A stretch of DNA of 64,000 bases, taken from NCBI GenBank assembly GCA_003451595.1, contig DMDA01000101.1:67531-131530 (forward strand). Direction: 5' to 3'. This document shows positions 1 to 64,000 of this stretch, piece after piece. The notes under the pieces are model-generated. The model was given only the letters and a program-made list of their open reading frames with translations. It had not been told where the DNA came from and did not search any database. The DNA comes from Chloroflexota bacterium. Its GTDB lineage: Bacteria; Chloroflexota; Anaerolineae; Caldilineales; Caldilineaceae. Numbering within the stretch: the first letter of the stretch is position 1; every line of letters starts with the position of its first letter. A program made the position numbers and the translations under genes.

Positions 1-924
1 CTTGACCAATTCTGCGATCTCTACGAGCCGGGCGCGCAGATTGGCCGCGTCACCGCCGAGGCAGCGCGGTCTACAGGACTGCCGACGGGCTTGCCGGTGA
101 TTGCTGGCGCGGGCGACGGTCATTGCGCCGGGTTGGGGGCCAATGCCACCACACCGGGACGCGCCTACCTGAACCTGGGCACAGCCGTAGTCAGTGGTGT
201 GATCAGCGCCGACTATCCGTGTGACCGCGCCTTTCGCACCTTGATTGCGCCGGTGCCTGGCTACTACTTTGCCGAGCATGTCCTGCGCGGCGGCGTCTTC
301 ACGATCGGTTGGTTTGTGGAGCGCTTCGCCAGTGACCTGCGCAACACCTGGCTGCCTCTTAGCCCGGAAGAGTTGCTGGAGGCGGCGGCAGCCAAACTTT
401 CACCCGGCGCCGGCGGCTTGATGCTGGTGCCCTACTGGAACAATGTCATGAACCCGTATTGGGACCCGGCGGCATCCGGCATCGTCATCGGCTGGACGGG
501 CGCCCATGGGCGCGAGCACCTCTATCGCGCCATCCTGGAAGGCATCGCCTACGAGCAGCGGCTAGTCGGCGACGCCATGATGACCGCTGTTGGGCAACGC
601 TTCAGTGAGTACATCACGATGGGCGGCGGCAGTCGCAGCAAGCTGTGGTGCCAGATCATGGCGGACGTGACCGGCGTGCCGGTGCTGCGTTCGACCAGCA
701 CCGAGGCGACCTGCCTGGGCGCTGGCATCCTGGCTGCAACAGCGGTCGGCTGGTATGCGGATGTGCAGACTGCGGCGGAAGCCATGACCGCCACCGCCGA
801 ACGCTTTACGCCGCAGCCGGAGACCCAGGCGCGCTATGATCAGCTCTATCGCGAGGTCTACCAGCCGCTCTTCCCTACCGTGCAACCGCTGGTGGACCGT
901 CTGACCGCCTTGACTCAAGCCTAG
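1..924 (+). CDS. FGGY-family carbohydrate kinase, C-terminal part (5' end lies outside the window)
   Basis: Frame 1 is open from nt 1; the track starts it at an internal TTG at 91. The translation looks like an FGGY C-terminal domain (GGGSRSKLWCQIMADVTGVPV, TCLGAGILAA). It is the first gene of a sugar/polyol cluster. Confidence 0.8.
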   Translation, partial: LDQFCDLYEPGAQIGRVTAEAARSTGLPTGLPVIAGAGDGHCAGLGANATTPGRAYLNLGTAVVSGVISADYPCDRAFRTLIAPVPGYYFAEHVLRGGVFTIGWFVERFASDLRNTWLPLSPEELLEAAAAKLSPGAGGLMLVPYWNNVMNPYWDPAASGIVIGWTGAHGREHLYRAILEGIAYEQRLVGDAMMTAVGQRFSEYITMGGGSRSKLWCQIMADVTGVPVLRSTSTEATCLGAGILAATAVGWYADVQTAAEAMTATAERFTPQPETQARYDQLYREVYQPLFPTVQPLVDRLTALTQA

Positions 925-948
925 CCATGCCTGGCGCCTATCAATCTT

Positions 949-1041
949 ATGTCGAGTGACTTTTGCGTCGAGTAATTTTGCGTCGGGTAATTTTTATGTC
1001 GAGCAGCTTTTATGCCGAGTGACCTTATGCCGACCATGAAG
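949..1041. repeat. Degenerate 15-16 bp tandem repeat, about 6 copies (consensus rYGTCGAGyrAyTTTT)
   Basis: Read directly: atgtcgagtgactttt / gcgtcgagtaatttt / gcgtcgggtaattttt / atgtcgagcagctttt / atgccgagtgacctt / atgccgaccatgaag. It fills the kinase-dehydrogenase intergenic region and runs into the first possible start codons. Confidence 0.7.
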
Positions 1042-2055
1042 CAGCTACAGTCTCCGGCCACTGGCGTCATCGAAGTTATCGACGCCCCTGTGCCTGCACC
1101 CGGTGCAGGTGAAGTGCTGGTGCAGATGCGCTACTGCGGTGTGTGTGGCACCGACCTCATGAAGGTCTATACCGCCGATGTCGCCAGGCCGGTGCAGCTC
1201 GGCCATGAAGTGGTCGGCGTCGTCACGGCTGTCGGTGCGGGCGTCACACGGGTTGCCCCCGGGCAGCGCGTTGCCTTTGCGCACCATGTGCCGGATTACA
1301 GTTCACACTTCACCCGGCGCGGCAGTGCACCGATGGATGCTCTCTTCAAACACACGAACATAGACCCCGGCGGCTTTGCCGAATTTATCCGCGTGCCAGC
1401 GCTGCACGTACAGCATGTCATGCTGCCCTTGCCCGACGACTTGCCTGACCTGCGCGCTGTCTTCATGGAGCCACTGGCCTGTTGCCTGCGTGCGCTGGAT
1501 CGGATCACTGTAACCGAAGGCGACGCGGCGCTGATCGTGGGTGTGGGCGCGGTGGGACTGTTATTTGCGCCACTGCTCGCAGATCGCGCCGTGACAACCT
1601 TTGCCAGCGATGTACGAGCGGAGCGATTGGTGATGGCGCAGCAGTGGGGCGTCGCGCAGGGTTTTCTGGCGAGCGATGATGCGGCGGCGTCCGCCATGCA
1701 GGCAGCCACCGATGGGCGCGGCGTTGATCTCGTAATCCTGACGGTGCTGACCCAGGCGACGCTGGCGCTGGCGTTGGCGGCCGTGCGCGACGGTGGCGTG
1801 ATCCTGCTCTTTGGCGCCAAGCCGGCCACGCGCCTGCCAATCAACTGGTGGGATGTCTGGCGGCGCGAAATCAACCTTGTGAGCAGCTACTCGGCAACTC
1901 CCGATCTGTTCCCGCGTGCACTGGCAATTCTGCGGCGTCCCGGTTACACTTTAGAAAAGACAGTCAGCCATATTTTGAACTTGAATGATGGCGCACAAGC
2001 GTTTCAACTTGCACGTGAGGGATTGGCGTCGAAGGTGGTAATCACCCGTGAATAA
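1036..2055 (+). CDS. Zn-dependent alcohol/polyol dehydrogenase (MDR superfamily)
   Basis: Motifs GVCGTDL and GHEVVGVV, with a Rossmann-like GVGAVGLL. The track start at 1012 lies inside the tandem repeat; ATG 1036 (MKQLQ...) is the more plausible start. Confidence 0.8.
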   Translation: MKQLQSPATGVIEVIDAPVPAPGAGEVLVQMRYCGVCGTDLMKVYTADVARPVQLGHEVVGVVTAVGAGVTRVAPGQRVAFAHHVPDYSSHFTRRGSAPMDALFKHTNIDPGGFAEFIRVPALHVQHVMLPLPDDLPDLRAVFMEPLACCLRALDRITVTEGDAALIVGVGAVGLLFAPLLADRAVTTFASDVRAERLVMAQQWGVAQGFLASDDAAASAMQAATDGRGVDLVILTVLTQATLALALAAVRDGGVILLFGAKPATRLPINWWDVWRREINLVSSYSATPDLFPRALAILRRPGYTLEKTVSHILNLNDGAQAFQLAREGLASKVVITRE

Positions 2056-3109
2056 CCTTCTAAACTACAATACGGAAGACATCCGCGAAGAACGCACCGA
2101 CCTGCTGGTCACTGTGGCCAGTCTGTACTATCAGCTCGGCCAGAATCAACAACAGATCGCCGAGCGGCTCGAAATCTCGCGCTCTAGCGTCTCGCGCATG
2201 ATCAAGGAGGCGCGCGACCTCGGCATCGTTGAGATTCGTATCCATCGCCCGGTCAATCGTCATTACCTGTTGGAGCAGGCGCTGATCGACCGCTTTGGTC
2301 TCAGCGACGCCTACGTGCTGCTGAGCGGGCAGGATCAGCGTGAGGATGAGCTGCTGGCTGGGGTTGGACGGTTGGCTGCCAGCTATCTGGAACGCGTGAT
2401 CGCGCTGCTGCCCCCGGACGCCTGCATTGGCATCGCCTGGGGTACGGGTGTGCACGCGGCGGTCAATGCGCTGCCCGAAAACCGCACTCATCCGCTCGAC
2501 GTGGTGCAAATTCTTGGCAGCGTCGGTGCGCCAAACCCCACCATCGATGGCCCCGATCTGGCACGGCTGCTGGCGGGCAAGCTGGGCAGTCGCTATTTTG
2601 ACTTACACGCGCCGGTGCTGGTGGCACAGCCAGCGCTGCGCGACCTCCTTTTGGACGAGCCTTCGATGCGCGAGGGCTTGCAGCGCGCGCGCAGCGTAGC
2701 GCTCGCCATTACTGGCATCGGCACTGTGCAACCCGAAGCAGCCAGCTTCTTGCGCGCGGGCCATCTGACGCAAGACGATCTGGCCGAGTTGCGACGTCAG
2801 GGCGTGGTGGGTGAAACATGCGGACGCTTCTTCGATGCCCAGGGCCGCTTCGCCGACTATGAGATCAACGCTCGCGTCATCGGCATCGACCTGACCGACC
2901 TGCGTCGGGTGCCGCGTGTGATCGCGGTCGCGCGTGGGCTGCCCAAGGCGATGTCGATCTTGGGCGCACTGCGTGGGCGCTATCTCACCGTGCTCGCCAC
3001 AGATGATGTGACCGCTCAGGCTGTGCTCGAGCTGGCGGAGCCAGGAGTCACCAGTCACGAGTCGCCAGGCATGAGTCGCCAGTCACGAATGTTGACTCCC
3101 GACTCGTGA
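2048..3109 (+). CDS. SorC/DeoR-type sugar-binding transcriptional regulator
   Basis: N-terminal HTH (QQQIAERLEISRSSVSRMIKEARDLGIVEIRI) followed by a SorC-like sugar-phosphate-binding domain. It overlaps the previous gene by 8 nt. Confidence 0.8.
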   Translation: MNNLLNYNTEDIREERTDLLVTVASLYYQLGQNQQQIAERLEISRSSVSRMIKEARDLGIVEIRIHRPVNRHYLLEQALIDRFGLSDAYVLLSGQDQREDELLAGVGRLAASYLERVIALLPPDACIGIAWGTGVHAAVNALPENRTHPLDVVQILGSVGAPNPTIDGPDLARLLAGKLGSRYFDLHAPVLVAQPALRDLLLDEPSMREGLQRARSVALAITGIGTVQPEAASFLRAGHLTQDDLAELRRQGVVGETCGRFFDAQGRFADYEINARVIGIDLTDLRRVPRVIAVARGLPKAMSILGALRGRYLTVLATDDVTAQAVLELAEPGVTSHESPGMSRQSRMLTPDS

Positions 3110-3156
3110 CCTACAAATATCTATTAAAATCAAAACTTTGAGGCAAAGAAAATTGT

Positions 3157-4221
3157 ATGGCCAACATCGTTGTTTTGGGCGCCGGGGTGATGGGCAGTGC
3201 ATTTACAATGCCGCTGGCCGATAACGGTCACCGCGTGCACCTGGTCGGCACGCACCTGGACAGTGACATCATCGAGGAAATCCACGAGACGCACATGCAC
3301 CCGCGTCTGGGGTCGCGATTGCGCGCTGCGGTAGTTCCCTACACCTACGACCGCCTGGGCGAGGCCTTGCAGGGAGTGGAACTAGTCGTGGTGGGCGTCA
3401 ACTCGCTGGGCATCGATTGGGCCGGCGAAATGCTGCGCGACACGCTGCCGCCGGGAACACCCCTCCTCTTCCTGACCAAAGGCCTGTCTGGCGACGGCGA
3501 CCGACTGGAGTTACTGCCGCATCGTCTGCGCCGCCACCTGACGCCTGCACAACAGCGGAGTACGCCGCTGCTGGCCGTGGGCGGGCCATCCATTGCGGGC
3601 GAGCTTGCCGAGGAGCGCGACACCTGTGTCGTGGTCACCGGCGATGACGATGCGTTGACAAACCGGCTGGCGGCGATGCTGCGCACGCGCTACTATCATG
3701 TCTGGCCCTCGACCGACATGGTCGGCGTCGAAACGTGCGTGGCGCTCAAGAATCTGTACGCGCTGGCGGTCGGCTGCGTGGGTGGTCTGCTGACCAAAGC
3801 CGGTAAAGCCAGCAACGAGGCCGTGATGCACAACCTGGCGGCGGCGATCTTTGCGCAGGGATTGTGGGAGACGGCCTACATGGTCGATTTCATGGGCGGG
3901 CAGCGGCATAGCGTCTTCACCCTGCCCGGCGCTGGCGATCTCTACGTAACGAGCATGGGCGGTCGCAATAGCCGCATGGGGTCGTATCTGGGGCAGGGCA
4001 TCCCCTACTCGGTCGCCAAACGCGACTTCATGGCCGAGGTGACGATCGAAGGCGCACAACTGGCGCAAGCGATTGGACCGACCATCGAGACGTTGATGGC
4101 GCAGGGCAAGCTCGATCCGGTTGCACTGCCGCTGATGAAAAAAATGATCGATATCGTGACGCATGACGCCCCCGTTGAATTTCCATGGGATGCGTTCTTT
4201 GCCGGCGCCCTGGCACATTGA
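3157..4221 (+). CDS. NAD(P)-dependent glycerol-3-phosphate dehydrogenase-like oxidoreductase
   Basis: N-terminal Rossmann motif VVLGAGVMGSAF; length and layout fit the GpsA family. Confidence 0.65.
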   Translation: MANIVVLGAGVMGSAFTMPLADNGHRVHLVGTHLDSDIIEEIHETHMHPRLGSRLRAAVVPYTYDRLGEALQGVELVVVGVNSLGIDWAGEMLRDTLPPGTPLLFLTKGLSGDGDRLELLPHRLRRHLTPAQQRSTPLLAVGGPSIAGELAEERDTCVVVTGDDDALTNRLAAMLRTRYYHVWPSTDMVGVETCVALKNLYALAVGCVGGLLTKAGKASNEAVMHNLAAAIFAQGLWETAYMVDFMGGQRHSVFTLPGAGDLYVTSMGGRNSRMGSYLGQGIPYSVAKRDFMAEVTIEGAQLAQAIGPTIETLMAQGKLDPVALPLMKKMIDIVTHDAPVEFPWDAFFAGALAH

Positions 4222-4257
4222 TCAGGCGATCACAGGACACCGCCCCAAGGAGGAAGC

Positions 4258-5412
4258 ATGAAATTTGAGTTTGCCACAGCGCAACGCATCCTCTTCGGCG
4301 AAGGAACATTGAGCGAAATCGGTCCGGCCACCCGCAGCTTTGGGGTGCGAGCGCTGGTCGTCATTGGCGCCAACCCACAGCGGGCGGAGCGCCTGCTGAC
4401 ATTGCTGCAAGCTGCAGATGTGCAGCCAGCCCTCTTTAGCGTCAGTCATGAACCAACCGTCGCCGACGCCGTGGCCGGGGTTGCGGCGGCGCACAACACA
4501 GGCGCCGAAGTGATTGTCGCACTGGGCGGCGGCAGCGTCATCGATGCCGCCAAGGCCATCGCAGCGCTCGCCACCAATCCGGGTGACGTGTTCGACTACC
4601 TGGAGGTGATCGGCAAAGCGCAGCCACTAACCAAGCCCTCCTTGCCGGTGATCGCGATTCCCACCACCGCCGGCACAGGCAGCGAAGTGACGCGCAACGC
4701 TGTGCTCGCTTCACCAGAGCATCGCGTCAAGGTGAGCGTGCGCAGTCCATCCATGCTGCCACGGCTGGCGCTGGTCGATCCGGAGTTGACCTACAGCCTG
4801 CCTGCCGCCGTCACTGCCGCGACTGGAATGGATGCCTTGACGCAGCTGATCGAGCCATTTGTCTCCAGTCGCGCCAATCCGCTGACGGACGCCATCTGCC
4901 GTGAAGGGTTGCGTCAGGCCGCGCGTTCGCTGACTCGGGCGGTGCGTCATGGTCAAGACACTGCCGCGCGCCGCGACATGGCCTTTGCCAGCCTGTGCGG
5001 CGGGCTGGCGTTGGCAAATGCCGGGTTGGGCGCCGTACACGGCTTCGCCGGTCCATTCGGCGGCATGTATGGTGCGCCGCACGGCGCCGTCTGCGCAGCG
5101 CTGCTGCCAGAAGTTGTCGCCGTCAACGTGAAGGCGCTGCGCCAACGCGAGCCGGGCAGCATGGCGTTGATGCGCTACGCGGAACTGGCGCACCTGCTCA
5201 CGGGCAGCGCCGAGGCCACCATCGACGACGCCATCATCTGGCTGCGTGCGCTAGTCGCAGGGCTGGAGATTCCCCCGCTGTCGCATTATGGCTTTCACCG
5301 CGCCGACACGCCTGCGCTGGTGGAAAAAGCCCGCGTCGCATCCAGCATGAAGGCCAATCCGATTGTGTTGACCGATGCGGAATTGACGGCAATCGTGAAC
5401 GCTGCATACTGA
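4258..5412 (+). CDS. Iron-containing (group III) alcohol dehydrogenase
   Basis: Motifs GGGSVIDAAKAIA and PTTAGTGSEVT. RBS aaggagga lies upstream of the ATG. Confidence 0.85.
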   Translation: MKFEFATAQRILFGEGTLSEIGPATRSFGVRALVVIGANPQRAERLLTLLQAADVQPALFSVSHEPTVADAVAGVAAAHNTGAEVIVALGGGSVIDAAKAIAALATNPGDVFDYLEVIGKAQPLTKPSLPVIAIPTTAGTGSEVTRNAVLASPEHRVKVSVRSPSMLPRLALVDPELTYSLPAAVTAATGMDALTQLIEPFVSSRANPLTDAICREGLRQAARSLTRAVRHGQDTAARRDMAFASLCGGLALANAGLGAVHGFAGPFGGMYGAPHGAVCAALLPEVVAVNVKALRQREPGSMALMRYAELAHLLTGSAEATIDDAIIWLRALVAGLEIPPLSHYGFHRADTPALVEKARVASSMKANPIVLTDAELTAIVNAAY

Positions 5413-5420
5413 TAAAAAAA

Positions 5421-5467
5421 TCAGCTCAGCAACGACGCCACAAGTAGTGATGTCGTTGCTGAGCTGA
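5421..5467. terminator. Bidirectional stem-loop between convergent genes
   Basis: tcagctcagcaacgac (5421-5436) pairs perfectly with gtcgttgctgagctga (5452-5467) around a 15-nt loop. It is preceded by an A7 run. Confidence 0.6.
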
Positions 5468-5490
5468 AGGCAATGTGCGGCAACAGATGA

Positions 5491-7014
5491 TCAAACGTCT
5501 CTTTGCGCTAATTGCTGTGCTTGTTCGACGATAGCGGTGCGTTCAACGCGCGCCACTGGCCACTTCACGATCTCGGCAATTTCGGCAGGTGTATGGGCAG
5601 CCAGCTCAGCAAAGGTGCGGATGCCCGCTGCCTTGAGCCGCTGATCGAAAACAGGCCCGATGCCGTTGATGCGCGTGAAGTCATCTTCACCCGAAGACGT
5701 CGGGGTTGTCAGTACAGGCGAAGCTGCCACGACGTCGCCCCCTTCTGGTTCTAGCGCAACAGCTTCGTGCGTCACAGTTTCTGGCGCACGCTCTGCAATA
5801 GGTGACTCTGCAACAGGTGGTGTAGGCGTCGATGCTGTTGTGTCCTCAGTAGCCTCCGCAGTGACAGGCGTAGCAGCCGCAACGGGGGCCGCAGCCGATG
5901 GAGACGACTCTCCCAACTTCAGCACCTTGACCAGGAGCGTCCCCGCCCCCAACGCGCTGAAAATCAAGGCGCCCAGGAAGGCAAAGAAGCCAAAACAACC
6001 GCCAAGAATCCATAAGAATGCGATGACTGCTCCTGGCCCAGCAATGCCTATCGCCGTGCGCCAGGGTTGCGGCCAGACCGTCCCCAACCGTGCGGCAAAT
6101 CGGCGCCCTAATTCGTTGCCCACGATAGCAAAACCAACCAGGTTGACAGCCACCAACAGCAACCCAAGCAAGAACGCCGGTGGCCGGAAGCAGAACGTGA
6201 GCCACAGCAGCCCGATCAAGGCAAGCGCAAACATATTGAAGATCAGACCCGCCGCAAAGGCCAGCGCCGTGCGTTCAACCAGCAAACCGCGCATCTCTTC
6301 CATGAGCGCCGGGCGCCACTTCAGCAGGAGAATCGCTACAAGCACACTCACGCCCAACATGAGCAGCGCCGTGAAGACGCGCCCCAGCGCCGCCCAGAAC
6401 ACTTCGACGGGGGTGGGCGCAGGCGCAACCGGCGCCACAGGCGCAACCGGCAACGCACCGATCGGCGGCAACGCCGGCATATTGATCGCCGGGCCGCGCA
6501 ACAGGCTGCCTTCGACAACCGCGCCACGCTCCTGTTTGATCTCACCGCTGACAACGCTCACATCGCCACCAACCTCAGCCGACCGCCCCAGGTCGACATC
6601 GCCGCTCCAGGCTGTGATCGCACCGTTGACAGTGCCATCAACCTCAACACTGCCACTGAAAGCGGTAATGTCGCCCGCCACCAACCCACCTGCGTCAATT
6701 TCGATATCACCGCTGTAGACAACCAGGTTGCCGCGAATAGCGCCCCCACGCGCCACCGTCACATCACCCTGGTAGACTGCGACATCGCCCTCGATAGTCT
6801 CACCGTTGCGTACGGTCAGGTCGCTGTTGAAAAGTTGCTGTTGCGCCAGAGATGGTTGATCAGACGCCGCCTGCAACCCCGGTGCAAAAGCCATCAACAA
6901 CGAGAAGACTGTCACCGCGATCACAAGCAGCGGCCAGCTTCGCTTTGATGTAAACAATGTGGTAAAGCGCATAAGCATCCCTGTCAGAAGAGTTTGCAAT
7001 TGAACAAGATTCAT
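5491..7014 (-). CDS. Multi-pass membrane protein with bactofilin-like repeat region and C-terminal helix-hairpin-helix
   Basis: The N-terminal TM segment is followed by repeats of the type GDVxVxxGGxIxGxLVV, several TM helices, an Ala/Pro/Thr linker, and a C-terminal INGIGPVFDQRLKAAGIRTFAEL. Its start overlaps the anti-sigma stop as ATGA. Confidence 0.5.
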   Translation of the reverse strand: MNLVQLQTLLTGMLMRFTTLFTSKRSWPLLVIAVTVFSLLMAFAPGLQAASDQPSLAQQQLFNSDLTVRNGETIEGDVAVYQGDVTVARGGAIRGNLVVYSGDIEIDAGGLVAGDITAFSGSVEVDGTVNGAITAWSGDVDLGRSAEVGGDVSVVSGEIKQERGAVVEGSLLRGPAINMPALPPIGALPVAPVAPVAPAPTPVEVFWAALGRVFTALLMLGVSVLVAILLLKWRPALMEEMRGLLVERTALAFAAGLIFNMFALALIGLLWLTFCFRPPAFLLGLLLVAVNLVGFAIVGNELGRRFAARLGTVWPQPWRTAIGIAGPGAVIAFLWILGGCFGFFAFLGALIFSALGAGTLLVKVLKLGESSPSAAAPVAAATPVTAEATEDTTASTPTPPVAESPIAERAPETVTHEAVALEPEGGDVVAASPVLTTPTSSGEDDFTRINGIGPVFDQRLKAAGIRTFAELAAHTPAEIAEIVKWPVARVERTAIVEQAQQLAQRDV

Positions 7015-7598
7015 TCCACCGAAGCTGGCAACGCCTGCTCCTGGTGGGCGCTGCGGCGCAGCAACTGCACCCAGCCGACGACCAACATGATCAGCAACAA
7101 CACATAGAGACCACCAGCAACTTGCGCTTGAGGTGTGTCAATCAGCGCGTTCACGCTTTCGCCGAGGGTCGCCAACCAGAGATTGACGGAGGTGTAGGCC
7201 ATTGCCAGGGCGCGCACCTGACCGCCCACCCATTGTCCCTGGGTCAGAAAGACAAAGACGCCAATCCCCGTTGTCAACGCAAAGACCAGCGCTACTGCCA
7301 GCAAAGCCGCCGCCGAAGACAAGAGCAGCACGCGCTGTTGACGTTCCTTCTCCGCCTCAGCCATACGTAGCTCGAAGCGCTGCACAAAACCCGAAGGCGG
7401 CGTCACCGCTGGCGTAGCGGTGAACTCGCTGTCGATCCATTGCCAGGCGCGCCAGCTTTCCGCCAGGTCAGGATCGTCAGCCAGCCACGCCTCAAAGCGC
7501 ATCTGTTCGTCGTCATCTAGTTGGTCGTCGAGCGCCAGTGACATCAGCCAGTCGAATTCGGCTGCGGACGGCGCCGTGTGAACCGTTGGCTCACTCAT
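7011..7598 (-). CDS. Putative anti-sigma factor (single TM region)
   Basis: It lies immediately downstream of the ECF sigma gene. The N-terminus is acidic (EFDWLMSLALDDQLDDDEQ) and hydrophobic segments follow. RBS gaggtgag. Confidence 0.5.
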   Translation of the reverse strand: MSEPTVHTAPSAAEFDWLMSLALDDQLDDDEQMRFEAWLADDPDLAESWRAWQWIDSEFTATPAVTPPSGFVQRFELRMAEAEKERQQRVLLLSSAAALLAVALVFALTTGIGVFVFLTQGQWVGGQVRALAMAYTSVNLWLATLGESVNALIDTPQAQVAGGLYVLLLIMLVVGWVQLLRRSAHQEQALPASVE

Positions 7599-7614
7599 AC
7601 TCTCACCTCATTTC

Positions 7615-8265
7615 TCACAGCGCCGCCATTGCCAACCGCAACATCATCGGTTGGAGACGGCTGTGTTCCACCTGACGCGCAGGCGGGGCAGTGCGTGGCA
7701 ACGGCGGCGGCGTGACGCTTTCCTGCTCCTTGTAGATCGCGGCCAGCTGTTGGCGCGCCCGAAAGAGGCGGCTCTTGACCGTTGCGACCGTCACATTCAT
7801 GCTTTCGGCGATCTCTTCGTAGCTCAGGTCTTCCCAATAGCGCAACACCAGCGGTGTGCGATATTCGGGCGCCAGGCGGTCTAGCATATTCTGCACCTCG
7901 ATGCGCGCCTCTTGCTGCAACGCGTGACGCTCCGGGCGGGGGTCATCGCCCTCCAGATTCTGCAGCACCGGGTTGTCATCGATGGAAATCTGCGTTGTGC
8001 GCCGTTTGCGCAGCCGGTCGATACAATAGTGATTGGCAATCGAAAACAGCCAGGTCGAAAATTTCATCTCTGGATCATATTGACCGAGCCGGCTATAGGC
8101 GCGCAAAAACGCCTCCTGTGCGGCGTCCTCGGCTTCTTCCACACTCCCCAACATGCGGTAGGTCAAATTGAACACTGGGCGCTGATAAGCCTCGACAAGG
8201 CGACTGAATGCACTACGGTCGCCCCGCCGCGCTTGCTGCACCCATATCTGCTCCTGCTCATTCAT
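7615..8265 (-). CDS. ECF-type RNA polymerase sigma-70 factor
   Basis: Region 2 (FSRLVEAYQRPVFNLTYRML, DAAQEAFLRAY) and region 4 (LSYEEIAESMNVTVATVKSRLFRAR). The track start at 8328 is GTG; ATG 8265 (MNEQEQ) is preferred. Confidence 0.85.
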   Translation of the reverse strand: MNEQEQIWVQQARRGDRSAFSRLVEAYQRPVFNLTYRMLGSVEEAEDAAQEAFLRAYSRLGQYDPEMKFSTWLFSIANHYCIDRLRKRRTTQISIDDNPVLQNLEGDDPRPERHALQQEARIEVQNMLDRLAPEYRTPLVLRYWEDLSYEEIAESMNVTVATVKSRLFRARQQLAAIYKEQESVTPPPLPRTAPPARQVEHSRLQPMMLRLAMAAL

Positions 8266-8560
8266 ACCGACGAATCTCACTTCTCTTCTTGAGACCAGAT
8301 TGACCCGGCCCCATGCGCTGTCGCTCACACTACGCAGCTGCCGCCGAAAAGTTGCAGCCGTGGATAGTCAATTCGTCCTCCGCCAGTAAACCGGAAACAC
8401 ACGCCACTTTTGTTGCTCATCTTTGTAGTCAAGTATAATATGAATTGAATCAGACTAGGAATGGCGACAGGGGCGAAGAACCTTCGCCCCTGTCAGCGTC
8501 AGAAATGCGGGCAACCGACAGCTCTATCGGCGCCCCACGCATCCGGTGAAGGAATATTCC

Positions 8561-9663
8561 ATGCGACAAACATACCCATTTACCGCTATCGTAGGGCAGG
8601 AGCGCATGAAACGCGCCCTGATTCTTAACGCGATCAACCCACAGATCGGCGGCGTGTTGATTCGCGGCGAGCGCGGCACTGCCAAATCGACCGCTGCTCG
8701 CGCCCTAGCAGCCTTGCTGCCCGAACTCGAAGTAGTCCAGGGGTGCCGCTTCAACTGTGACCCGCAGCGGCCTGACCTCTTCTGTGACGAGTGTCGCGAC
8801 CGTCTGGAACAATTGGGCGCACTCCCGACCTCGCATGTCCCCACACCCTTCGTCGATCTACCGGTCAGCGCCACCGAAGATCGCGTCGTGGGCACGCTCG
8901 ACATCGAGAAGGCTATCCAGAAAGGCGAGCGCCACTTCGAACCGGGCATCCTGGCGGCTGCCAACCGAGGCGTGCTTTACGTCGATGAAGTTAACCTGCT
9001 CGACGATCACGTGGTCGATCTGCTGCTCGACAGCGCGGCGATGGGCGTCAACGTGGTGGAGCGTGAGGGCATCAGCTTCCAACATCCGGCGCGCTTCGTG
9101 CTTGTTGGCTCCATGAACCCGGAAGAAGGCGACCTGCGCCCGCAATTGCTGGATCGCTTTGCTCATGCCGTCGATGTCGTTGGCATCAGCGAGGCCAGCC
9201 AGCGCGTCGAGGTGTTGCGCCGTCGCGTCTTCTTCGAGCAAGACCCGGAGGCTTTCATCGCTGCCTACGACGAAACCGAACGCGCGATGTGTGATCGCAT
9301 CTTACAGGCCCGGCAGCGCTATCCACTGGTCAAGTACACTGAAAAGGATATGTACACGATCGCGGCGTTGACCGCCAGTTTCAAGGTCGACGGCCATCGC
9401 GCCGACATCGTGATCCTCAAGACCGCGCGCGCTCAGGCCGCCTATGATGGTCGCCTGCAGATCAACGACAAGGACATCCTGCTCGCCGCCGAGCTGGCGC
9501 TGCCACACCGTATGAAGAAGCAACCTTTCCAGGATTCGGTGCTCAACCCGGATCAGTTGCAATCGAATATGCGACAGGCACGCGCAGAAGCCGAGCAATC
9601 GGTCACCGATGAAGATCAACAGCAGGAAGGCGAAGGCAAGGGGACTGCAGACGAAAAAAAAGC

Positions 9664-9688
<25 letters not shown>
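8561..9688 (+). CDS. Mg-chelatase subunit I-like AAA+ protein (ChlI/BchI family) with atypical Walker A
   Basis: [38 protein letters not shown] and [20 protein letters not shown] are BchI-like. The Walker A reads GERGTAKST, with Ala where the Gly before Lys is expected. RBS gaagga lies before ATG 8561. Confidence 0.8.
9655..9661 (+). other. A AAA AAA heptamer (part of the A8 tract at 9654-9661): candidate -1 frameshift or indel site joining the ChlI-like and vWA ORFs
   Basis: Zero-frame codons are GAA AAA AAA GCA. A -1 slip continues AGC ATG GAG, which is the vWA ORF frame. That frame is open from 9613. Confidence 0.4.
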
Positions 9689-10621
<933 letters not shown>

Positions 10622-10629
<8 letters not shown>

Positions 10630-11818
10630 CACGACGGCCACGCCGCCCTCTCAACCCAACCCGGCGCCCATGCTCATCAAGGGGAGTTGGGAAGAAAAAC
10701 TGACGCATGGACAGAAGCTGATCGCTGCACAGAAGGACGAAGCGATCCCGCTGCTGCAGCAGATCATTGATCGCCTGGCGCAACTGCCCGTAGCGCAACG
10801 CCACGCTGCCAATCGGCGACTCGATCGCATCCTCTTTCAGGCAATCACCGATCTGGTCTTTTACCAGTGCTATCGCGACCAGTACGACGCAGCGCTGGCG
10901 AATACGACGCTGGCGGCGCAATTGGCGCCGCCAGATCAGGCGCGCATTTGGGAGCAACATAGCGCTGCCATCCTGCTGCAGGCTGGCGAGATAGAGGCCG
11001 CCTTTGCCCGGCTCGAAAACATTGCACGCGCCGGCGACCTGGCGCAGTGGCATGATCTCATTATGCACGCGCTGCGCCACACCCGGCTCGACGTCGCCGA
11101 GCGCGCCCTGCTTGAGGCAGAACACGTTGTCAATCGCATCGACGCCGGCCAGGATGAAGCCGCCGTGCGCCAGGCACGCGGCCAGCTGGCGTATCTGAAG
11201 GCGCACGTAGCGCTGGCGCAAGATAGGCTCGACGAAGCCCTGGCATGGGCAGAGTTTGCGATGACGACCAGCGACTTGTTCGGCAAGAACCCCGGCTTCT
11301 TCTACGTCCAGCTTGTGGACAAAGGCCACTACGACGCCGCGCTCAAACTGATTCGCCGTGACCAACACAACCCCATCCGCGCCAGCTTCTGGGGCGGACT
11401 GGCAGCCTATCGACGCGGCGAGCACGCACAGGCCGCAGCACAGTGGCGTCAGACGTTGCACACAGCACTGCCTGAAGAAGGACCGGTCGATTTTCTGGAA
11501 TTGGTCATGGCGCATTACTACCTGGGCGACAAAGAAGGACGCGGGCTTGCGATTGTGCTCGACGACCTGCGCCGCGAACAGACAGCGGCCTTTGGACAGC
11601 TGTTTCTGGCCGGGCTGGGCTGGGCGCTGCGCAACGACCGCACCGCCGCCCACGCCAACTTCCGCCTGGCTGTGATGCGCAGCAAATCCACCGCCAGCGG
11701 ACGGCTCCTGCCCCGCTTCTGGTGGGCATTCTGCACCGATCTACTATCTGCAACGACACAGGAAGAATATGCCCGTTATTTCGACACTGGCGCAACCCAC
11801 ACTCTCCCCCATGCGTAA
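10622..11818 (+). CDS. Hypothetical helical-repeat (TPR-like) protein
   Basis: Codon-consistent ORF overlapping the vWA gene stop by 8 nt. The sequence is Ala/Leu-rich and looks like helical repeats. No specific family recognised. Confidence 0.45.
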
Positions 11819-12629
11819 CCAACACAAATTCAGTGGCAAATTGGAGGCGTCTGAGCAAGCAGAATTGCTCGCTTTTGCCCACCGCCTGGCAGAGGTGAGC
11901 GCAGCCGTGATCCGCCCCTATTTCCGCAATAGTCTGCAGGTGGAACTCAAAGCAGACGAGTCCCCGGTGACAGCAGCCGACCGCAACGCCGAGCTGGCCA
12001 TGCGCACCTTGATTGCACAGGTCTATCCAGAGCACGGCGTGCTGGGGGAGGAATACGGCAGCTATCAGCCCGACGCGCTTTACCGCTGGGTGCTCGACCC
12101 GATCGACGGCACCAAAGCCTTCATCACCGGCACCTATCTTTTTGGCACACTGATTGCGCTGGTCAAAGCAGGACGGCCAGTGCTGGGGGTGATCAACAAC
12201 CCGATCGTCGGCGATTATCTGGTAGGCGTACACGATGGCGCCTGGCTCAACGGTGCTTCGGTGCATGTTAGCGCGTGCAGTCGTCCTGAAGACGCCGTCA
12301 TGCTGTGCACAGACCATTGGAACGTTTTCAACTATCAGAACGGCGCCGCCTTCGAGCAGCTCTCCCGACGCGTCAAGCGCTATCACAACTGGGGCGACTG
12401 TCACGGCTATCACCTGGTGGCGACAGGCGGCGCCCACATGATGATGGATCCGATCATGAACGAATGGGACTTGATGGCGCTGATCCCGATCATCGAGGGC
12501 GCAGGCGGGCGCATCACAGACTGGCAAGGCAAGGACCCGGTCGGCGGCGCCAGCGCTGTCGCCACGAATGGCGAATTGCATGACGCCGTGATCGCAGCGT
12601 TGAATCCCGTTGCAACATCGGGGGATTGA
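11811..12629 (+). CDS. Inositol monophosphatase family protein (IMPase/HisN-like)
   Basis: Motif WVLDPIDGTKAFITG, and WDLMALIPIIEGAGG near the C-terminus. ATG 11811 overlaps the previous stop. Confidence 0.8.
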   Translation: MRNQHKFSGKLEASEQAELLAFAHRLAEVSAAVIRPYFRNSLQVELKADESPVTAADRNAELAMRTLIAQVYPEHGVLGEEYGSYQPDALYRWVLDPIDGTKAFITGTYLFGTLIALVKAGRPVLGVINNPIVGDYLVGVHDGAWLNGASVHVSACSRPEDAVMLCTDHWNVFNYQNGAAFEQLSRRVKRYHNWGDCHGYHLVATGGAHMMMDPIMNEWDLMALIPIIEGAGGRITDWQGKDPVGGASAVATNGELHDAVIAALNPVATSGD

Positions 12630-12668
12630 GAGATGCGGGGATTGAGAGATGCGGGGATTGAGAGATGC
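12621..12668. repeat. Perfect 3 x 16 bp tandem repeat (ggggattgagagatgc)
   Basis: Copies at 12621-12636, 12637-12652 and 12653-12668 are identical. The first copy contains the IMPase stop codon. Each copy carries an ATG, in three different frames. Confidence 0.9.
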
Positions 12669-12678
12669 GGAGAGTGAT

Positions 12679-13677
12679 ATGAACACGATGTTTGATGCGC
12701 TGTGGGTGGAAGAGCAAGCTGACGGGACATTTCGCCGCACGATTGTGCAGCGCAGCGTTGATGATCTGCCGCCCGGAGACCTGTTGATCCGCGTCGCCTA
12801 CTCCTCGCTCAACTACAAGGATGCACTCTCGGCGAGCGGCAATCGGGGCGTCACCCGTCGCTATCCGCACACGCCCGGCATCGATGCGGCGGGCGTAGTG
12901 GTTGCCAGCACCGTCGCCGATTTCCGGCCCGGCGACGAAGTGATCGTGATCGGCTACGACCTGGGCATGAACACGCCCGGCGGCTTTGGCGGCTACATTC
13001 GCGTGCCGGCGCAATGGGCGGTGCTGCGTCCCCCCGGACTGACACTGCGCGAGAGCATGGCGCTGGGCACCGCTGGTTTCACCGCCGCACAGTGCGTCGA
13101 TGCGCTGCTGCAACACGGCGTCAACAGCGGCGAGGTGCTGGTGACAGGCGCCACAGGCGGCGTCGGCAGCATCGCTGTAACGCTGTTGAGCCAGTTGGGC
13201 ATGACGGTTGTCGCCGCCACTGGCAAGCCGGAAGAAAGCGACTACCTCCACGCCCTGGGCGCCCACACCGTCATCACCCGCGCCGAAGTTGAAGATGCTT
13301 CGGGCAAGCCGCTACTGCGTGAACGCTGGGCGGGCGTCGTCGATACCGTCGGCGGCAGCATCCTGGCGACGGCGATCAGGGCGACGCGCTATGACGGTGC
13401 GGTGGCGGCGTGCGGCAATGTCGCCTCGCCGGCGCTGGAACTAACCGTCTATCCCTTCATCCTGCGCGGGGTCAAACTGCTTGGCATCGATTCGGTGAAT
13501 GTCTCCATCGCCACGCGCCGGACGCTGTGGACGCGGCTGGCCGATGCCTGGAAGCCTGCCAGGTTGGAGCAACTGGCACGCGAAGTGGCGCTCCCCAACC
13601 TGAACGCCGAGATTGACGCCATTTTGCTCGGCCAGCAACGCGGGCGCGTGATCGTGGCGCACACCCACAACTATTGA
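12679..13677 (+). CDS. YhdH/AcuI-type NADPH:quinone (acrylyl-CoA) oxidoreductase, MDR family
   Basis: MFDALWVEE...DLLIRVAYSSLNYKDALSASG is typical of the YhdH subgroup. The track start at 12649 lies in the tandem repeat; ATG 12679 is preferred. Confidence 0.8.
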   Translation: MNTMFDALWVEEQADGTFRRTIVQRSVDDLPPGDLLIRVAYSSLNYKDALSASGNRGVTRRYPHTPGIDAAGVVVASTVADFRPGDEVIVIGYDLGMNTPGGFGGYIRVPAQWAVLRPPGLTLRESMALGTAGFTAAQCVDALLQHGVNSGEVLVTGATGGVGSIAVTLLSQLGMTVVAATGKPEESDYLHALGAHTVITRAEVEDASGKPLLRERWAGVVDTVGGSILATAIRATRYDGAVAACGNVASPALELTVYPFILRGVKLLGIDSVNVSIATRRTLWTRLADAWKPARLEQLAREVALPNLNAEIDAILLGQQRGRVIVAHTHNY

Positions 13678-13694
13678 TTTCTAGGTTGTAACGT

Positions 13695-13860
13695 CACCCC
13701 GAACGTGAAGTAGCCCCCTCCCTGGGTGTACTTCAAGTTTGGGGCGCCTATCGTAGGTCATCGCCTCCGGCGTGACGGGTTGCCATGTCACGCCGGAGGC
13801 GATGACCTACGCAGCGAAATCTTGCCCCCAATGTGAAGTAGTCCCCCCTCCCTCAGTGTG
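13695..13860. repeat. Composite intergenic element: perfect 25-bp inverted repeat flanked by about 35-bp direct repeats
   Basis: cgtaggtcatcgcctccggcgtgac (13752-13776) pairs with gtcacgccggaggcgatgacctacg (13787-13811) around a 10-nt loop. The flanks are ccccgaacgtgaagtagccccctccct (about 13697-13723) and cccccaatgtgaagtagtcccccctccct (about 13825-13853). Confidence 0.75.
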
Positions 13861-13890
13861 TTGACAAGCGCGCCGCCGCGCTGTTATACT
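13861..13890 (+). promoter_or_regulatory. Near-consensus sigma-70 promoter TTGACA-N18-TATACT upstream of the IclR gene
   Basis: ttgaca at 13861-13866 and tatact at 13885-13890, 45 nt upstream of the ATG. Confidence 0.6.
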
Positions 13891-13935
13891 CTTTTCGTCC
13901 GTCATATTGAAAGCTGTTCACATCCATAAACATCC

Positions 13936-14715
13936 ATGAGTCAAACCGGACAATCCGAAGGCGTGAAATCGGCGGTGCGCGTACTCGACATCTTCGAGCT
14001 ACTGGCGCGCCACCCCGATGGCCTGAGTTTGTCAGAGATTGCCACTGCGCTCGCCATGCCGAAGAGCAGTGCACATGGACTGTTAAGCACCTTACTCAGG
14101 CGGGGGTATCTGCGTCCAGGGCGGCGCGACCGCACCTATCGACTGGGCGCGCGGCTCTTCGAGTTGGGCAGCAGCTATTTGGCCGGCGCAGACCTGTTGA
14201 CGGAAGGACAAGAAGTGGTGCGAGAGACGGCGCACGCCTGCGACGAAACAGTCCATCTAGCCATTCTGGATGGCAATGAGGTGCTCTATATTGCCAAAGA
14301 GGAAGGCACGAACACAGTGCGTATGGTCTCGGCTGTGGGCAAGCGCTTTCCTGCCTATGGCACCGGCGTCGGGAAGATGTTGCTGTCCGCTCTCCCGGTG
14401 GAGGAGCTAGACCGCCTTTACCCGGTCGACAAGCCGCTCACACCAATTACCGACCGCACCATTACCGATCCGGTTGCGTTTCGCCACGAGTTAGCCGAAA
14501 CGCAACGTCGGGGCTACGCCACCGACTACGAAGAATCCACGCCGGGGTTGTGTTGCATTGCTGCTCCCGTGTTTAACAGCGACGGCGTGATCGCTGCCGC
14601 AATTAGCGTCTCTGTCCCTACTGTACGATTCACCGCCGAGCGCCAGAATGAGCTGCGAATGCTGGTGCAACAAAGCGCCGAACGGCTCTCACGCGTTCTC
14701 GGCTATCATCCGTGA
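13936..14715 (+). CDS. IclR-family transcriptional regulator
   Basis: Winged HTH ([38 protein letters not shown]) plus a C-terminal IclR effector domain. Confidence 0.85.
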
Positions 14716-14722
14716 GCATCCT

Positions 14723-15835
14723 ATGAAGATCACCGCTGTCGAAGCCATCTGGCTGCAATTGCCGGTCGTGGATGAACGCTGCGACGGCACCCAGGACACA
14801 CTGGTCGTGCGCGTGCACACCGACGCCGGCATCACCGGTATTGGCGAGGTCGATTCGTCGCCGATGGTGGCAAAGGCGATCATCGAGGCGCCGCTCTCGC
14901 ATGCCATTGCACGCGGGCTGCGGCAGTGCGTCGTCGGGCAAAACCCGCTCGACATCGCCGTGCTCTGGGAACGCATGTATCAAGGCACGATCTTCTTTGG
15001 CCGCGGCGGCGCAGCGCAGCAGGCAATCAGCGGCATCGACATGGCATTGTGGGACATCATGGGCAAGGCGCTGGGGGCGCCGGTCTACCAGTTGTTGGGC
15101 GGCGCGTTTCACACGAAGCTGCGCGCCTACGCCTCCAACCTTTTTGGCGACACGCCCGAAGCCACCTACGAACAGGCGCGGCGGTTGGTTGACCAGGGCT
15201 TCAGCGCCGTCAAGTTTGGCTGGGGTCCGATGGGGCAGAGCGAGCAGCTTGACCTGGCGCTGGTCAAGGCGGCGCGCGCCGGGCTGGGCGAGACGGTCGA
15301 TCTGATGATCGATGCCGGTCTCTGTTACGATGCCAGCACCGCCATTCGCCGCGCCCATCAGTTTGCAGAGTATCGCCCGTTCTGGCTGGAGGAGCCGCTG
15401 CACCCCGACGACCTGGAGGGCTACGCGCGCCTGGTGCAGGCGTCGCCGCTGCGCATTGCTGCCGGTGAACAAGAGACGACGATCCAGGGCTTCCAGGCAC
15501 TGCTCGACGCTGGTCTCGATGTGCTACAGCCCGATGTAGCACGCGTCGGCGGCATCAGTCGCGCCATCGAAATCGGTCGCCTCACCGCGCAGCGACGGCG
15601 GCTGTGCGTCAACCACTCCTACAAAACTGGCATCAGCATTGCAGCGTCGTTGCACTTCCTGGCGGCGCTGCCCAACGCGGCGCTGCTCGAATACTGCGTC
15701 GAACAATCGGCGCTGCGCCAGACCTTGACGCGCCAGCGCTTCCCTGTGGTGGATGGCTACGTCACGGCGCCGCAGGAGCCAGGGCTGGGCGTCGATTTGG
15801 ACGAGGAAGTCGTAAACCGTTATCGGGTGGCGTGA
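14723..15835 (+). CDS. Enolase-superfamily enzyme (mandelate racemase/muconate lactonizing family; probable sugar-acid dehydratase)
   Basis: [11 protein letters not shown]..., ITGIGEV and [11 protein letters not shown] are typical of the MR/MLE family. ATG 14723 is preferred over the track start at 14648, which overlaps the IclR gene. Confidence 0.8.
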
Positions 15836-15893
15836 GGGGCGAGTTGCGAGGGCGGCGGTGTTGTGCAAAAAAGCATAGAGGAGCGTAGAGGCG

Positions 15894-16955
15894 ATGAGCG
15901 TCCATACACACTTACCTGACATCATGCAGGCGTTGGTTTGGACGGCGCCGGAAACGATGGAGATGCAGACAAGGTCGTTGCCCGTTCCTGGCGAGAATGA
16001 AGTGCTGCTCGAAGTGGCGGCGGTCGGCGTCTGCGGTTCGGAATTGAGCGGTTATCTCGGTCACAACAGCCTGCGCGTGCCGCCGCTGATCATGGGACAC
16101 GAGTTCAGCGCGCGCATTGTGAAGGTGGGTGGCGGCGAATTGGCGAACGGTGCAGCGCCGGCTGTGGGGCAGCGCGTGGTGGTCAACCCGCTGGTGGCGT
16201 GCGGCGCATGTGTGTCGTGCGCGGCAGGTCTGCCCAACCTCTGTCTGCGCCGCCAGGTGATCGGTGCGCACCGGGCAGGTGCGTTTGCGCGCTATGTCGC
16301 TGTGCCCACTGCCCAGTGCTGGCTGTTGTCAGAGCATTTGAGCGACGCAGCGGGCGCGCTGGTTGAGCCGCTGGCGTGCGCCGTGCGTGCGGTGCGCCAC
16401 GCGCAATGGCTGGGCGCGGAGCCGTTGCTGATCCTTGGCGCCGGTGCAATTGGTCTCTGCTGTCTAGCCGTGGCGCGGGCGCAGTCGTCCGGCGCCATCG
16501 TGATCACGGACCGGGTGGCGGAACGGCTGCGGCTGGGTGTGGCGTGGGGCGCAACCGTCGCCATCGATGGCGGTGCAGCCGATGCGCAGGCGCACCTGCG
16601 CGCAGCATTGCCACATGGCGCCATCGCCGTGATCGACGCCGTCGGCGCAGACATCACGCGCGCACTGGCGCTGAGCCTGGTGCGCCCTGGCGGGCGCATC
16701 GTCTACATCGGCTTACACAACGAAACCTCGCCGCTGGCAGCTAACTATCTGGTGCGGCAGGAAGTGGCGATTCAAGGCAGCTTTGCCTACACACCGGATG
16801 ACTTTGCATACGCCATCAAGCTGTTGGAACAGGGCGTGGTGCGCCCATCGCCCGATTGGGTGGAACATCGCCCGTTGCACGACGGCGCCGCCGCCTTCGC
16901 CGGTCTGATCAACGGCGAGATCACCATCCCCAAAATCATGCTGCGGCCGGCGTGA
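15894..16955 (+). CDS. Zn-dependent alcohol dehydrogenase (MDR, threonine/sorbitol dehydrogenase-like)
   Basis: Motifs GVCGSELSG and GHEFSARIV, structural-Zn Cys cluster CGACVSC, and Rossmann motif GAGAIGL. Confidence 0.8.
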
Positions 16956-16981
16956 CGCATGGACTTGTTGCGTGGTGCGCC

Positions 16982-17752
16982 CTAAAACGTGATCGACAGC
17001 CCGCCATCCACGACAATGCTCTGCCCGGTGATGTAGGTGCAGCGCGGCGACGCCAAAAAGCCGACAACTTCTGCGATCTCCTCCGGTTGCGCCGGGCGCG
17101 CCAGCGGGATGCGGCGGCGGCGCACATAGAACTCCTGGAAATCGGGCGTCTCGTGCTCGTTGACGCCATCGACAATCGCCATCGGCGTTTCGACAAAGCC
17201 GGGCGCCACGCTGTTGACCAGGATGCCATGCGGCGCCCACTCGACCGCCAGACAGCGGGTCAACTGATCGACCGCGCCTTTGGCGGAGTTATAGTGGCTG
17301 GAATTCGCCATCCCGAGAAAGGCATTGACGGACGAGATGTTGATGATGCGCCCGCCCTGCTTCTGCGCCGCCATCACTCGCCCGGCGGCTTGGCTACACA
17401 GAAACGTGCCGTGGTAGATGACCTCAACCGCACGCAGCCACGCGTCGAAAGGGGTGGACAGCGCGTCAGCATTGTAGAAAATGCCGGCATTGTTGACCAG
17501 AATGTCCAGCCGGCCAAAGCGCTCGACGGTTGCCGCCGTCATCGCCGCAGCGTCGCGGGTCACGTCCGCCGCAGTGAACGCCGCTTGCCCGCCGGCGCGG
17601 CTCAATGACGCGGCGGTAGTGGCGCCGTCGCTGTCTGGCAGGTCGGCAATCATCACCGCCGCGCCTGCGCGCACAAAGACCTCCGCCACCGCGCGCCCGA
17701 TGCCGCGCGCCGCGCCTGTCACCAATGCCACTTTGCCGCTCAAGTCACTCAC
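16982..17752 (-). CDS. Short-chain dehydrogenase/reductase (SDR)
   Basis: TGAARGIGRA cofactor motif and the catalytic YNSAK. Confidence 0.85.
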   Translation of the reverse strand: MSDLSGKVALVTGAARGIGRAVAEVFVRAGAAVMIADLPDSDGATTAASLSRAGGQAAFTAADVTRDAAAMTAATVERFGRLDILVNNAGIFYNADALSTPFDAWLRAVEVIYHGTFLCSQAAGRVMAAQKQGGRIINISSVNAFLGMANSSHYNSAKGAVDQLTRCLAVEWAPHGILVNSVAPGFVETPMAIVDGVNEHETPDFQEFYVRRRRIPLARPAQPEEIAEVVGFLASPRCTYITGQSIVVDGGLSITF

Positions 17753-17898
17753 GTTTTCTCGCCTCTCGTGATTCTTTCTTGGATAGTATTGAGTACGGTG
17801 ATGCCATCTGCAAGGGATGCTCGCACACGCAGGTGCGCATCGGTCGCAGTGTGCCGTTCACGACGGATATGGAAGGCAACTCCCCAGCCTCCAATCTC

Positions 17899-18846
17899 CT
17901 AATCTCCAATCTCTAGTCTCACCGTCGTCTCGATCTCCTCCCCCGCCGCCAGCCGGCTGGCGGCGCCCTGGGCGACCGCGTCTTCCAGCCGGTAGGGATA
18001 GCCGGTGCACGGCTCCAGGATCGTCACATAGTGGCCGCGCCAGCCGCCGTAGGCGCCGAAGACCCACACGCTGCGGAACACTGCCGGGTCGAAGTGTAGT
18101 TCGCAGCGATAGCCAGCCTGCGTATCGGTCAGCGCGCACCAGCCTGCGGCGAGGTCGGTGGCGTAGTAGAAATCGCAGGTTGCTGCGTCCGGGGCGGGCA
18201 CGACGCGCATATCCACGGGATCGCCCTGTGCGCTGCGGGCGTGGGGCCAGGAAAAAGGCTGTTTGTCCAGCCGGTCATTGAAAGCTGGCTCCGGCAGCAC
18301 GGCGCAGGCCGGCAGCTCAATGCGGGCGTGCGGGGAGATCGCCAGGGCGGGGTGCAGCTTCCACAGAAAATCGAGCGGCTGCGGCCCTGCGTTGTGAAGT
18401 CGATAGCGCAGCTCGACGCGCGCTTCGTCGCCGCGCACAGTGATCCAGCGCTCGACGCGGGTGTTGGTGACGATGCCGGCGCGCCAGAGATGCACTGTCA
18501 CTTCGTCGGCGCGCAGCGTGGCGATCTCCCAGGCGAAAGGCATCGCCCACCACTCGCCATGATCCGGGTAGAGATCGCCGGCAAAGCTCGTCGGCGCGTC
18601 GTTGGGGAAAAGTTCGTCCCAGCCGCCGCAGAACCAATCATCGTACGCCGCGCCGTAGAAAGCCGGGCGCGGCGCCATGCGTGGATTGTGCCAGAAGATT
18701 TCGCGGTCGATCGGCTTGTAGACCAGCGACCACAGCTTGCCGCCCAATTCAGGCAGGACGACCAGGCGCAAGTGACTGTTCTCGATGACCAGCGCCTGGA
18801 AGCCGTGATAGCGCCAGTTTGCGTCGATGCGTACAGGATTGCTCAT
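17899..18846 (-). CDS. Aldose-1-epimerase-like (mutarotase-fold) protein
   Basis: From MSNPVRIDANWRYHGFQALVIENSHLRLVVLPELGGKLW the sequence resembles mutarotase-like proteins found next to glycosidases. The ATG overlaps the GH36 stop as ATGA. The longer track ORF (to 19587) overlaps the GH36 gene and is rejected. Confidence 0.55.
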   Translation of the reverse strand: MSNPVRIDANWRYHGFQALVIENSHLRLVVLPELGGKLWSLVYKPIDREIFWHNPRMAPRPAFYGAAYDDWFCGGWDELFPNDAPTSFAGDLYPDHGEWWAMPFAWEIATLRADEVTVHLWRAGIVTNTRVERWITVRGDEARVELRYRLHNAGPQPLDFLWKLHPALAISPHARIELPACAVLPEPAFNDRLDKQPFSWPHARSAQGDPVDMRVVPAPDAATCDFYYATDLAAGWCALTDTQAGYRCELHFDPAVFRSVWVFGAYGGWRGHYVTILEPCTGYPYRLEDAVAQGAASRLAAGEEIETTVRLEIGD

Positions 18847-20996
18847 GCCTGCGCCTCTTTCTGCACGGTAAGCAAAAACAACGCCGACGTGCGCCCGCTC
18901 ACATCGGCGACAAACCCATCCTTCATCAGGCGCACGCCTGGCTCTTGCAAAGTTTGCTGCGTGTCCACGTCGGTTAGCGTGTAGATTTGCGCTGGTTGCA
19001 ACCCGCGCAGGTGCAGCCGCCGTGCGGCATCGCCATCCGCCGGGCGAAAAATCCAGATCGCGCCTTCGCCGGCGGCGGCGTCGATGACGGCATACGCCTC
19101 CCATTGCCCATGCAGCGCCAAATCCGGGCAGTGCAGTTCGGGTTGCGGGAGCAGATGATAGAAGCGTCCGCGCTGGAGCAGAGGGCGCAGCATTTTGTAC
19201 TGGGCGATGGTCGTCTGCACTACCTCGAATGCTGCGTCTGTCCAATCCGGCAGCCGCGCGGAGACGCCATACGCGCCGAACATGCGGCTGCGCGCAAGGG
19301 CAGCGAGGTCGGCGCGCGGGATGGTTGGATCGGTCAGCGGCTCGTCGTCGGCGTCCACGACCCAGGTGTTGCACAGCTCGGGCGGGAAGAGATAGGTTGC
19401 CCCAGCAAGGTGAAAGCGCACGCGGCGGCTGGGGGTCGATGCGTCGTGCAGCCAGGTGATGTGCGTATTGGCGAGCATGGCAAAGTCGCTGCGCACGCCG
19501 CCGCCCGCACAGTTTTCGACGATCAGGTGGGGAAAGCGCTGGCGCAACTCGGCAATTACGGCGTGGACACCCATCACCTGATGCCACTCGCCGTCAGTGA
19601 CGCTGTGACCATGGTCGGCGCAGGTGCAGACGCCCCACCAGTTGGAATCCCACTTGAGCCAGTCCGCCTGCACTGCGCTGACCAGATGGCTGATCCAGTC
19701 GAGCGCCCACGCCCGCACATCGGGATGACCAAAACAGAGCCAGCCGCTCACGGTGTCGGGCGGCCACGGCGGTGAGATGATGGCGTCGTGGTGGCGCGCC
19801 AGCCAGCGGTGATGCCACGTTGCCGGCTGGCGCAGGTCGACGCGCTCCGGCTCGACCCAGATGCCGAAGCGCATCCCCAGCGAACGCACGTAGTCGCCAA
19901 ACGCCGGAATGCCGCTGGGAAATTTCTCAGCGCTCGGCTGCCAGACGCCGAGACCGGTGGTGAAGTTGTCGCTGGTGCGACGGCTCGGCGCCCACCAGCC
20001 CGCATCGATCACGAAGACCTCGGCGCCCAGTTGCGCGGCAAGTTTCGCCTCCTGTCGCAGGATCGCCTCGTCGATGTCCACCAAGTGTGCAAACCAGGTG
20101 TTGTACTGCACCCACGGAAAGTCGGCGGGGCGGGGCAGCATCACCGCCGTGCGCATGTAGGCGTGCTGCACATGCGCCGCGTCGTCGAGATCGCCATGAT
20201 AGACGCCGAGGAAGCTGATCGGGCTGACCCAGCGCTGCCCGGCATCCAGCGGTGTGGCATAGCCATCGCTGAACAGATTCAGATTCACGTTGCCATCGGT
20301 TGCACGCGCTTCGGCTGACCAGCGTCCCGAATAGCGCAGACCCACGAACAGTCCGTCGCCGCCCTGATCTTCATCGAGCGCAAACCACGCGATCTCATGC
20401 CAGGTCGAGCGCAGCCCGGATTCAAGTCTCACTTCGCCAAGCGGTTCGTGGCGCACCTGAAAGGCGGGATAGAGGCCACGTTCCGGCATGCCAGCGCCAT
20501 GATTTTGCAGCCCGCGCACCCAGTGCAGCACCGGCGCCGTCGCGCCATCGATGCTGACGATGAGCGGCGCGACACGGCTGAGCACACCTGCGCGCAACGG
20601 CGTCACTTCCAGCCACTGTTCAAGCACGGCGGTGTCACTGCGCGCGCGGATCGCCAGGGTCACGTCAAGTGCGTCCGCCAGGCGCAGGTCAAGCTGGAGC
20701 GTGACAGAATGGGCGTCCGTTGCTGCGCGCACGCCTGATAACGCTGTCGCCTGGCGCGCCGATAACCTACTGTCGTTCCAGCACAGCACAAACTCACCGC
20801 CGACGCGCGCGTCGGCGTGCAAATCTGGTTGCCACACCTGCCCCGTGCTGCAATTTTCCAACGCCGCCAGATGTAGACCGTCGCCGTCGCGCCACGCTAA
20901 GGTTTTACAGACTTGGTCGTTGCCGATCCGCCACTGCGCAGCGAATGGGTCGGCGACCGCAAAGGCAGCGCCGCTTGCTGCAAGTGTCTGGGTCAT
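18843..20996 (-). CDS. GH36-family alpha-galactosidase-like glycoside hydrolase
   Basis: Motifs FVIDAGWW, ADWLKWDSNWW and VENCAGGG. RBS gagagga lies before ATG 20996. Confidence 0.75.
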   Translation of the reverse strand: MTQTLAASGAAFAVADPFAAQWRIGNDQVCKTLAWRDGDGLHLAALENCSTGQVWQPDLHADARVGGEFVLCWNDSRLSARQATALSGVRAATDAHSVTLQLDLRLADALDVTLAIRARSDTAVLEQWLEVTPLRAGVLSRVAPLIVSIDGATAPVLHWVRGLQNHGAGMPERGLYPAFQVRHEPLGEVRLESGLRSTWHEIAWFALDEDQGGDGLFVGLRYSGRWSAEARATDGNVNLNLFSDGYATPLDAGQRWVSPISFLGVYHGDLDDAAHVQHAYMRTAVMLPRPADFPWVQYNTWFAHLVDIDEAILRQEAKLAAQLGAEVFVIDAGWWAPSRRTSDNFTTGLGVWQPSAEKFPSGIPAFGDYVRSLGMRFGIWVEPERVDLRQPATWHHRWLARHHDAIISPPWPPDTVSGWLCFGHPDVRAWALDWISHLVSAVQADWLKWDSNWWGVCTCADHGHSVTDGEWHQVMGVHAVIAELRQRFPHLIVENCAGGGVRSDFAMLANTHITWLHDASTPSRRVRFHLAGATYLFPPELCNTWVVDADDEPLTDPTIPRADLAALARSRMFGAYGVSARLPDWTDAAFEVVQTTIAQYKMLRPLLQRGRFYHLLPQPELHCPDLALHGQWEAYAVIDAAAGEGAIWIFRPADGDAARRLHLRGLQPAQIYTLTDVDTQQTLQEPGVRLMKDGFVADVSGRTSALFLLTVQKEAQA

Positions 20997-21072
20997 GAAA
21001 GGTTCCTCTCTTTTGCGACGCACACGCCCTCAACGTGAAGGTCACTCTTCTAGGCGGTGTCTGTTGATTTCA

Positions 21073-23070
<1,998 letters not shown>

Positions 23071-23164
23071 AGAAGCGCACCCTATTCATGCTGAAGCGGT
23101 GGATAGGTTGATTGGGGCAGTAACTTAACCACAAAGCGCCGTCATCAGCAAGTTGAAATTTCGA

Positions 23165-23194
23165 TTGACACCTCTTCTCTGGCTGTGCTATACT
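23165..23194 (+). promoter_or_regulatory. Near-consensus promoter TTGACA-N18-TATACT with TG-extended -10, upstream of the sugar ABC operon
   Basis: ttgaca at 23165-23170 and tatact at 23189-23194. The 13-mer gctgtgctatact is identical to the one upstream of the BREX-like operon (43752-43764). Confidence 0.6.
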
Positions 23195-23331
23195 CCGATT
23201 AAGTTCCCAGTTGCGAACACGTTTCACATATATGAACAACACATGAGCAGTCGTACATATGCAACCGTGTTCGATGGCGCAGAATATTCTCCACAATCAG
23301 TTGAAGTTGGATTATGTTCAGGAGGATTTTC

Positions 23332-25014
23332 ATGATGAAAAATGTTCTGCTGAGGTTGACGCTGTTTGTTGCGCTGTTGCTCTCCGCCTGTGCGGGCCCG
23401 CCGCAGGCTACGCAGCCCGTAACTGCGCCCGCTGATCAACCGGCCGCCACGCCGGTGCCGGCGGATGTACTCGCGGCGCAGCCCTGGCGCCAGACCGACG
23501 CCTACAGTCCGCTGCCGGAGCGCGCCAGCCTGGTGCTCGTCAAGGGTGGGCAAGAGAACGCCTCACTCATGCCCGAAGGTGAATCCATCGAGAACAATCG
23601 CGCCCTGCAGTATATCGAAGACACGCTAAACGTCGATATTTCCTTTGCCTGGGTGGTATCCAGCGACAGCTTCACCGACAAACTGAACCTATCGATCGCC
23701 AGTGGCGACATTCCCGACGTGATGATTGTCGACCCGATCCAGCTTCAACAGTTGACCGAGGCAGACGCCATCGAAGACCTGACGGGTATCGTCGAGAAGT
23801 ATGCCAACGCCGACATTCTGGAAAACTGGCAGCAGACCGGCGGCGTAGCGTTGGCCGCAGCCACCATCGGCGGCAAGGTGATGGGCATCCCGAATGTGCA
23901 ACCACAGGCCGACGCACCGATCATGGCGTGGGTGCGCCAGGATTGGCTGGACAAGCTGGGACTGGCGGGGCCGGAGACAGTCGATGACGTGGAAGCCATT
24001 GCGCGCGCCTTCATGGAACAAGACCCAGACGGCAACGGTGCGGCGGACACCATCGGACTGACCGGCACCATGAACCCTGTGCAGGTGCCGAGCAATCTGC
24101 ATGGCTTCGACGCCATCTTCAACGCCTACGGTGCGTTCCCGGAAATCTTCTTCCGCAACGATGAGGGACAGATCGTCTATGGTTCGGTGCAGCCAGAGAC
24201 CAAAGACGCGCTGGCGCGCCTGGCGGCTCTCTACAAGGAAGGCGTAATCGACCCAGAATTTGCCACAAAGGACGGTGGCAAGGCCAATGAGATCATCGTG
24301 GGCGGCAAGGGCGGCATCATGATGGGACCGTGGTGGGTTCCGTGGTGGCCGCTGGCAGACTCGGTGAGCAACGATCCCAACGCCGATTGGCAGCCCTTCC
24401 TGATCAAAGACAAGCATGGTGAGCACACCTTTGCCATGGGTGACTACACCTACAGCTTCGTCGTCGTCAAGAAGGGCTATCCGCATCCTGAAATCGCCCT
24501 GAAGATTCTCAACGTGCAAAACGACCTCAGCTACGGTTTGAACGACGCACCGCAGTACTACCCGAACTTCAACGAAATCTGGACGCTGCTCTTCCCGATC
24601 CCCTTCCTGATTGAGCAGCCCTATGTCGTGGAGCGCATGGCGCGAGAATACCAGCAGGCGCTGGACGGCAAGCTCGACCCGGCCACCTTCAGCGAGGCGA
24701 TGAAGATCGAGTTCGACCAGATTCAGAAAGACATCGCTGCACCGCGCAGCGACCCGTCCAATTGGGCTGTGCGCATGGCGCGTCTGGACGCGGCGCTGCT
24801 GCTTGCAGGCGGCTACAACGAGGTGCGCACCGATCCGGTGGCGTCGCGTGTGATCGCCGTTGACCCGACGTGGCCGGCGCTGAAGAAGCTGGAAGAGGAA
24901 GCCTTCCTGCAGATCATCACGGGCGCCAGGCCGGTAGATGATTTCGATGCCTTCGTGGAAGAATGGAACAACACCGGCGGCGCGGCGCTGTTGGCGAAAA
25001 TGAACCAGGGATAG
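23332..25014 (+). CDS. Large extracellular solute-binding lipoprotein of a carbohydrate ABC importer
   Basis: Signal peptide with lipobox [11 protein letters not shown] ggagga before ATG 23332, followed by two sugar-type permease genes. Confidence 0.8.
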
Positions 25015-25031
25015 GACAGCGCAGTTGCGGC

Positions 25032-25072
25032 GGCGGCTGCACGCAGATCACTTAACAATCTGCGTACAGCCG
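25032..25072 (+). other. Intercistronic stem-loop after the binding-protein gene
   Basis: gcggctgcacgcagat pairs with atctgcgtacagccgc (16 bp, one mismatch, 9-nt loop). No U-tract follows. Confidence 0.5.
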
Positions 25073-25115
25073 CCACGCGCTTGTACCCTGCGTGCTAGCA
25101 ATTAAGAGGCCTGCC

Positions 25116-26006
25116 ATGTTCAAGGACAGCGAGCGGCGCGCCTATTACGTCATGATCCTACCCGGGCTGGCGCTGATGGTTGCTTTCACCTTTGTGCCGC
25201 TGGCCTACTCTGTGATCGCGTTCCAAAAATTCAACCCGGCGCTAGGTGTGCAAGGCTCGCCATGGGTGGGGTTGGACAACATCCTCTATATGTTCAGCCT
25301 GCGCGATGCGCGGCAGGTCTTTTTCAACACCATCTTCATCGCCACCATGAAGATGATCGTCGTGCTGGTGGCAGCGGTTGCTTTTGCGCTGCTGCTCAAC
25401 GAAGTGCGCTTTCTGCGCATCCGGCGCTCAATCCAGACGATGGTCTACCTGCCGCACTTTCTCTCGTGGGTGATCCTGGCAGGCATCCTGCGCACGATTC
25501 TGGCGCGTGATGGCCTGGTCAACGACTTCCTGGCAATCTTCGGCATCGGCCCCATCTATTTTCTCGGCCAGCCCAACATCTTTCCCTGGGTGATTATCTT
25601 CAGCGACGTGTGGAAGGAGTTTGGCTTCGAGGCCATCGTCTATCTAGCCGCGCTAACTTCCATCGATCCGACGCTCTACGAAGTTGCGGAGTTGGATGGC
25701 GCCAATCGTGTGCAAAAGATGCGCTACATCTCGATTCCGGGCATTGCGCCGGTGATCGTACTGGTGGCATGTCTCAGCATCGGCAATGTGCTCAACGCCG
25801 GCTTCGACCAGATCTTCAACCTCTATAGCCCCATCGTCTACTCGACCGGCGACATCATCGACACCTACGTCTATCGCATCGGTCTGATCCAGGGGCAGTA
25901 CAGTTTGGGCACGGCAGTGGGGCTATTCAAGACCGTGGTGGCGCTGATCCTGATCGGCGTCTCCTACTGGGCGGCGGGCAAATTCGCTAACTATCGCATC
26001 TTCTAG
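25116..26006 (+). CDS. Carbohydrate ABC transporter permease
   Basis: Multi-TM protein of the MalF/LplB type. RBS aagagg lies before ATG 25116. Confidence 0.8.
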   Translation: MFKDSERRAYYVMILPGLALMVAFTFVPLAYSVIAFQKFNPALGVQGSPWVGLDNILYMFSLRDARQVFFNTIFIATMKMIVVLVAAVAFALLLNEVRFLRIRRSIQTMVYLPHFLSWVILAGILRTILARDGLVNDFLAIFGIGPIYFLGQPNIFPWVIIFSDVWKEFGFEAIVYLAALTSIDPTLYEVAELDGANRVQKMRYISIPGIAPVIVLVACLSIGNVLNAGFDQIFNLYSPIVYSTGDIIDTYVYRIGLIQGQYSLGTAVGLFKTVVALILIGVSYWAAGKFANYRIF

Positions 26007-26015
26007 GAGCGCAGC

Positions 26016-26894
26016 ATGGTGTTTCGCAGCACAACCGACCGCATCGTTGACTATCTGATCACGACGCTATTGATCTTGGTCGGCGTAACCGCGTTGCTGC
26101 CGCTGGTCAACACGCTGGCGATCTCGTTGAGCGACAAGGCGGCGGTGAGCGGCGGCATGGTCGGGCTGTGGCCCGTGGGTTTCAACCTGGACGCCTACGG
26201 TTTCATCCTGCGTGACGACAAGTTCTGGCGAGCCTTTGGCGTGTCAGTGTTACGCGTGCTGCTCGGCGGTGCGCTCAACTTCGTGCTGACCGTCATGACA
26301 GCCTTCCCGCTCTCGCGCAGCACCAGGGCATTTCCGGCGCGCGATCTCTTCATGTGGCTCTTTGTCTTTGGCATGATTCTCAATGTAGGCATCGTGCCCT
26401 GGTACCTGACCGTCAGTGGCTACGGCCTGCTCGACTCGATCTGGGCGCTGGTGCTGCCGGGCGCCGTGCCGATCTGGAGCGTGATCCTGCTGATGAATTT
26501 TTTCCGCAGCATCCCCAAAGAGCTAGATGAAGCAGCGCGCATCGATGGCGCCACTCCCTGGCAACTGCTGTGGAGCATCTACCTGCCGACCTCCCTGCCT
26601 GCGCTGGCGACGATCACGCTCTTCAGCATCGTCGGACACTGGAACTCCTTCTTCGACGGGTTAATCCTGATGAACAACCCCGACAACTATCCGCTGCAGA
26701 CCTATATCCAACAGTTGGTGATCGCCGACCGGCCCGCCCTCCATGGCGGACAGGCGGCGCTGATGGCGCAGATTTCCAACAACACCCTCAATGCTGCCAA
26801 ACTTTTCGTGGCGATGATCCCGATCCTGCTCATTTATCCGTTGTTGCAACGCTACTTCGTGCGCGGGATCATGCTGGGCGCGGTGAAGGAATAG
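26016..26894 (+). CDS. Carbohydrate ABC transporter permease
   Basis: Multi-TM protein with an EAA-like loop ([18 protein letters not shown]). Confidence 0.8.
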
Positions 26895-27075
26895 CGGCGC
26901 GACGCCAGCCCTGCGCCGCTGGCACTGTGTAACTGCCGTGCAACCCCCGTGTGCCATAATGCTGCACCAAAGACAGCCAACAAGCTGGCTTGTGCCATGC
27001 GTCATGTGACCCGGCGGTCCGGCGCGCAACACACACCAGACGCCTGATTACCCAATCACACAACCTTTCCATCCC

Positions 27076-28602
27076 ATGCACGCCGCCGATCTGCTAAGCA
27101 AACGCGCCGAATTGACGCCCGATCGGGTTGCCCTGGTCGAAGTCGAAACTGGCTGCCGCTACACCTATGCCCAGCTCAACGCCCGCGCCAATCGGCTCGC
27201 CAACTTTCTGCGCGAGCAACTGAAGGTGCAGCCGGGCGACCGCGTGGCGATCTTGGCGAAAAACAGCGTGGTCTATCTCGATCTGCTCTATGGGTTGCCC
27301 AAGATCGGCGCCATCTTTGCTCCTTTCAACTGGCGATTGACGGCACATGAGTTGGCCTACATGGTCGCTGACCTGACGCCAGCAGTGCTCTTTTGCGAAG
27401 CAGAGTTTGCGGCAGTGGCGACGGAATTACAGCGCCAGGCGCCCGAGCTGCGCCTGGTGATGGTGCGCGGTGCAGCGACGCCAACGGCTCTGGCCTATGA
27501 GGTGGAAGTCGCCATGGCGGATGCCAGCGAACCCCACCGCCCACCAATGGATTTCGAGACGCCCTACTGCATTCTGTACACCTCAGGCACAACCGGTCAC
27601 CCCAAAGGTGCGATCATCCCACATCGCCAGGTGCTCTTCAACGCCATCAACACTGTGATCAGTTGGGGACTAACCGAGCATGACGTGTCGCCAATCTTCA
27701 CGCCCCTGTTCCATGCTGGCGGGCTTTTCGCCTTCCTGACGCCGATCCTCTACGTGGGTGGGCGCATCGTGCTGGCGCGCGACTTCGCACCGGCGGCAAC
27801 GCTGCGCACGATCACGGACGAGCGTTGCACAGTGATCCTCGGCGTGCCCACGCTTTTTCAGATGTGGCTTGAGAGCGCCGAGTTTGACGCCGCTGACTTC
27901 AGCCACGTGCACTTTTTCATTAACGGCGGCGCCGCGTGCCCGCCATCGCTCGTGCAGGCATGGCGTCAGCGCAAGGGCGTCGTCTTTCGCCAGGGCTACG
28001 GCCTGACCGAAGTCGGCGTCAACTGCTTCACTTCCACCGATGAGGAGGCAGCGCGCAAACCAGGGTCGGTGGGCAAACCAATTTTTCACAGCCAGATGCG
28101 CATCATTGACGCCGAGACGGGCGTCGAGGTGGGGGAAGGACAAACCGGCGAGTTGCTGATCAGCGGGCCGCATGTCACCAGCGGTTACTGGCGCCAACCT
28201 GAAGCCACCGCGGCCGCGCTCCGCGATGGCTGGTTCTACACGGGCGACATGGCGCATCGCGACGCCGAAGGTTTCTATTACATCGATGGCCGCTACAAGG
28301 ACATGATCAAGAGCGGCGGCGAAAACATCTACGCCGCTGAGGTCGAAAGCGTCTTCCGCCAACACCCGGCGGTGAAGGACGCGGCGCTGATCGGTCGCCC
28401 TGACCCAACATGGGGTGAGGTTGGTGTGCTGATCGTCGTGCGCGCCGAAGGGCAACCCGGCGACGCCGATGCGTTGCTTGCTTTCGCACACGAACGCCTG
28501 GCGCGCTACAAGCTCCCCAAGACGATCATCTTCGCCGACGCACTACCTTATTCGCCCTACGGCAAGGTGGAGAAGGTGAAACTGCGCCAGATGTACACAT
28601 AG
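27076..28602 (+). CDS. AMP-dependent acyl-CoA synthetase/ligase
   Basis: AMP-binding motif YTSGTTGHPKG, plus GYGLTE and YRTGD-like YTGDM. Confidence 0.85.
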   Translation: MHAADLLSKRAELTPDRVALVEVETGCRYTYAQLNARANRLANFLREQLKVQPGDRVAILAKNSVVYLDLLYGLPKIGAIFAPFNWRLTAHELAYMVADLTPAVLFCEAEFAAVATELQRQAPELRLVMVRGAATPTALAYEVEVAMADASEPHRPPMDFETPYCILYTSGTTGHPKGAIIPHRQVLFNAINTVISWGLTEHDVSPIFTPLFHAGGLFAFLTPILYVGGRIVLARDFAPAATLRTITDERCTVILGVPTLFQMWLESAEFDAADFSHVHFFINGGAACPPSLVQAWRQRKGVVFRQGYGLTEVGVNCFTSTDEEAARKPGSVGKPIFHSQMRIIDAETGVEVGEGQTGELLISGPHVTSGYWRQPEATAAALRDGWFYTGDMAHRDAEGFYYIDGRYKDMIKSGGENIYAAEVESVFRQHPAVKDAALIGRPDPTWGEVGVLIVVRAEGQPGDADALLAFAHERLARYKLPKTIIFADALPYSPYGKVEKVKLRQMYT

Positions 28603-28658
28603 TCTACTGGAGCCTGCAGTTGCGAACCACAGCTATGCTGTCCATCGAGAGATGATTT

Positions 28659-29465
28659 ATGCCGATCGTACACACGAACGACATCGAACTCTACTACGAG
28701 ATTCAGGGGGCAGGGACGCCGTTGGTGCTGCTGGCCGGGTTGGGCTACCCCGGCTGGCAGTGGCACAAGATGGCGCCACTGCTGGCGCAGCATTGCCAGG
28801 TGATTCTCCCCGACAATCGCGGGGTCGGGCGCAGCAGCAAACCGCCAGGCCCGTACACGGCAGCCATGCTTGCCGCCGACATCGTGGGCTTGCTGGACGC
28901 GCTCGGACTCGACCAGGCAGGGATTCTGGGGCACTCAATGGGCGGCTTTGTCGCACAGGCGCTGGCGTTGGAGTTTCCCTCGCGCGTCAGCAAGCTGATC
29001 CTGGCGGCCACCCACTTTGGCGGGCCACGCCACGCGCCGATTACACCTGCCGCGATGGCAGTGCTCACCGACACAACGGGGGAGCCATTGACGCGACTGC
29101 GAAACGGCATCGTCGTCAGCACGGCGCCCGGCTTTGCCGACGCGCACCCAGAGATCATTGCGGATTGGCTCGCCTGGCGAGCGGCCAATCCGCTCGACTC
29201 GATTGGGTATCAAGCCCAGCTTGCCATTGGGCTAGGCTTGTTGGCGCAGGAGGCAGCCTTTGAACAGCGGTTACCCGCCATCACGATCCCGACGCTGATC
29301 CTTTTTGGCGCCTATGACGCCGTTGTGCCGCCGGCGAACGCTGCCCTGTTGGCGCAACAGATACCCCACAGCCGCGTTCACATCCTGCCTGACGCCGGAC
29401 ACTTCTTCCCGCTGGAAACGCCAGCGGCAGCAGCGGCTGTAGTGAGCGAGTTCATGCGTGAGTAG
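28659..29465 (+). CDS. Alpha/beta-fold hydrolase
   Basis: Nucleophile elbow GHSMGG and C-terminal DAGHF. Confidence 0.8.
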   Translation: MPIVHTNDIELYYEIQGAGTPLVLLAGLGYPGWQWHKMAPLLAQHCQVILPDNRGVGRSSKPPGPYTAAMLAADIVGLLDALGLDQAGILGHSMGGFVAQALALEFPSRVSKLILAATHFGGPRHAPITPAAMAVLTDTTGEPLTRLRNGIVVSTAPGFADAHPEIIADWLAWRAANPLDSIGYQAQLAIGLGLLAQEAAFEQRLPAITIPTLILFGAYDAVVPPANAALLAQQIPHSRVHILPDAGHFFPLETPAAAAAVVSEFMRE

Positions 29466-29629
29466 ACGAAGGATCAACGATTGCCATGGATGAATTTGAC
29501 GCCAATCGAAGCATCGCGCCGCCACGCAAGATGGCGCTGATTCGTTCACGCTGCCGAGCCGAGTTCCACCCAACCCATATCGATAGCTTTCGACCCACTT
29601 TATTTCGTTCACAAGGAGACACAAGGACT

Positions 29630-31021
29630 ATGAAGACTATGCGAATACTCACCCTCCTGACCATCATGTTGTCGCTGCTGCTGGCAGCGTGCGCACCCAC
29701 CACGCCGGCGGCGCCTGTCGAACCGGCGGCGACGGAAGCCACCGCTGCTGAATCCGCCCCTGCTGAATCTGCCGCTGAAGTCGCCGCTGGTGAACCAATC
29801 GCCCTGACCTGCGCCGAACCGCTCAAAGTCGGGTTAATCACCGATGCATCGGGCGCGCTGGCAATCTATGGCGCTCACATCCTGCGGAGCTTCATGCTAG
29901 GCATGGAATACGCTGCTGGCGCGCCTGGCTCCGCCGGCGAAAAGTTCGACTTCACCCAGACCCAGAACAACACCTTCACCTTTGGCGACTGCACCGTCGA
30001 AGTGTTGGTGCGCGACGATAAGAGCACGCCCGACACCACCGCTGCAGTGGCACGCGAGTTGATCGACGTGGATCAAGTTGATGTGATCGTGGGCACCGTT
30101 TCCTCCGGCGCCACCGCTACGCTACAGGGCATCGCCGCTGAAAGCCAGATTCCGCTGATCGTCGCGCCTGCTGCTGCCAATGACATCACCGGCGCCAACT
30201 TCAACGAGTACACCTTCCGCGTCAGCCGCACCAACTACCAGGACGCCATGAACCTCTGTGAGTATCTGCCAACGCAGTACAAGACGCTCGTACAGATTGC
30301 GCCGGATTACAACTTCGGCTGGGGCAGCGCTGCGGCATTCCGTGATGCCTGCACCCTCAACGGCGGTGAATTTGTGGCCGACGACATCCTGGCGCCAGCG
30401 GACACCACCGACTTCACCCCTTACATGGAGCAGATTCTCGACTCCGGCGCCGAGGCATACATTGTGACCTGGGCAGGTGGCGGCTTCATCCCGATGATGC
30501 AGGCGGCAGTTGACACTGGCGTCGCCGAAGAGATGGCGTTGGGTGCAACTTTCGTCGATAACGTGGCGCTGCCCGCCTTCTTCGCCAACGCCATCGGCAC
30601 GACGAGTGGCATCCTCTACAACTGGGCGCTGCCGCAGAATCCGATCAACGATTGGATGGTGGCGGAGACCCGCGCCCGCTACGGTCTGGCGCCCGATCTC
30701 TTCGATGCAGATGGCTTCAACGCGGCGCTGATGTTAGTCAACGGGCTGGCAGCCACCGGCGGCGATGCCAGCGCAGCGGCGTTGATCTCCGCCTTCGAAG
30801 GCATGAGTTTTGAGGGACCCAAAGGCACAATCGAGATTCGCCCCGAAGACCATGTGGCGATCCAGGATATGTACATTGCCAAGCTGGTCAGTGTGACCGA
30901 TCCCGACAGCAAATTCCTGGAGCCAGTGACGACCACACGTCCTCAGCCGCCCTGTCTGCTGCCGGAAGCGTTGAAGGATCGCTGCGGCGCCCTGCCCTAT
31001 GGCAGCCTGAGCGGGCAGTAG
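29630..31021 (+). CDS. Liv-type (branched-chain amino acid/organic acid) ABC substrate-binding lipoprotein
   Basis: MKTMRILTLLTIMLSLLLAACAP lipobox. RBS aaggag is upstream of ATG 29630. The track start at 29486 is rejected. Confidence 0.8.
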   Translation: MKTMRILTLLTIMLSLLLAACAPTTPAAPVEPAATEATAAESAPAESAAEVAAGEPIALTCAEPLKVGLITDASGALAIYGAHILRSFMLGMEYAAGAPGSAGEKFDFTQTQNNTFTFGDCTVEVLVRDDKSTPDTTAAVARELIDVDQVDVIVGTVSSGATATLQGIAAESQIPLIVAPAAANDITGANFNEYTFRVSRTNYQDAMNLCEYLPTQYKTLVQIAPDYNFGWGSAAAFRDACTLNGGEFVADDILAPADTTDFTPYMEQILDSGAEAYIVTWAGGGFIPMMQAAVDTGVAEEMALGATFVDNVALPAFFANAIGTTSGILYNWALPQNPINDWMVAETRARYGLAPDLFDADGFNAALMLVNGLAATGGDASAAALISAFEGMSFEGPKGTIEIRPEDHVAIQDMYIAKLVSVTDPDSKFLEPVTTTRPQPPCLLPEALKDRCGALPYGSLSGQ

Positions 31022-31050
31022 GACAACAGAACGCGGATGACGCGAATCGA

Positions 31051-31085
31051 CGAATAGACGCAGATGAAAAATCAGCGTCTATTCG
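31051..31085 (+). other. Intercistronic stem-loop after the binding-protein gene
   Basis: cgaatagacgc (31051-31061) pairs perfectly with gcgtctattcg (31075-31085) around a 13-nt loop. Confidence 0.5.
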
Positions 31086-31155
31086 CCCAATCCGCATCAT
31101 CCAAGTTCTATCAAGTCCGTGTAGCAAAATCGTTGGTGAGTACGAGCAGATAGCC

Positions 31156-31926
31156 ATGTCCAGTGATGTGATCTTCGAAGCGGTCAACCTGCGCAAGCAG
31201 TTCGGCGCGCTGGCGGCAGTCGATGGCGTGAGCATCCAGGTGCGCCGCGGCTCGCTGCACGCCATCATCGGGCCGAATGGCGCCGGCAAGACGACGCTCT
31301 TCAACCTGATGAGCGGCAACCTTAAACCGACCAGCGGTCGCGTCCTCTTCAACGGTCGCGACATCACGCGCGAGCCGGTGCACCGCACGATTCACTTCGG
31401 CATTGGGCGCTCTTTCCAGATCACCAATATCTTCCCCAGTCTGACCGTTTTCGAGAACATCCGCCTGGCGGCGCAGGCATTAGGGCGCGACAACTTCAAA
31501 TTCTGGCGGTCGGCGACGCACTTCACGCGCTACGAAGCGCGCACATGGGAAGTGATCGAACAGGTGGGACTGACAGCGCGTGCTCACACTGCGGCGCGCA
31601 CGCTCCCTCACGGCGACCAACGCAAGCTGGAGCTGGGTGTGATCCTGGCGCCAGACCCGGAAGTGCTGATGCTCGACGAACCTACCGCTGGCATGGCTTC
31701 CGAACAGGTGCCAGAGTTGATCGCGCTGATCCAACAGATCCAAAAAACGGGCGACAAGACAATCATGCTCGTAGAACACAACATGAACGTAGTGATGAAT
31801 GTGTCCGACACGATCACGGTAATGCATATGGGCAAGGTGCTGGCTGAGGGCGCTCCCGCCGCTATCGCCGCCAACCCAGCTGTGCAGACGGCGTATCTCG
31901 GCGGGCTGTACACGTTGAGTTTTTGA
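31156..31926 (+). CDS. ABC transporter ATP-binding protein (LivG-like)
   Basis: Walker A GPNGAGKTT and Walker B VLMLDEPTAG. Confidence 0.85.
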   Translation: MSSDVIFEAVNLRKQFGALAAVDGVSIQVRRGSLHAIIGPNGAGKTTLFNLMSGNLKPTSGRVLFNGRDITREPVHRTIHFGIGRSFQITNIFPSLTVFENIRLAAQALGRDNFKFWRSATHFTRYEARTWEVIEQVGLTARAHTAARTLPHGDQRKLELGVILAPDPEVLMLDEPTAGMASEQVPELIALIQQIQKTGDKTIMLVEHNMNVVMNVSDTITVMHMGKVLAEGAPAAIAANPAVQTAYLGGLYTLSF

Positions 31927-31944
31927 ACGGCGAGGGGCAAGGGA

Positions 31945-32649
31945 ATGGATTATTTGCTCGACGTGCAGGACATTCACACCTTCATCGGGCAGTATCACAT
32001 CCTGCAAGGAGTGGACGTGCACGTGCCCAAAGGGAGCATCACCGCGCTCTTGGGACGCAACGGCGCGGGCAAGACGACCACGCTCAAGTCGATTCTGGGG
32101 CTGACGCCGCCGCGCCAGGGAAGTGTGCGCTTTGCTGGGCAGGAGCTGCGCGGGTTGGCTGCATTCGATGTTGCCGCTCTGGGCATCGGCTTTGTTCCCG
32201 AACACCGCGCCATTTTTCGCGACCTCACGGTTGAGGAGAATCTGCGCATCGCCGAACGGCGCAAGGGCGACTATGCGCGCAAGCAGGCGTTCATCTTTAG
32301 CCTCTTCCCCGACCTGCAGCGGCTGATCGGGTTGTCGGGCGGCGCCCTCTCTGGCGGCCAGCAGCAGATGCTTGCCATCGCCCGCGCCCTCGTGCCGGAC
32401 AATCGCTTGTTGCTGATCGACGAACCGAGCGAAGGGTTGGCGCCAGTGGTCATCGAACACATGATGGCGGCAATTCGCCAGCTGGCCACCGAGGCCACCA
32501 TCGTGCTCGTCGAACAAAATTTCCTGGTGGCGAGTCAACTCGCTGAAACCTATGTCATCATCGAGGAGGGACGCTCGGTGCAAGCTGGCGCAATGCGCGA
32601 TCTGGTCAACGATAAAGCCACCATCCACCGCTACCTGGGCGCTGCCTGA
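31945..32649 (+). CDS. ABC transporter ATP-binding protein (LivF-like)
   Basis: Walker A GRNGAGKTT, signature LSGGQQQML, Walker B LLLIDEPSEG. Confidence 0.85.
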   Translation: MDYLLDVQDIHTFIGQYHILQGVDVHVPKGSITALLGRNGAGKTTTLKSILGLTPPRQGSVRFAGQELRGLAAFDVAALGIGFVPEHRAIFRDLTVEENLRIAERRKGDYARKQAFIFSLFPDLQRLIGLSGGALSGGQQQMLAIARALVPDNRLLLIDEPSEGLAPVVIEHMMAAIRQLATEATIVLVEQNFLVASQLAETYVIIEEGRSVQAGAMRDLVNDKATIHRYLGAA

Positions 32650-32657
32650 GAAAAGCT

Positions 32658-34199
32658 ATGAACACATTCTTGCGCAAGAATCTGCTGCTGCTCCTCACAT
32701 TGGCGGTGTTGGCCGGTTTTCTGGCGGCCGCAGGGCGCAACATGGAGACCTCTGACTTCGTCATTACGCTGCTGCGCGGCTTTTCTGTTGGTGCGCTCAC
32801 CTTCCTGGTGGCGTCAGGCTTTTCGCTCATCTTTGGGCTGCTGGATGTGCTCAACCTGGCGCACGGCACCCTCTTCATGATCGGCGCCTACGCTGGCTGG
32901 ACAGTCTATGTGCGCCCAGACACCTTCATCGACCTGGTGACGCCGCTGGCGTTGCTGGTTAGCGGATTCACGCTGGCTGACGCGTGGCGCCACCTTGCCG
33001 TGCGTATCTCAATGACGGGGCGCGGGGTGGCGGCATGGATCGGCTTTGGCGTCGCCGCACTGCTGCTGGCCTACATCCTGCCGCGCTATCCGATCGCAAT
33101 GTGGAATGTAGACGACTACGCACAAAGCCCGGTCGCGTATTCGTTGGCGGCCAGTCAGGGACAGGTGACGCCGCCCCCCGCCGCCACCTTTACGGAAATC
33201 GCGCCCGGCGTGGCGGTGCTTGGCTTGCTCATCAGCAGCGCGTTCATCGCCTTTGGTCTGGCGTGGCTGCGCAGTGGAGGGCAGGCAGGGCGTCCGTTGA
33301 CGTGGCGCAGCTTCACACGCGTGGCGATGGTGCTGCTCGTCGGTCTTGGCGCGCTGATCTTCAACGATGCGCTCACCGCCTGGCTCTTTGCGCTGAACTC
33401 GAACTGGCTCTTCGCCATCGCCGTGGCCGTGAGCGTGGCAACCGGCGTAGCACTGGGTGGGCTGATGGAGGTGACATTGATTCGCCCGCTCTATGTGCGC
33501 CCGATCTACCAGTTGATGCTAACGCTAGGTCTGAGCGTGATCGGCACGGAGCTGGTGCGCGCCATCTGGGGTCGCCCTGAATTCACCATGCCCAAGCCTG
33601 AATTGTTCGCGGGCACGGGCGCAGGCTGTCCGGCGACAACCTTCGGCGACTGGCTCACCCATCATTGTTCAACGGTTATATTGTTTGAGGGACGCGTGCG
33701 CGTCTACAACGAGATTTTCATCCCGCTGGTAGGACTGGTCGTGCTCATCTCGATCTGGATTCTGCTCAAGCGCTCGCGGCTGGGGATGATCATTCGCGCC
33801 GGCGTGCAGGATCGACAGATGGTGGAAGCGCTGGGCATCAACGTGCGCCGCGTCTTCACACAGGTCTTTGCGTTGGGCGTCGGACTGGCAGCGCTGGGTG
33901 GCGTACTGGCCGCGCCGTCGATTGGCCTCTCCAATACGATGGGGGAGAGTTTCCTACTCAACGCGCTGATCGCCCTCGCTATCGGTGGGCTGACCAGCTA
34001 TCCAGGCGCAGCGCTCGGCTCGTTGTTGGTGGGGTTGCTCCAGCAGTTCATCATCAAGTACGGTCAGATCGGCATTCCCATCCCCTTTACCGAGATTCTC
34101 TTCAAGCCGACGCCGCCGATCGTGCCGGCTTCGACGGTGCTGCTGATGGTGATCGTGTTGCTGATTATGCCCAACGGCCTACTAGGGAAGAAGGAGTAG
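32658..34199 (+). CDS. Branched-chain-type ABC permease (LivH-like, extended)
   Basis: Multi-TM protein in the operon position of LivH. It is longer than typical. Confidence 0.75.
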   Translation: MNTFLRKNLLLLLTLAVLAGFLAAAGRNMETSDFVITLLRGFSVGALTFLVASGFSLIFGLLDVLNLAHGTLFMIGAYAGWTVYVRPDTFIDLVTPLALLVSGFTLADAWRHLAVRISMTGRGVAAWIGFGVAALLLAYILPRYPIAMWNVDDYAQSPVAYSLAASQGQVTPPPAATFTEIAPGVAVLGLLISSAFIAFGLAWLRSGGQAGRPLTWRSFTRVAMVLLVGLGALIFNDALTAWLFALNSNWLFAIAVAVSVATGVALGGLMEVTLIRPLYVRPIYQLMLTLGLSVIGTELVRAIWGRPEFTMPKPELFAGTGAGCPATTFGDWLTHHCSTVILFEGRVRVYNEIFIPLVGLVVLISIWILLKRSRLGMIIRAGVQDRQMVEALGINVRRVFTQVFALGVGLAALGGVLAAPSIGLSNTMGESFLLNALIALAIGGLTSYPGAALGSLLVGLLQQFIIKYGQIGIPIPFTEILFKPTPPIVPASTVLLMVIVLLIMPNGLLGKKE

Positions 34200-34202
34200 A
34201 CG

Positions 34203-35276
34203 ATGACGGCGAACCTCTCACCTTCCCTGTGGCGCCGCTGGCGCGGGCTGTTGATCACGCTGGCGGCGGCGCTCCTGCTGCCCTTCGTCGTAGGGCTACT
34301 GGAGGGACAACCACCGACAGCGGTATTGGCGAACAGCGCAGGCGTCTCAAAGTTCGTGCAGGGATTGGCAATCGAGGTGTTTATTTTCGCCCTTTATGCG
34401 CTGAGCTACGACTTGATCTTTGGCATCACAGGACTGCTTTCCTTTGGTCATGCCATGTTTTTCGCAGTCGGCGCCTACCTCACCGGCGCACTGATCAAGA
34501 GTTTCGGGCTGCCGCTATGGCAGACGTTGATCTGGGTGACGTTTGCCTCAGTGTTGCAGGCGCTGCTCTTTAGCGTCGTATTGCCACGCGTCAAGGGAAT
34601 CACCTTTGCGCTGGTGACCCTGGGCATGGCCTCAGTCTTCCACCTTATGATCATGTCGCGCGAGTTAGGTGAATTCACCGGCGCGGATGTAGGATTGCAG
34701 GGGATGATCAAGCCTGACTTCCTCAACCCGGCGACCGAGCGCCTGCGTCTCTACTACGTGGCATTGGCGTTGTTGGTGACGATGTACTATCTCTTCAAGC
34801 GTTTCGTCGATTCACCCACGGGGCGCGTCTGCGTGGCAATCCGCGAGAACGAAGGGCGCGCGCTGATGCTGGGCTACAACACCTTCCGCTTCAAGCTGGC
34901 GGCGCTGCTGCTCTCATCCTTCGCTGCGGCGCTGGCGGGCGCGCTCTACGCTATCTATCAGCCGATCATCTCGCCGCACATCGCCTCGCTCGGCTTCACC
35001 GTGACGGCGCTGCTGATCATCTTGATCGGCGGCGTGGGCACGCTGCAGGGTGCGCTAGTCGGTGCACTGGTCTACCGCCTGCTCGACTTTGGCTTGCGCC
35101 GCTACATGGGCGAAAGCGCCAGCTTCGTCAACGGCCTCATCTATGTACTGATCGTGATCTTTCTACCCTACGGCATTGTGGGCACATGGCGGATGAAATC
35201 TTTGCAATTGCGCCAAGGCTGGGCGAAGATCGGCGACGCCATTCCATGGAAACCCAATGACGGCGCCGCTCGCTGA
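34203..35276 (+). CDS. Branched-chain-type ABC permease (LivM-like)
   Basis: Multi-TM protein. RBS aaggag lies before the ATG. Confidence 0.75.
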   Translation: MTANLSPSLWRRWRGLLITLAAALLLPFVVGLLEGQPPTAVLANSAGVSKFVQGLAIEVFIFALYALSYDLIFGITGLLSFGHAMFFAVGAYLTGALIKSFGLPLWQTLIWVTFASVLQALLFSVVLPRVKGITFALVTLGMASVFHLMIMSRELGEFTGADVGLQGMIKPDFLNPATERLRLYYVALALLVTMYYLFKRFVDSPTGRVCVAIRENEGRALMLGYNTFRFKLAALLLSSFAAALAGALYAIYQPIISPHIASLGFTVTALLIILIGGVGTLQGALVGALVYRLLDFGLRRYMGESASFVNGLIYVLIVIFLPYGIVGTWRMKSLQLRQGWAKIGDAIPWKPNDGAAR

Positions 35277-35985
35277 GATCATCTATGTGCTGCTGGTGAT
35301 AGGTGCAGGCGCGTTCATCCGGGCGGCAGTGGGCTTTGGCGACGCCCTGCTGGCCATGCCGCTGTTGGCGCTGGTGATCGGTTTACAGATCGCCACACCG
35401 CTGGTCGGCATTGTCAGCCTGTTGGTCACGATCGTGCTGCTCACTACGAGCTGGCGCAGCGTGAACCTGGCGGCAAGCTGGCGATTGATTGCAGCCTCTG
35501 CAGTGGGCGCGCCGGTGGGGTTGTGGGTCTTCATCCATGTCGATGAGTGGGTGATGCATGTGGTTTTAGGCGGGGTGCTGATCGGCTACGGCGCCTACAA
35601 CCTGCTCCGTCCGGGGCTGCCGCCGCTGCACAGCGAAGGCTGGGCTTTTCCCTTTGGTTTTATAGCTGGCATCCTGGGCAGCGCCTACAACACGAGCGGC
35701 CCGCCGGTGATCATCTATGGCGCCATGCGTCGCTGGCCACCCGATGTCTTCCGGGCGACGCTCCAGGGTTTCTTTCTGGTCAACGGCATCATGATTGCTG
35801 CTGGTCACGCCCTGGCCGGCTTATGGACGGAGCAAGTGCTGTGGCTGGCGATCTTCACGCTGCCGGCGCTGACGCTGGGGATGTTGGCGGGGATTGCAGC
35901 GCAACAGATGATTTCGCCGGCGGCGTTCAGCCGCGTGGTCTTCGTGCTTTTGATTCTCCTGGGGGGCGTCTTCCTGTTGCCGTGA
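35257..35985 (+). CDS. TauE/SafE-family anion exporter-like membrane protein
   Basis: A 242-aa polytopic membrane protein with a Gly-rich helix pattern typical of TauE/SafE. Confidence 0.6.
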   Translation: MTAPLAEIIYVLLVIGAGAFIRAAVGFGDALLAMPLLALVIGLQIATPLVGIVSLLVTIVLLTTSWRSVNLAASWRLIAASAVGAPVGLWVFIHVDEWVMHVVLGGVLIGYGAYNLLRPGLPPLHSEGWAFPFGFIAGILGSAYNTSGPPVIIYGAMRRWPPDVFRATLQGFFLVNGIMIAAGHALAGLWTEQVLWLAIFTLPALTLGMLAGIAAQQMISPAAFSRVVFVLLILLGGVFLLP

Positions 35986-36065
35986 GCAATAGTTCAGCCA
36001 TTCCAATTGGTCGAACGATGGGAATAACGGTCATAACAACTGCCGGAACGCCCCTTCTATGACAG

Positions 36066-36476
36066 TCATCCAGTCATCGCCGGAAGCAGGCCGAGCTGTT
36101 GCAGCAGCCCCAGTTCATCGGCGCGCGACCAGCCTTCGACGATCTTGCCGTTTTCCACCCGCAGCATGGTGATGCCGGTCTGCTCCATATGTTTGTGCGT
36201 GGCCGGCGCGCCCATGAACGCTCCCTGCTGCGTACCATGCGCCGTCCAGCGCGAGACAACCATATCACCCTCCGCCACCTGAGCGTCGATGGTGATATGC
36301 ACATCGGGGAAGGCGACGCGCACATCGGCAATCTTCTGTTTCAAGACGGCGGGCGTCTCACCGGTGTACCGATTGATGAAGGTAGGCGCGTAGATCTCGT
36401 CGATCACCTCCAGCCGGCCCTCGTTCCAGGCCAATAGCTCACGACTGACCAGGTCATTGATCGTTTGTGTTGACAT
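36066..36476 (-). CDS. SnoaL-like ester cyclase family protein
   Basis: [21 protein letters not shown]...GKIVEGW pattern of the NTF2-fold ester cyclases. Confidence 0.7.
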
Positions 36477-36784
36477 CAGTTGCTCCTTGCTAGTAAATGG
36501 CTAGATATCTCGCCGCTGTTCGGCAACAGCGTCTCGTGTTTGGGTGGACCACCCATCGCCAGACCGATTACTGCGCCGGTTCCGTCTTCGGCGACGAAAA
36601 TCTGCACCTGGGGATCATCGCTGTCGGCAATCTCCTGCAGCGAGCATCGCCAGTTGCGCTCCGACTCAGCGTAGGCTTCGTCCAGCGGCAACCGATAAAG
36701 CACTGCATCAGGAATCCGTCCACGATAGGTTGCATACCCGGTGTCGATCAACCTGAAAACGATGGAACCGGCGAACGCCGGCAA
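36476..36784 (-). pseudogene. GNAT acetyltransferase N-terminal fragment (102 codons), or a short stand-alone protein
   Basis: IFVAEDGTGAVIGLAMGG resembles GNAT beta4. The acetyl-CoA-binding Q/RxxGxG/A segment that should follow is absent, and the ORF stops at the SnoaL start (TGATG overlap). Confidence 0.35.
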
Positions 36785-36827
36785 CCTTGTGGCAAGTTAT
36801 GTCATGAGAGAGCGAATGCACCTCTCA

Positions 36828-37646
36828 TCATGCGCGGATCGCCACCACTTCGAGATAATCGGACGAAAACTGGGTGGAGCCGTCGTCGGCGAGATTGTGC
36901 GCCGACCAAAGAGCGACCAGTTCGTTGCGCAGCCCCTGTTGTTTGTCGCTATCTAAAGCGGCAAAAGCACGATTCAGAGGGCCGTAAGTCTCACAGTAGA
37001 ACTCGAAGACCTCCGCCGGCGGGAACGGATATGCATAATGGTAGAGGCGTTTGCTCAGGCGCAACTCAGCAATCCCGGCTTGAAAACGCTCCCGAACAGT
37101 CGCCTCGTCGCCCCAAAGCACCGGCGGTGGCATCAACGGCGAGGGTGGCGCATAGCGCGAGATAATCTTGAACACTTGACCGGTAAGACCCTGCGGCGTC
37201 CAGTTGCCCATAACAATGCGACCACCTGGACGACAGACGCGCACCAGTTCAGCCGCCACACGTTCAGGGCGCGGGGCAAACATCGCGCCGATCAGGCTGA
37301 CCACAATATCGAATGAGCCATCGGCGTAGGGCAATTCTTCGGCGTCGCCTTCATCAAAACGCACAGTTAACCGCTCCGCCTCGGCGCGGGCGCGCGCCTG
37401 AGCAATCCAATTGGGAGCGATGTCAATGCCGGTGACGTCGGCGCCAGCGCGCGCGGCGGGAATCGCAAGTTGCCCTGCCCCACAGGCCACGTCCAACAAA
37501 CGCACCCCAGGTTGGATGGGGATGCGCCCCAGAAATTCCAGTGCACTCGCTTGCAGATAATCGGCAAAGCGTCCGTAGTCCCCAGTGTTCCAAGCCGCTT
37601 TGAGTCGCGCCTTTAGAGCCGCCATTTCAGGTGTGAGTTCACTCAT
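36828..37646 (-). CDS. Class I SAM-dependent methyltransferase
   Basis: Motif [28 protein letters not shown]. Confidence 0.8.
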
Positions 37647-37720
37647 CTCCGCCTCCTTTGACTTCCTGCCGAGTGAATACTATATAGTGCATCTTGAGCA
37701 ATTCCGACGCCGTCCTACCT

Positions 37721-38194
37721 TCAACTATCCGCCAGCGGCGATGACTTTCGTGTGCCAACATCACTTGTCATGCTGGAGCGTAGGAGACTCGCCAGCTTGA
37801 GAAGCTGCTGGCTATCACGATCGTCAAGCTCCTGGTCGGCGCCCCGTCCGGTTTCTAGCAACTGTTTTATGGCTTCTTTGAGTTCGAAATATCTGGCGCG
37901 AGTGGGCTCTGACAAGTAGATGCCGCCTTCCTCGAAATACCATACGCGCATCGCGGTGGTAAGTTCTTCAAGGGTCGATAATGTGAGCGGCTTAGGGCGA
38001 TCATAGCGGGCAGCGAGCTGCAGATGATTCCACAGCTTCTTATAGACATCCAGACGGCGACTCCGCAAATCTCTGTCGTAGTCTGCTTCCAAATCCTTGC
38101 GAAACTTCAAGATCGCCGCCAGATAAGTCCCTGCAATCCCAGACAGAACGCCAAACAGCCCGGTAATGATTGGTGGCAAGAGCGCCGACTCCAT
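37721..38194 (-). CDS. Hypothetical protein with one N-terminal TM helix
   Basis: RBS aaggag lies 7 nt before ATG 38194. A hydrophobic segment ([25 protein letters not shown]) is followed by a charged helical domain. No family recognised. Confidence 0.5.
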
Positions 38195-38348
38195 TTTCTT
38201 CTCCTTTGCGATTTTTGCTTTCAATGCTGTGCTTCCGTGTGCCCCATCGTTTCTCGATCAAACCCAGCGCCTGTGCTGCCAGGGTGAGCGTTTGCACGGC
38301 GTCCACGCTATGGCCCGGTAATATTTGACTTTTATTTCCCTCGCCTGA

Positions 38349-39320
38349 CTAACGGCGCGGGCGGGGCGCTAGCGGGACTCCTTCCTCTGGCAATAGGATG
38401 GTCGTTCCACCCAGACTCCCACCGGAACCAGGTGGCTGAAGTGACGTTGGTTCTATACGGGGCGGCAACTCACGCAGGATGCCGATCCGCTCCACCTGTA
38501 GCCAGAAGACGTAATCCCCGTGCAAGATGTCAGCGTCTCGATATGAGAATTGGCGGACGCCGAGGCCATACCCTTCATTGCGCGCCAACATCTCTTCGGC
38601 GCGTGCTTGCGTCAGATCCAACACCTGTGGGGTGAAAAGCAGCTCGCCTGTGGTCGCATCACGCGTCGTGCCAATAGGGCGCGTGCCGGCCTGTCCCAAA
38701 GGCTCGGTCAGGGTGGCTCCAGTCTGAATTCCCAACGAGACGGCGTCAAATACAGGAGCCGCCACCGGCCAGACGCCGCTGACAATCTCTTTGGCTTTGG
38801 CGCCGAATTTTTCGTCAGCCGCCACCTGCCAGCGCAGCCAGCCGCTCATCGCATCCTCGCCGGGGTCGCGCTCCCAGATGGTGGGCGTGATAAACAGGAT
38901 GTTTTCATGGGTGACCCGCCGTCCGATCCAGTAGGTGGTGTGGTCGCCTTCCCAATCACTCACCAAGTCGCCCTCCCAGATCAGCAGGGGCGGGACATCT
39001 TCTGGATTGGGAAATGGCTCTCTTCGCTCATACGGCCTGGGGCCAGGGAACTCGTCGCCGCTGGCAATGCCAAATTGGAGATTGCCAAAGATGTCACGGG
39101 CGCTGCCGAAGACGTAGCGACCATCACCCGGCGCGCCGAGCGTTCTGGTGACGCGGCGGGCCGGCTCGCCAAGCAGATTTCCTGCACCGTCCAGATAGCG
39201 GTATTCAATTTGAAAAAAGAGTTCATCGCCAAAGCCATCCCGATTGAGCGCATCATCCCAGGTAGAGTTGTTGCAGCGAAAACCGTTGAGCGAAACGCGA
39301 TAGTGACCTTGAATTCTCAT
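38349..39320 (-). CDS. Hypothetical protein, 323 aa, no recognisable family
   Basis: Balanced composition rich in W, Y, D and E. RBS gggag lies before ATG 39320. The antisense track ORF (38550-39593 +) is Arg-rich and crosses an intergenic gap, so the minus-strand ORF is preferred. Confidence 0.55.
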
Positions 39321-39358
39321 GTTGTGCTCCCGATCACATCAGCTGGCAAGAGGTGCGT

Positions 39359-39742
39359 TTACGATTCGCGAAAGACCTGCCAACTCACGCAGCGCCACCG
39401 ATCCTCTTGCTTCATAAAAATCTTCACATTGCGAAACGTTTTTTGGAGCAATGCGCCATCGTTGCCCTGTTCTTGCGTGGTCAACAGTGAGGTAATCACA
39501 GCGCAGTTTGCAAATATTTTCGGATTGTCGGGTCCATCGTCCTCCGCCACGCGGCGTTCAAGAAAAGGATTAGGGCCGAAGAGCACGTCGTAGATCATCT
39601 CTTTTTTGCTCTGAACCGTTCCTGACGCGCGCTTGATCCTGAATTCATCGGCCAGAATCGCCTCAAGCGGCTCCTGTTCTCGCCGTTGCTCGGCTTCAAA
39701 GGTTGCGCGGTTCAATCGCCGCACTTCATCGCTGTCGTTCAT
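39359..39742 (-). CDS. NTF2-fold (DUF4440/SnoaL-like) small protein
   Basis: Size and pattern (...FRIKRASGTVQSKKEMI...RWRCVSWQV) fit NTF2-like proteins. ATG 39742 is preceded by agga. Confidence 0.45.
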   Translation of the reverse strand: MNDSDEVRRLNRATFEAEQRREQEPLEAILADEFRIKRASGTVQSKKEMIYDVLFGPNPFLERRVAEDDGPDNPKIFANCAVITSLLTTQEQGNDGALLQKTFRNVKIFMKQEDRWRCVSWQVFRES

Positions 39743-39941
39743 GATTGGTTCCTGTTCTCTATTTGAGATACCAGAAATCTGCACCTGTTCTCATTTGTGA
39801 TCAGCAGGCATTAAGAACAAGGAGGCCGACAACTTCGTGATTGGCAACATCGTTCGGCATCAACCGTAGGCGCGGATAGCACCCACACAAGTCCGGTTGT
39901 GCTCCTGCTGATAATGGAAAATTACCACAAAGCGTCTTGCG

Positions 39942-40011
39942 TTTCTTGCCATTTCTTGCCAGAAAGTCAGAAAATGCTCGTTGCAATTTTGGCAAGAAAG
40001 TGATTTATAAT
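39942..40011 (+). promoter_or_regulatory. Divergent control region: 10-bp motif tttcttgcca in two tandem copies plus one inverted copy inside a TTGCAA-N19-TATAAT promoter
   Basis: tttcttgcca at 39942-39951 and 39952-39961. The reverse complement tggcaagaaa is at 39990-39999. ttgcaa is at 39981-39986 and tataat at 40006-40011. Confidence 0.55.
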
Positions 40012-40056
40012 GGTGTATCGCTTGCGGGGCGTTCACTGGTGATTAAGGAGCGATGC

Positions 40057-42777
40057 GTGGCTGTTTCCCACGATCCTTTCATCACCTTTTCCACCTGTGG
40101 GGAGCTGCTGAAGTTCCTGCGTCGTCGCGCCCGGCTTTCGCTGCATGAGTTGTCGATTGCCGTCGGGTACAGCGAATCGCACCTGAGCCGTATCGAAAAC
40201 AACACGCGCTTCACCGATCGCTCCACACTGCTGGCGCGCTTTGTTCCCGCGCTTGGTCTGGAGGGCGAGCCGGAGATTGTAGCGCGCTTGCTGGCGCTTT
40301 GCGACCAACAACCAAATGACGCAGCGCCGATCGCTAATCCCGCTGCAGCGCCATCTTCCGTCCCCTTGCCGCCCATCTCACAACCGGCATCGACGAACGT
40401 CTATCCGTTTCCTCTGCAGCTAACCTCATTCATCGGTCGCGTCGAGGAGATCTCCGAGGTGCGCAAGCTGTTGCAAGACCAGAATGTGCGGCTGGTGACT
40501 CTGACCGGCGCCGGTGGATGCGGCAAAACGCGGCTGGCGTTGCGCATCGGCGAAGAGATGAAGCCTTTCTACACCGACGGGGTGCATCTGGTCGAGCTGG
40601 CTGCGCTCGTTGAACCACATCTGTTGCCGACCATGCTGGCGACAACTATTATTGGCGTGAGCATCGTTGCCAGCGAGGTTGCGCTGACTGCATTGGTGGA
40701 CTTCCTACGCTCCTCCCGACGGCTATTGATTCTAGACAATTGTGAGCATCTGATCGAAGCTGTCGTCGATGCAGTGGTGACTTTGTTGTTGGCTTGTCCT
40801 CAACTGCAGATTTTGACCACCAGCCGTGAGATACTGGCGATTCCTGGGGAGTTTGTCTATCGAGTTCAACCGCTGGCGTTGCCATCCATGCAGATGGACG
40901 TACAGCTTTCAGCCGCAACGATTGTCAGGTGCGACGGCGTTCGGCTTTTTGTAGAGCGCGCTCGCGCAGCCTCCAACACATTTGTGCTGACCGACCAAAA
41001 CGCCTCTGCGGTGGCGCGTATCTGCCATCGACTGGACGGAATTCCACTTTGCATCGAGTTAGCGGCGGCGTGGGTCGCCACACTTGCGCCTGAGGAGATT
41101 GCAGCACGGCTGGAGCATGATCTTTCGCTGCTCACAACCGACAGTCGTCGCACACTTCAGCGACACCAAACGCTGCACGCCGCCATCGATTGGAGTTACC
41201 GTCTGCTTTCTGCGAAAGAACGTAGATTGCTCCGACGTCTGGCAGTCTTTCGCGGAGGGTGGAGCCTCGAAGCCGCTGAGATGGTTGTGGCCGACGACCA
41301 GGATAACGGACAGACGGTTGCTGCGCAAGAGGTGCTGACGTTGCTCCGACAACTGGTAAATAAATCGCTGGTTACGGTGGATGATTCTCTCAAAAGCGGC
41401 GCACATTACCGTCTGTTGGAGCCGCTGCGCGAAGTGTTGTACGAAAAGCTCGTTGCGGCCGAAGAGCAGACGCAACTTCAACAACGCCACCTTGCCTACT
41501 ACACACGGCTGGCGGAGGCGGCGGAAGCCGGATTGTCGGGCGCAGATCAGCAACAATGGCTGGATCGACTGGAGACCGAACACGACAATCTGCGTCTTGC
41601 GCTGAAATGGGGAAGCGAACACACCGAAGAGCCAGCGATAATGGCAGCCCGTCTGGCAGCGCGCGTCTGGCGCTTCTGGCTGGTGCGCGGCCACTATGCC
41701 GAGGGGCGTCACTGGCTGGAGCAGGCGCTTGCCAGCGGTCATCTCACCGATTCTGTACGCGTGCGGCTGCTGTATGGCGCCAGCGTGCTGGCGCGGCTGC
41801 AACTTGACTTGACGGCTGCGCAACATTTTGCCAAAGAGCAACAACGCCTGGCTCAACGTCTTGACGATCGCCAGGGGATAGCCGATAGCTACGGTGTGAT
41901 GGGGTGGGTCGAAGAATTTCTTGGCAACTATCAGAGAGCGCTGAATTGCTTCAACAAGCGGTTGACGCTTTCCAGAGCATTGGGCAACCAGCGCGGGGTC
42001 GCCTATGCGTTACGCGGTTTGGGCGAGACGGCGACCGTGCTCGGCATGTATAACGAAGCCGACGCGTGGCTGAATGAGGCGCTAACCATCTTTTTACAGC
42101 TTGGCGACCGGCGCTATGTGGCGCAACTATGGAATGCTCTGGGCGTGTTGGCACATCATGTCAATAAACCAAGCATCGCCGAATCCTACTTTCAACTTAG
42201 CCTGGCAACCTATCGCAGCGTCAACGATAGACGTGGAATTGTGAAGTCGTTGCTGAACCTGTCAAAGCTGCTGCTGATCCAAGGGGATATACCGAACGCT
42301 GCTGCGCACCAAGAAGAAGCCGCTCAACAAATTCGTGGGCTGGCCGACAAACTCCTGTTGGCTTCGATATGGTCAAATCGGGCGCGTCTGGCCTCTTATA
42401 AGCATGACTGGGCGGAAGCAGAATCTGCGGTTATCCAGTCTCTGCAGCTACGGCGCGAGATGAATCACCGACCAGGCGCCGTTGAGGAACTCGAACAATT
42501 TGCTGATGTGACGTTTGCTGAGCATCATGCGACGCTCGCCGTTTGTTTGTGGAGCGCTGTAGATCGTTTCCGACGCATGATGCATATGGCTGCGCCACCC
42601 TGTGAGCAAACATTTCATGTCCAGCAGCTCGAATGCGCTCACCTGCATTTTTCCCCGGCAGAATTTGACGCCGCCTGGCAGACGGGCCAGGCCATGTCCT
42701 GGGAGCAGACCCTCGCATATGCGCTCGGCGAATATAAATTCCGGCATTTCAGAATGCGCCAGTGCGAAGCAAAATGA
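40057..42777 (+). CDS. HTH(XRE)-STAND NTPase-TPR signal-transduction regulator
   Basis: XRE-type HTH (LSLHELSIAVGYSESHLSRIENNTR), P-loop LTGAGGCGKTRLAL, Walker B LLILDNCEHL, and a C-terminal TPR-like repeat region. GTG 40057 lies 6 nt after aaggag. The track extension to 39937 is rejected. Confidence 0.8.
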   Translation: MAVSHDPFITFSTCGELLKFLRRRARLSLHELSIAVGYSESHLSRIENNTRFTDRSTLLARFVPALGLEGEPEIVARLLALCDQQPNDAAPIANPAAAPSSVPLPPISQPASTNVYPFPLQLTSFIGRVEEISEVRKLLQDQNVRLVTLTGAGGCGKTRLALRIGEEMKPFYTDGVHLVELAALVEPHLLPTMLATTIIGVSIVASEVALTALVDFLRSSRRLLILDNCEHLIEAVVDAVVTLLLACPQLQILTTSREILAIPGEFVYRVQPLALPSMQMDVQLSAATIVRCDGVRLFVERARAASNTFVLTDQNASAVARICHRLDGIPLCIELAAAWVATLAPEEIAARLEHDLSLLTTDSRRTLQRHQTLHAAIDWSYRLLSAKERRLLRRLAVFRGGWSLEAAEMVVADDQDNGQTVAAQEVLTLLRQLVNKSLVTVDDSLKSGAHYRLLEPLREVLYEKLVAAEEQTQLQQRHLAYYTRLAEAAEAGLSGADQQQWLDRLETEHDNLRLALKWGSEHTEEPAIMAARLAARVWRFWLVRGHYAEGRHWLEQALASGHLTDSVRVRLLYGASVLARLQLDLTAAQHFAKEQQRLAQRLDDRQGIADSYGVMGWVEEFLGNYQRALNCFNKRLTLSRALGNQRGVAYALRGLGETATVLGMYNEADAWLNEALTIFLQLGDRRYVAQLWNALGVLAHHVNKPSIAESYFQLSLATYRSVNDRRGIVKSLLNLSKLLLIQGDIPNAAAHQEEAAQQIRGLADKLLLASIWSNRARLASYKHDWAEAESAVIQSLQLRREMNHRPGAVEELEQFADVTFAEHHATLAVCLWSAVDRFRRMMHMAAPPCEQTFHVQQLECAHLHFSPAEFDAAWQTGQAMSWEQTLAYALGEYKFRHFRMRQCEAK

Positions 42778-42857
42778 GCGAAGACGTCCCACGAGAATCA
42801 TGATAGGAGTTACGCAGTTGGCTGGAATCCAGCGTCCTTACGAGTGCCCGCAGCGCT

Positions 42858-43736
42858 TTGCTTGGCCTGGCGGCTGGTGACGGCGTCGGCACGACCGTCG
42901 AATTCAAACCGCGCGGCACATTTGCACCGCTCACCGACATGGTGGGCGGGGGGCCGTTTGGCTTGCAGCCGGGCCAATGGACGGACGACACGTCGATGGC
43001 GCTCTGCCTCGGCTACAGCCTGGAGGAGCGCAACGGCTTCGACGCCCACGACCAGATGACGCGCGGCGTGCGCTGGTGGAAGGAAGGCTACCTGAGCAGC
43101 ACCGACGTCTGCTTCGACATCGGCGTCACCGTGGCGGGCGCGCTACACCGCTTTCAGCAGACCGGCGACCCATTTGCCGGTTCGACCGATCCGCACAAGG
43201 CGGGCAACGGCTGCATCATGCGCCTGGCGCCGGTGCCGATCTTCTATGCTGAGGACATCGACGCGGCGACGCACTACGCCGCAGAGAGCGCGCGCACCAC
43301 GCACGCCGCGCCAGAATGTCTAGACGCCAGCCGCCTCTTTGCGCGCATCCTCGTGCGTGCCCTGCGTGGCGACGACAAGCACACCGTGCTGCTCGGTGAC
43401 CGCGCCACCTTCACCGGCGAGCCCACGATCGAGGCAATTGCACGCGGCGACTACCGCAGCAAACACCAGGCGCAGATTCGCGGCTCCGGCTACGTCGTCG
43501 ACAGCCTGGAAGCCGCGCTCTGGTGTTTCGACCGCACCGACACCTTCGCCGACGCCGTGCTGCTTGCCGCCAACCTGGGCGACGACGCCGACACGACCGC
43601 TGCCGTCTGCGGACAAGTAGCCGGCGCGTTCTACGGCGAAGCGGGGATTCCGGCGGACTGGCGCGCCCGGCTGACGATGGGCGAGGAAATCGCGGCGCTG
43701 GCGGATCGGCTGTGTCGAGGCTACGGCGCAATGTGA
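42858..43736 (+). CDS. ADP-ribosylglycohydrolase family protein (start uncertain)
   Basis: LLGLAAGDGVGTTVEF near the N-terminus and GDDADTTAAVCGQVAGAFYG near the C-terminus are ARH hallmarks. The frame is open from 42807, but the only candidate starts are CTG 42822 and TTG 42858. Confidence 0.75.
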   Translation: MLGLAAGDGVGTTVEFKPRGTFAPLTDMVGGGPFGLQPGQWTDDTSMALCLGYSLEERNGFDAHDQMTRGVRWWKEGYLSSTDVCFDIGVTVAGALHRFQQTGDPFAGSTDPHKAGNGCIMRLAPVPIFYAEDIDAATHYAAESARTTHAAPECLDASRLFARILVRALRGDDKHTVLLGDRATFTGEPTIEAIARGDYRSKHQAQIRGSGYVVDSLEAALWCFDRTDTFADAVLLAANLGDDADTTAAVCGQVAGAFYGEAGIPADWRARLTMGEEIAALADRLCRGYGAM

Positions 43737-43751
43737 TAGGAATGCCGTGAT

Positions 43752-43764
43752 GCTGTGCTATACT
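43752..43764 (+). promoter_or_regulatory. TG-extended -10 element (gctgtgcTATACT) upstream of the BREX-like operon
   Basis: The 13-mer is identical to the -10 region of the sugar ABC promoter at 23182-23194. I saw no good -35. Confidence 0.45.
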
Positions 43765-43801
43765 GGTCATGCAACTACCTGGTGCAACCAAGACGCAAGT
43801 T

Positions 43802-43821
43802 CAGTTCTATCCAGTTCTATC
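43802..43821 (+). repeat. Perfect 2 x 10 bp tandem (cagttctatc) in the leader, abutting the RBS
   Basis: Copies at 43802-43811 and 43812-43821 are identical. RBS aaggaagga follows at 43822-43830. Confidence 0.8.
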
Positions 43822-43843
43822 AAGGAAGGAAACCTATCAGTTC

Positions 43844-45109
43844 ATGCCACTCACCGACCCGGCAGCGGGGCACAGGGAACGGCTCCGCCAGCGCTTTGCG
43901 GCAAACGAGACAGCGCTGAGCAACGCCGAACTGCTGGAACTGCTACTCACCTACGCGATTCCCCGGCGGGATGTTGCACCCCTGGCACGGCGCTTACTGG
44001 CGCACTACGGCAATCTGACAACGGTTCTGGCAGCAGATACCGCCGACCTGCTGACAATTGACGGGATGGGCGAACAGGCGACCCTGCTGTTGCGACTGGT
44101 GGGGACGCTCGCCGGTGCGCCATCACAACCGCACCCCATACAATTCCCGCTGATGGATGACCTTGAGATAGACCTCTCCTCTGCCAACACAACGGAGGAT
44201 GATGATCGCGGGGAATATAATGTTGCCGCTGCGCATCTTGAGGTGGTGGATCAAGAAAAGATTGATGGGGAAGACGAGAAAGGTGTACTGCGAGCGTTTG
44301 TAAATGATGAAGTGATCCATGCACAGACCTTGCTGCCGCAAGCGCATCGCTTTCAGACGCTGGCTGAGTTTCACTCCCACCTTTGCGCCAATCTGCCCTA
44401 CAATGCCGCCACAACGCGCGTGCGCCGCGCCAATTATCTCATCAAGCGGTTCTTTCCTGACGGCGTCTTGGCAGTCCCGCTGGTCGAGTTCTTGCGCTGC
44501 ACTCAAAGCACATCGGCGCGCGACAGCGCCATCTTCTACGAATTGCTGCGCAGCGAGCCGCTGCTCCGCATGGTTGCTGAAGAACTGGTCTGGCCCGCCC
44601 TGGCGGATGGCAGCGTGACGCGGGAGACAATGCGTGCATTCCTCCTCCAGCACCTGCCGGCGCTCAGCCCATCTTCGTTAAAAAACAGTCTGCGCTCGAT
44701 TCTGACGGCATATAGCGCACTGGGCGTCGGCGAGGTTCGTGACAATGTCTTGTTGGTGCATACCCATCCCGGCGACCTGGATGGCTTTGTCTATGCCTTT
44801 TGTGCTGAGTTCCCGACACCGGGCGTTTATCGATTCGAGGATATGGAGCAGGGGCTGCTGCACAAAGGATTACTGTGGGACAGGGCGTGGCTGCGACGCC
44901 AGCTGTATCATCTGGAACGACTCGGATTGCTTGCCAAAGTCAGTGAAATCGATACGCTGCGTCAGTTCACTGTGCGCTACAGCCGCGCTGGAACCTTGTC
45001 CGCCTACTTCGCACTTGACTCGCAGATGATCGCCATGCTGCGCGAGGAGCCGACGGCGAGCAACCTATACGTTGCGGATTCACCCCAACAGGATGAACAG
45101 CACCCATGA
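43844..45109 (+). CDS. brxA: Fusion protein: RadC-N-terminal-like helix-hairpin-helix module + acidic linker + BrxA-like (DUF1819-like) domain
   Basis: The N-terminus (HRERLRQRF...LSNAELLELLLTYAIPRRDVAPLARRLLAHYGNLTTVLAADTADLLTIDGMGEQ) matches the RadC N-terminal pattern, but no JAB/MPN domain follows. The C-terminal half (AATTRVRRANYLIKRF..., LSPSSLKNSLRSILTAYSALGV) resembles BrxA as I remember it. It takes the first-gene position and is ATGA-coupled to the next ORF. Confidence 0.55.
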   Translation: MPLTDPAAGHRERLRQRFAANETALSNAELLELLLTYAIPRRDVAPLARRLLAHYGNLTTVLAADTADLLTIDGMGEQATLLLRLVGTLAGAPSQPHPIQFPLMDDLEIDLSSANTTEDDDRGEYNVAAAHLEVVDQEKIDGEDEKGVLRAFVNDEVIHAQTLLPQAHRFQTLAEFHSHLCANLPYNAATTRVRRANYLIKRFFPDGVLAVPLVEFLRCTQSTSARDSAIFYELLRSEPLLRMVAEELVWPALADGSVTRETMRAFLLQHLPALSPSSLKNSLRSILTAYSALGVGEVRDNVLLVHTHPGDLDGFVYAFCAEFPTPGVYRFEDMEQGLLHKGLLWDRAWLRRQLYHLERLGLLAKVSEIDTLRQFTVRYSRAGTLSAYFALDSQMIAMLREEPTASNLYVADSPQQDEQHP

Positions 45110-45645
45110 AATTGACCGGCCCCGAGATCATCAGCACACTGCGCGAACAATTGACGTTTACGATTGGCCGGCATCTCTATGTGGTCTTGGGTTCATACGC
45201 GCAACTGCGCACATTTGAGCAGGTCGATCTGACTGCGGCCGTGACGCGTGACGGAACGCCCTTGCCGGCGCCGATCAACCTGAACCGTCGTCTGCTCGAC
45301 ACGATCGACGACGCAACGCTGCGCCGGCTGATGAGCGACGAAGCGCGCCTGCCCAAATCGGTGCGCGCCCAGCTCGACGCAGCGCTGCGCCAGCTCCTGG
45401 ACAGTCTCTTTCGCACCAATTCGCTCGTGATCCTCAAGCAGGTCGAAATCCTTTTCGCCTATGGGCTTGATCTGAGTGCGTTTCGCACGGCGGCCACCAA
45501 TCAAAATCACCTGGTGCTGCTCTTGCCTGGCGCCTGGGTCTCCGACCGCGTCCACCTCTTTCACGAGGCCGACGCACGCTTTCACCGCACGCTGCCTGAA
45601 AACCTGGTTGCCGAAAACCACATTTGGGAGTTGACGAATGGCTGA
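45106..45645 (+). CDS. brxB: BrxB-like protein (DUF1788-sized)
   Basis: 179 aa, translationally coupled on both sides, in the position between brxA and brxC. The C-terminal LLLPGAWVSDRVHLF resembles the BrxB PG...LF segment. The assignment rests mainly on context. Confidence 0.55.
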   Translation: MKLTGPEIISTLREQLTFTIGRHLYVVLGSYAQLRTFEQVDLTAAVTRDGTPLPAPINLNRRLLDTIDDATLRRLMSDEARLPKSVRAQLDAALRQLLDSLFRTNSLVILKQVEILFAYGLDLSAFRTAATNQNHLVLLLPGAWVSDRVHLFHEADARFHRTLPENLVAENHIWELTNG

Positions 45646-48600
45646 ACGTTTCACCGCAGGACTCTATCAGCGCAAATCGCTCGATCAGATCACCGCTGTC
45701 CCCGATTCCATCATCAGTGTCTACGTCATCGAAAAACATATCTGGGCGGATGATGGTGGTGAGCCGGGGCTGCTGCAGGCGCGCAAGGCGCGTCGCGCCA
45801 ATCCGCGCACGGTGGACGAATTCCTGATACAGCCGGTGCGTGGCTTTCTCAACGACATCTTTCGCCAGATGGCCGCTCCCTACGACCCGGCGCAGAAGGA
45901 ACGCGCCATCGGGCAAGGCTACTGGGTGCAGGCTGAGTTTGGCTCGGGCAAGTCGCACCTGCTTTCGTTCGTCGGTGCGTTGGCGCTGGGCGACGAGGCT
46001 GCGTGGAACATCGTCCGGCGCAAAGAACAGGACGCAGGTCAGGGCCGCCGCGAAAGCCTTTACAGCTTCTACGAAGAAGGACTTGCGCGTAAGCAGCAGA
46101 ACGGGAAGGGCATCCTGGTGGCGGTCAAAACCCTGGTCGGCGAAGGCGGCGGCGCCATTGGCATGGCGGAGCATACGCGCTCGTTGACAGAGTACATCCT
46201 CGACGCAGTGGCGGAGCAGTTCTTTGTCGAGACCGGGCGCGTGCTGCCGCTCTACCCGTCGCAGTTGCTGGTGGAACGTTTCCTGGCGACAGATGACCTG
46301 AACCGTTACCAACGCGACCTGGCCCGATTTCTGAAAGACCCTGCCTGGTTCGACGACGAAGAACAGCAGGAGCTTGCCGACTTCATGGCGGCAATGAAAT
46401 CCCCTGACCCGAACATCCAGCGCGATGTCGGCGAACGTCTCTGGCGTTTCTATGAGCAATATCTGCGCATCCGTCCCCAGATTCCCATGGAGGCGGAGCC
46501 GATTCTGGAGCACATGGTCAACCGCCTGCTCGACGAGGGCTATGCCGGGCTGTTGCTGATCCTGGATGAGATTTCGCTCTTCATGAAGGGACGCAGCGAC
46601 GCACAGCGCGTCGAAGATGAGAAGACCCTGGTGGTGCTCGCCAATCGTCTGGCTAAGGTCAAGCACCTGCCGGTCTGGGTGGTGTGCGCGGCGCAGGAGA
46701 AACTCGAGACCAAGATGGCCGGCGTCAAGAACATCCTGGCGCGTGAACGCCTCGACCCGGTGCCGCTGCTCAGCGACCCGGCGGATTACGCCACGATTGC
46801 GCTGCACCGCGTGCGCACCATCACCGAGCCGGGCGCCATCGACCCCTATTACGAAGACTACAAGCGCAGTTTCAGTTGGCCCCAGGCAATCGGAAAAGCG
46901 GAATTTGCCCGTTTCTTTCCGTTCTTCCCGCCCAGCCTCGACATCATGCGCGCCATCTCCTACAACCTGACGACAGTGCGGTCGGCGCTTTACTTCATGC
47001 TCGAAACGTTAAAAACGCAACGCAAGCGCCAGTCCCGAGAAGTGATCACGCTCTGGGCGCTCTTCGAGGACATCGTGAAATATGAGGAAGACCCATCGGG
47101 TACGACGCGCGGCGTTGCCAGCATCAAGGTCAAGTGGCCCGATGTCTGGCACGCCTATGAAACCGCGCGCGCCCAGCTCGACGCACAGGTCAGGGGGCCG
47201 CTCATGCTCTATCGTCACCGGGCGGACAAGATCATCAAGACGCTCTTTCTCTATCACATTGCCGACCGCGCGCCTAACGGACTCAGCGCCGAAGAGCTGA
47301 TGAACAGCGTTATGGAATGGCGCGACCACGACAAGGGACAGACGGCGGACCTGCAGGACAATCTTGACCACTACACGGTGTTGTGCGACCAGATCGCCCT
47401 GGAAATTGCCCAGGTGGAACGCGTCGGCGCCAACTATCGCTTCCGCGCCACCAGTGGCTACACCCAGCCGAGCGAGCATTTCCAGCGGGCGCGCGCCGAA
47501 GTCGAACAGAGCCAGCAGGAACAGCGCGTTGCCTGGGAAGCGCTGCTGGCGCTCGATGGCTGGGAAGTCTCGGCGCAATTGATGAAGTTGAACCTGGGAC
47601 AGGGCATCCGCTCCGTCTTTCGCGCCATCGCGCCCGCTGCACAGACCGATGTCACGATAAAATGGCACGGACGCGAGATCAGTGGGCGCGTCTTCATGCG
47701 CGACCTGTTGAGCATCGCACGCCAGAACCACATGCTGCCCTCGATCAACAGCACCGAAACCGGGCTTGATTTTGCCGTCTTTATTAGCTCCACGCCGGTG
47801 ACTGATGAGATCGCACAGTTGATCGCAGCCCGCCAGGAGCCACGCGCCATTTTCTGGGCGCCCGACCCCTTAAGTGCCAGCGAACGCGATCTTCTGATCG
47901 ATTTTGGCGCCTACCGTAAGCTGGTCGCCGAGTTTGCCGGTCGCGACTCGGAGGAAGCGCGCGCGGTCCTCGAATGGGTGCAGCATCGGCTGCGCGACCA
48001 GATGGGGTCGATCTATCGGATCGTACCCGGCGCTTACAGTCGCGGCGTCATGGCGGCGGTGAACCACCAGCGACTCGACATTACTGTCACCGGAGAACTG
48101 ACCGCTTTCTTGACGCCTGTCGTCGGTCAGGTGCTCGACAGCGTCTATATCAGCAGCGAGCTGGAATTCACGGCGCCGGCCCCCTTCAACGATGCCAACG
48201 CCATCAATGTCATCAACGGTATCGTCAAAGTCGGCGAGATCGAACGCGGCGCAAAACCGAACCGCGACATTTCCGCGGCGCAGAACTATGGCTTTGATCT
48301 GCGCATCATGCGCCGCCCACATGATCGCAAACTCGACCTGACCGACTGTCGCTACACGCGAGCGATCGCCACCTTCCTCGAAGATAAGCTGGGGGCGTCG
48401 GGCGCCGAAATGCCTGTCGTCACGCTCTACAAAAATTTCATGGGCATCGGCGGCCCCGGCGATGTGAACTATGGTCTCAGCAAACGCATGGTGCAGCTTT
48501 ACCTGCTTTGTCTGGTGCGTGAAGGCAAGGTGCGCGTTGGCCTCTCGCCCAGGGCGGCGCCGCTGGAGACGATCGACTATGGCAACATCGCTTCCATTGA

Positions 48601-49948
48601 CTTCAAGACCGCCGTGCTCGATGCGTTTGAGCGCGTGCAGCTGGTGGCCGCGCCGGAAGGGTGGGAATTGCTGGCGCCCTACGCTGCCGTCCTCCTCGAC
48701 GACCCATCCGTCACGACCATCAGCGATGAAGCCGACATCCAGGCTGTGATCCAACGCCTGTTGCGCCAGCGCGATACGGAACGGGCATCGCTGCGCAGCC
48801 TGACCGCCGAGCTGGCGCCGATCTTTGCCGAGCTTGGCTACAACGCCGCCGAGTTCAACGTGCGCCTTGCCCAATGGCAACGCTATCTCGATGCCCATGT
48901 CGATGTGGCGGATGCGATCACGGGGCTGCGTATTGCGCTCGACCGCGCCTTCGACTACGAAGTGTATGCGGGCGACCGCGTCGCCCCCGATGAAGTCGAC
49001 GATCTGAAGTTGCGCCGCGACGAACTGCGGCAGTTAGAGCAATTCGCCAGACATGGCAGTCAGCTCCGCGCCATTGCCCGGTATGTGCGCGCAGAATTGC
49101 CCACTGCCAGCGAGTTCGACGCGCTGCGCAATGCGTTCGCCGCTGCGCGCGCGGCGCTCGTCTCGCTGCCGACCCTCATCGCCAGCGAGGCGCGGCTGAC
49201 CAGCGAACTGCTCGACCCGATGCGCGAGGCCATCAGCAGCTATGCAGTGCGCTACTTGCAGCGCTTCGACCGCGTGACCGCGCGCGCCGAGGAGGTGCGC
49301 CAACTGCTGCACGCAGCCGAGCGCCTGCCAGACTTCGTGGTCCTGGAGACGCTGGCTGGCGTCACGCAGCTCGGCGCGGATGGCTTGCAGACTGTGCGCG
49401 CCTTTATCAACCGACAGCTTGACGACGCAGCAACGCTGAGACCGACGCGGATCACGCGCGGCGAAGCGGAGCGCGCCTTGAACGAGTGGCCGCAACCCTC
49501 TGGCTGCGAGATCACTCTAAGCAATGCCGACGAATGGATGGCGCGTCTCGACGCAGTTGCAGAGGAACTCGACGACCTGCTTCGGCAGAGCCTGCATGAG
49601 AAAGCGGCCGTGCTTGCCAGCAGCGCCCTGCGCGACCGCTTGCAGCAGCACACCGACGCGCCGTTCGTTCGCAGCCTGCTCGCGGCGCCGGACGCCGCCG
49701 CAGTTGCCGACGCGCTGCGCACCACTATCGGCGCAGCGAACAGCGCCGACCGTGCAGCGATGGCCGCCGCGCTGGCGCAGGCACTGCGCCAGGTTGTCGT
49801 GAAACGTCTGCGACTGGCAGACTTCAAGCCGACCCTGCGCACGCTCGAACGCACCGACATCGAGGACGTTGTCGCCGAATTTCGCACCTTCTTGACCAGC
49901 GCCATGACCGAAGATCGCGCAACGCACACTGTGCTCGAACTGGAGTAG
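45638..49948 (+). CDS. brxC: BrxC/PglY-type large P-loop ATPase
   Basis: 1436 aa with Walker A AEFGSGKSHLLSF near residue 100. Size and position are typical of BrxC. Confidence 0.8.
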   Translation: MAERFTAGLYQRKSLDQITAVPDSIISVYVIEKHIWADDGGEPGLLQARKARRANPRTVDEFLIQPVRGFLNDIFRQMAAPYDPAQKERAIGQGYWVQAEFGSGKSHLLSFVGALALGDEAAWNIVRRKEQDAGQGRRESLYSFYEEGLARKQQNGKGILVAVKTLVGEGGGAIGMAEHTRSLTEYILDAVAEQFFVETGRVLPLYPSQLLVERFLATDDLNRYQRDLARFLKDPAWFDDEEQQELADFMAAMKSPDPNIQRDVGERLWRFYEQYLRIRPQIPMEAEPILEHMVNRLLDEGYAGLLLILDEISLFMKGRSDAQRVEDEKTLVVLANRLAKVKHLPVWVVCAAQEKLETKMAGVKNILARERLDPVPLLSDPADYATIALHRVRTITEPGAIDPYYEDYKRSFSWPQAIGKAEFARFFPFFPPSLDIMRAISYNLTTVRSALYFMLETLKTQRKRQSREVITLWALFEDIVKYEEDPSGTTRGVASIKVKWPDVWHAYETARAQLDAQVRGPLMLYRHRADKIIKTLFLYHIADRAPNGLSAEELMNSVMEWRDHDKGQTADLQDNLDHYTVLCDQIALEIAQVERVGANYRFRATSGYTQPSEHFQRARAEVEQSQQEQRVAWEALLALDGWEVSAQLMKLNLGQGIRSVFRAIAPAAQTDVTIKWHGREISGRVFMRDLLSIARQNHMLPSINSTETGLDFAVFISSTPVTDEIAQLIAARQEPRAIFWAPDPLSASERDLLIDFGAYRKLVAEFAGRDSEEARAVLEWVQHRLRDQMGSIYRIVPGAYSRGVMAAVNHQRLDITVTGELTAFLTPVVGQVLDSVYISSELEFTAPAPFNDANAINVINGIVKVGEIERGAKPNRDISAAQNYGFDLRIMRRPHDRKLDLTDCRYTRAIATFLEDKLGASGAEMPVVTLYKNFMGIGGPGDVNYGLSKRMVQLYLLCLVREGKVRVGLSPRAAPLETIDYGNIASIDFKTAVLDAFERVQLVAAPEGWELLAPYAAVLLDDPSVTTISDEADIQAVIQRLLRQRDTERASLRSLTAELAPIFAELGYNAAEFNVRLAQWQRYLDAHVDVADAITGLRIALDRAFDYEVYAGDRVAPDEVDDLKLRRDELRQLEQFARHGSQLRAIARYVRAELPTASEFDALRNAFAAARAALVSLPTLIASEARLTSELLDPMREAISSYAVRYLQRFDRVTARAEEVRQLLHAAERLPDFVVLETLAGVTQLGADGLQTVRAFINRQLDDAATLRPTRITRGEAERALNEWPQPSGCEITLSNADEWMARLDAVAEELDDLLRQSLHEKAAVLASSALRDRLQQHTDAPFVRSLLAAPDAAAVADALRTTIGAANSADRAAMAAALAQALRQVVVKRLRLADFKPTLRTLERTDIEDVVAEFRTFLTSAMTEDRATHTVLELE

Positions 49949-49950
49949 CG

Positions 49951-52749
49951 ATGACCGCCACAATGCTGGAAGCATGGATTCTGGAGAAGATTGAGCCACA
50001 TCGCACCGCACCGTTGGTGATCGTGTGCGACCCGCAGCGCATGATTCAAAGCGGCGCCGTAGCGGTCGATGGCTGGGCGGAACGGCATGGCTTCACGGTG
50101 CTCTTCTGCACCGGTAACCTGGCGCTGCGCGAGATGTACGAGGCGATGCGCGACGACCCAGATGTGCGCACCCTGTTGGTCGACCGCAGCCGCACCCACG
50201 CCACAACGCCGCTCTTCTACCCCGATCTGGATGTTGCGGCTGGCCGGCGGCGCCAGTTGACGATAACCTTACGCGACTTTCTGATTGAGAAGACGGGCGA
50301 CCCGACTTGGCCGCAAGCTGTCAATATGCGCGAATACGCGCGCCTGCTACTCACCAATCTGCCCAACGTGCTCGCGGCGCACGCCCAGCTGCGCGCCGTG
50401 CGCGCTAGCGGTTTTTCGGACGCCGACCTGCACAAGATCATCATTGGGGCTGCGCTCGCCATCAACCCGTTCGGCAAGATCGCCGTCGGCGACATCCGGC
50501 GCATCGCACTGGAACATCACCATACGCTAGACGAACTCAAGCGCACCCTGCCGGAGGCAGCCATGGCAGCCTGGCGCAGTGCGCTGGCGAAGGTGCAAAA
50601 ACCGTTCTGTGACCTTCTGGATGGCGATGCCCCCACGATCCTGCGCGCCTTCATCCTGGCGGCACTGCTAAAACAACATGGACTTGACCATCGCCTGCTG
50701 TTGAGCAATCTCGATCCGCAGTTGCACCTCTACCGCGACATCGATCCCGCCTTCCTGGATGAAGCGCTGCACGACCAGCTCGACGCCAACCCCGATCGCG
50801 TCGTCGCCGATGTGCGTGCGGTGGAGAGCTATCTGCTGGAAAGCGCAAGCGCGTTCGTGCTCTTGCTGCGCGACCAACTTCAGCTCGACGATCCTGAACA
50901 CGCCCGCGCCGTGTTAGAGCGCGAACGTCTCTCACCACTGATCCGCAGCATGGCGCTCTTTTCGCTGTTGGTGGATCTGCTCACAACGCACAACCTCAAG
51001 TTTCATCGCGGCGTTCACCAACTGCTCCAGGCGCAAGACCGCCGCACCGACATGCTGGCGTTGCGCCGTCCTGACGAACAGTGGCTGACCCTGACCAACG
51101 TCTATGGCAAGGCAGTGACCACGTTCGAGGTGGTGACGCGGCTGGTGCAGAGCACCAGGAAACTCAAAGCCATAACGGACGACGCGCTGGAACTGGCGTT
51201 CTTTGACGAACTCTGGAACACACACCGGGTCAACCGCTTCGACTACTACGCCTCCGATCTGGAGCGCACGCTGCGCGTGGGCGCCTTGTTGCCGGTGACG
51301 CAGCGGCGGTTCTGGCCCGAGCTGGCGGTGCGCTGGGAGACTGCACGCCGCGAACTGAGCAGCGCACTCCAAGCCGCCAGCCAGATGATGGACGCAGTCA
51401 ACCATCGCTTTCAGAACCTTTACCGACGCCATTACGCCGATTGGATTCAACGCAGCGACGCCCCGGTCATCTTCACCCATCAGTTTCTCGACCGCATGCT
51501 CAAGGCGCACTGGGATGCACAGGGCGCGCGCCGAGCCGTCATCCTGATCTTCGACGGCATGCGCACCGACGCCTTCGACGAGTTTTTGCTACCCGTGCTC
51601 GAAGAGCGCTATCGAGTGATCGCCCGTCGTCCCGGCAGCGCCATTTTGCCGACAGAGACGCACCTGAGTCGCAAGGCAATTGCTGCCGGAACCCTGCCAG
51701 TACACTTCGCCGCCAACAGTGAGCTGGAACTGCTGAAACGCTGGCTTAAAACAACCTGGAATCTGTCGCCCACCTTCGAGGTGGTCAAGGACGACGACAC
51801 AGTGGCGTCGGGGATGACGGTGCGTTATCGTTCCGAGCGGCTGGAGTACATCATCTTCAACTTCACCGACAAGAATCTCCACAACAACGACCAGGAACTG
51901 GCGCTGATCTACGACACCACCGTGCGCGAAATCATCCGTCAAGACGTACGCGGCGTGCTGCGCGACCTGCCCGACGATGCCCTGATCTTCGTGACCAGCG
52001 ACCACGGCTTTGCGCCCGTCCCCCACAAAGCGCTGGCGCTGGATGCAAGCGTGGTGGCGGGGCCACAGGATGTCAAGTATCGCGTCGCGCGCACGCGCAA
52101 ACGCGTCCCCGATGCACAGCAGCCGTCCGTGGTGGAGTTCGACGCGCGCACGCTGGCGATCCCGCTGACCGGCGCCGCCGGCGCGCCCGTGCATTCGATC
52201 CTCTTTCCGCGCCCGGGGCTGGCGCTGCAGCGCCCCAACGCCGCGTTCCGCCCCGACCGCTACACCCACGGCGGGCTGAGCATGGCCGAATGCTTTGTCC
52301 CGATGGTCGTGCTGGGGCCGCCGGACGCCCAACAGCCGCTGCTGCGCATCGAGCGCTTCGTGCAGAGCGGCGCCCTGCGCGAAGGCGAGCCAGTCACGCT
52401 GGAGCTGGCGCTGGCGCCCATGCGCATCGGCGCGGAGGAGCAGGTCATCACGATTGCCTTCAGCACGCCAGATATTGCACCGCGGCGTGAGTTGTTCGCA
52501 GGCCGGCCCGTCACCTACAGCATGACCTGGATGCCGCCGCTGGGCGAGATCGACGACGCCGCACGCGCCTCTGGCGAGGTGCGCATCCCCGTGACCGCCA
52601 TCGTGACCTGGGAGGAAGGCGAACAGCGGCAGCGCGCAAGTCGCACGCTGGATGTTCGCGTCAAACTCGACCCCACGCGGCTGCGCCGCCGCGTCGATTC
52701 CAAGCTCGATCTGCTGGTGGGCAAGGTGCCGAAGGGACTGCAGGGATGA
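49951..52749 (+). CDS. pglZ: PglZ-domain (alkaline-phosphatase-fold) BREX protein
   Basis: 932 aa with PglZ-type motifs ILIFDGMRTDAF and FVTSDHGF. It starts 2 nt after the brxC stop. Confidence 0.85.
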   Translation: MTATMLEAWILEKIEPHRTAPLVIVCDPQRMIQSGAVAVDGWAERHGFTVLFCTGNLALREMYEAMRDDPDVRTLLVDRSRTHATTPLFYPDLDVAAGRRRQLTITLRDFLIEKTGDPTWPQAVNMREYARLLLTNLPNVLAAHAQLRAVRASGFSDADLHKIIIGAALAINPFGKIAVGDIRRIALEHHHTLDELKRTLPEAAMAAWRSALAKVQKPFCDLLDGDAPTILRAFILAALLKQHGLDHRLLLSNLDPQLHLYRDIDPAFLDEALHDQLDANPDRVVADVRAVESYLLESASAFVLLLRDQLQLDDPEHARAVLERERLSPLIRSMALFSLLVDLLTTHNLKFHRGVHQLLQAQDRRTDMLALRRPDEQWLTLTNVYGKAVTTFEVVTRLVQSTRKLKAITDDALELAFFDELWNTHRVNRFDYYASDLERTLRVGALLPVTQRRFWPELAVRWETARRELSSALQAASQMMDAVNHRFQNLYRRHYADWIQRSDAPVIFTHQFLDRMLKAHWDAQGARRAVILIFDGMRTDAFDEFLLPVLEERYRVIARRPGSAILPTETHLSRKAIAAGTLPVHFAANSELELLKRWLKTTWNLSPTFEVVKDDDTVASGMTVRYRSERLEYIIFNFTDKNLHNNDQELALIYDTTVREIIRQDVRGVLRDLPDDALIFVTSDHGFAPVPHKALALDASVVAGPQDVKYRVARTRKRVPDAQQPSVVEFDARTLAIPLTGAAGAPVHSILFPRPGLALQRPNAAFRPDRYTHGGLSMAECFVPMVVLGPPDAQQPLLRIERFVQSGALREGEPVTLELALAPMRIGAEEQVITIAFSTPDIAPRRELFAGRPVTYSMTWMPPLGEIDDAARASGEVRIPVTAIVTWEEGEQRQRASRTLDVRVKLDPTRLRRRVDSKLDLLVGKVPKGLQG

Positions 52750-52847
52750 GTTCGGCGATGCCCTTGGCGGCTTAGGCAGAAACGGCGTCGCCGTGTGGCA
52801 TGTGGAACAAGCACAGATGAATACGGCAAGCATTCAATGCGATTTGG

Positions 52848-52883
52848 CACGACTTCGTGGACTTCAGCTGAAGTCGTGTTTCT
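52848..52883 (+). terminator. Palindrome-rich terminator-like structure after pglZ
   Basis: cacgacttc (52848-52856) pairs with gaagtcgtg (52870-52878), followed by tttct. The perfect 16-bp palindrome gacttcagctgaagtc (52860-52875) is nested inside. Confidence 0.45.
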
Positions 52884-52937
52884 GCATACCGCGTGAACCG
52901 GCACCAGCCTCTGCACTATTGCGAAAAAAAGGCGAGG

Positions 52938-55900
52938 ATGAGAATGACCATTAACTGGCATGCGATCAGGAGTGTCAATGGGTCCCAGGCGCATGGGTTT
53001 GAAGAACTATGCGCCCAGCTTGCGCGCGCCGAATGCCCTGTCGATGCAAAATTCGTGCGAAAGGGCACTCCTGATGCTGGCGTCGAGTGTTATGTAGTGT
53101 TTCCTGACGGTAGCGAATGGGGATGGCAAGCCAAGTACTTCGACAGCGTAGGCGATGCGCAGTGGGATCAACTCGATAAGTCTGTGAAGACTGCGCTTCA
53201 TAAGCATCCGCGCCTGGTTCGCTATTACATCTGTATCCCAATCGATCTGCCCGATGCTCGCAGCGAAGGGAGACGCTCCGCACAAGATCGATGGAGTGAA
53301 CATGTTCAGAAATGGATAGGGTGGGGATGCGAACAAGGGCGTAGTCTAGAGTTCGTTTACTGGGGAAGTTCTGAATTGATCGAGCGGCTTTCGCAGCCTA
53401 GAAATATCGGTCGCCTGCGCTTCTGGTTCGATACGATTGGATTCGACCAAGAGTGGTTTGAGCGTCGCCTCAATGAGTCAATCAGTGCGGCTGGACCGCG
53501 ATATACCCCGGAGATTCACGTTGATCTGGCGATTGCTCAAGAATTTGAGACGTTTGGCCGTACAGAACGATTCGTTGACTCGCTGAAAGCAAAGGCGCGC
53601 ATTATTCGCCAGGCACTTGATCATTTGCGGTATCAAGCTAGACAGCGAGATGACTCACCTCTCGACCCGGCATTGAGTGTACTGGAGTCCTCAATCAGGA
53701 CAGTTTTGCACCAGTTTGGATTACTTGAGGTTGATGCATCGGGAGATCTTCCGTTTAGCAAGATACTTGACAGCATTGATGCAGTTGAGTCGCCACTGTG
53801 TGCGCTGGAGCAGTTGGTGATCGACAAGGAGAGCGAGCACAATGCTCAATCATCCTCACAAAAAACCTCGCAGTTTCCACACCCCTATCGAATTAACCCG
53901 TTCGAGCATTTGCGCCGCCAAATTTGGGACCTTAGACAGGCGCTAGGCGAGACGAGAAGTGTACTCAACCATGCCGTCGAAGTTGCCGGCAAAGATCTGA
54001 TGATTCTGACAGGCCAGGCTGGCACGGGCAAAACGCATCTCTTGTGCGACATTGCCAGGAATCGTATTCAAGAGGGCCGGCCCACCATTCTGTTGATGGG
54101 TCAACGCTTTGTGAATCTGAGCGATCCCTGGACGCAGGTGCTGGAACAGTGTGATCTGCGAAGGTTTTCCGCAGATGAATTTGTGGGAGCGATTGAGGCA
54201 GCCGCTCAGGTAGCGAATTGTCGGGCGCTGGTAATGATTGACGCCCTAAACGAAGGGGCGGGGAGATCAGTCTGGCCGGTGAACCTCGCTGCGTTTTTAG
54301 CGCACCTTCGCAGGTCATCCTGGATTGGCACTGTTCTTGCAGTGCGATCCTCGTTTGAAGCGCGCTTGATTCCAGAGACGACTCGCCAGCAAGCAATTTA
54401 CATCGAACATAAAGGGTTCAACGAACGCGAATACGACGCAACACATACTTTTTTCGCTCACTACGGACTGGCGTTTCCAACCACCCCGCTTTTGGCGCCC
54501 GAATTTCGCAACCCTTTGTTCCTCAAAACCCTGTGCAAGGCGCTCAATACCAAAGGCGAACGAACACTCCCGCGAGGATTTCACGGTATTACTGCCATAT
54601 TCGAGATGTATCTTGATGGGATCAATCAACGTCTGGCAAACGATCTTCGTTTCGATTCACGACATCGGCTCGTACACAGAGCGCTGAACAGTTTTGTCCA
54701 ACAGTTTGTTGAAACCAACAAACGTTGGCTTTCGTGGCAAAAAGCCGAGGCCCTGGTAAACGAACTCCTTCCAGGCCGTGACAGCGAGAGTTCTTTGTAT
54801 CAGGCACTAGTCTCTGAAGGCGTCTTGGTCGAGGAAGGCTCCCTGTCAAGTAAATCAGACGACGAAGAAGTCGTTTTCTTGGCATACGAGCGGTTTGCCG
54901 ATCACCTGATCGCTAAGTTGTTGCTGGATAGATTTCTTGATCCTGCTGAGCCTGAAGCTGCGTTTGATTCTGGTGGGGGATTGGCATATTTATGCGATCC
55001 CAAAGTATACACTCCATCTGGTCTTCTTGAAGCCCTCTGCATTCAGGTCCCAGAACGAGTTGGACGGGAATTGACCGCGCTTGCTCCGGATATTGCCAGG
55101 CGTCATTCCATTGGTGATGCTTTCCGGCAAAGTATTATCTGGCGTAGGCTAGACGCATTTTCCGCGGAAACTCGTGGGCAGATGCAGCGCTTCATCCAGA
55201 ACCGGTATCAATTAGGCGAAACCCTGGATGCCCTTCTTACCGTTGCCACCCTACCTGAACATCCGCTGAACGCAGACTACCTTGATCAACAACTGCGCCG
55301 AGATTCGATGCCTCAGCGAGACTCATGGTGGAGCACTTACCTTCATCGTGCGTGGAGCACACAAGGCGCTGTGGACAGACTGGTTGAATGGGCCTGGCAG
55401 ATAGCTCCCAATCAAAATCTTGATGGTGACTCGGTCGAACTATGCGCCGTTTCATTGGCATGGATGCTCTCCACTCCAAACCGCTTCTTGCGAGACCGAG
55501 CGACCAAGGCTCTCGTAAGCCTCCTGACAGGATACTTCAATGTAGCAGAAAAACTCGTTGCACGCTTCGCTGACGTCGACGACCTTTATATCCGTGAACG
55601 AATCTTTGCAGTTGCATATGGTATTTGCATGCGCAGCCAGAATGTCGCTGTCATCGGACGGTTAGCTAAACTGGTCTACGATCTGGTATTTGCGGCTGGT
55701 GAGCCTCCTGCCCATATCCTGTTGAGAGATTATGCACGTGGTGTGATTGAGCGTGCACTTTATCTGAAGGCTGACATTCAGGTGGATGAAACGCTCATCC
55801 GCCCACCTTACAGAAGCCATTGGCCTGCAATACCCACTGAAGATGAAATCGAGCAACTGTTTCCTAAAGATGAAGACGTCGCATGGAATAGCAGCGACAC

Positions 55901-57335
55901 AGCCTGGTCAAAGAATCGAATTCGTCGGTCGGTTATGAGCGATGACTTTGCCTGGTATGTGATCGGCACAAATTCCGGGCGAATCAACTGGACATCATTG
56001 CGCATCGACGAACCAATATCTTCTGGAGCCAGCCAGGCGCAAACCGTCGCTTTCGACGCATTAGAGTCAACGCACACTACGGCTCACATTCGCCAACTGA
56101 ACGAGTTGCTAACGGTTACAAACTCTAGCGAAGATAGAGAGCCGCAGCGATTCGACCTTTCCGTGATTCAACGCTATGTAGTCATGCGAGTATTCGATCT
56201 CGGCTGGACTACAGACCGATTCGGGGAGTTCGATCGCTTTTATATTAGGCATAGCGGCCGGGAAGCATCAAAACCTGAGCGGATGGGCAAGAAATACCAG
56301 TGGATTGCCTATCATGAGATCATGGCGCTGGTGGCTGACCACTTCCAATTCCGAGATGACCAAATCGCTGATACCTACGAGGGTCCCTGGCAGGATAGGT
56401 TCCGCGATATCGATCCATCGTGTACGTTGCGGTGCATACCTGGAGGAACATCCTGGGATTCTCATCAAACGGCGTGGTGGGCGGAAGCTCGATATGACTG
56501 GTGGACCGCTCAACCAGAACCTGTTGCCTGGACATCTGATCATAGCGATCTGCCTGCCATCAAGGATTTACTCAGAGTTGTTTGGCCCAACGACGGCTCA
56601 CAATGGCTGAACCTCTGCGGGTACTTTCACTGGAAGCGACCGACGCCAGCAGACAAAGAAGATACTGAGATAGAGCGGCGCGATCTCTGGTATATATGCA
56701 CAGGCTATCTTATCCTATTGACGGATGTCGATGCCTTTATTGAATGGTCACAAACAGTAGATTTCTGGGGACGGTGGATGCCTGAGCCTGCTCAGCTATC
56801 TGGTGTCTATCTGGGCGAGATCGGATGGTCGCCTGCATACCGATATTTCCAGCACCCATATTTCGGCGACGAGGGGTGGACAACTCCAGCCAAAGAATGC
56901 CCTGTGAAAATACGAGTGGCTGCCAGCGAATATCTGTGTGAAAGTGGTGGATTCGACTGTTCGATCGATGACACCTATAAGCTCCGAATTCCTTCAGTTG
57001 ATCTGCTTGAAGGCCTTGGTTTGAAGTGGAGCGGGCAAGCCGCTGACTATGTCAATTCTGATGGCCAGGTTTTGGTATTCGACCCAACTGCCCATTTGCC
57101 AGGTCCGGATGCCTTGCTAATACGAGAGGATTTGTTTCAAGAATATCTTGCACAAGCAGGCTTGACCATCTGTTGGGTAGTGCTAGGAGAGAAACGAGTT
57201 CTTGGTCCTGGGATCGACGCAAGCTACTTCGAATCGCTGCGACTCACCGGAACCTATACACTAAGGAATTCCGCAATCGATGGCAACATGCGATATTCGA
57301 CACCGATAGATACTTCAGGAGCAAGCCAGGATTGA
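52938..57335 (+). CDS. Giant Mrr-like PD-(D/E)xK nuclease + STAND/NACHT-like P-loop NTPase + ~900-aa C-terminal region (Avs-like antiviral STAND candidate)
   Basis: The N-terminus (GFEELCAQLA...GTPDAGVECYVV...WGWQAKYF) follows the Mrr_cat pattern FE..L / D.G.E / Q.K. Walker A is LTGQAGTGKTHLLCD and Walker B is LVMIDALNEG. No TPR or helicase motifs seen. Spot G+C is about 50-52%. RBS ggcgagg lies before ATG 52938. Confidence 0.6.
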   Translation: MRMTINWHAIRSVNGSQAHGFEELCAQLARAECPVDAKFVRKGTPDAGVECYVVFPDGSEWGWQAKYFDSVGDAQWDQLDKSVKTALHKHPRLVRYYICIPIDLPDARSEGRRSAQDRWSEHVQKWIGWGCEQGRSLEFVYWGSSELIERLSQPRNIGRLRFWFDTIGFDQEWFERRLNESISAAGPRYTPEIHVDLAIAQEFETFGRTERFVDSLKAKARIIRQALDHLRYQARQRDDSPLDPALSVLESSIRTVLHQFGLLEVDASGDLPFSKILDSIDAVESPLCALEQLVIDKESEHNAQSSSQKTSQFPHPYRINPFEHLRRQIWDLRQALGETRSVLNHAVEVAGKDLMILTGQAGTGKTHLLCDIARNRIQEGRPTILLMGQRFVNLSDPWTQVLEQCDLRRFSADEFVGAIEAAAQVANCRALVMIDALNEGAGRSVWPVNLAAFLAHLRRSSWIGTVLAVRSSFEARLIPETTRQQAIYIEHKGFNEREYDATHTFFAHYGLAFPTTPLLAPEFRNPLFLKTLCKALNTKGERTLPRGFHGITAIFEMYLDGINQRLANDLRFDSRHRLVHRALNSFVQQFVETNKRWLSWQKAEALVNELLPGRDSESSLYQALVSEGVLVEEGSLSSKSDDEEVVFLAYERFADHLIAKLLLDRFLDPAEPEAAFDSGGGLAYLCDPKVYTPSGLLEALCIQVPERVGRELTALAPDIARRHSIGDAFRQSIIWRRLDAFSAETRGQMQRFIQNRYQLGETLDALLTVATLPEHPLNADYLDQQLRRDSMPQRDSWWSTYLHRAWSTQGAVDRLVEWAWQIAPNQNLDGDSVELCAVSLAWMLSTPNRFLRDRATKALVSLLTGYFNVAEKLVARFADVDDLYIRERIFAVAYGICMRSQNVAVIGRLAKLVYDLVFAAGEPPAHILLRDYARGVIERALYLKADIQVDETLIRPPYRSHWPAIPTEDEIEQLFPKDEDVAWNSSDTAWSKNRIRRSVMSDDFAWYVIGTNSGRINWTSLRIDEPISSGASQAQTVAFDALESTHTTAHIRQLNELLTVTNSSEDREPQRFDLSVIQRYVVMRVFDLGWTTDRFGEFDRFYIRHSGREASKPERMGKKYQWIAYHEIMALVADHFQFRDDQIADTYEGPWQDRFRDIDPSCTLRCIPGGTSWDSHQTAWWAEARYDWWTAQPEPVAWTSDHSDLPAIKDLLRVVWPNDGSQWLNLCGYFHWKRPTPADKEDTEIERRDLWYICTGYLILLTDVDAFIEWSQTVDFWGRWMPEPAQLSGVYLGEIGWSPAYRYFQHPYFGDEGWTTPAKECPVKIRVAASEYLCESGGFDCSIDDTYKLRIPSVDLLEGLGLKWSGQAADYVNSDGQVLVFDPTAHLPGPDALLIREDLFQEYLAQAGLTICWVVLGEKRVLGPGIDASYFESLRLTGTYTLRNSAIDGNMRYSTPIDTSGASQD

Positions 57336-57414
57336 AGCCTTGCACTTTTAATCATATTTTCCAAGCCGGATTGTGGAGTCATTTCGACCGTTTGAATTAG
57401 GAGCATGCATCCCA

Positions 57415-59958
57415 ATGCCCAAACGCAAACCCACCACCCACCAACCCACCCTCTACCACAAACCCGTGCCCACCATGCCGGAGGGCTACTACTCCTCCGG
57501 CCCCAACCCGAACCTGGGCAAATTCGTCGCCGAGCACGCCAAGCCCTATGACCCGGCTACCGACACGTACAACGTGCCGCCCTTCGACAAGCCGATCACC
57601 ACGACCAAGGCGACGGCGATCTACAACATGCACACCTACTGGTCGAAGAAGCCCCACGACGCCATCCGCCAGTACATCCGCCACTACACCCAGCCGGGCG
57701 ACCTGGTGCTCGACCCCTTCTGCGGCAGCGGCGGCACGGCGCTGGCAGCGCTGATGGAGGGCCGCGCCGCCATCGCCATCGACCTCTCGCCGGCGGCCAC
57801 CTTCATTACCAAGAACTACTGCACGCCGGTGGACGTGGCTGAGCTGGAGCGCGCCTTTGCCGAGCTGGAGGCGAAGGTCAAGCCGGAGATGGAGTGGCTC
57901 TATGAGACGCGCTGCGACCGCTGCGACGGCCGCGCGCTGACGAGCTACACCGTCTATTCGCAGGTCTTTCGCTGTGAGCGCTGCCTGGCGGAGGTTCCGC
58001 TCTTCGACTGTGTGGAGGTGCAAAGCACGACGCTGGCCGGCAAGCCCAAGACGATCAGCGCCTGCCCGCACTGCTACGCCGCCGGCGTGGTCGAGGAGAT
58101 CAGCACGCGCAGCAGCGCCAAGCTGGGCGCCGTGCCCGTGCTGGTGAGCTACGAATGCCAGGAAGGCTGCAAGCCCAAGCGCGGCGAGCGCCGCCACAAT
58201 GACCCCGACGCCAAGAAGCGGCGCTTTTTCGAGGAATACGACCTGGGCAAGCTGGCGGAGATCGAGGCAAAACCGATCCCCTACTGGACGCCGCCGCACC
58301 GCATGATGAACGTCGCATCAGACACCGAACCGTGGGGCGACGAATGGCGACCGGGGCGCAACTTCCGCACGGTGGCGGAGTTGTTCACGAAGCGGAATTT
58401 GTGGGCGCTGGCGTTGTTGGCACATTTCATCCGTCGACTCAACTATAGTAATGGAAACGTGCAAGATCAGCTTCGATTGGCATTCAGCGGGACAATCTTG
58501 AATGTGTCAAGAATGCTCAAACAAAGTGAGCAGTGGGGCGGTGCGCTTCAGATGGGCACCTACTATATGCCGCAGATCAGCCGTGAGTCACCTGTGTTCA
58601 TTGGTTTTGACTACAAGTACCGAGATGTGAAACGGGGACTTGATGCTATTGGTTCGATTATTACAGAACCGAATGTTCTCATCTCCACTCAATCTGCGAC
58701 TGCACTCGGCGAGATCGATTCTGATAGCATCGACTACATATTCACCGACCCGCCCTACGCTGACAAAGTGCAGTATGGTGAGTTGAACTTTATTTGGGAA
58801 GCATGGCTCGACTTGCAGCCTCGCTGGCACGATGCCGAAATCATCGTAAATAAGACACGCGGTCTGTCTGACACCGAATGGGCAAACTCGATGAGTAACG
58901 CTCTGCGCGAGTGTTTCCGAGTATTGAAGCCTAATCGGTGGCTATCACTGTGCTATCACGATACCAGCGAGGGAACATGGGCATTAGTCCAAGATATAAT
59001 GGCTGACATAGGGTTTATTCCTGAAACTATCGGAGATACCCTGTTCATCGATACCGGTCAGAAATCCTACAATCAGTTGATGGCCGACAAAGTCACCAAG
59101 CGCGACCTGGTGATCAACTTCCGCAAGCCGCGCCCCGGCGAGACTGGCGCGGTCGTGCTCACCGGCGACGAGGATGCCGCCGCCTTCGCCGACAAGGCGC
59201 GCGCCATCCTGGTCGAGGCGCTGGAAGCGCACCCCGGCAGCCCCGCCGACCGCCTCTACGACATCCTCGTCTCGCGCATGGTGCGCCGCGGCGAGTTCGA
59301 GCGCCACAACTTCCAGGCGCTGCTCGAATCGGTGGCCGAACCGGTGCGCGAGGCGCTGATGCAGGAACTCTTCACCCCGCGCCCGCCTGATCTCTTTGGC
59401 CAGCACGCGCAGGTGCGCTGGTATCTGCGCGCCACCGCCGACGACCTGGACGACGCCGAACGCACGCGCGAGGAAGCCGCCGCCGCGCGGCTGGAAGCCT
59501 ATATGCGCAGCGCGATCGACTACACTGCGCCCGCCGGCGCCGACGCGGGCGTCCACTACTCCGACCTCTTCGAGCACTACCTGCCCGTCAAGGAAAAGCC
59601 GCGGCGTCTGCTGCAGGAGTGGCTGCCCGAATTCTTCTTCAAGACCGCCGACGGCGCCTGGCGGCCCCCGCTCACCGCCGAGGAGCGGGCGCAGAAGCAG
59701 GCATTGCGCGCCGGCGGCAGCCTGCGCCGCATCAAGCGCTTCGTCCACGCGCTGGAGCAGGGCGTCCCGCCCGCGCCGCGCGACCTGCCCGCGTCGCTCG
59801 CCGACGCCGCCGACTGGATCCGCCAGTGTCGTCGCGCCGGCCTCTATCGCTACGGGCGGGCGATCTACGAACGCGGCGGCTTCGACTTCGCCAACCTCCA
59901 CGCCGAGGCGCAGGCCGAGGTAGAGGAGGATTATCAGATCTGCGTACGGCGGAGCTAA
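57415..59958 (+). CDS. DNA methyltransferase with motif I before motif IV and an intervening Cys4 Zn-ribbon (PglXI-like/COG1743-like rather than canonical PglX)
   Basis: AdoMet motif VLDPFCGSGGTALAA (57712 onward), Cys clusters CDRCDG...CERC...CPHC (about 57913-58077), and catalytic FTDPPY (58741-58758). 847 aa. RBS aggag lies 12 nt before ATG 57415. Confidence 0.75.
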   Translation: MPKRKPTTHQPTLYHKPVPTMPEGYYSSGPNPNLGKFVAEHAKPYDPATDTYNVPPFDKPITTTKATAIYNMHTYWSKKPHDAIRQYIRHYTQPGDLVLDPFCGSGGTALAALMEGRAAIAIDLSPAATFITKNYCTPVDVAELERAFAELEAKVKPEMEWLYETRCDRCDGRALTSYTVYSQVFRCERCLAEVPLFDCVEVQSTTLAGKPKTISACPHCYAAGVVEEISTRSSAKLGAVPVLVSYECQEGCKPKRGERRHNDPDAKKRRFFEEYDLGKLAEIEAKPIPYWTPPHRMMNVASDTEPWGDEWRPGRNFRTVAELFTKRNLWALALLAHFIRRLNYSNGNVQDQLRLAFSGTILNVSRMLKQSEQWGGALQMGTYYMPQISRESPVFIGFDYKYRDVKRGLDAIGSIITEPNVLISTQSATALGEIDSDSIDYIFTDPPYADKVQYGELNFIWEAWLDLQPRWHDAEIIVNKTRGLSDTEWANSMSNALRECFRVLKPNRWLSLCYHDTSEGTWALVQDIMADIGFIPETIGDTLFIDTGQKSYNQLMADKVTKRDLVINFRKPRPGETGAVVLTGDEDAAAFADKARAILVEALEAHPGSPADRLYDILVSRMVRRGEFERHNFQALLESVAEPVREALMQELFTPRPPDLFGQHAQVRWYLRATADDLDDAERTREEAAAARLEAYMRSAIDYTAPAGADAGVHYSDLFEHYLPVKEKPRRLLQEWLPEFFFKTADGAWRPPLTAEERAQKQALRAGGSLRRIKRFVHALEQGVPPAPRDLPASLADAADWIRQCRRAGLYRYGRAIYERGGFDFANLHAEAQAEVEEDYQICVRRS

Positions 59959-59996
59959 GCAGCCTCATAACACCCGGTCTGATCGCTGCAAACGGT

Positions 59997-60044
59997 TTGC
60001 TTGCTTGCGCTCCGTTCCAGTATACTGCGTACAATGTGTACGCA
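59997..60044 (+). promoter_or_regulatory. TA promoter TTGCTT-N18-TATACT with overlapping operator palindrome
   Basis: ttgctt at 59997-60002 and tatact at 60021-60026. The perfect inverted repeat is tgcgtaca (60026-60033), atg, tgtacgca (60037-60044). RBS aggagga follows. Confidence 0.6.
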
Positions 60045-60062
60045 AATTGCCAGGAGGATGCC

Positions 60063-60356
60063 ATGACCATCACAACGTGGGACAGCCGGGCAGCACGCGA
60101 GAACTGGCGCAAGCTGCTCGATGCGGCGACAACCGGTCGCAGCGACATCGTCATCACGCGCCACGGCCAGCCGGCTGCGGCGCTGATCGCGTATGAGGAT
60201 TATCTGGCGCTGCAAGAGGAGCTGGACGAACTGCGCGCCGCGCGTCGCGCCGAAGAAACCGTGGCCGCCTGGCGCGCCGCCCCGTCCATGGCGCGCCCCT
60301 GGACGGAGGTCGAAGCCGAGCTGGTTGCCCGGGATCTGCTTGATGCCGAACCCTGA
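60063..60356 (+). CDS. Phd/YefM-family antitoxin
   Basis: 97 aa. The N-terminus (TWDSRAARENWRKLLDAATTGRSDIVITRHGQPAAALIAYEDYLAL) is typical of Phd/YefM. Confidence 0.8.
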   Translation: MTITTWDSRAARENWRKLLDAATTGRSDIVITRHGQPAAALIAYEDYLALQEELDELRAARRAEETVAAWRAAPSMARPWTEVEAELVARDLLDAEP

Positions 60357-60624
60357 GCCGCCGCGCTATGTCGTGCAGATCATCAAGCGCGAGCAGAAGG
60401 TGCTCGAACGCCTGCCGCGCGATCTCCTGCAGCGCATTCGGCGCGCGATCAACAGCCTGGCCGATCATCCGAGGCCAGCGGGCAGTAAAAAGCTGGCGGG
60501 CGTCGAGAATTACCACCGCCTGCGCGTCGGCGACTGGCGGATCACCTATGCGATCTTCGACGACACCCTGATTGTCCTAGTCGTCGAAGTCGCGCTGCAT
60601 GGGGATGCGTATCTGCATCTATGA
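60343..60624 (+). CDS. RelE/ParE-family toxin
   Basis: 93 aa, overlapping the antitoxin by 14 nt. KKLAGVENYHRLRVGDWRITYAIFDDTLIVLVVEV matches the RelE/ParE core. Confidence 0.8.
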   Translation: MPNPEPPRYVVQIIKREQKVLERLPRDLLQRIRRAINSLADHPRPAGSKKLAGVENYHRLRVGDWRITYAIFDDTLIVLVVEVALHGDAYLHL

Positions 60625-60727
60625 TGTCCTCACAGCCCGACATTCGCGACAGCGCCTGCCTGACCTGCGCTGCATGTCATCTGGCAAACGGTGTCTTCAA
60701 GTGTTGTAGCCTGACAGGAGCGTGTTC

Positions 60728-61843
60728 ATGCGGATTCGAGAAATAGAGTTTTCCGACTTTCGAGCCTTTCGCGGTCAGCGACGGGTGTCGTTTGTCGATC
60801 CGATCGGCGCCAGGCCGCGCCCGCTCACGATCCTGGCCGGTTCCAATGGCAGCGGCAAGACGACCATCTTCAACGTGATCGAAGCGCTGTTGGCATTCGT
60901 CTTGGAGCCAGATCAACCCGCAGCGCTGCTCGACGAGATCAGCGAAACAGGTCTCGTGTGCATGTCCGTCGAACTCGACCCGCTCGACATCGGCAACGGC
61001 AGTGACCAGCGTGCGCTGGTTGACCTGCCAGAGATCATGCATATTGCCGTCGGGCGTCGAGATCTGGCGCCGGCGCAGCCGGAGCAGGTCTGGCCCAATT
61101 TGTTCTGCCGGCTCGTGCAGCGCAATGTGCAGGGACGCCCCTTTGTGCGCAAGACGCCGCTGGCAGAGCGGCTGCGCCGCGCCGTTTCGCAGATGCATCA
61201 AGGGCAGCATCCGCTCTACGGCGGCTACCTCTATTTTCCGCATGATCGCCAGTTGCGCACATCGCACGGCGGGCCAATTGAACCCCCGCCGGAAGAACGT
61301 CCATGGCGCTTCCGGCTGGCGCCCAACGAACGCTGGCAGGGCAGCCTAGAACAACTGTGGGTCTGGCAGAACTATCTCGATCTGGAGCAGGGAAACCAGA
61401 AGGGGGAGCGCCTGGCGTCATTTGTCAAGACGTTGGAGTCTCTGCTCGGCGAGCATCGCCCGATCACGGTGCGCGAAGGCAGGGCGACGGTGCCGGCAGC
61501 CTGGAGCCGCGGCAGCGAAAAATCTGTGCTGTTGCGGCTGGATCAGTTGCCCTCCGGTGAACAGCAGTGTCTGCTCCTCTTTGGCGAGCTGGCACGGCGC
61601 CGGCGCGAAGGCGCCGTGATCGCCATCGACGAAGTGGAGAACAGCCTGCATCCCACGCTGCAGCGCCTGGTGATGTGGAATCTGACGCGAATCGCGCGTG
61701 AGTGGGATGCACAGGTGATTGTCGCCACGCATTCATGGGAGATCATCAACAGCGTGCGCAGCGACGCGTTTGTGAATCTGGACTATCCAGAGGATCGCTT
61801 CGATCTACCGGTCGCGGCAGTAGCTGCAGGAGTCGATGCGTGA
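60728..61843 (+). CDS. ariA: ABC/SMC-type ATPase, AriA-like (PARIS-like system component)
   Basis: IREIEFSDFRAFRG N-terminus, Walker A LAGSNGSGKTT, signature LPSGEQQ, Walker B VIAIDEVENSLHP, H-loop VATHS. RBS aggag lies before ATG 60728. Confidence 0.65.
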   Translation: MRIREIEFSDFRAFRGQRRVSFVDPIGARPRPLTILAGSNGSGKTTIFNVIEALLAFVLEPDQPAALLDEISETGLVCMSVELDPLDIGNGSDQRALVDLPEIMHIAVGRRDLAPAQPEQVWPNLFCRLVQRNVQGRPFVRKTPLAERLRRAVSQMHQGQHPLYGGYLYFPHDRQLRTSHGGPIEPPPEERPWRFRLAPNERWQGSLEQLWVWQNYLDLEQGNQKGERLASFVKTLESLLGEHRPITVREGRATVPAAWSRGSEKSVLLRLDQLPSGEQQCLLLFGELARRRREGAVIAIDEVENSLHPTLQRLVMWNLTRIAREWDAQVIVATHSWEIINSVRSDAFVNLDYPEDRFDLPVAAVAAGVDA

Positions 61844-62697
61844 GTCGCTACCCTTCGTTGACGGACATCGAAATCAGGTGGCGTTCTGCTGGCGGAGTCT
61901 GCGTCATCGTCGAAGGTGAGACGGAACAGGATGATGTCTGGTTCTACAACCATTGGTTTGGCCACCTGGCTCGCCAAGTCACATTCTTTGCCCAAGATGG
62001 TTGGGGCGCGGTTGTTACTGCTGTGACTGAGCTGCGCCAGCGGTATGGGAACGACAACGTGTTTGGCATCGTCGACCGTGACTTTGAGCCGGTCGTCGTG
62101 GTCGATCCACTTCCGTCCGACGGAATCCTGCGTACGTCCAAATACACGCTCGAGAATTATTTGCTCAATCCAGACTGCTGGGAGGCAGTTGTACGCCCCA
62201 AACTGCAGCGCGATCCTGTCGCCGGTTGGATGTCAAGAACCGAGATCGAGGCAACGCTGAAGTCGTACTACATGGAATGTTTGCAATTATCCGCGTTCAA
62301 CTGGGTTTTGCGTACAATCCGCGTGCAGATGCCCAATCTCTTTGTACAACTGCCGCTGGCGGAGCAGAGATATCGGGAACATCATGACTCTTTGCGTCAT
62401 GTCGGCGACGTATATACGCACTGGCAACGCGTGCAGACTTCGATTGGCGCGACGGACGATTTGGCAGATCTCTATCAGCAGCGACTCACGGCTCTACAGC
62501 GGATGTCAACCGAACAGTTGGCCGAAGTCGTCTCCGGGAAGTATGTATTCAACCTGCTGAGGAACAACTTTCCAGTACGCTATCATGGCAGAAAAGCCTG
62601 GGATAGCCTTCTGAGCGAGTATCTGTATCATTGTCCAGATGCACCTCACGACATCGCTGCTCTCGTGAACGTCATCTTGGCTGCGTCCAAACCATAA
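61840..62697 (+). CDS. ariB: DUF4435-type Toprim-like protein, AriB-like (PARIS-like system component)
   Basis: [26 protein letters not shown] and [10 protein letters not shown] match the DUF4435 motifs as I remember them. GTG 61840 overlaps the ATPase stop (GTGA). Confidence 0.65.
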
Positions 62698-62717
62698 TCC
62701 ATCTTCGAGTTCATCTG

Positions 62718-64000
62718 ATGAATCTCCACTTCAAGGAAATCTTCCGCGGCAAGGTCGTCAACAAGCGCCTCACCTTCAACACGGGTATGGATGAGTTCCC
62801 GCGCTATGTGCTCGAGTATCTGATCGACAACTATTGCCGTGAGGAGACCTTCGACGAGGATTTCGCCCAGGTCAAACGCCGGCTGCGCGAGAATTTCGTG
62901 CATGGCGCCGAGGCGGAGCGCATTCGCCACTATATCCGCGAGAACCGCCAGCACACGCTGATCGCCAGCTTGGAGGTGCGCCTGGTCGAAACCGAAGACA
63001 AGTATTGGGGCACGATCGGCGCCATCAACGAGAACTTTGTCAACGTGCCGGAAACGTTGGTGCGCCAGTATCCGATGTTGTTGGCGGGCGGGATGTGGGG
63101 CACGATCCAGCTCACCTACGACGAGACCGAGGTGCATAACAAGAAGATTCGTCCCTTTGTCGTCACCGACTTCACGCCCTTTCAGATTACCATGATCGAC
63201 CTGGGCGAGTTCCTGAGCAAGCGCCGCGCCTTCGGCGATGAGGAATGGCTGGACATCCTGGTCAACTCCTTTGGGCTTAACCCGGCGACCATGACGCGGC
63301 GCCAGAAGCTGATCTACATCAGCCGCGCCGTGCCGCTGGTCGAAGCCAACCACAACCTGATCGAGCTGGGACCGCGTGAGACCGGCAAGACCTATATCTT
63401 TCGCAACGCCTCCTACTACAGCCATGTGCTGTCGGGTGGCAAAGCCACGCCGGCCGGACTGTTCATCAACCTCAACAGCGGTCAGGTCGGTCTGGTGGGC
63501 ACGCGCGACGCCGTCGTCTTCGACGAGATCGCCAACACCGACTTCACCGACCCGCGGGCGATGGTCAGCATCATGCAGGGCTACATGCAGGATGCCAAGT
63601 TCAGTCGCGGCAAGAAAGAAATCCTGGCTTTTGGCTCGATCGTGCTGGTCGGCAACCTGGATGTGCAGGGCAGCCTGCCCCACGAGAAGTACTATCACCT
63701 CTTCGAGCCGCTGCCCAGTTTCCTGCAGGTCGAGGCGCTGATCGACCGCCTCCACTACTACCTGCCGGGGTGGGAAGCGCCCAAGATCGGGCCTGCTGCC
63801 GCCAGCCAGGACTACGGCTTCATCACCGACTATCTGGCGGAGATCATGCACGAACTGCGGCGCGTGGATGTGCTGAGCAAAGTCAAGGGGCGCTTCGAGC
63901 TGTTCGATGCCGCCGGCTCCACCCAGGGCATCACGGCGCGCGATGTGCGCGCCGTACACAAGACGCTCTCCGGGCTGCTCAAGCTGCTCTATCCGCACGG
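62718..64000 (+). CDS. brxL: BrxL, Lon-like BREX protein (3' end outside the window; not in the ORF track)
   Basis: My own translation from ATG 62718 gives [40 protein letters not shown]...[14 protein letters not shown]...[11 protein letters not shown]...[11 protein letters not shown]...[11 protein letters not shown]...[11 protein letters not shown]. These are all BrxL hallmarks. The frame stays open to nt 64000. Confidence 0.85.

Follow-up and report, generated by a model that had tools for sequence, protein, structure and literature searches.

A probable distinct clade of BREX-family loci combining a PglXI-type methylase with BrxL and carrying variable defense cargo beside the methylase gene

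A 64,000-nucleotide stretch of Chloroflexota DNA (contig DMDA01000101.1; hereafter the window) holds, between 43.8 and 64.0 kb, genes resembling those of a BREX system with genes of other immune systems lying among them. The locus raises the question of whether these genes form one system and, if so, whether that system belongs to a described BREX type. The initial annotation had proposed either a hybrid subtype or a BREX scaffold that captures immune genes. Our analysis supports both at once, a conserved family whose members carry differing cargo. We consider it likely that the region is one complete BREX-family system and that it represents a distinct, widespread clade absent from the published classifications that we found.

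Twelve genes occupy the region, all co-directional on the + strand, and six of these are the BREX core: an HhH-BrxA fusion (A), a BrxB-like inactive P-loop protein (B), BrxC (C), PglZ (Z), a PglXI-like methylase (X), and BrxL (L), in the order A-B-C-Z-X-L. Gene starts were taken from the public gene call for brxA (43844), Avs2 (52944), the methylase (ATG at 57415), AriA (60728), and AriB (61840). The locus start first given, 43752, precedes the first open reading frame and was replaced by the public brxA start. The brxA reading frame is open from an ATG at 43769, which would yield 446 aa, and the public call yields 421 aa. The description of the first four genes as co-directional and translationally coupled held when the sequence was re-read: A (43769-45109) and B (45106-45645) share an ATGA overlap, B shares 8 nt with C (45638-49948), and C and Z (49951-52749) are separated by 2 nt. 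Three autonomous modules lie among the core genes, with Avs2 in 4.6 kb of foreign DNA at the pglZ/methylase junction and both a Phd/ParE pair and an AriA/AriB-like pair in 2.8 kb at the methylase/brxL junction. The initial annotation was correct in placing three other modules between pglZ and brxL, and in placing pglZ (49951-52749) before the methylase gene (57415-59958). A search of the locus for internal promoters and terminators gave no convincing candidates, including none for X or L.

The first two genes were identified through homologues and predicted structures. The brxA-like gene (43844-45109, + strand) encodes a 421-aa protein with an N-terminal RadC-N/HhH domain, a disordered linker, and a C-terminal BrxA-like DNA-binding domain. 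Its N-terminus matched Pfam UPF0758_N (1.4e-8), Pfam BrxA was matched by 12 of its 42 homologues, and one homologue carries the NCBI name "DUF1819 family protein". An AF2 model (pLDDT 84) searched with Foldseek matched SspB (6lb9), BrxA (7zge_A; probability 1.0, TM-target 0.65), 3bhw, and the HhH domain of Hef. The brxB/brxF-like gene (45106-45645, + strand) encodes a 179-aa inactive P-loop protein of the iSTAND type without a Walker A motif. This protein had no match in Pfam and PADLOC profile searches and only a faint match to NCBIfam BrxF (0.0097). The best two PDB matches of its AF2 model (pLDDT 91.7) were both BrxB chains of 9zll (E 1.5e-3, probability 1.0, TM 0.49), and a check of those chains confirmed them as DUF1788/BrxB. 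The Foldseek support for the two proteins is modest (E 1.5e-3 and 1.9e-2; TM 0.49-0.65), and hhalign against single canonical type-1 BrxA and BrxB sequences detected nothing. The BrxA-like fusion and the BrxB-sized protein of the initial annotation are thus probable assignments that draw on homologues and predicted structures, and not on standard profiles, since neither Pfam nor PADLOC called BrxA or BrxB on the window's own proteins.

The next two genes were assigned by Pfam above its cutoffs, in agreement with their earlier description as a 1436-aa P-loop protein and a PglZ protein. The brxC-like gene (45638-49948, + strand) encodes a 1436-aa P-loop ATPase with its Walker A motif inside AEFGSGKSHLL (residues 99-109), and matched Pfam PF19557 (DUF6079, also labelled BrxC-PglY_N; 35.6 bits, cutoff 23). 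The pglZ gene (49951-52749, + strand) encodes 932 aa, with an alkaline-phosphatase-fold domain at approximately residues 455-790 flanked by N- and C-terminal extensions. It matched Pfam PglZ (28.6 bits, cutoff 25) and PADLOC PglZ (3e-13), and its motifs ILIFDGMRTDAF and FVTSDHGF were located at residues 531-542 and 680-687. Its best NCBIfam match was BREX-3 PglZ, at 61.7 bits and under the cutoff of 250, and its best PDB matches by sequence profile were the PglZ domains of PorX. The proximity of this gene, 2 nt from a large BrxC/PglY P-loop ATPase gene, is a general hallmark of BREX. More than 120 full-length clusters of PglZ homologues were recovered.

The methylase gene (57415-59958, + strand) encodes an 847-aa N6-adenine DNA methyltransferase of the PglXI/BrxXI kind with a long C-terminal region, and it supplies the DNA-modification gene general to BREX. 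PADLOC PglX/PglXI (4.4e-106, 354 bits) and Pfam N6_N4_Mtase (2.4e-19) both matched it; the NCBIfam DUF1156 anti-phage model gave just 32.8 bits, far under its cutoff. Motif I (DPFCGSGGT) is followed by a Zn-finger insert with 8 conserved Cys and then by motif IV (DPPY), and CxxC pairs occur in the protein. Across 14 homologues both motifs are nearly invariant and the eight Cys almost fully conserved. [quoted passage not shown] The profile match, the length, and the TRD nested between motifs I and IV rule out a type-1 PglX, which is Eco57I-like, about 1200 aa long, and carries a C-terminal TRD; the enzyme had been described from the start as a Zn-ribbon DPPY methylase not of the PglX type. The reading frame left open at the window end and called BrxL-like is brxL. 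It starts at 62718 (62718-64000, + strand), with 427 codons inside the window before the window end truncates it, and the part within the window matched Pfam BrxL_N and BrxL_ATPase as well as PADLOC BrxL (1.9e-131, 437 bits). On the source contig the protein is complete at 676 aa, has a Lon_C domain, and passes TIGR02688 (460 bits, cutoff 329). Overall, profile searches assigned BrxC, PglZ, and BrxL among the families initially named, and Pfam and PADLOC did not assign BrxA or BrxB to the window proteins.

The comparison with related genomes that the initial annotation had recommended revealed a conserved six-gene family with variable cargo beside the methylase. The six core genes travel together in approximately 27 related loci from metagenome-assembled genomes labelled Chloroflexota, Planctomycetota, Acidobacteriota, and others (accessions of the family include MDD5368141.1, MEI7846988.1, and HOU13762.1). 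The commonest order is A-B-C-X-Z-L. The order with pglZ before the methylase gene, A-B-C-Z-X-L, occurs in 5 of the approximately 27 loci, a Chloroflexota-associated subgroup that includes the window; it is probably a derived minority order and not the one that defines the family. Gaps within A-B-C are at most about 190 nt in the related loci, and Z-L gaps are 8-20 nt in those with the A-B-C-X-Z-L order. These data bear on whether the window holds two unrelated neighbors, a methylase-less A-B-C-PglZ module beside an orphan methylase and a BrxL from other systems in a defense island. Such a view would suit the translational coupling of A-B-C-Z, the isolation of X and L each on its own, and the separation of the halves in the window by foreign genes spanning 4.6 kb and 2.8 kb. 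However, every related locus of sufficient length, across at least 4 phyla, has X and L along with A-B-C-Z, often just 2-20 nt from the PglZ gene, and the BrxL sequences of the family share 73-90% identity, which fits co-inheritance. We find chance adjacency barely credible.

A single system could nonetheless be a decaying one, split and inactivated by successive insertions, given three insertions in an operon that is compact among relatives and the lack of detected internal promoters for X or L. The six core reading frames, however, are full length compared to homologues with catalytic motifs intact, and B, C, and Z are under purifying selection relative to the closest relative (dN/dS 0.11-0.12; 0.11 for C). 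The split order also recurs in relatives 53-82% identical, with different cargo in each, and all of the cargo is co-directional and so compatible with read-through transcription. Decay is very improbable. The dN/dS values, the conserved catalytic motifs, and the complete BrxL on the source contig argue that the locus is intact, and it is apparently a functional BREX phage-defense operon.

The gene at 52944-57335 (+ strand), initially called a nuclease-NTPase giant, encodes Avs2, an AVAST type 2 STAND NTPase with an N-terminal nuclease, with full-length family matches of 1376 bits to the NCBIfam equivalog, whose cutoff is 1000, and of 1652 bits to the PADLOC model. Its GC3 is 0.51 compared to 0.77-0.81 in the flanking BREX genes, and Avs2 is absent from the pglZ/methylase junction in all related loci compared. 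Beyond the methylase gene are a 97-aa antitoxin gene of the phd/yefM family (60063-60356, + strand; Pfam PhdYeFM_antitox 1.1e-13 and NCBIfam phd_fam, each over its cutoff) and a 93-aa parE-family toxin gene (60343-60624, + strand; Pfam ParE_toxin 36.3 bits, cutoff 23). The two overlap by 14 nt, and a small antitoxin gene that runs into the gene of a ParE/RelE-fold toxin downstream is the hallmark of such a type II toxin-antitoxin system. Of the Phd/RelE pair first proposed, Phd stands, whereas the toxin is ParE rather than RelE within the RelE/ParE superfamily. A perfect 8-bp inverted repeat, TGCGTACA-ATG-TGTACGCA (60026-60044), just upstream of phd is a candidate antitoxin operator. The AriA/AriB-like pair was recognized by Pfam and PADLOC on both proteins, as had been suggested. 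The ariA-like gene (60728-61843, + strand) encodes an OLD-family ABC ATPase (Pfam AAA_21 and AAA_15; PADLOC AriA 9e-25). Its 371 aa are close to the length of the matched AAA_15 domain model. The ariB-like gene (61840-62697, + strand), which overlaps it by 4 nt, encodes a 285-aa DUF4435 protein (Pfam 5e-10; PADLOC AriB 1.4e-10; GC3 0.59). AriB of PARIS is a TOPRIM nuclease, and an ABC ATPase gene beside a DUF4435/TOPRIM gene is the PARIS hallmark.

Cargo turns over among the relatives. The gaps flanking X are variable, 0.6-4.6 kb, in both gene orders, and the modules found include GmrSD, VapBC-like and UPF0175/DUF3368 pairs, HicB, AbiEii, ATPase_2-DUF234-Mrr, an IS200-like transposase, OLD-ABC pairs, and, by inspection, a serine-recombinase-like reading frame. 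One relative, L001, carries a GmrSD protein. The closest relative, with a PglZ 82% identical, has DUF433/DUF5615 together with an ABC-ATPase module at the position of Avs2 in the window. As judged from these sequences, both junctions beside the methylase gene serve as sites for cargo. A search for marks of insertion around the cargo revealed no target-site duplications, repeats, or integrase. Embedded defenses are known in BREX: GmrSD/BrxU occurs with type 1, and PMC12839542 describes PARIS and GmrSD modules, including PARIS-like OLD-ABC/TOPRIM pairs, between BREX core genes, with Ocr as both a BREX inhibitor and a PARIS trigger. The PARIS-like pair of the window and the GmrSD of L001 are module types reported there. 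The cargo of this family differs in clustering at two methylase-flanking junctions, in being swapped between close relatives, and in including type II toxin-antitoxin pairs and Avs2, a STAND protein.

To which type, then, does the core belong? Type 1 shares the six functional roles, the tight A-B-C block, a Lon-like BrxL passing TIGR02688, and, in its order brxA-brxB-brxC-pglX-pglZ-brxL, collinearity with the commonest order of the family. It differs in having a PglX of about 1200 aa where the family has an N6_N4/PglXI-type enzyme of about 850 aa, and in lacking the N-terminal HhH domain of the family BrxA; its profiles for BrxA, BrxB, and PglZ had no or barely any match to the window proteins, and the window itself differs further by pglZ ahead of the methylase gene. 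Type 3 (brxF, brxC, pglXI, brxHII, pglZ, brxA) has the same methylase type, with a nested TRD and Cys4 Zn finger, and provided the best curated matches of PglZ (BREX-3 PglZ) and B (BrxF), both weak. However, its gene order is unlike that of the family, which has BrxL instead of the BrxHII helicase, and its PglZ model is 642 residues long compared to the 932-aa window protein with its C-terminal region. No helicase domain was found in any gene of the window locus with Pfam, PADLOC, or NCBIfam profiles, and the related loci have BrxL and no helicase at the brxL end.

The locus might be an ordinary type-1 or type-3 BREX, odd through divergence and inserted genes and no separate subtype. Its composition and commonest order are those of type 1, its methylase, PglZ, and B have type-3 models as their best, uniformly weak, curated matches, and BrxHII was present in only 77% of type-3 loci in a published survey, so that such loci could already sit within type 3. 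Nevertheless, we judge this unlikely. The methylase is not of the type-1-defining kind, BrxL is present without a helicase whereas BrxL has been reported only from types 1 and 4 and not from type 3, and type-3 PglZ is reported to be without C-terminal domains. In addition, when a library of 1.84 billion representatives was searched with the window PglZ, just 431 proteins reached E<=1e-3, which suggests a discrete clade. By gene content, the family lacks a defining feature of type 1 (a PglX-type methylase) and one of type 3 (BrxHII, with BrxL present instead).

Two other known systems offer comparisons. The DUF499-centered BREX-related systems (Hma/Gao_RL, equated with MANTIS; BR types 1-3) likewise combine a nested-TRD Zn-finger adenine methylase with an ORC/Cdc6-clade ATPase. 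The window ATPase, however, matches DUF6079 (BrxC) with no DUF499 match, and the window locus lacks a helicase-nuclease effector and includes BrxL, a BrxA-like protein, and a long PglZ with multiple domains. A Halorarius halobius plasmid (NZ_CP101162) encodes, in order, a methylase, a BrxA-family protein, a 173-aa protein, a 1301-aa ATPase, PglZ, and an Mre11-like phosphoesterase. Identity to the window protein is 28% for X and 24% over 958 aa (E 2e-42) for C, hhalign gave probabilities of 98% for A and 95% for B, and Z also has a homologue there. The plasmid locus differs in having no BrxL, another gene order, a PglZ of just 726 aa, and a BrxA without HhH. The initial annotation did not recognize the arrangement among described BREX types, and our limited literature search, covering the main text of one survey, likewise found no matching paper and none describing a PglXI-type methylase combined with BrxL.

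The profile matches place A, B, X, and the catalytic domain of PglZ closer to type-3-like systems than to type 1, and a better name for the family may be a type-3-like core with BrxL replacing BrxHII. A bolder version would make it an undescribed "type 7", with a core derived from type 3 (nested-TRD methylase, PglZ and iSTAND protein resembling those of type 3, and HhH-fused BrxA), BrxL in place of BrxHII, the methylase gene as a relocatable cassette, and its flanking junctions as dedicated landing sites for interchangeable back-up defenses. We offer this version tentatively and hold it somewhat in doubt.

A working model, in which each biochemical step, the target motif, and the roles of the parts are inferred, can be drawn by analogy with experiments on type-1 BREX and the related MANTIS. 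In MANTIS, the nested-TRD methylase depends on an ORC/Cdc6-type ATPase for loading onto DNA, and its asymmetric 6-bp target sites become hemimethylated. In this locus BrxC, as the ATPase, could similarly load the methylase with the help of BrxA and BrxB, leading to hemimethylation of an asymmetric host motif, and incoming unmethylated DNA would be sensed and then blocked or cut by PglZ with BrxL. Avs2 would be triggered independently by phage proteins of the terminase or portal type, and the PARIS-like pair may respond to Ocr-like anti-restriction proteins, which are also BREX inhibitors, giving layered immunity.

The curated PADLOC, Pfam, and NCBIfam profiles catch this system only partly, with PglZ weak, BrxC marginal, and BrxA and BrxB missed, so the family, if real, is probably under-counted in Chloroflexota, Planctomycetota, and Acidobacteriota of wastewater, soil, and sediment. 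Nesting is already documented for BREX, and these loci are therefore new instances rather than a new principle; the recurrent but variable cargo beside the methylase would be a clean case of defense modules turning over at fixed intra-operon junctions, and BREX together with a PARIS-like sensor of anti-BREX proteins suggests that layering is favored by selection. The BREX mechanism is unsettled, and classification steers which components are thought to cooperate. If the family is real, its union of a type-3/BR-style nested-TRD methylase with BrxL means that the type of methylase assorts independently of the "motor" (BrxL or BrxHII), and its members are natural chimeras for testing ATPase-dependent methylase loading within a PglZ/BrxL system. 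Should the "type 7" reading be true, the loci would form a natural series bearing on which BREX partners a PglXI-type methylase needs and on the functional interchangeability of BrxL and BrxHII.

Twelve co-directional genes were found on the + strand by ORF scan, from 43.8 kb to the end of the window. The first four ORFs are translationally coupled, with an ATGA overlap at 45106-45109, an 8-nt overlap at 45638-45645 and a 2-nt gap at 49949-49950. This coupling had been reported in the initial annotation and was read again in the sequence, as were all of its quoted motifs. The 1436-aa protein carries AEFGSGKSHLL, the 932-aa protein carries ILIFDGMRTDAF and FVTSDHGF, and the methylase has DPPY with CxxC pairs. 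Independent gene calls were obtained through exact-protein matches, which located the window on a 176.9-kb contig from JGI metagenome 3300000482 ('Lynggard') and on contig DURX01000072 of NCBI GCA_012840685.1. These public calls placed the + strand starts of brxA at 43844 (421 aa), Avs2 at 52944 (within the ORF at 52893-57335), the methylase at 57415 (847 aa), the AriA-like gene at 60728 (6 nt after the longest-ORF start) and the AriB-like gene at 61840. The brxL ORF, which the window end truncates, is complete there at 676 aa. Beyond it lie only one small unconserved ORF and, after that, unrelated genes. A promoter and terminator scan gave counts at or below shuffled expectation; its sole feature was a weak hairpin at 52860-52875, 3' of pglZ.

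Four core proteins had direct profile support. The ORF originally described as BrxL-like is BrxL, having passed TIGR02688 and possessing BrxL_N, BrxL_ATPase and Lon_C domains. The methylase matched the PADLOC PglX/PglXI model (354 bits) and Pfam N6_N4_Mtase. In an alignment of 14 homologues, its motif I (DPFCGSGGT) and motif IV (DPPY) were nearly invariant, and 8 cysteines between the two motifs were almost fully conserved; the description of a Zn-ribbon DPPY methyltransferase of the length called publicly was thus upheld. This is the nested target-recognition insert with a Zn finger known from type-3 BrxXI and BREX-related (BR) methylases. The 1436-aa protein scored above the Pfam cutoff for PF19557 (DUF6079, also labelled BrxC-PglY_N), the family that, according to a recent survey, every BrxC ATPase matches best; a PDB search with BrxC on its own gave no match. 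PglZ exceeded its Pfam cutoff narrowly. Its best curated match was the BREX-3 PglZ model, far below the cutoff of that model, and PorX PglZ domains were its nearest solved relatives by sequence profile.

Standard profiles yielded no BrxA or BrxB call for the first two proteins of the locus, A and B, and these were therefore examined further. We found 497 homologues of A, and NCBI names one of them 'DUF1819 family protein'. Pfam BrxA was matched by 12 of 42 sampled homologues, and a RadC-N/HhH family by all 42. In the AlphaFold model of A (42 sequences, pLDDT 84), a disordered linker joins an HhH domain to a C-terminal domain of helical/winged-helix type. The best PDB matches of the model were SspB (6lb9, 6juf) and BrxA (7zge_A, probability 1.0, TM-target 0.65), along with 3bhw, and its N-terminus matched the Hef HhH domain. 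For B (model pLDDT 91.7), the two best PDB matches were chains G and E of 9zll (E 1.5e-3, probability 1.0, TM 0.49), an Acinetobacter BrxC-BrxB-PglZ complex in which these chains were identified as BrxB (DUF1788) by a PDB search with canonical BrxB. B has no Walker A motif, in keeping with the description of BrxB and BrxF as 'inactive STAND' proteins. Family profiles of A and B searched against the PDB returned only the Hef HhH domain and neither BrxA nor BrxB, and a Pfam scan of 46 B homologues returned one BrxB match (E 0.2). Hhalign of both families against single Haloarcula BrxA and BrxB sequences gave probabilities below 1%, a result compatible with homology because single-sequence templates are weak. 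The initial description of a BrxA-like fusion and a BrxB-sized protein is therefore backed mainly by structure, and comparison of the predicted models with the PDB supports A as a BrxA-like fusion and B as BrxB-like.

A was only 53% identical to its counterpart in the closest relative (window 43844-45109 compared to 466-1698 of L005, part of related locus L004-L007), whereas B, BrxC and PglZ were 82-85% identical. The dN/dS values for the same pair were 0.22 for A and 0.11-0.12 for B, BrxC and PglZ. Divergence of this kind is in line with reports that BREX components for DNA binding and sensing evolve quickly. Loci of a Planctomycetota/Acidobacteriota branch have a different helical N-terminal region in place of the HhH N-terminus of A. 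An HhH-BrxA fusion was not found described in the literature searched.

Full-length homologues of PglZ, at 43-82% identity, formed more than 120 clusters. Searched against a library of 1.84 billion representatives, the window PglZ matched only 431 proteins at E<=1e-3, of which 90 reached E<=1e-30; these counts suggest a discrete, divergent clade. Neighborhoods were collected by exact-protein look-up and a scan of one genome per species, and the window proteins were mapped onto them by tblastn. This synteny comparison, which had been proposed from the sequence, showed homologues of brxA-like (A), brxB-like (B), brxC (C), PglXI-type methylase (X), pglZ (Z) and brxL (L) genes together in every locus long enough to judge. 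The MAG labels of the family were Anaerolineae, Caldilineaceae, other Chloroflexota, Planctomycetota (Isosphaeraceae and Gemmataceae), Terriglobia, Myxococcales and Alcaligenaceae. The order A-B-C-X-Z-L was seen or implied in approximately 22 loci, usually with only 8-20 nt between Z and L. A-B-C-Z-X-L was present in 5 loci, namely the window, its 82%-identical relative L004-L007, and loci L008, L009 and L020. A neighbor-joining PglZ tree placed this second order only on a Chloroflexota-associated branch that also carries A-B-C-X-Z-L loci. The placement of pglZ before the methyltransferase thus holds for the window but is not the usual order of the family; A-B-C-Z-X-L is a minority arrangement, probably derived, and the commonest order is collinear with type 1 BREX. 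A distant locus, L032 (Candidatus Aerophobetes MAG JAYEHT010000115), shares this commonest order, seen there as C-X-Z-L, with a methylase and a BrxL that are 30% and 46% identical to those of the window. PglXI-type methylases are therefore paired with BrxL outside the main clade as well.

Three other defense modules had been described as nested in the locus. The 'nuclease-NTPase giant' was identified as Avs2 (NCBIfam 1376 bits, cutoff 1000; PADLOC 1652 bits). For the pair named Phd/RelE, profile matches agreed with the Phd antitoxin but showed the toxin to be ParE. The AriA/AriB-like pair was confirmed as an OLD-type ABC ATPase (AAA_15/AAA_21) with a DUF4435 protein, the combination that defines PARIS, and both proteins matched the PADLOC AriA/AriB models. 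A perfect 8-bp inverted repeat, TGCGTACA-ATG-TGTACGCA, lies at 60026-60044 between a TATACT -10-like hexamer and the phd AGGAGG ribosome-binding site and is a candidate autoregulatory operator of the toxin-antitoxin pair.

Across the family, the A-B-C block was always tight, and long variable gaps always lay beside the methylase gene, between C and X or X and Z in the A-B-C-X-Z-L order and between Z and X or X and L in the A-B-C-Z-X-L order. The contents varied by locus and included a GmrSD_N protein, VapBC-like pairs, UPF0175/DUF3368, DUF433/DUF5615, HicB, AbiEii, an ATPase_2-DUF234-Mrr protein, an IS200-like transposase, OLD-ABC ATPase pairs and a serine-recombinase-like ORF identified by inspection of its translation. 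At the junction that holds Avs2 in the window, the closest relative carries an insert of 3.65 kb, made up of DUF433/DUF5615, two small ORFs and an ABC ATPase paired with a 262-aa protein. Locus L011 (Anaerolineaceae MAG PABH01000069) has two tandem PglXI-type methylase genes between brxC and pglZ (4816-9923), which share 54% and 58% identity with the window methylase, and a 2.9-kb insert between pglZ and brxL. Avs2 had a GC content of 0.516 and a GC3 of 0.51, compared to a GC3 of 0.77-0.81 in the flanking BREX genes, and the AriB-like gene was also low (GC3 0.59); this suggests that the two were acquired recently and separately. A search of 36-64 kb for direct and inverted repeats found no target-site duplications or terminal repeats near Avs2, the toxin-antitoxin pair or AriAB, and neither tRNA genes nor recombinase genes explaining the insertions were found in the window. 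The variable gaps, the cargo differences, the Avs2 composition and the L011 duplication together suggest that recombination in this operon acts at the methylase gene and its flanks. The different cargo in relatives also accords with the earlier proposal of a BREX scaffold capturing other immune genes.

Two genes lie just upstream on the + strand. One (39937-42777) encodes a 946-aa HTH(XRE)-NB-ARC/STAND-TPR protein, and the other (42858-43736), directly 5' of brxA, encodes an ADP-ribosylglycohydrolase similar to Tri1, an ADP-ribosylarginine hydrolase (322 bits in NCBIfam, below the cutoff of 490). Both, like the small ORFs 3' of brxL, were rejected as core parts, having no counterparts in related loci; the upstream pair may therefore be further defense-island cargo or regulators. 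GC content drops to 0.55-0.58 at 36000-39900, where ORFs at 36497-37165 (+) and 38349-39320 (-) had no Pfam or PADLOC match. This segment may be the upstream edge of a genomic island with defense genes.

The arrangement had not been recognized among the BREX types, and the comparison agrees. Type 1 fails on the methylase, which is not PglX-type. Type 3 fails twice, since the family has BrxL and no BrxHII helicase; according to a recent survey, BrxL is confined to types 1 and 4 and does not occur in types 2 or 3. In addition, type 3 PglZ is reported to have no C-terminal domains, whereas the family PglZ (932 aa) has a region C-terminal to the catalytic domain. A DUF499-centered BR system was ruled out because the ATPase matches DUF6079 and the helicase-nuclease is absent, and a HerA/FtsK 'BRC' system, also rich in Anaerolineae, because the locus has no HerA, GNAT, TGT or DUF4007. 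The nearest annotated relative found outside the family was L039, a haloarchaeal plasmid locus (Halorarius halobius NZ_CP101162, record 14184-25420) with the order methylase, BrxA family, 173-aa BrxB/F-like protein, 1301-aa BrxC-like ATPase, 726-aa PglZ and Mre11-like metallophosphoesterase. This non-canonical BREX-like operon encodes A, B, C, X and Z proteins that are detectably homologous to those of the window family. BrxL and BrxHII are both missing from it, and no protein of the operon attains the cutoff of a curated NCBIfam BREX model. In the literature searched, neither a PglXI-type methylase combined with BrxL nor a matching type 7/VII, atypical or non-canonical BREX subtype was found described. 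Three NCBI accessions of the family did not occur in those supplements of PMC12839542 that could be searched as text, a set that does not include the Supplementary Data S1 locus table. The locus belongs to a widespread BREX clade that seems, within this limited literature, to lie beyond published classifications. The hybrid reading offered initially is supported by the PglXI-type methylase with BrxL, the pglZ-first order being a probably derived arrangement. PMC12839542 describes accessory effectors nested in BREX loci, including PARIS-like and GmrSD modules, as a recurrent pattern, and the nested defenses here are a new instance of that known theme.

All 6 core ORFs are full length compared to their homologues, and their catalytic motifs are conserved. 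A nested-TRD methylase in MANTIS depends on an ORC/Cdc6-type ATPase for its loading onto DNA, and the asymmetric 6-bp sites that it modifies become hemimethylated. By analogy with MANTIS and type-1 BREX, BrxC with BrxA and BrxB would probably load and activate the methylase to mark host DNA, and unmarked DNA would be restricted via PglZ and BrxL. Neither Avs2 nor the PARIS-like pair would depend on the BREX core; the pair could be a back-up triggered by DNA-mimic anti-restriction proteins, which also inhibit BREX according to PMC12839542. The finding would not overturn BREX biology. It indicates that current profile libraries probably have a blind spot, it offers natural chimeras for mechanistic work, and the family shows that methylase type and BrxL/BrxHII assort independently.

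Follow-up and report, generated by a model that had tools for sequence, protein, structure and literature searches.

Between pglZ and a methyltransferase gene of this Caldilineaceae contig lies a long gene of low G+C content, raising the question of what protein it encodes and how it came to sit within a defence operon. The stretch analysed, 64,000 nucleotides long and referred to as the window, contains this gene (avs2) and the features listed in Table 1. The best explanation, which we regard as very probable, is that avs2 encodes a single-protein Avs2 antiviral sensor, working by terminase-triggered abortive infection and acquired horizontally into a BREX-like operon.

Table 1. Features of avs2, its product and the flanking genes, in window coordinates
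Feature	Coordinates	Strand	Evidence or description
pglZ, upstream flank, cassette core gene	49951..52749	+	Pfam PglZ, PADLOC PglZ, NCBIfam BREX-3 PglZ (weak)
Non-coding 5' part of the putative inserted cassette	52757..52937	+	bounded by end of L050 homology
avs2 gene	52938..57335	+	1465 aa; Avs2 (AVAST type 2) STAND NTPase with Mrr-like nuclease effector
PD-(D/E)xK nuclease effector, Mrr-like/Avs4-type, aa 1-165	52938..53432	+	profile, NCBIfam, AF2, Foldseek
Putative catalytic residues E22/E23, D46, E50, Q64-A-K66	53073-53075 (D46); 53127-53135 (Q64-A-K66)	+	118-sequence invariance
Helical extension between effector and NTPase, aa 166-340 (approximate)	53433..53957	+	EcAvs2 162 to ~330
STAND NTPase module, aa ~341-640 (approximate)	53958..54857	+	EcAvs2 alignment, Pfam
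Walker A GQAGTGKTHLL (K365)	54012-54044	+	columns match EcAvs2 Walker A (K348)
Walker B LVMIDALNEG (D435)	54228-54257	+	columns match EcAvs2 Walker B region
Helical TPR-like part of sensor, aa ~641-1025 (approximate)	54858..56012	+	9O4E alignment
Linker, short and poorly conserved, aa 1026-1068	56013..56141	+	118-sequence alignment
Beta-rich C-terminal sensor, aa 1069-1465, and stop codon	56142..57335	+	9O4E residues 1093-1479, E 9e-54
A+T-rich spacer, avs2 stop to pglXI start	57336..57414	+	sequence inspection
pglXI-like N6-adenine methyltransferase, downstream flank, core gene	57415..59958	+	PADLOC PglXI 354 bits

The avs2 gene and its product

The open reading frame of the preliminary description, 1465 codons from the ATG at 52938, is real, the plus-strand frame being open without interruption from 52893 to 57335. 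Gene callers choose the ATG at 52944, which is positioned 6 nt 3' of a Shine-Dalgarno-like GGCGAGG and gives a protein of 1463 residues. In the 1465-residue numbering used here the motifs noted earlier are found at residues 20-24 (GFEEL), 45-51 (PDAGVEC), 63-68 (WQAKYF), 359-369 (GQAGTGKTHLL) and 431-440 (LVMIDALNEG). E22, D46, E50, Q64, K66, K365 and D435 are invariant in an alignment of 118 homologues. A dN/dS of 0.21 against the nearest homologue (L023), which also has a short linker, shows the gene to be under purifying selection, and the identical protein was found in three independent assemblies.

The protein scores 1375.9 bits against the NCBIfam equivalog NF041813 (Avs2; cut-off 1000) and matches six PADLOC Avs2 models at 706-1652 bits. 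The alignment to the best of these, PDLC02164 (1651.8 bits), begins at residue 3, so that the model takes in this N-terminal domain. The EcAvs2 structure (PDB 9O4E) aligns over residues 166-1025 and 1069-1452 with an E-value of 9e-190, and part of the 1825 homologues are called Avs2 by NCBI. By these comparisons the product is a clear, ordinary member of the Avs2 (AVAST type 2) family, bearing out the earlier proposal of an Avs-type nuclease, STAND NTPase and sensor and giving it a specific family. There is nothing new in the three-part architecture, as KpAvs2 from Klebsiella pneumoniae (Béchon et al., Nat Commun 2024, PMC11564622), with the same plan of Mrr-family PD-(D/E)xK nuclease, STAND NTPase and Avs2-type sensor, has already been characterised experimentally; the likeness is one of described architecture. 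KpAvs2 depends on its catalytic Lys (K71) and on its Walker A Lys (K337) (PMC11564622). It works, however, as part of an operon of three genes, beside a radical-SAM protein and Avap2, whereas here avs2 stands alone with no such partners. EcAvs2 (9O4E; Evans et al., Nat Commun 2026, PMC13601566) is homologous in its helical extension, NTPase, TPR and C-terminal sensor, but its effector is unrelated and uncharacterised, and the first ~165 residues of the protein described here do not align with it.

The N-terminal domain is of the same type as the nuclease of EcAvs4 (PDB 8DGF), in line with the comparison to Avs4 in the preliminary description. A profile built from 21 homologues matches 8DGF residues 14-98 (E 0.0066), with the E...(D/S)GxE...WQxK motif, including the QxK, aligned, and the N-terminus of the NCBIfam Avs4 model matches the domain with an E-value of 5e-6. 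In the AF2 model the domain (pLDDT 82) has the alpha-beta-beta-beta-alpha-beta core of a PD-(D/E)xK fold, and 8DGF heads its Foldseek hits (E 9.5e-5), ahead of EndoMS, EcoO109I and Cap4. Because no Pfam model, Mrr_cat included, matches the domain at E-values up to 10, the label Mrr-like is founded on the fold and on the resemblance to the nuclease of Avs4. The sensor and NTPase of EcAvs4 are from another Avs family; with the NCBIfam Avs4 model, whose cut-off is 1500 bits, the protein described here scores only 24. The 2022 work of Gao et al. is said to have found that Avs4 senses the portal protein, not terminase.

The helical extension is the least conserved structured part of the protein (median identity 0.39 in the 118-sequence alignment); EcAvs2 has such an extension at the matching place, where it contributes to the terminase interface (PMC13601566). 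In the NTPase module Pfam finds only weak P-loop matches to AAA_22, AAA_16 and NACHT, and N438 and E439, like K365 and D435, are invariant in the 118 sequences. The TPR-like part falls within the first stretch aligned to 9O4E (query 166-1025, chain 162-1003). As 9O4E also aligns through residues 1069-1452, the C-terminal region previously considered a possible new family is the TPR and C-terminal sensor of Avs2, homologous throughout to those of EcAvs2. The linker is shorter than that of EcAvs2 by about 46 to 80-90 residues, with 44 residues between the aligned stretches compared with 90 in 9O4E, and shorter by ~80-90 than in 117 homologues, leaving ~78 gap columns after residue 1033.

Proposed mechanism and trigger

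The trigger, oligomerisation, nuclease activity and phenotype proposed here are drawn from homology to EcAvs2, KpAvs2, SeAvs3 and EcAvs4. In the uninfected cell Avs2 would be an inactive monomer. The large terminase subunit of a tailed phage, or a protein imitating its ATPase fold, would act as the trigger and be clamped by the helical extension, the TPR domain and the C-terminal sensor, upon which the STAND NTPase with bound ATP would drive tetramerisation. The four N-terminal Mrr-like PD-(D/E)xK nuclease domains gathered in the tetramer would then degrade DNA indiscriminately, leading to death or arrest of the cell ahead of phage release (abortive infection). EcAvs2 tetramerises on the terminase ATPase domain, and its defence is abolished by K348A (PMC13601566). 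KpAvs2, with its Mrr-family nuclease, causes non-specific DNA degradation and abortive infection, and either K71A or K337A abolishes its defence (PMC11564622).

About half of the residues through which EcAvs2 reportedly contacts terminase or the bridging ATP are kept, namely the bridging-ATP residue D981 in the TPR-like part and R1132, E1362 and E1444 in the C-terminal sensor, while the other five of the nine (T1128, R1130, W1266, E1364 and E1462) differ in the alignment to 9O4E. With these residues changed the trigger could differ: instead of the large terminase, a small protein resembling Ksap or some other ATPase-fold protein of the phages infecting this host might be what is naturally sensed. 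The shortened linker beside the sensor is consistent with such a change, as is the finding that Ksap1 and Ksap2 are the main in vivo triggers of KpAvs2 (PMC11564622); Ksap1 and vs.8 also set off EcAvs2 (PMC13601566). Recognition by EcAvs2 is, however, redundant and shape-based, tolerating single contact mutations and extending to terminases of less than 10% identity (PMC13601566), and the TPR and C-terminal sensor are here conserved end to end, so that a trigger other than terminase would seem unlikely, if conceivable.

Base composition and the insertion site

The G+C content of avs2 is 51.6% and its GC3 0.509, even along the whole gene, whereas means of 0.622 +/- 0.024 and 0.761 +/- 0.036 were obtained for 17 other window genes, placing the GC3 of avs2 ~7 sd under the background. 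The gene is thus foreign by composition, as proposed earlier, although its neighbours lie at 62-64% G+C (BrxC-like 0.624, PglZ 0.638, PglXI 0.629; GC3 0.77-0.81) and not at the ~70% first given; a maximum of 0.71 is reached in a few 600-nt windows. Antisense reading frames of at least 150 aa cover the genes for BrxC-like, PglZ and PglXI and, in agreement with the preliminary description, none lies inside 52995..57396. The L023 homologue is also of low G+C, at 0.519 compared with 0.607 in the adjoining genes. Defence genes are found in each of the 11 homologue contexts that were sampled, in keeping with the defence-island setting considered earlier.

The surrounding cassette, with RadC_N-like, BrxF-like, BrxC-like, PglZ, PglXI and BrxL, is conserved across 51 related BREX-like loci and falls outside the six canonical BREX types, so that the location given before as inside BREX holds for a BREX-like operon. 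Avs2 is present in none of the 51. In three of them (L058, L028 and L029) only 18 bp separate PglZ from PglXI. In L050, of 90% nucleotide identity, homology ends at window position 52756, 7 nt past the pglZ stop, and a DUF433/DUF5615 pair takes the place of avs2; this locus also has a 7.7 kb deletion from the RadC_N-like gene to mid-pglZ. In L031 nucleotide homology to pglXI restarts only at 57475. Further cargo at junctions of the related loci includes GmrSD, VapBC-like pairs, an IS200-like transposase and a recombinase, and in the window itself Phd/ParE and a PARIS-like AriA/AriB pair lie between pglXI and brxL. The absence of avs2 from the related loci, together with the other cargo or the 18-bp gap at the junction, argues that it is horizontally acquired cargo within a defence operon. 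The transferred unit would be a one-gene cassette of ~4.66 kb (~52757-57414) that entered the pglZ|pglXI junction, the intergenic junctions of this operon being places where accessory defence genes of various kinds settle. The insertion is marked neither by a gene of a mobile element nor by a target-site duplication or terminal repeats. Lodging between BREX genes is a known habit of such defence genes: BrxU/GmrSD, PARIS and toxin-antitoxin pairs are likewise self-contained and lie between core genes in the same orientation (PMC12839542), although that survey has no occurrence of 'avs' and the host cassette here is of no canonical type.

It is also conceivable, though we consider it improbable, that avs2 is functionally integrated into the BREX-like system as a co-transcribed backup whose position has been selected for, an abortive-infection layer that stays silent unless methylation-based exclusion fails and is then set off by a late phage protein. 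The gene is oriented like the operon, with short spacers of 188 nt on the pglZ side and 79 nt on the pglXI side. No convincing terminator or promoter was found around it: a small hairpin lies upstream at 52860-52875, and terminator-like sites are no more frequent than in shuffled sequence. BREX-embedded effectors have been held to be recurrent backup modules (2026 survey, PMC12839542). Twelve contexts of the Avs2 subfamily, a small and non-random sample, were compared, the window with its BREX-like operon being one of them. Among the others, homologues lie directly 3' of pglZ-brxL (L025, L060) or of a PglX/MmeI-type methyltransferase (L061), within a type I restriction-modification operon (L063) or adjoining one (L026, L064). 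Against selection for this position, Avs2 is missing from all 51 loci of the BREX-like family, their junctions being empty or holding unrelated cargo; the composition of avs2 speaks against co-evolution with the operon; and ~70 nt 5' of its start are partly alignable with the DNA upstream of the L023 homologue, suggesting that the gene carries its own 5' region. Avs2 proteins also function as single genes once in E. coli (PMC13601566, PMC11564622).

Horizontally acquired and functional remains the preferred reading of avs2. Its unameliorated codon usage, the shortened linker and the losses in L050, which show that such a locus is able to decay, might instead point to a non-functional remnant, but this is very hard to reconcile with 1465 intact codons, the invariance of all catalytic and nucleotide-binding residues and the low dN/dS against a homologue that has the short linker as well. 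The alternative raised earlier, that the product is the restriction endonuclease half of a cassette with the adjoining N6-adenine methyltransferase, has the shared orientation and the PD-(D/E)xK fold in its favour but is rejected as scarcely credible, since the methyltransferase is a core gene accompanying BrxC-like, PglZ and BrxL without Avs2 in dozens of loci, differs in GC3 (0.81 versus 0.51) and has no counterpart beside the homologues of L023, L024 and L065, and since the remainder of the protein is an Avs2 protein sensor and not a DNA-recognition module.

The low-GC gene and its product

The avs2 gene occupies a reading frame without interruption, in which the ATG used in the preliminary description gives a protein of 1465 aa, numbered here from that start, and the ATG taken by gene callers on the source contigs, with a ribosome-binding-like GGCGAGG 6 nt before it, gives one of 1463 aa. 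The motifs previously read from the protein were all located: GFEEL (20-24), PDAGVEC (45-51), WQAKYF (63-68), GQAGTGKTHLL (359-369) and LVMIDALNEG (431-440). The G+C content of 51.6% and GC3 of 0.509 are even across the whole gene, against 62.2 ± 2.4% and 0.761 ± 0.036 for the 17 other genes of the window. The low composition first remarked on is therefore real, with GC3 about 7 sd under background, but the figure of 70% proposed for the flanking genes is too high, the values being 62.4% for the BrxC-like gene, 63.8% for PglZ and 62.9% for PglXI. An ORF scan also found the long antisense frames where they had been described, over the neighbours, and none in avs2. Three assemblies encode the same protein, 100% identical: a JGI biogas-reactor metagenome (on a contig of 176.9 kb), the MAG GCA_012840685.1 at NCBI and an SRA assembly independent of these.

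Features discussed in the text, in window positions unless another locus is named
Feature	Position	Strand	Remark
STAND-type protein	39937-42777		946-aa ORF
ADP-ribosylglycohydrolase	42858-43736
BREX-like cassette	43844-52749 and 57415-64000		brxL extends past the window end; whole gene L020:19775-21805
pglZ	49951-52749
Inserted segment	~52757-57414		single gene with short flanks
Uninterrupted ORF	52893-57335	+
avs2	52938-57335	+	gene-caller start at ATG 52944
Linker before C-terminal sensor	56013-56141	+	aa 1026-1068
pglXI-like methyltransferase	57415-59958
Phd/YefM antitoxin	60063-60356
ParE toxin	60343-60624		overlaps the antitoxin gene
AAA_21/AAA_15 ATPase	60728-61843		PADLOC AriA, 86 bits
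DUF4435 protein	61840-62697		PADLOC AriB, 40 bits

By sequence comparison the protein is unambiguously an Avs2. It scores 1375.9 bits against NF041813, the NCBIfam equivalog for 'AVAST type 2 anti-phage system protein Avs2' (curated cut-off 1000), and 706-1652 bits against six PADLOC Avs2 models, the highest scoring of which starts aligning at residue 3 and so already includes the N-terminal domain seen here. The cryo-EM structure of E. coli Avs2 (EcAvs2; PDB 9O4E) aligns with aa 166-1025 (E 1e-134) and 1069-1452 (E 8e-53), with an overall E of 9e-190, and is also matched when the C-terminal 430 aa are searched alone (E 9e-54). A helical TPR domain and a beta-rich C-terminal sensor are both present and homologous to those of EcAvs2. 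Among 1825 relatives in a large protein database, several of them named Avs2 by NCBI, the best 117 full-length sequences are 52-58% identical. The C-terminal region of ~900 aa, which had been thought a possible new sensor family, is not one, given the Avs2 HMM, PADLOC and 9O4E matches; by homology to 9O4E it corresponds to the WHD/TPR region of Avs2 followed by the 'C-terminal sensor' as described in EcAvs2 (PMC13601566). Identification as Avs4 was rejected: NF041815, whose cut-off is 1500, scores 24 bits, confined to the N-terminal ~100 aa, and PADLOC Avs4 scores 11.4 bits.

For the N-terminal domain, Pfam scans at E up to 10 gave no match for the first 180 aa, Mrr_cat (PF04471) included, and nothing useful for aa 181-351, while phmmer against the PDB returned a chance match only; the sole single-sequence trace for the first 180 aa came from NCBIfam, whose Avs4 model matched weakly by its N-terminus (E 5e-6). 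It took a profile and a structure model to place the domain. The profile, built from 21 homologues, matches residues 14-98 of E. coli Avs4 (EcAvs4; PDB 8DGF) with an E of 0.0066, aligning FE..C, G(V/I)E and GWQ(A/S)K and placing the QxK motif on EcAvs4 Q63/K65, reportedly its catalytic residues (Gao et al. 2022). The AlphaFold2 model (pLDDT 82.3) has an alpha-beta-beta-beta-alpha-beta PD-(D/E)xK core made up of helices 17-32 and 73-89 and strands 38-42, 49-54, 60-65 and 93-99. A Foldseek search with this model, as had been proposed, gave the EcAvs4 nuclease 8DGF as the top match (E 9.5e-5, probability 1.0), followed by EndoMS/NucS, EcoO109I and Cap4. Residues E22, D46, E50, Q64 and K66 are unvarying in an alignment of 118 sequences, Q64-A-K66 forming the QxK. 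This variant, with Q replacing D/E, is the signature of Mrr, as reported by Bujnicki and Rychlewski in 2001. The name 'Mrr-like' given at the outset thus suits the fold, the motif and the similarity to Avs4, but membership of PF04471 is not demonstrated, as no Pfam Mrr model matches. Overall, the domain is a predicted PD-(D/E)xK nuclease with an invariant D/E/QxK motif, and as such the putative cell-killing effector.

The Walker A (K365) and Walker B (D435, then N438/E439) motifs align with those of EcAvs2, including K348, whose mutation to alanine causes loss of defence (PMC13601566), and K365, D435 and N438/E439 are invariant across the 118 sequences. Ahead of the C-terminal sensor lies a linker that is poorly conserved and ~80-90 aa shorter than in the 117 homologues, which have a charged, probably helical insert at this position; the linker of EcAvs2 is ~46 aa longer, and the short form is shared with the nearest homologue (locus L023). 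Four of the nine EcAvs2 residues with reported contacts to terminase or bridging ATP are kept (D981, R1132, E1362 and E1444) and five are substituted (T1128, R1130, W1266, E1364 and E1462). EcAvs2, which is ~35-40% identical to the present protein, tolerates single contact mutations (PMC13601566). An Avs2 as divergent as this one, with its short linker and altered contact residues, could help to define the sensor positions that set the trigger range.

The BREX-like cassette and its occupied junction

On the source contig the genes run in the order ADP-ribosylglycohydrolase, RadC_N-like, BrxF-like, BrxC-like (1436 aa), PglZ, Avs2, PglXI-like methyltransferase, Phd with ParE, an AAA_21 ATPase with a DUF4435 protein (AriA/AriB-like) and BrxL. 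The BREX core is present as co-oriented genes for PglZ (Pfam, 28.6 bits; cut-off 25), a BrxC-type ATPase (DUF6079/BrxC-PglY_N, 35.6 bits; cut-off 23) and a PglX-type methyltransferase (PglXI, PADLOC, 354 bits), together with BrxL (PADLOC, 560 bits). The set corresponds to none of the six canonical BREX types. Type 3 is defined by BrxF, BrxC, PglXI, BrxHII, PglZ and BrxA; here the BrxF-like and PglXI-like proteins are accompanied by BrxL instead of BrxHII/BrxA, the first gene is RadC_N-like, and the NCBIfam type-3 BREX models score far under their cut-offs. A 2026 survey states that type 3 BREX lacks BrxL (PMC12839542).

Collection via PglZ gave 51 related loci of 39-96% identity, 19 of them genomic and 32 metagenomic, with the Planctomycetota, Acidobacteriota and Chloroflexota represented by MAGs. 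Common to them is a six-gene cassette of RadC_N-like, BrxF-like, BrxC-like/DUF6079, PglZ, PglXI and BrxL, with PglXI before PglZ in most loci and PglZ before PglXI in the clade nearest the window. The nearest relatives of the flanking BREX genes, L014 and L016, hint at the Chloroflexota/Anaerolineae as the host group. The best PglZ identity in the genome collection is 58%, the 90% relative (L050) having come from the metagenome scan; for BrxL, identity is 70-84% across the genome-collection loci and reaches 90%, over a short stretch, in one metagenome locus. No account of such a BREX variant turned up in a full-text literature search combining BrxF, BrxL and PglXI. The cassette, which pairs the type-3 hallmarks BrxF and PglXI with BrxL, may be an undescribed BREX subtype and may hold more interest than avs2 itself.

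Avs2 is found in none of the 51 related loci. Within the window's clade the PglZ-PglXI junction differs from locus to locus. L058 is wholly compact, its spacers being 18 bp and 6 bp, and the PglZ-PglXI spacing is 18 bp in L028 and L029 and 157 bp in L014. Elsewhere the same junction holds an ATPase_2/DUF234 protein, DUF2283 and an IS200-like transposase (L016), DUF2283 (L030), a 23S-IVP/bAvd-like protein (L031) or an 8.4-kb block (L032); L028 has a GmrSD enzyme at the PglXI-BrxL junction, and loci of the other gene order have VapBC-like pairs, Uma2 or a serine recombinase between PglXI and PglZ. In L050, the closest relative, nucleotide identity to the window is 90% over 3' pglZ and breaks off 7 nt past the pglZ stop (52756), and a DUF433/DUF5615 pair stands in place of avs2. 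In L031 homology to pglXI restarts at window position 57475. The extent given in the table for the inserted segment follows from these comparisons.

A search around the insertion for target-site duplications and terminal inverted repeats found short chance repeats only, and no integrase or transposase marks the avs2 segment; promoter and terminator counts around avs2 were not above those of shuffles, and scanning the entire window for tRNAs and Rfam families revealed no integration landmark or taxon marker. The ~70 nt before the avs2 start show partial conservation with the L023 copy, which has a G+C of 0.519 beside genes of 0.607 and lies at an unrelated site adjoining a HEC-01 system. This copy too is of low GC in higher-GC surroundings. 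Two or more genomes of higher GC have therefore received this avs2 lineage, each at a site of its own. The Avs2 HMM match, the low GC3 and the 51 loci without Avs2 bear out the main proposal of the preliminary description, that of a recently acquired Avs-type sensor riding inside BREX.

L050 itself (L050:1777-4009, FWWL01022077.1) is 85-90% identical at the nucleotide level to window 42846-43902 and 51564-52756. It has lost ~7.7 kb stretching from the RadC_N-like gene into the middle of pglZ, so that the ADP-ribosylglycohydrolase region is fused to 3' pglZ in a decayed BREX-like operon.

Predicted mode of action and the place of Avs2 in the operon

The same architecture of Mrr-family nuclease, STAND NTPase and Avs2 sensor has already been tested experimentally in Klebsiella pneumoniae Avs2 (KpAvs2), which degrades DNA non-specifically in abortive infection and in which K71A and K337A abolish defence (PMC11564622). 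EcAvs2 tetramerises on the terminase ATPase domain (PMC13601566). By homology, the present Avs2 would most likely sense a phage large terminase, or a similarly folded protein, tetramerise via its ATP-bound NTPase and, through activation of the clustered nuclease domains, destroy the DNA of the infected cell. From KpAvs2 and EcAvs2 only, we infer that its anti-phage defence would operate through abortive infection. That the trigger is something else than terminase, which would be a variation inside this model, seems unlikely.

Defence genes accompany the avs2 homologue in 11 of 11 other contexts, in agreement with the expectation that homologues would lie in defence islands. With the window included, the 12 contexts sampled comprise four BREX-type loci and three of type I R-M. 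The homologue immediately follows pglZ-brxL of a BREX locus in L025 and L060, follows a PglX/MmeI-type methyltransferase in L061 and adjoins type I R-M in L026 and L064; the remaining contexts have toxin-antitoxin genes, HEC-01, Druantia genes or IS elements. In L063 (553-13991) the Avs2 homologue P0016 lies inside a type I R-M operon, between hsdS, whose end it overlaps, and a Schlafen/AlbA_2 gene followed by hsdR, a further case of Avs2 nested in a methylation-based system.

That avs2 is a selected, co-transcribed backup layer of BREX would fit its shared orientation and short spacers, the recurrence of such genes beside BREX and R-M operons and the argument of the 2026 survey that embedded effectors are backup modules (PMC12839542). 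However, the host BREX-like family is otherwise always without Avs2, and transplanted Avs2 functions alone, so that we regard this as quite improbable. Equally doubtful to us is the wider proposal that Mrr-type Avs2 is preferentially nested in or against methylation-based defence operons, and is here a co-transcribed, terminase-triggered suicide backup of a BrxL-containing type-3-like BREX variant; if true, its position would reflect selected functional layering and not a neutral landing site. It is unlikely that avs2 is a dead relic, since its motifs are intact and a dN/dS of 0.21 against the L023 homologue (79% identical by tblastn, 86% in a MAFFT alignment) points to purifying selection. 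The alternative offered in the preliminary description, that avs2 is the restriction partner of the adjacent methyltransferase, is rejected because PglXI is conserved as part of a cassette that lacks Avs2, composition is very different in the two genes, and avs2 homologues are found without a pglXI-type methyltransferase.

Taken as a recently acquired passenger of the operon, avs2 adds one more environmental member to a family of thousands whose HMM is curated and whose structure has been solved, and on its own carries little weight; defence genes nested in BREX operons are likewise a described pattern (BrxU, PARIS; PMC12839542). Its modest value is as a clean, natural single-gene Avs2 cassette between core genes of a BREX-like operon of a biogas-reactor bacterium, with empty and otherwise filled versions of the same junction on hand for comparison.

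Other embedded genes and neighbours

Two further cargo modules lie between pglXI and brxL. The AriA/AriB-like genes form a PARIS-like pair, the second embedded defence module of the operon, and no related locus has such a pair; the antitoxin and toxin genes make up the third cargo module. Just upstream of the island, and followed by the ADP-ribosylglycohydrolase gene, is a second STAND-type protein with HTH_31, a weak NB-ARC/AAA_22 P-loop and TPR_12 repeats, encoded at a lower G+C of 0.569.
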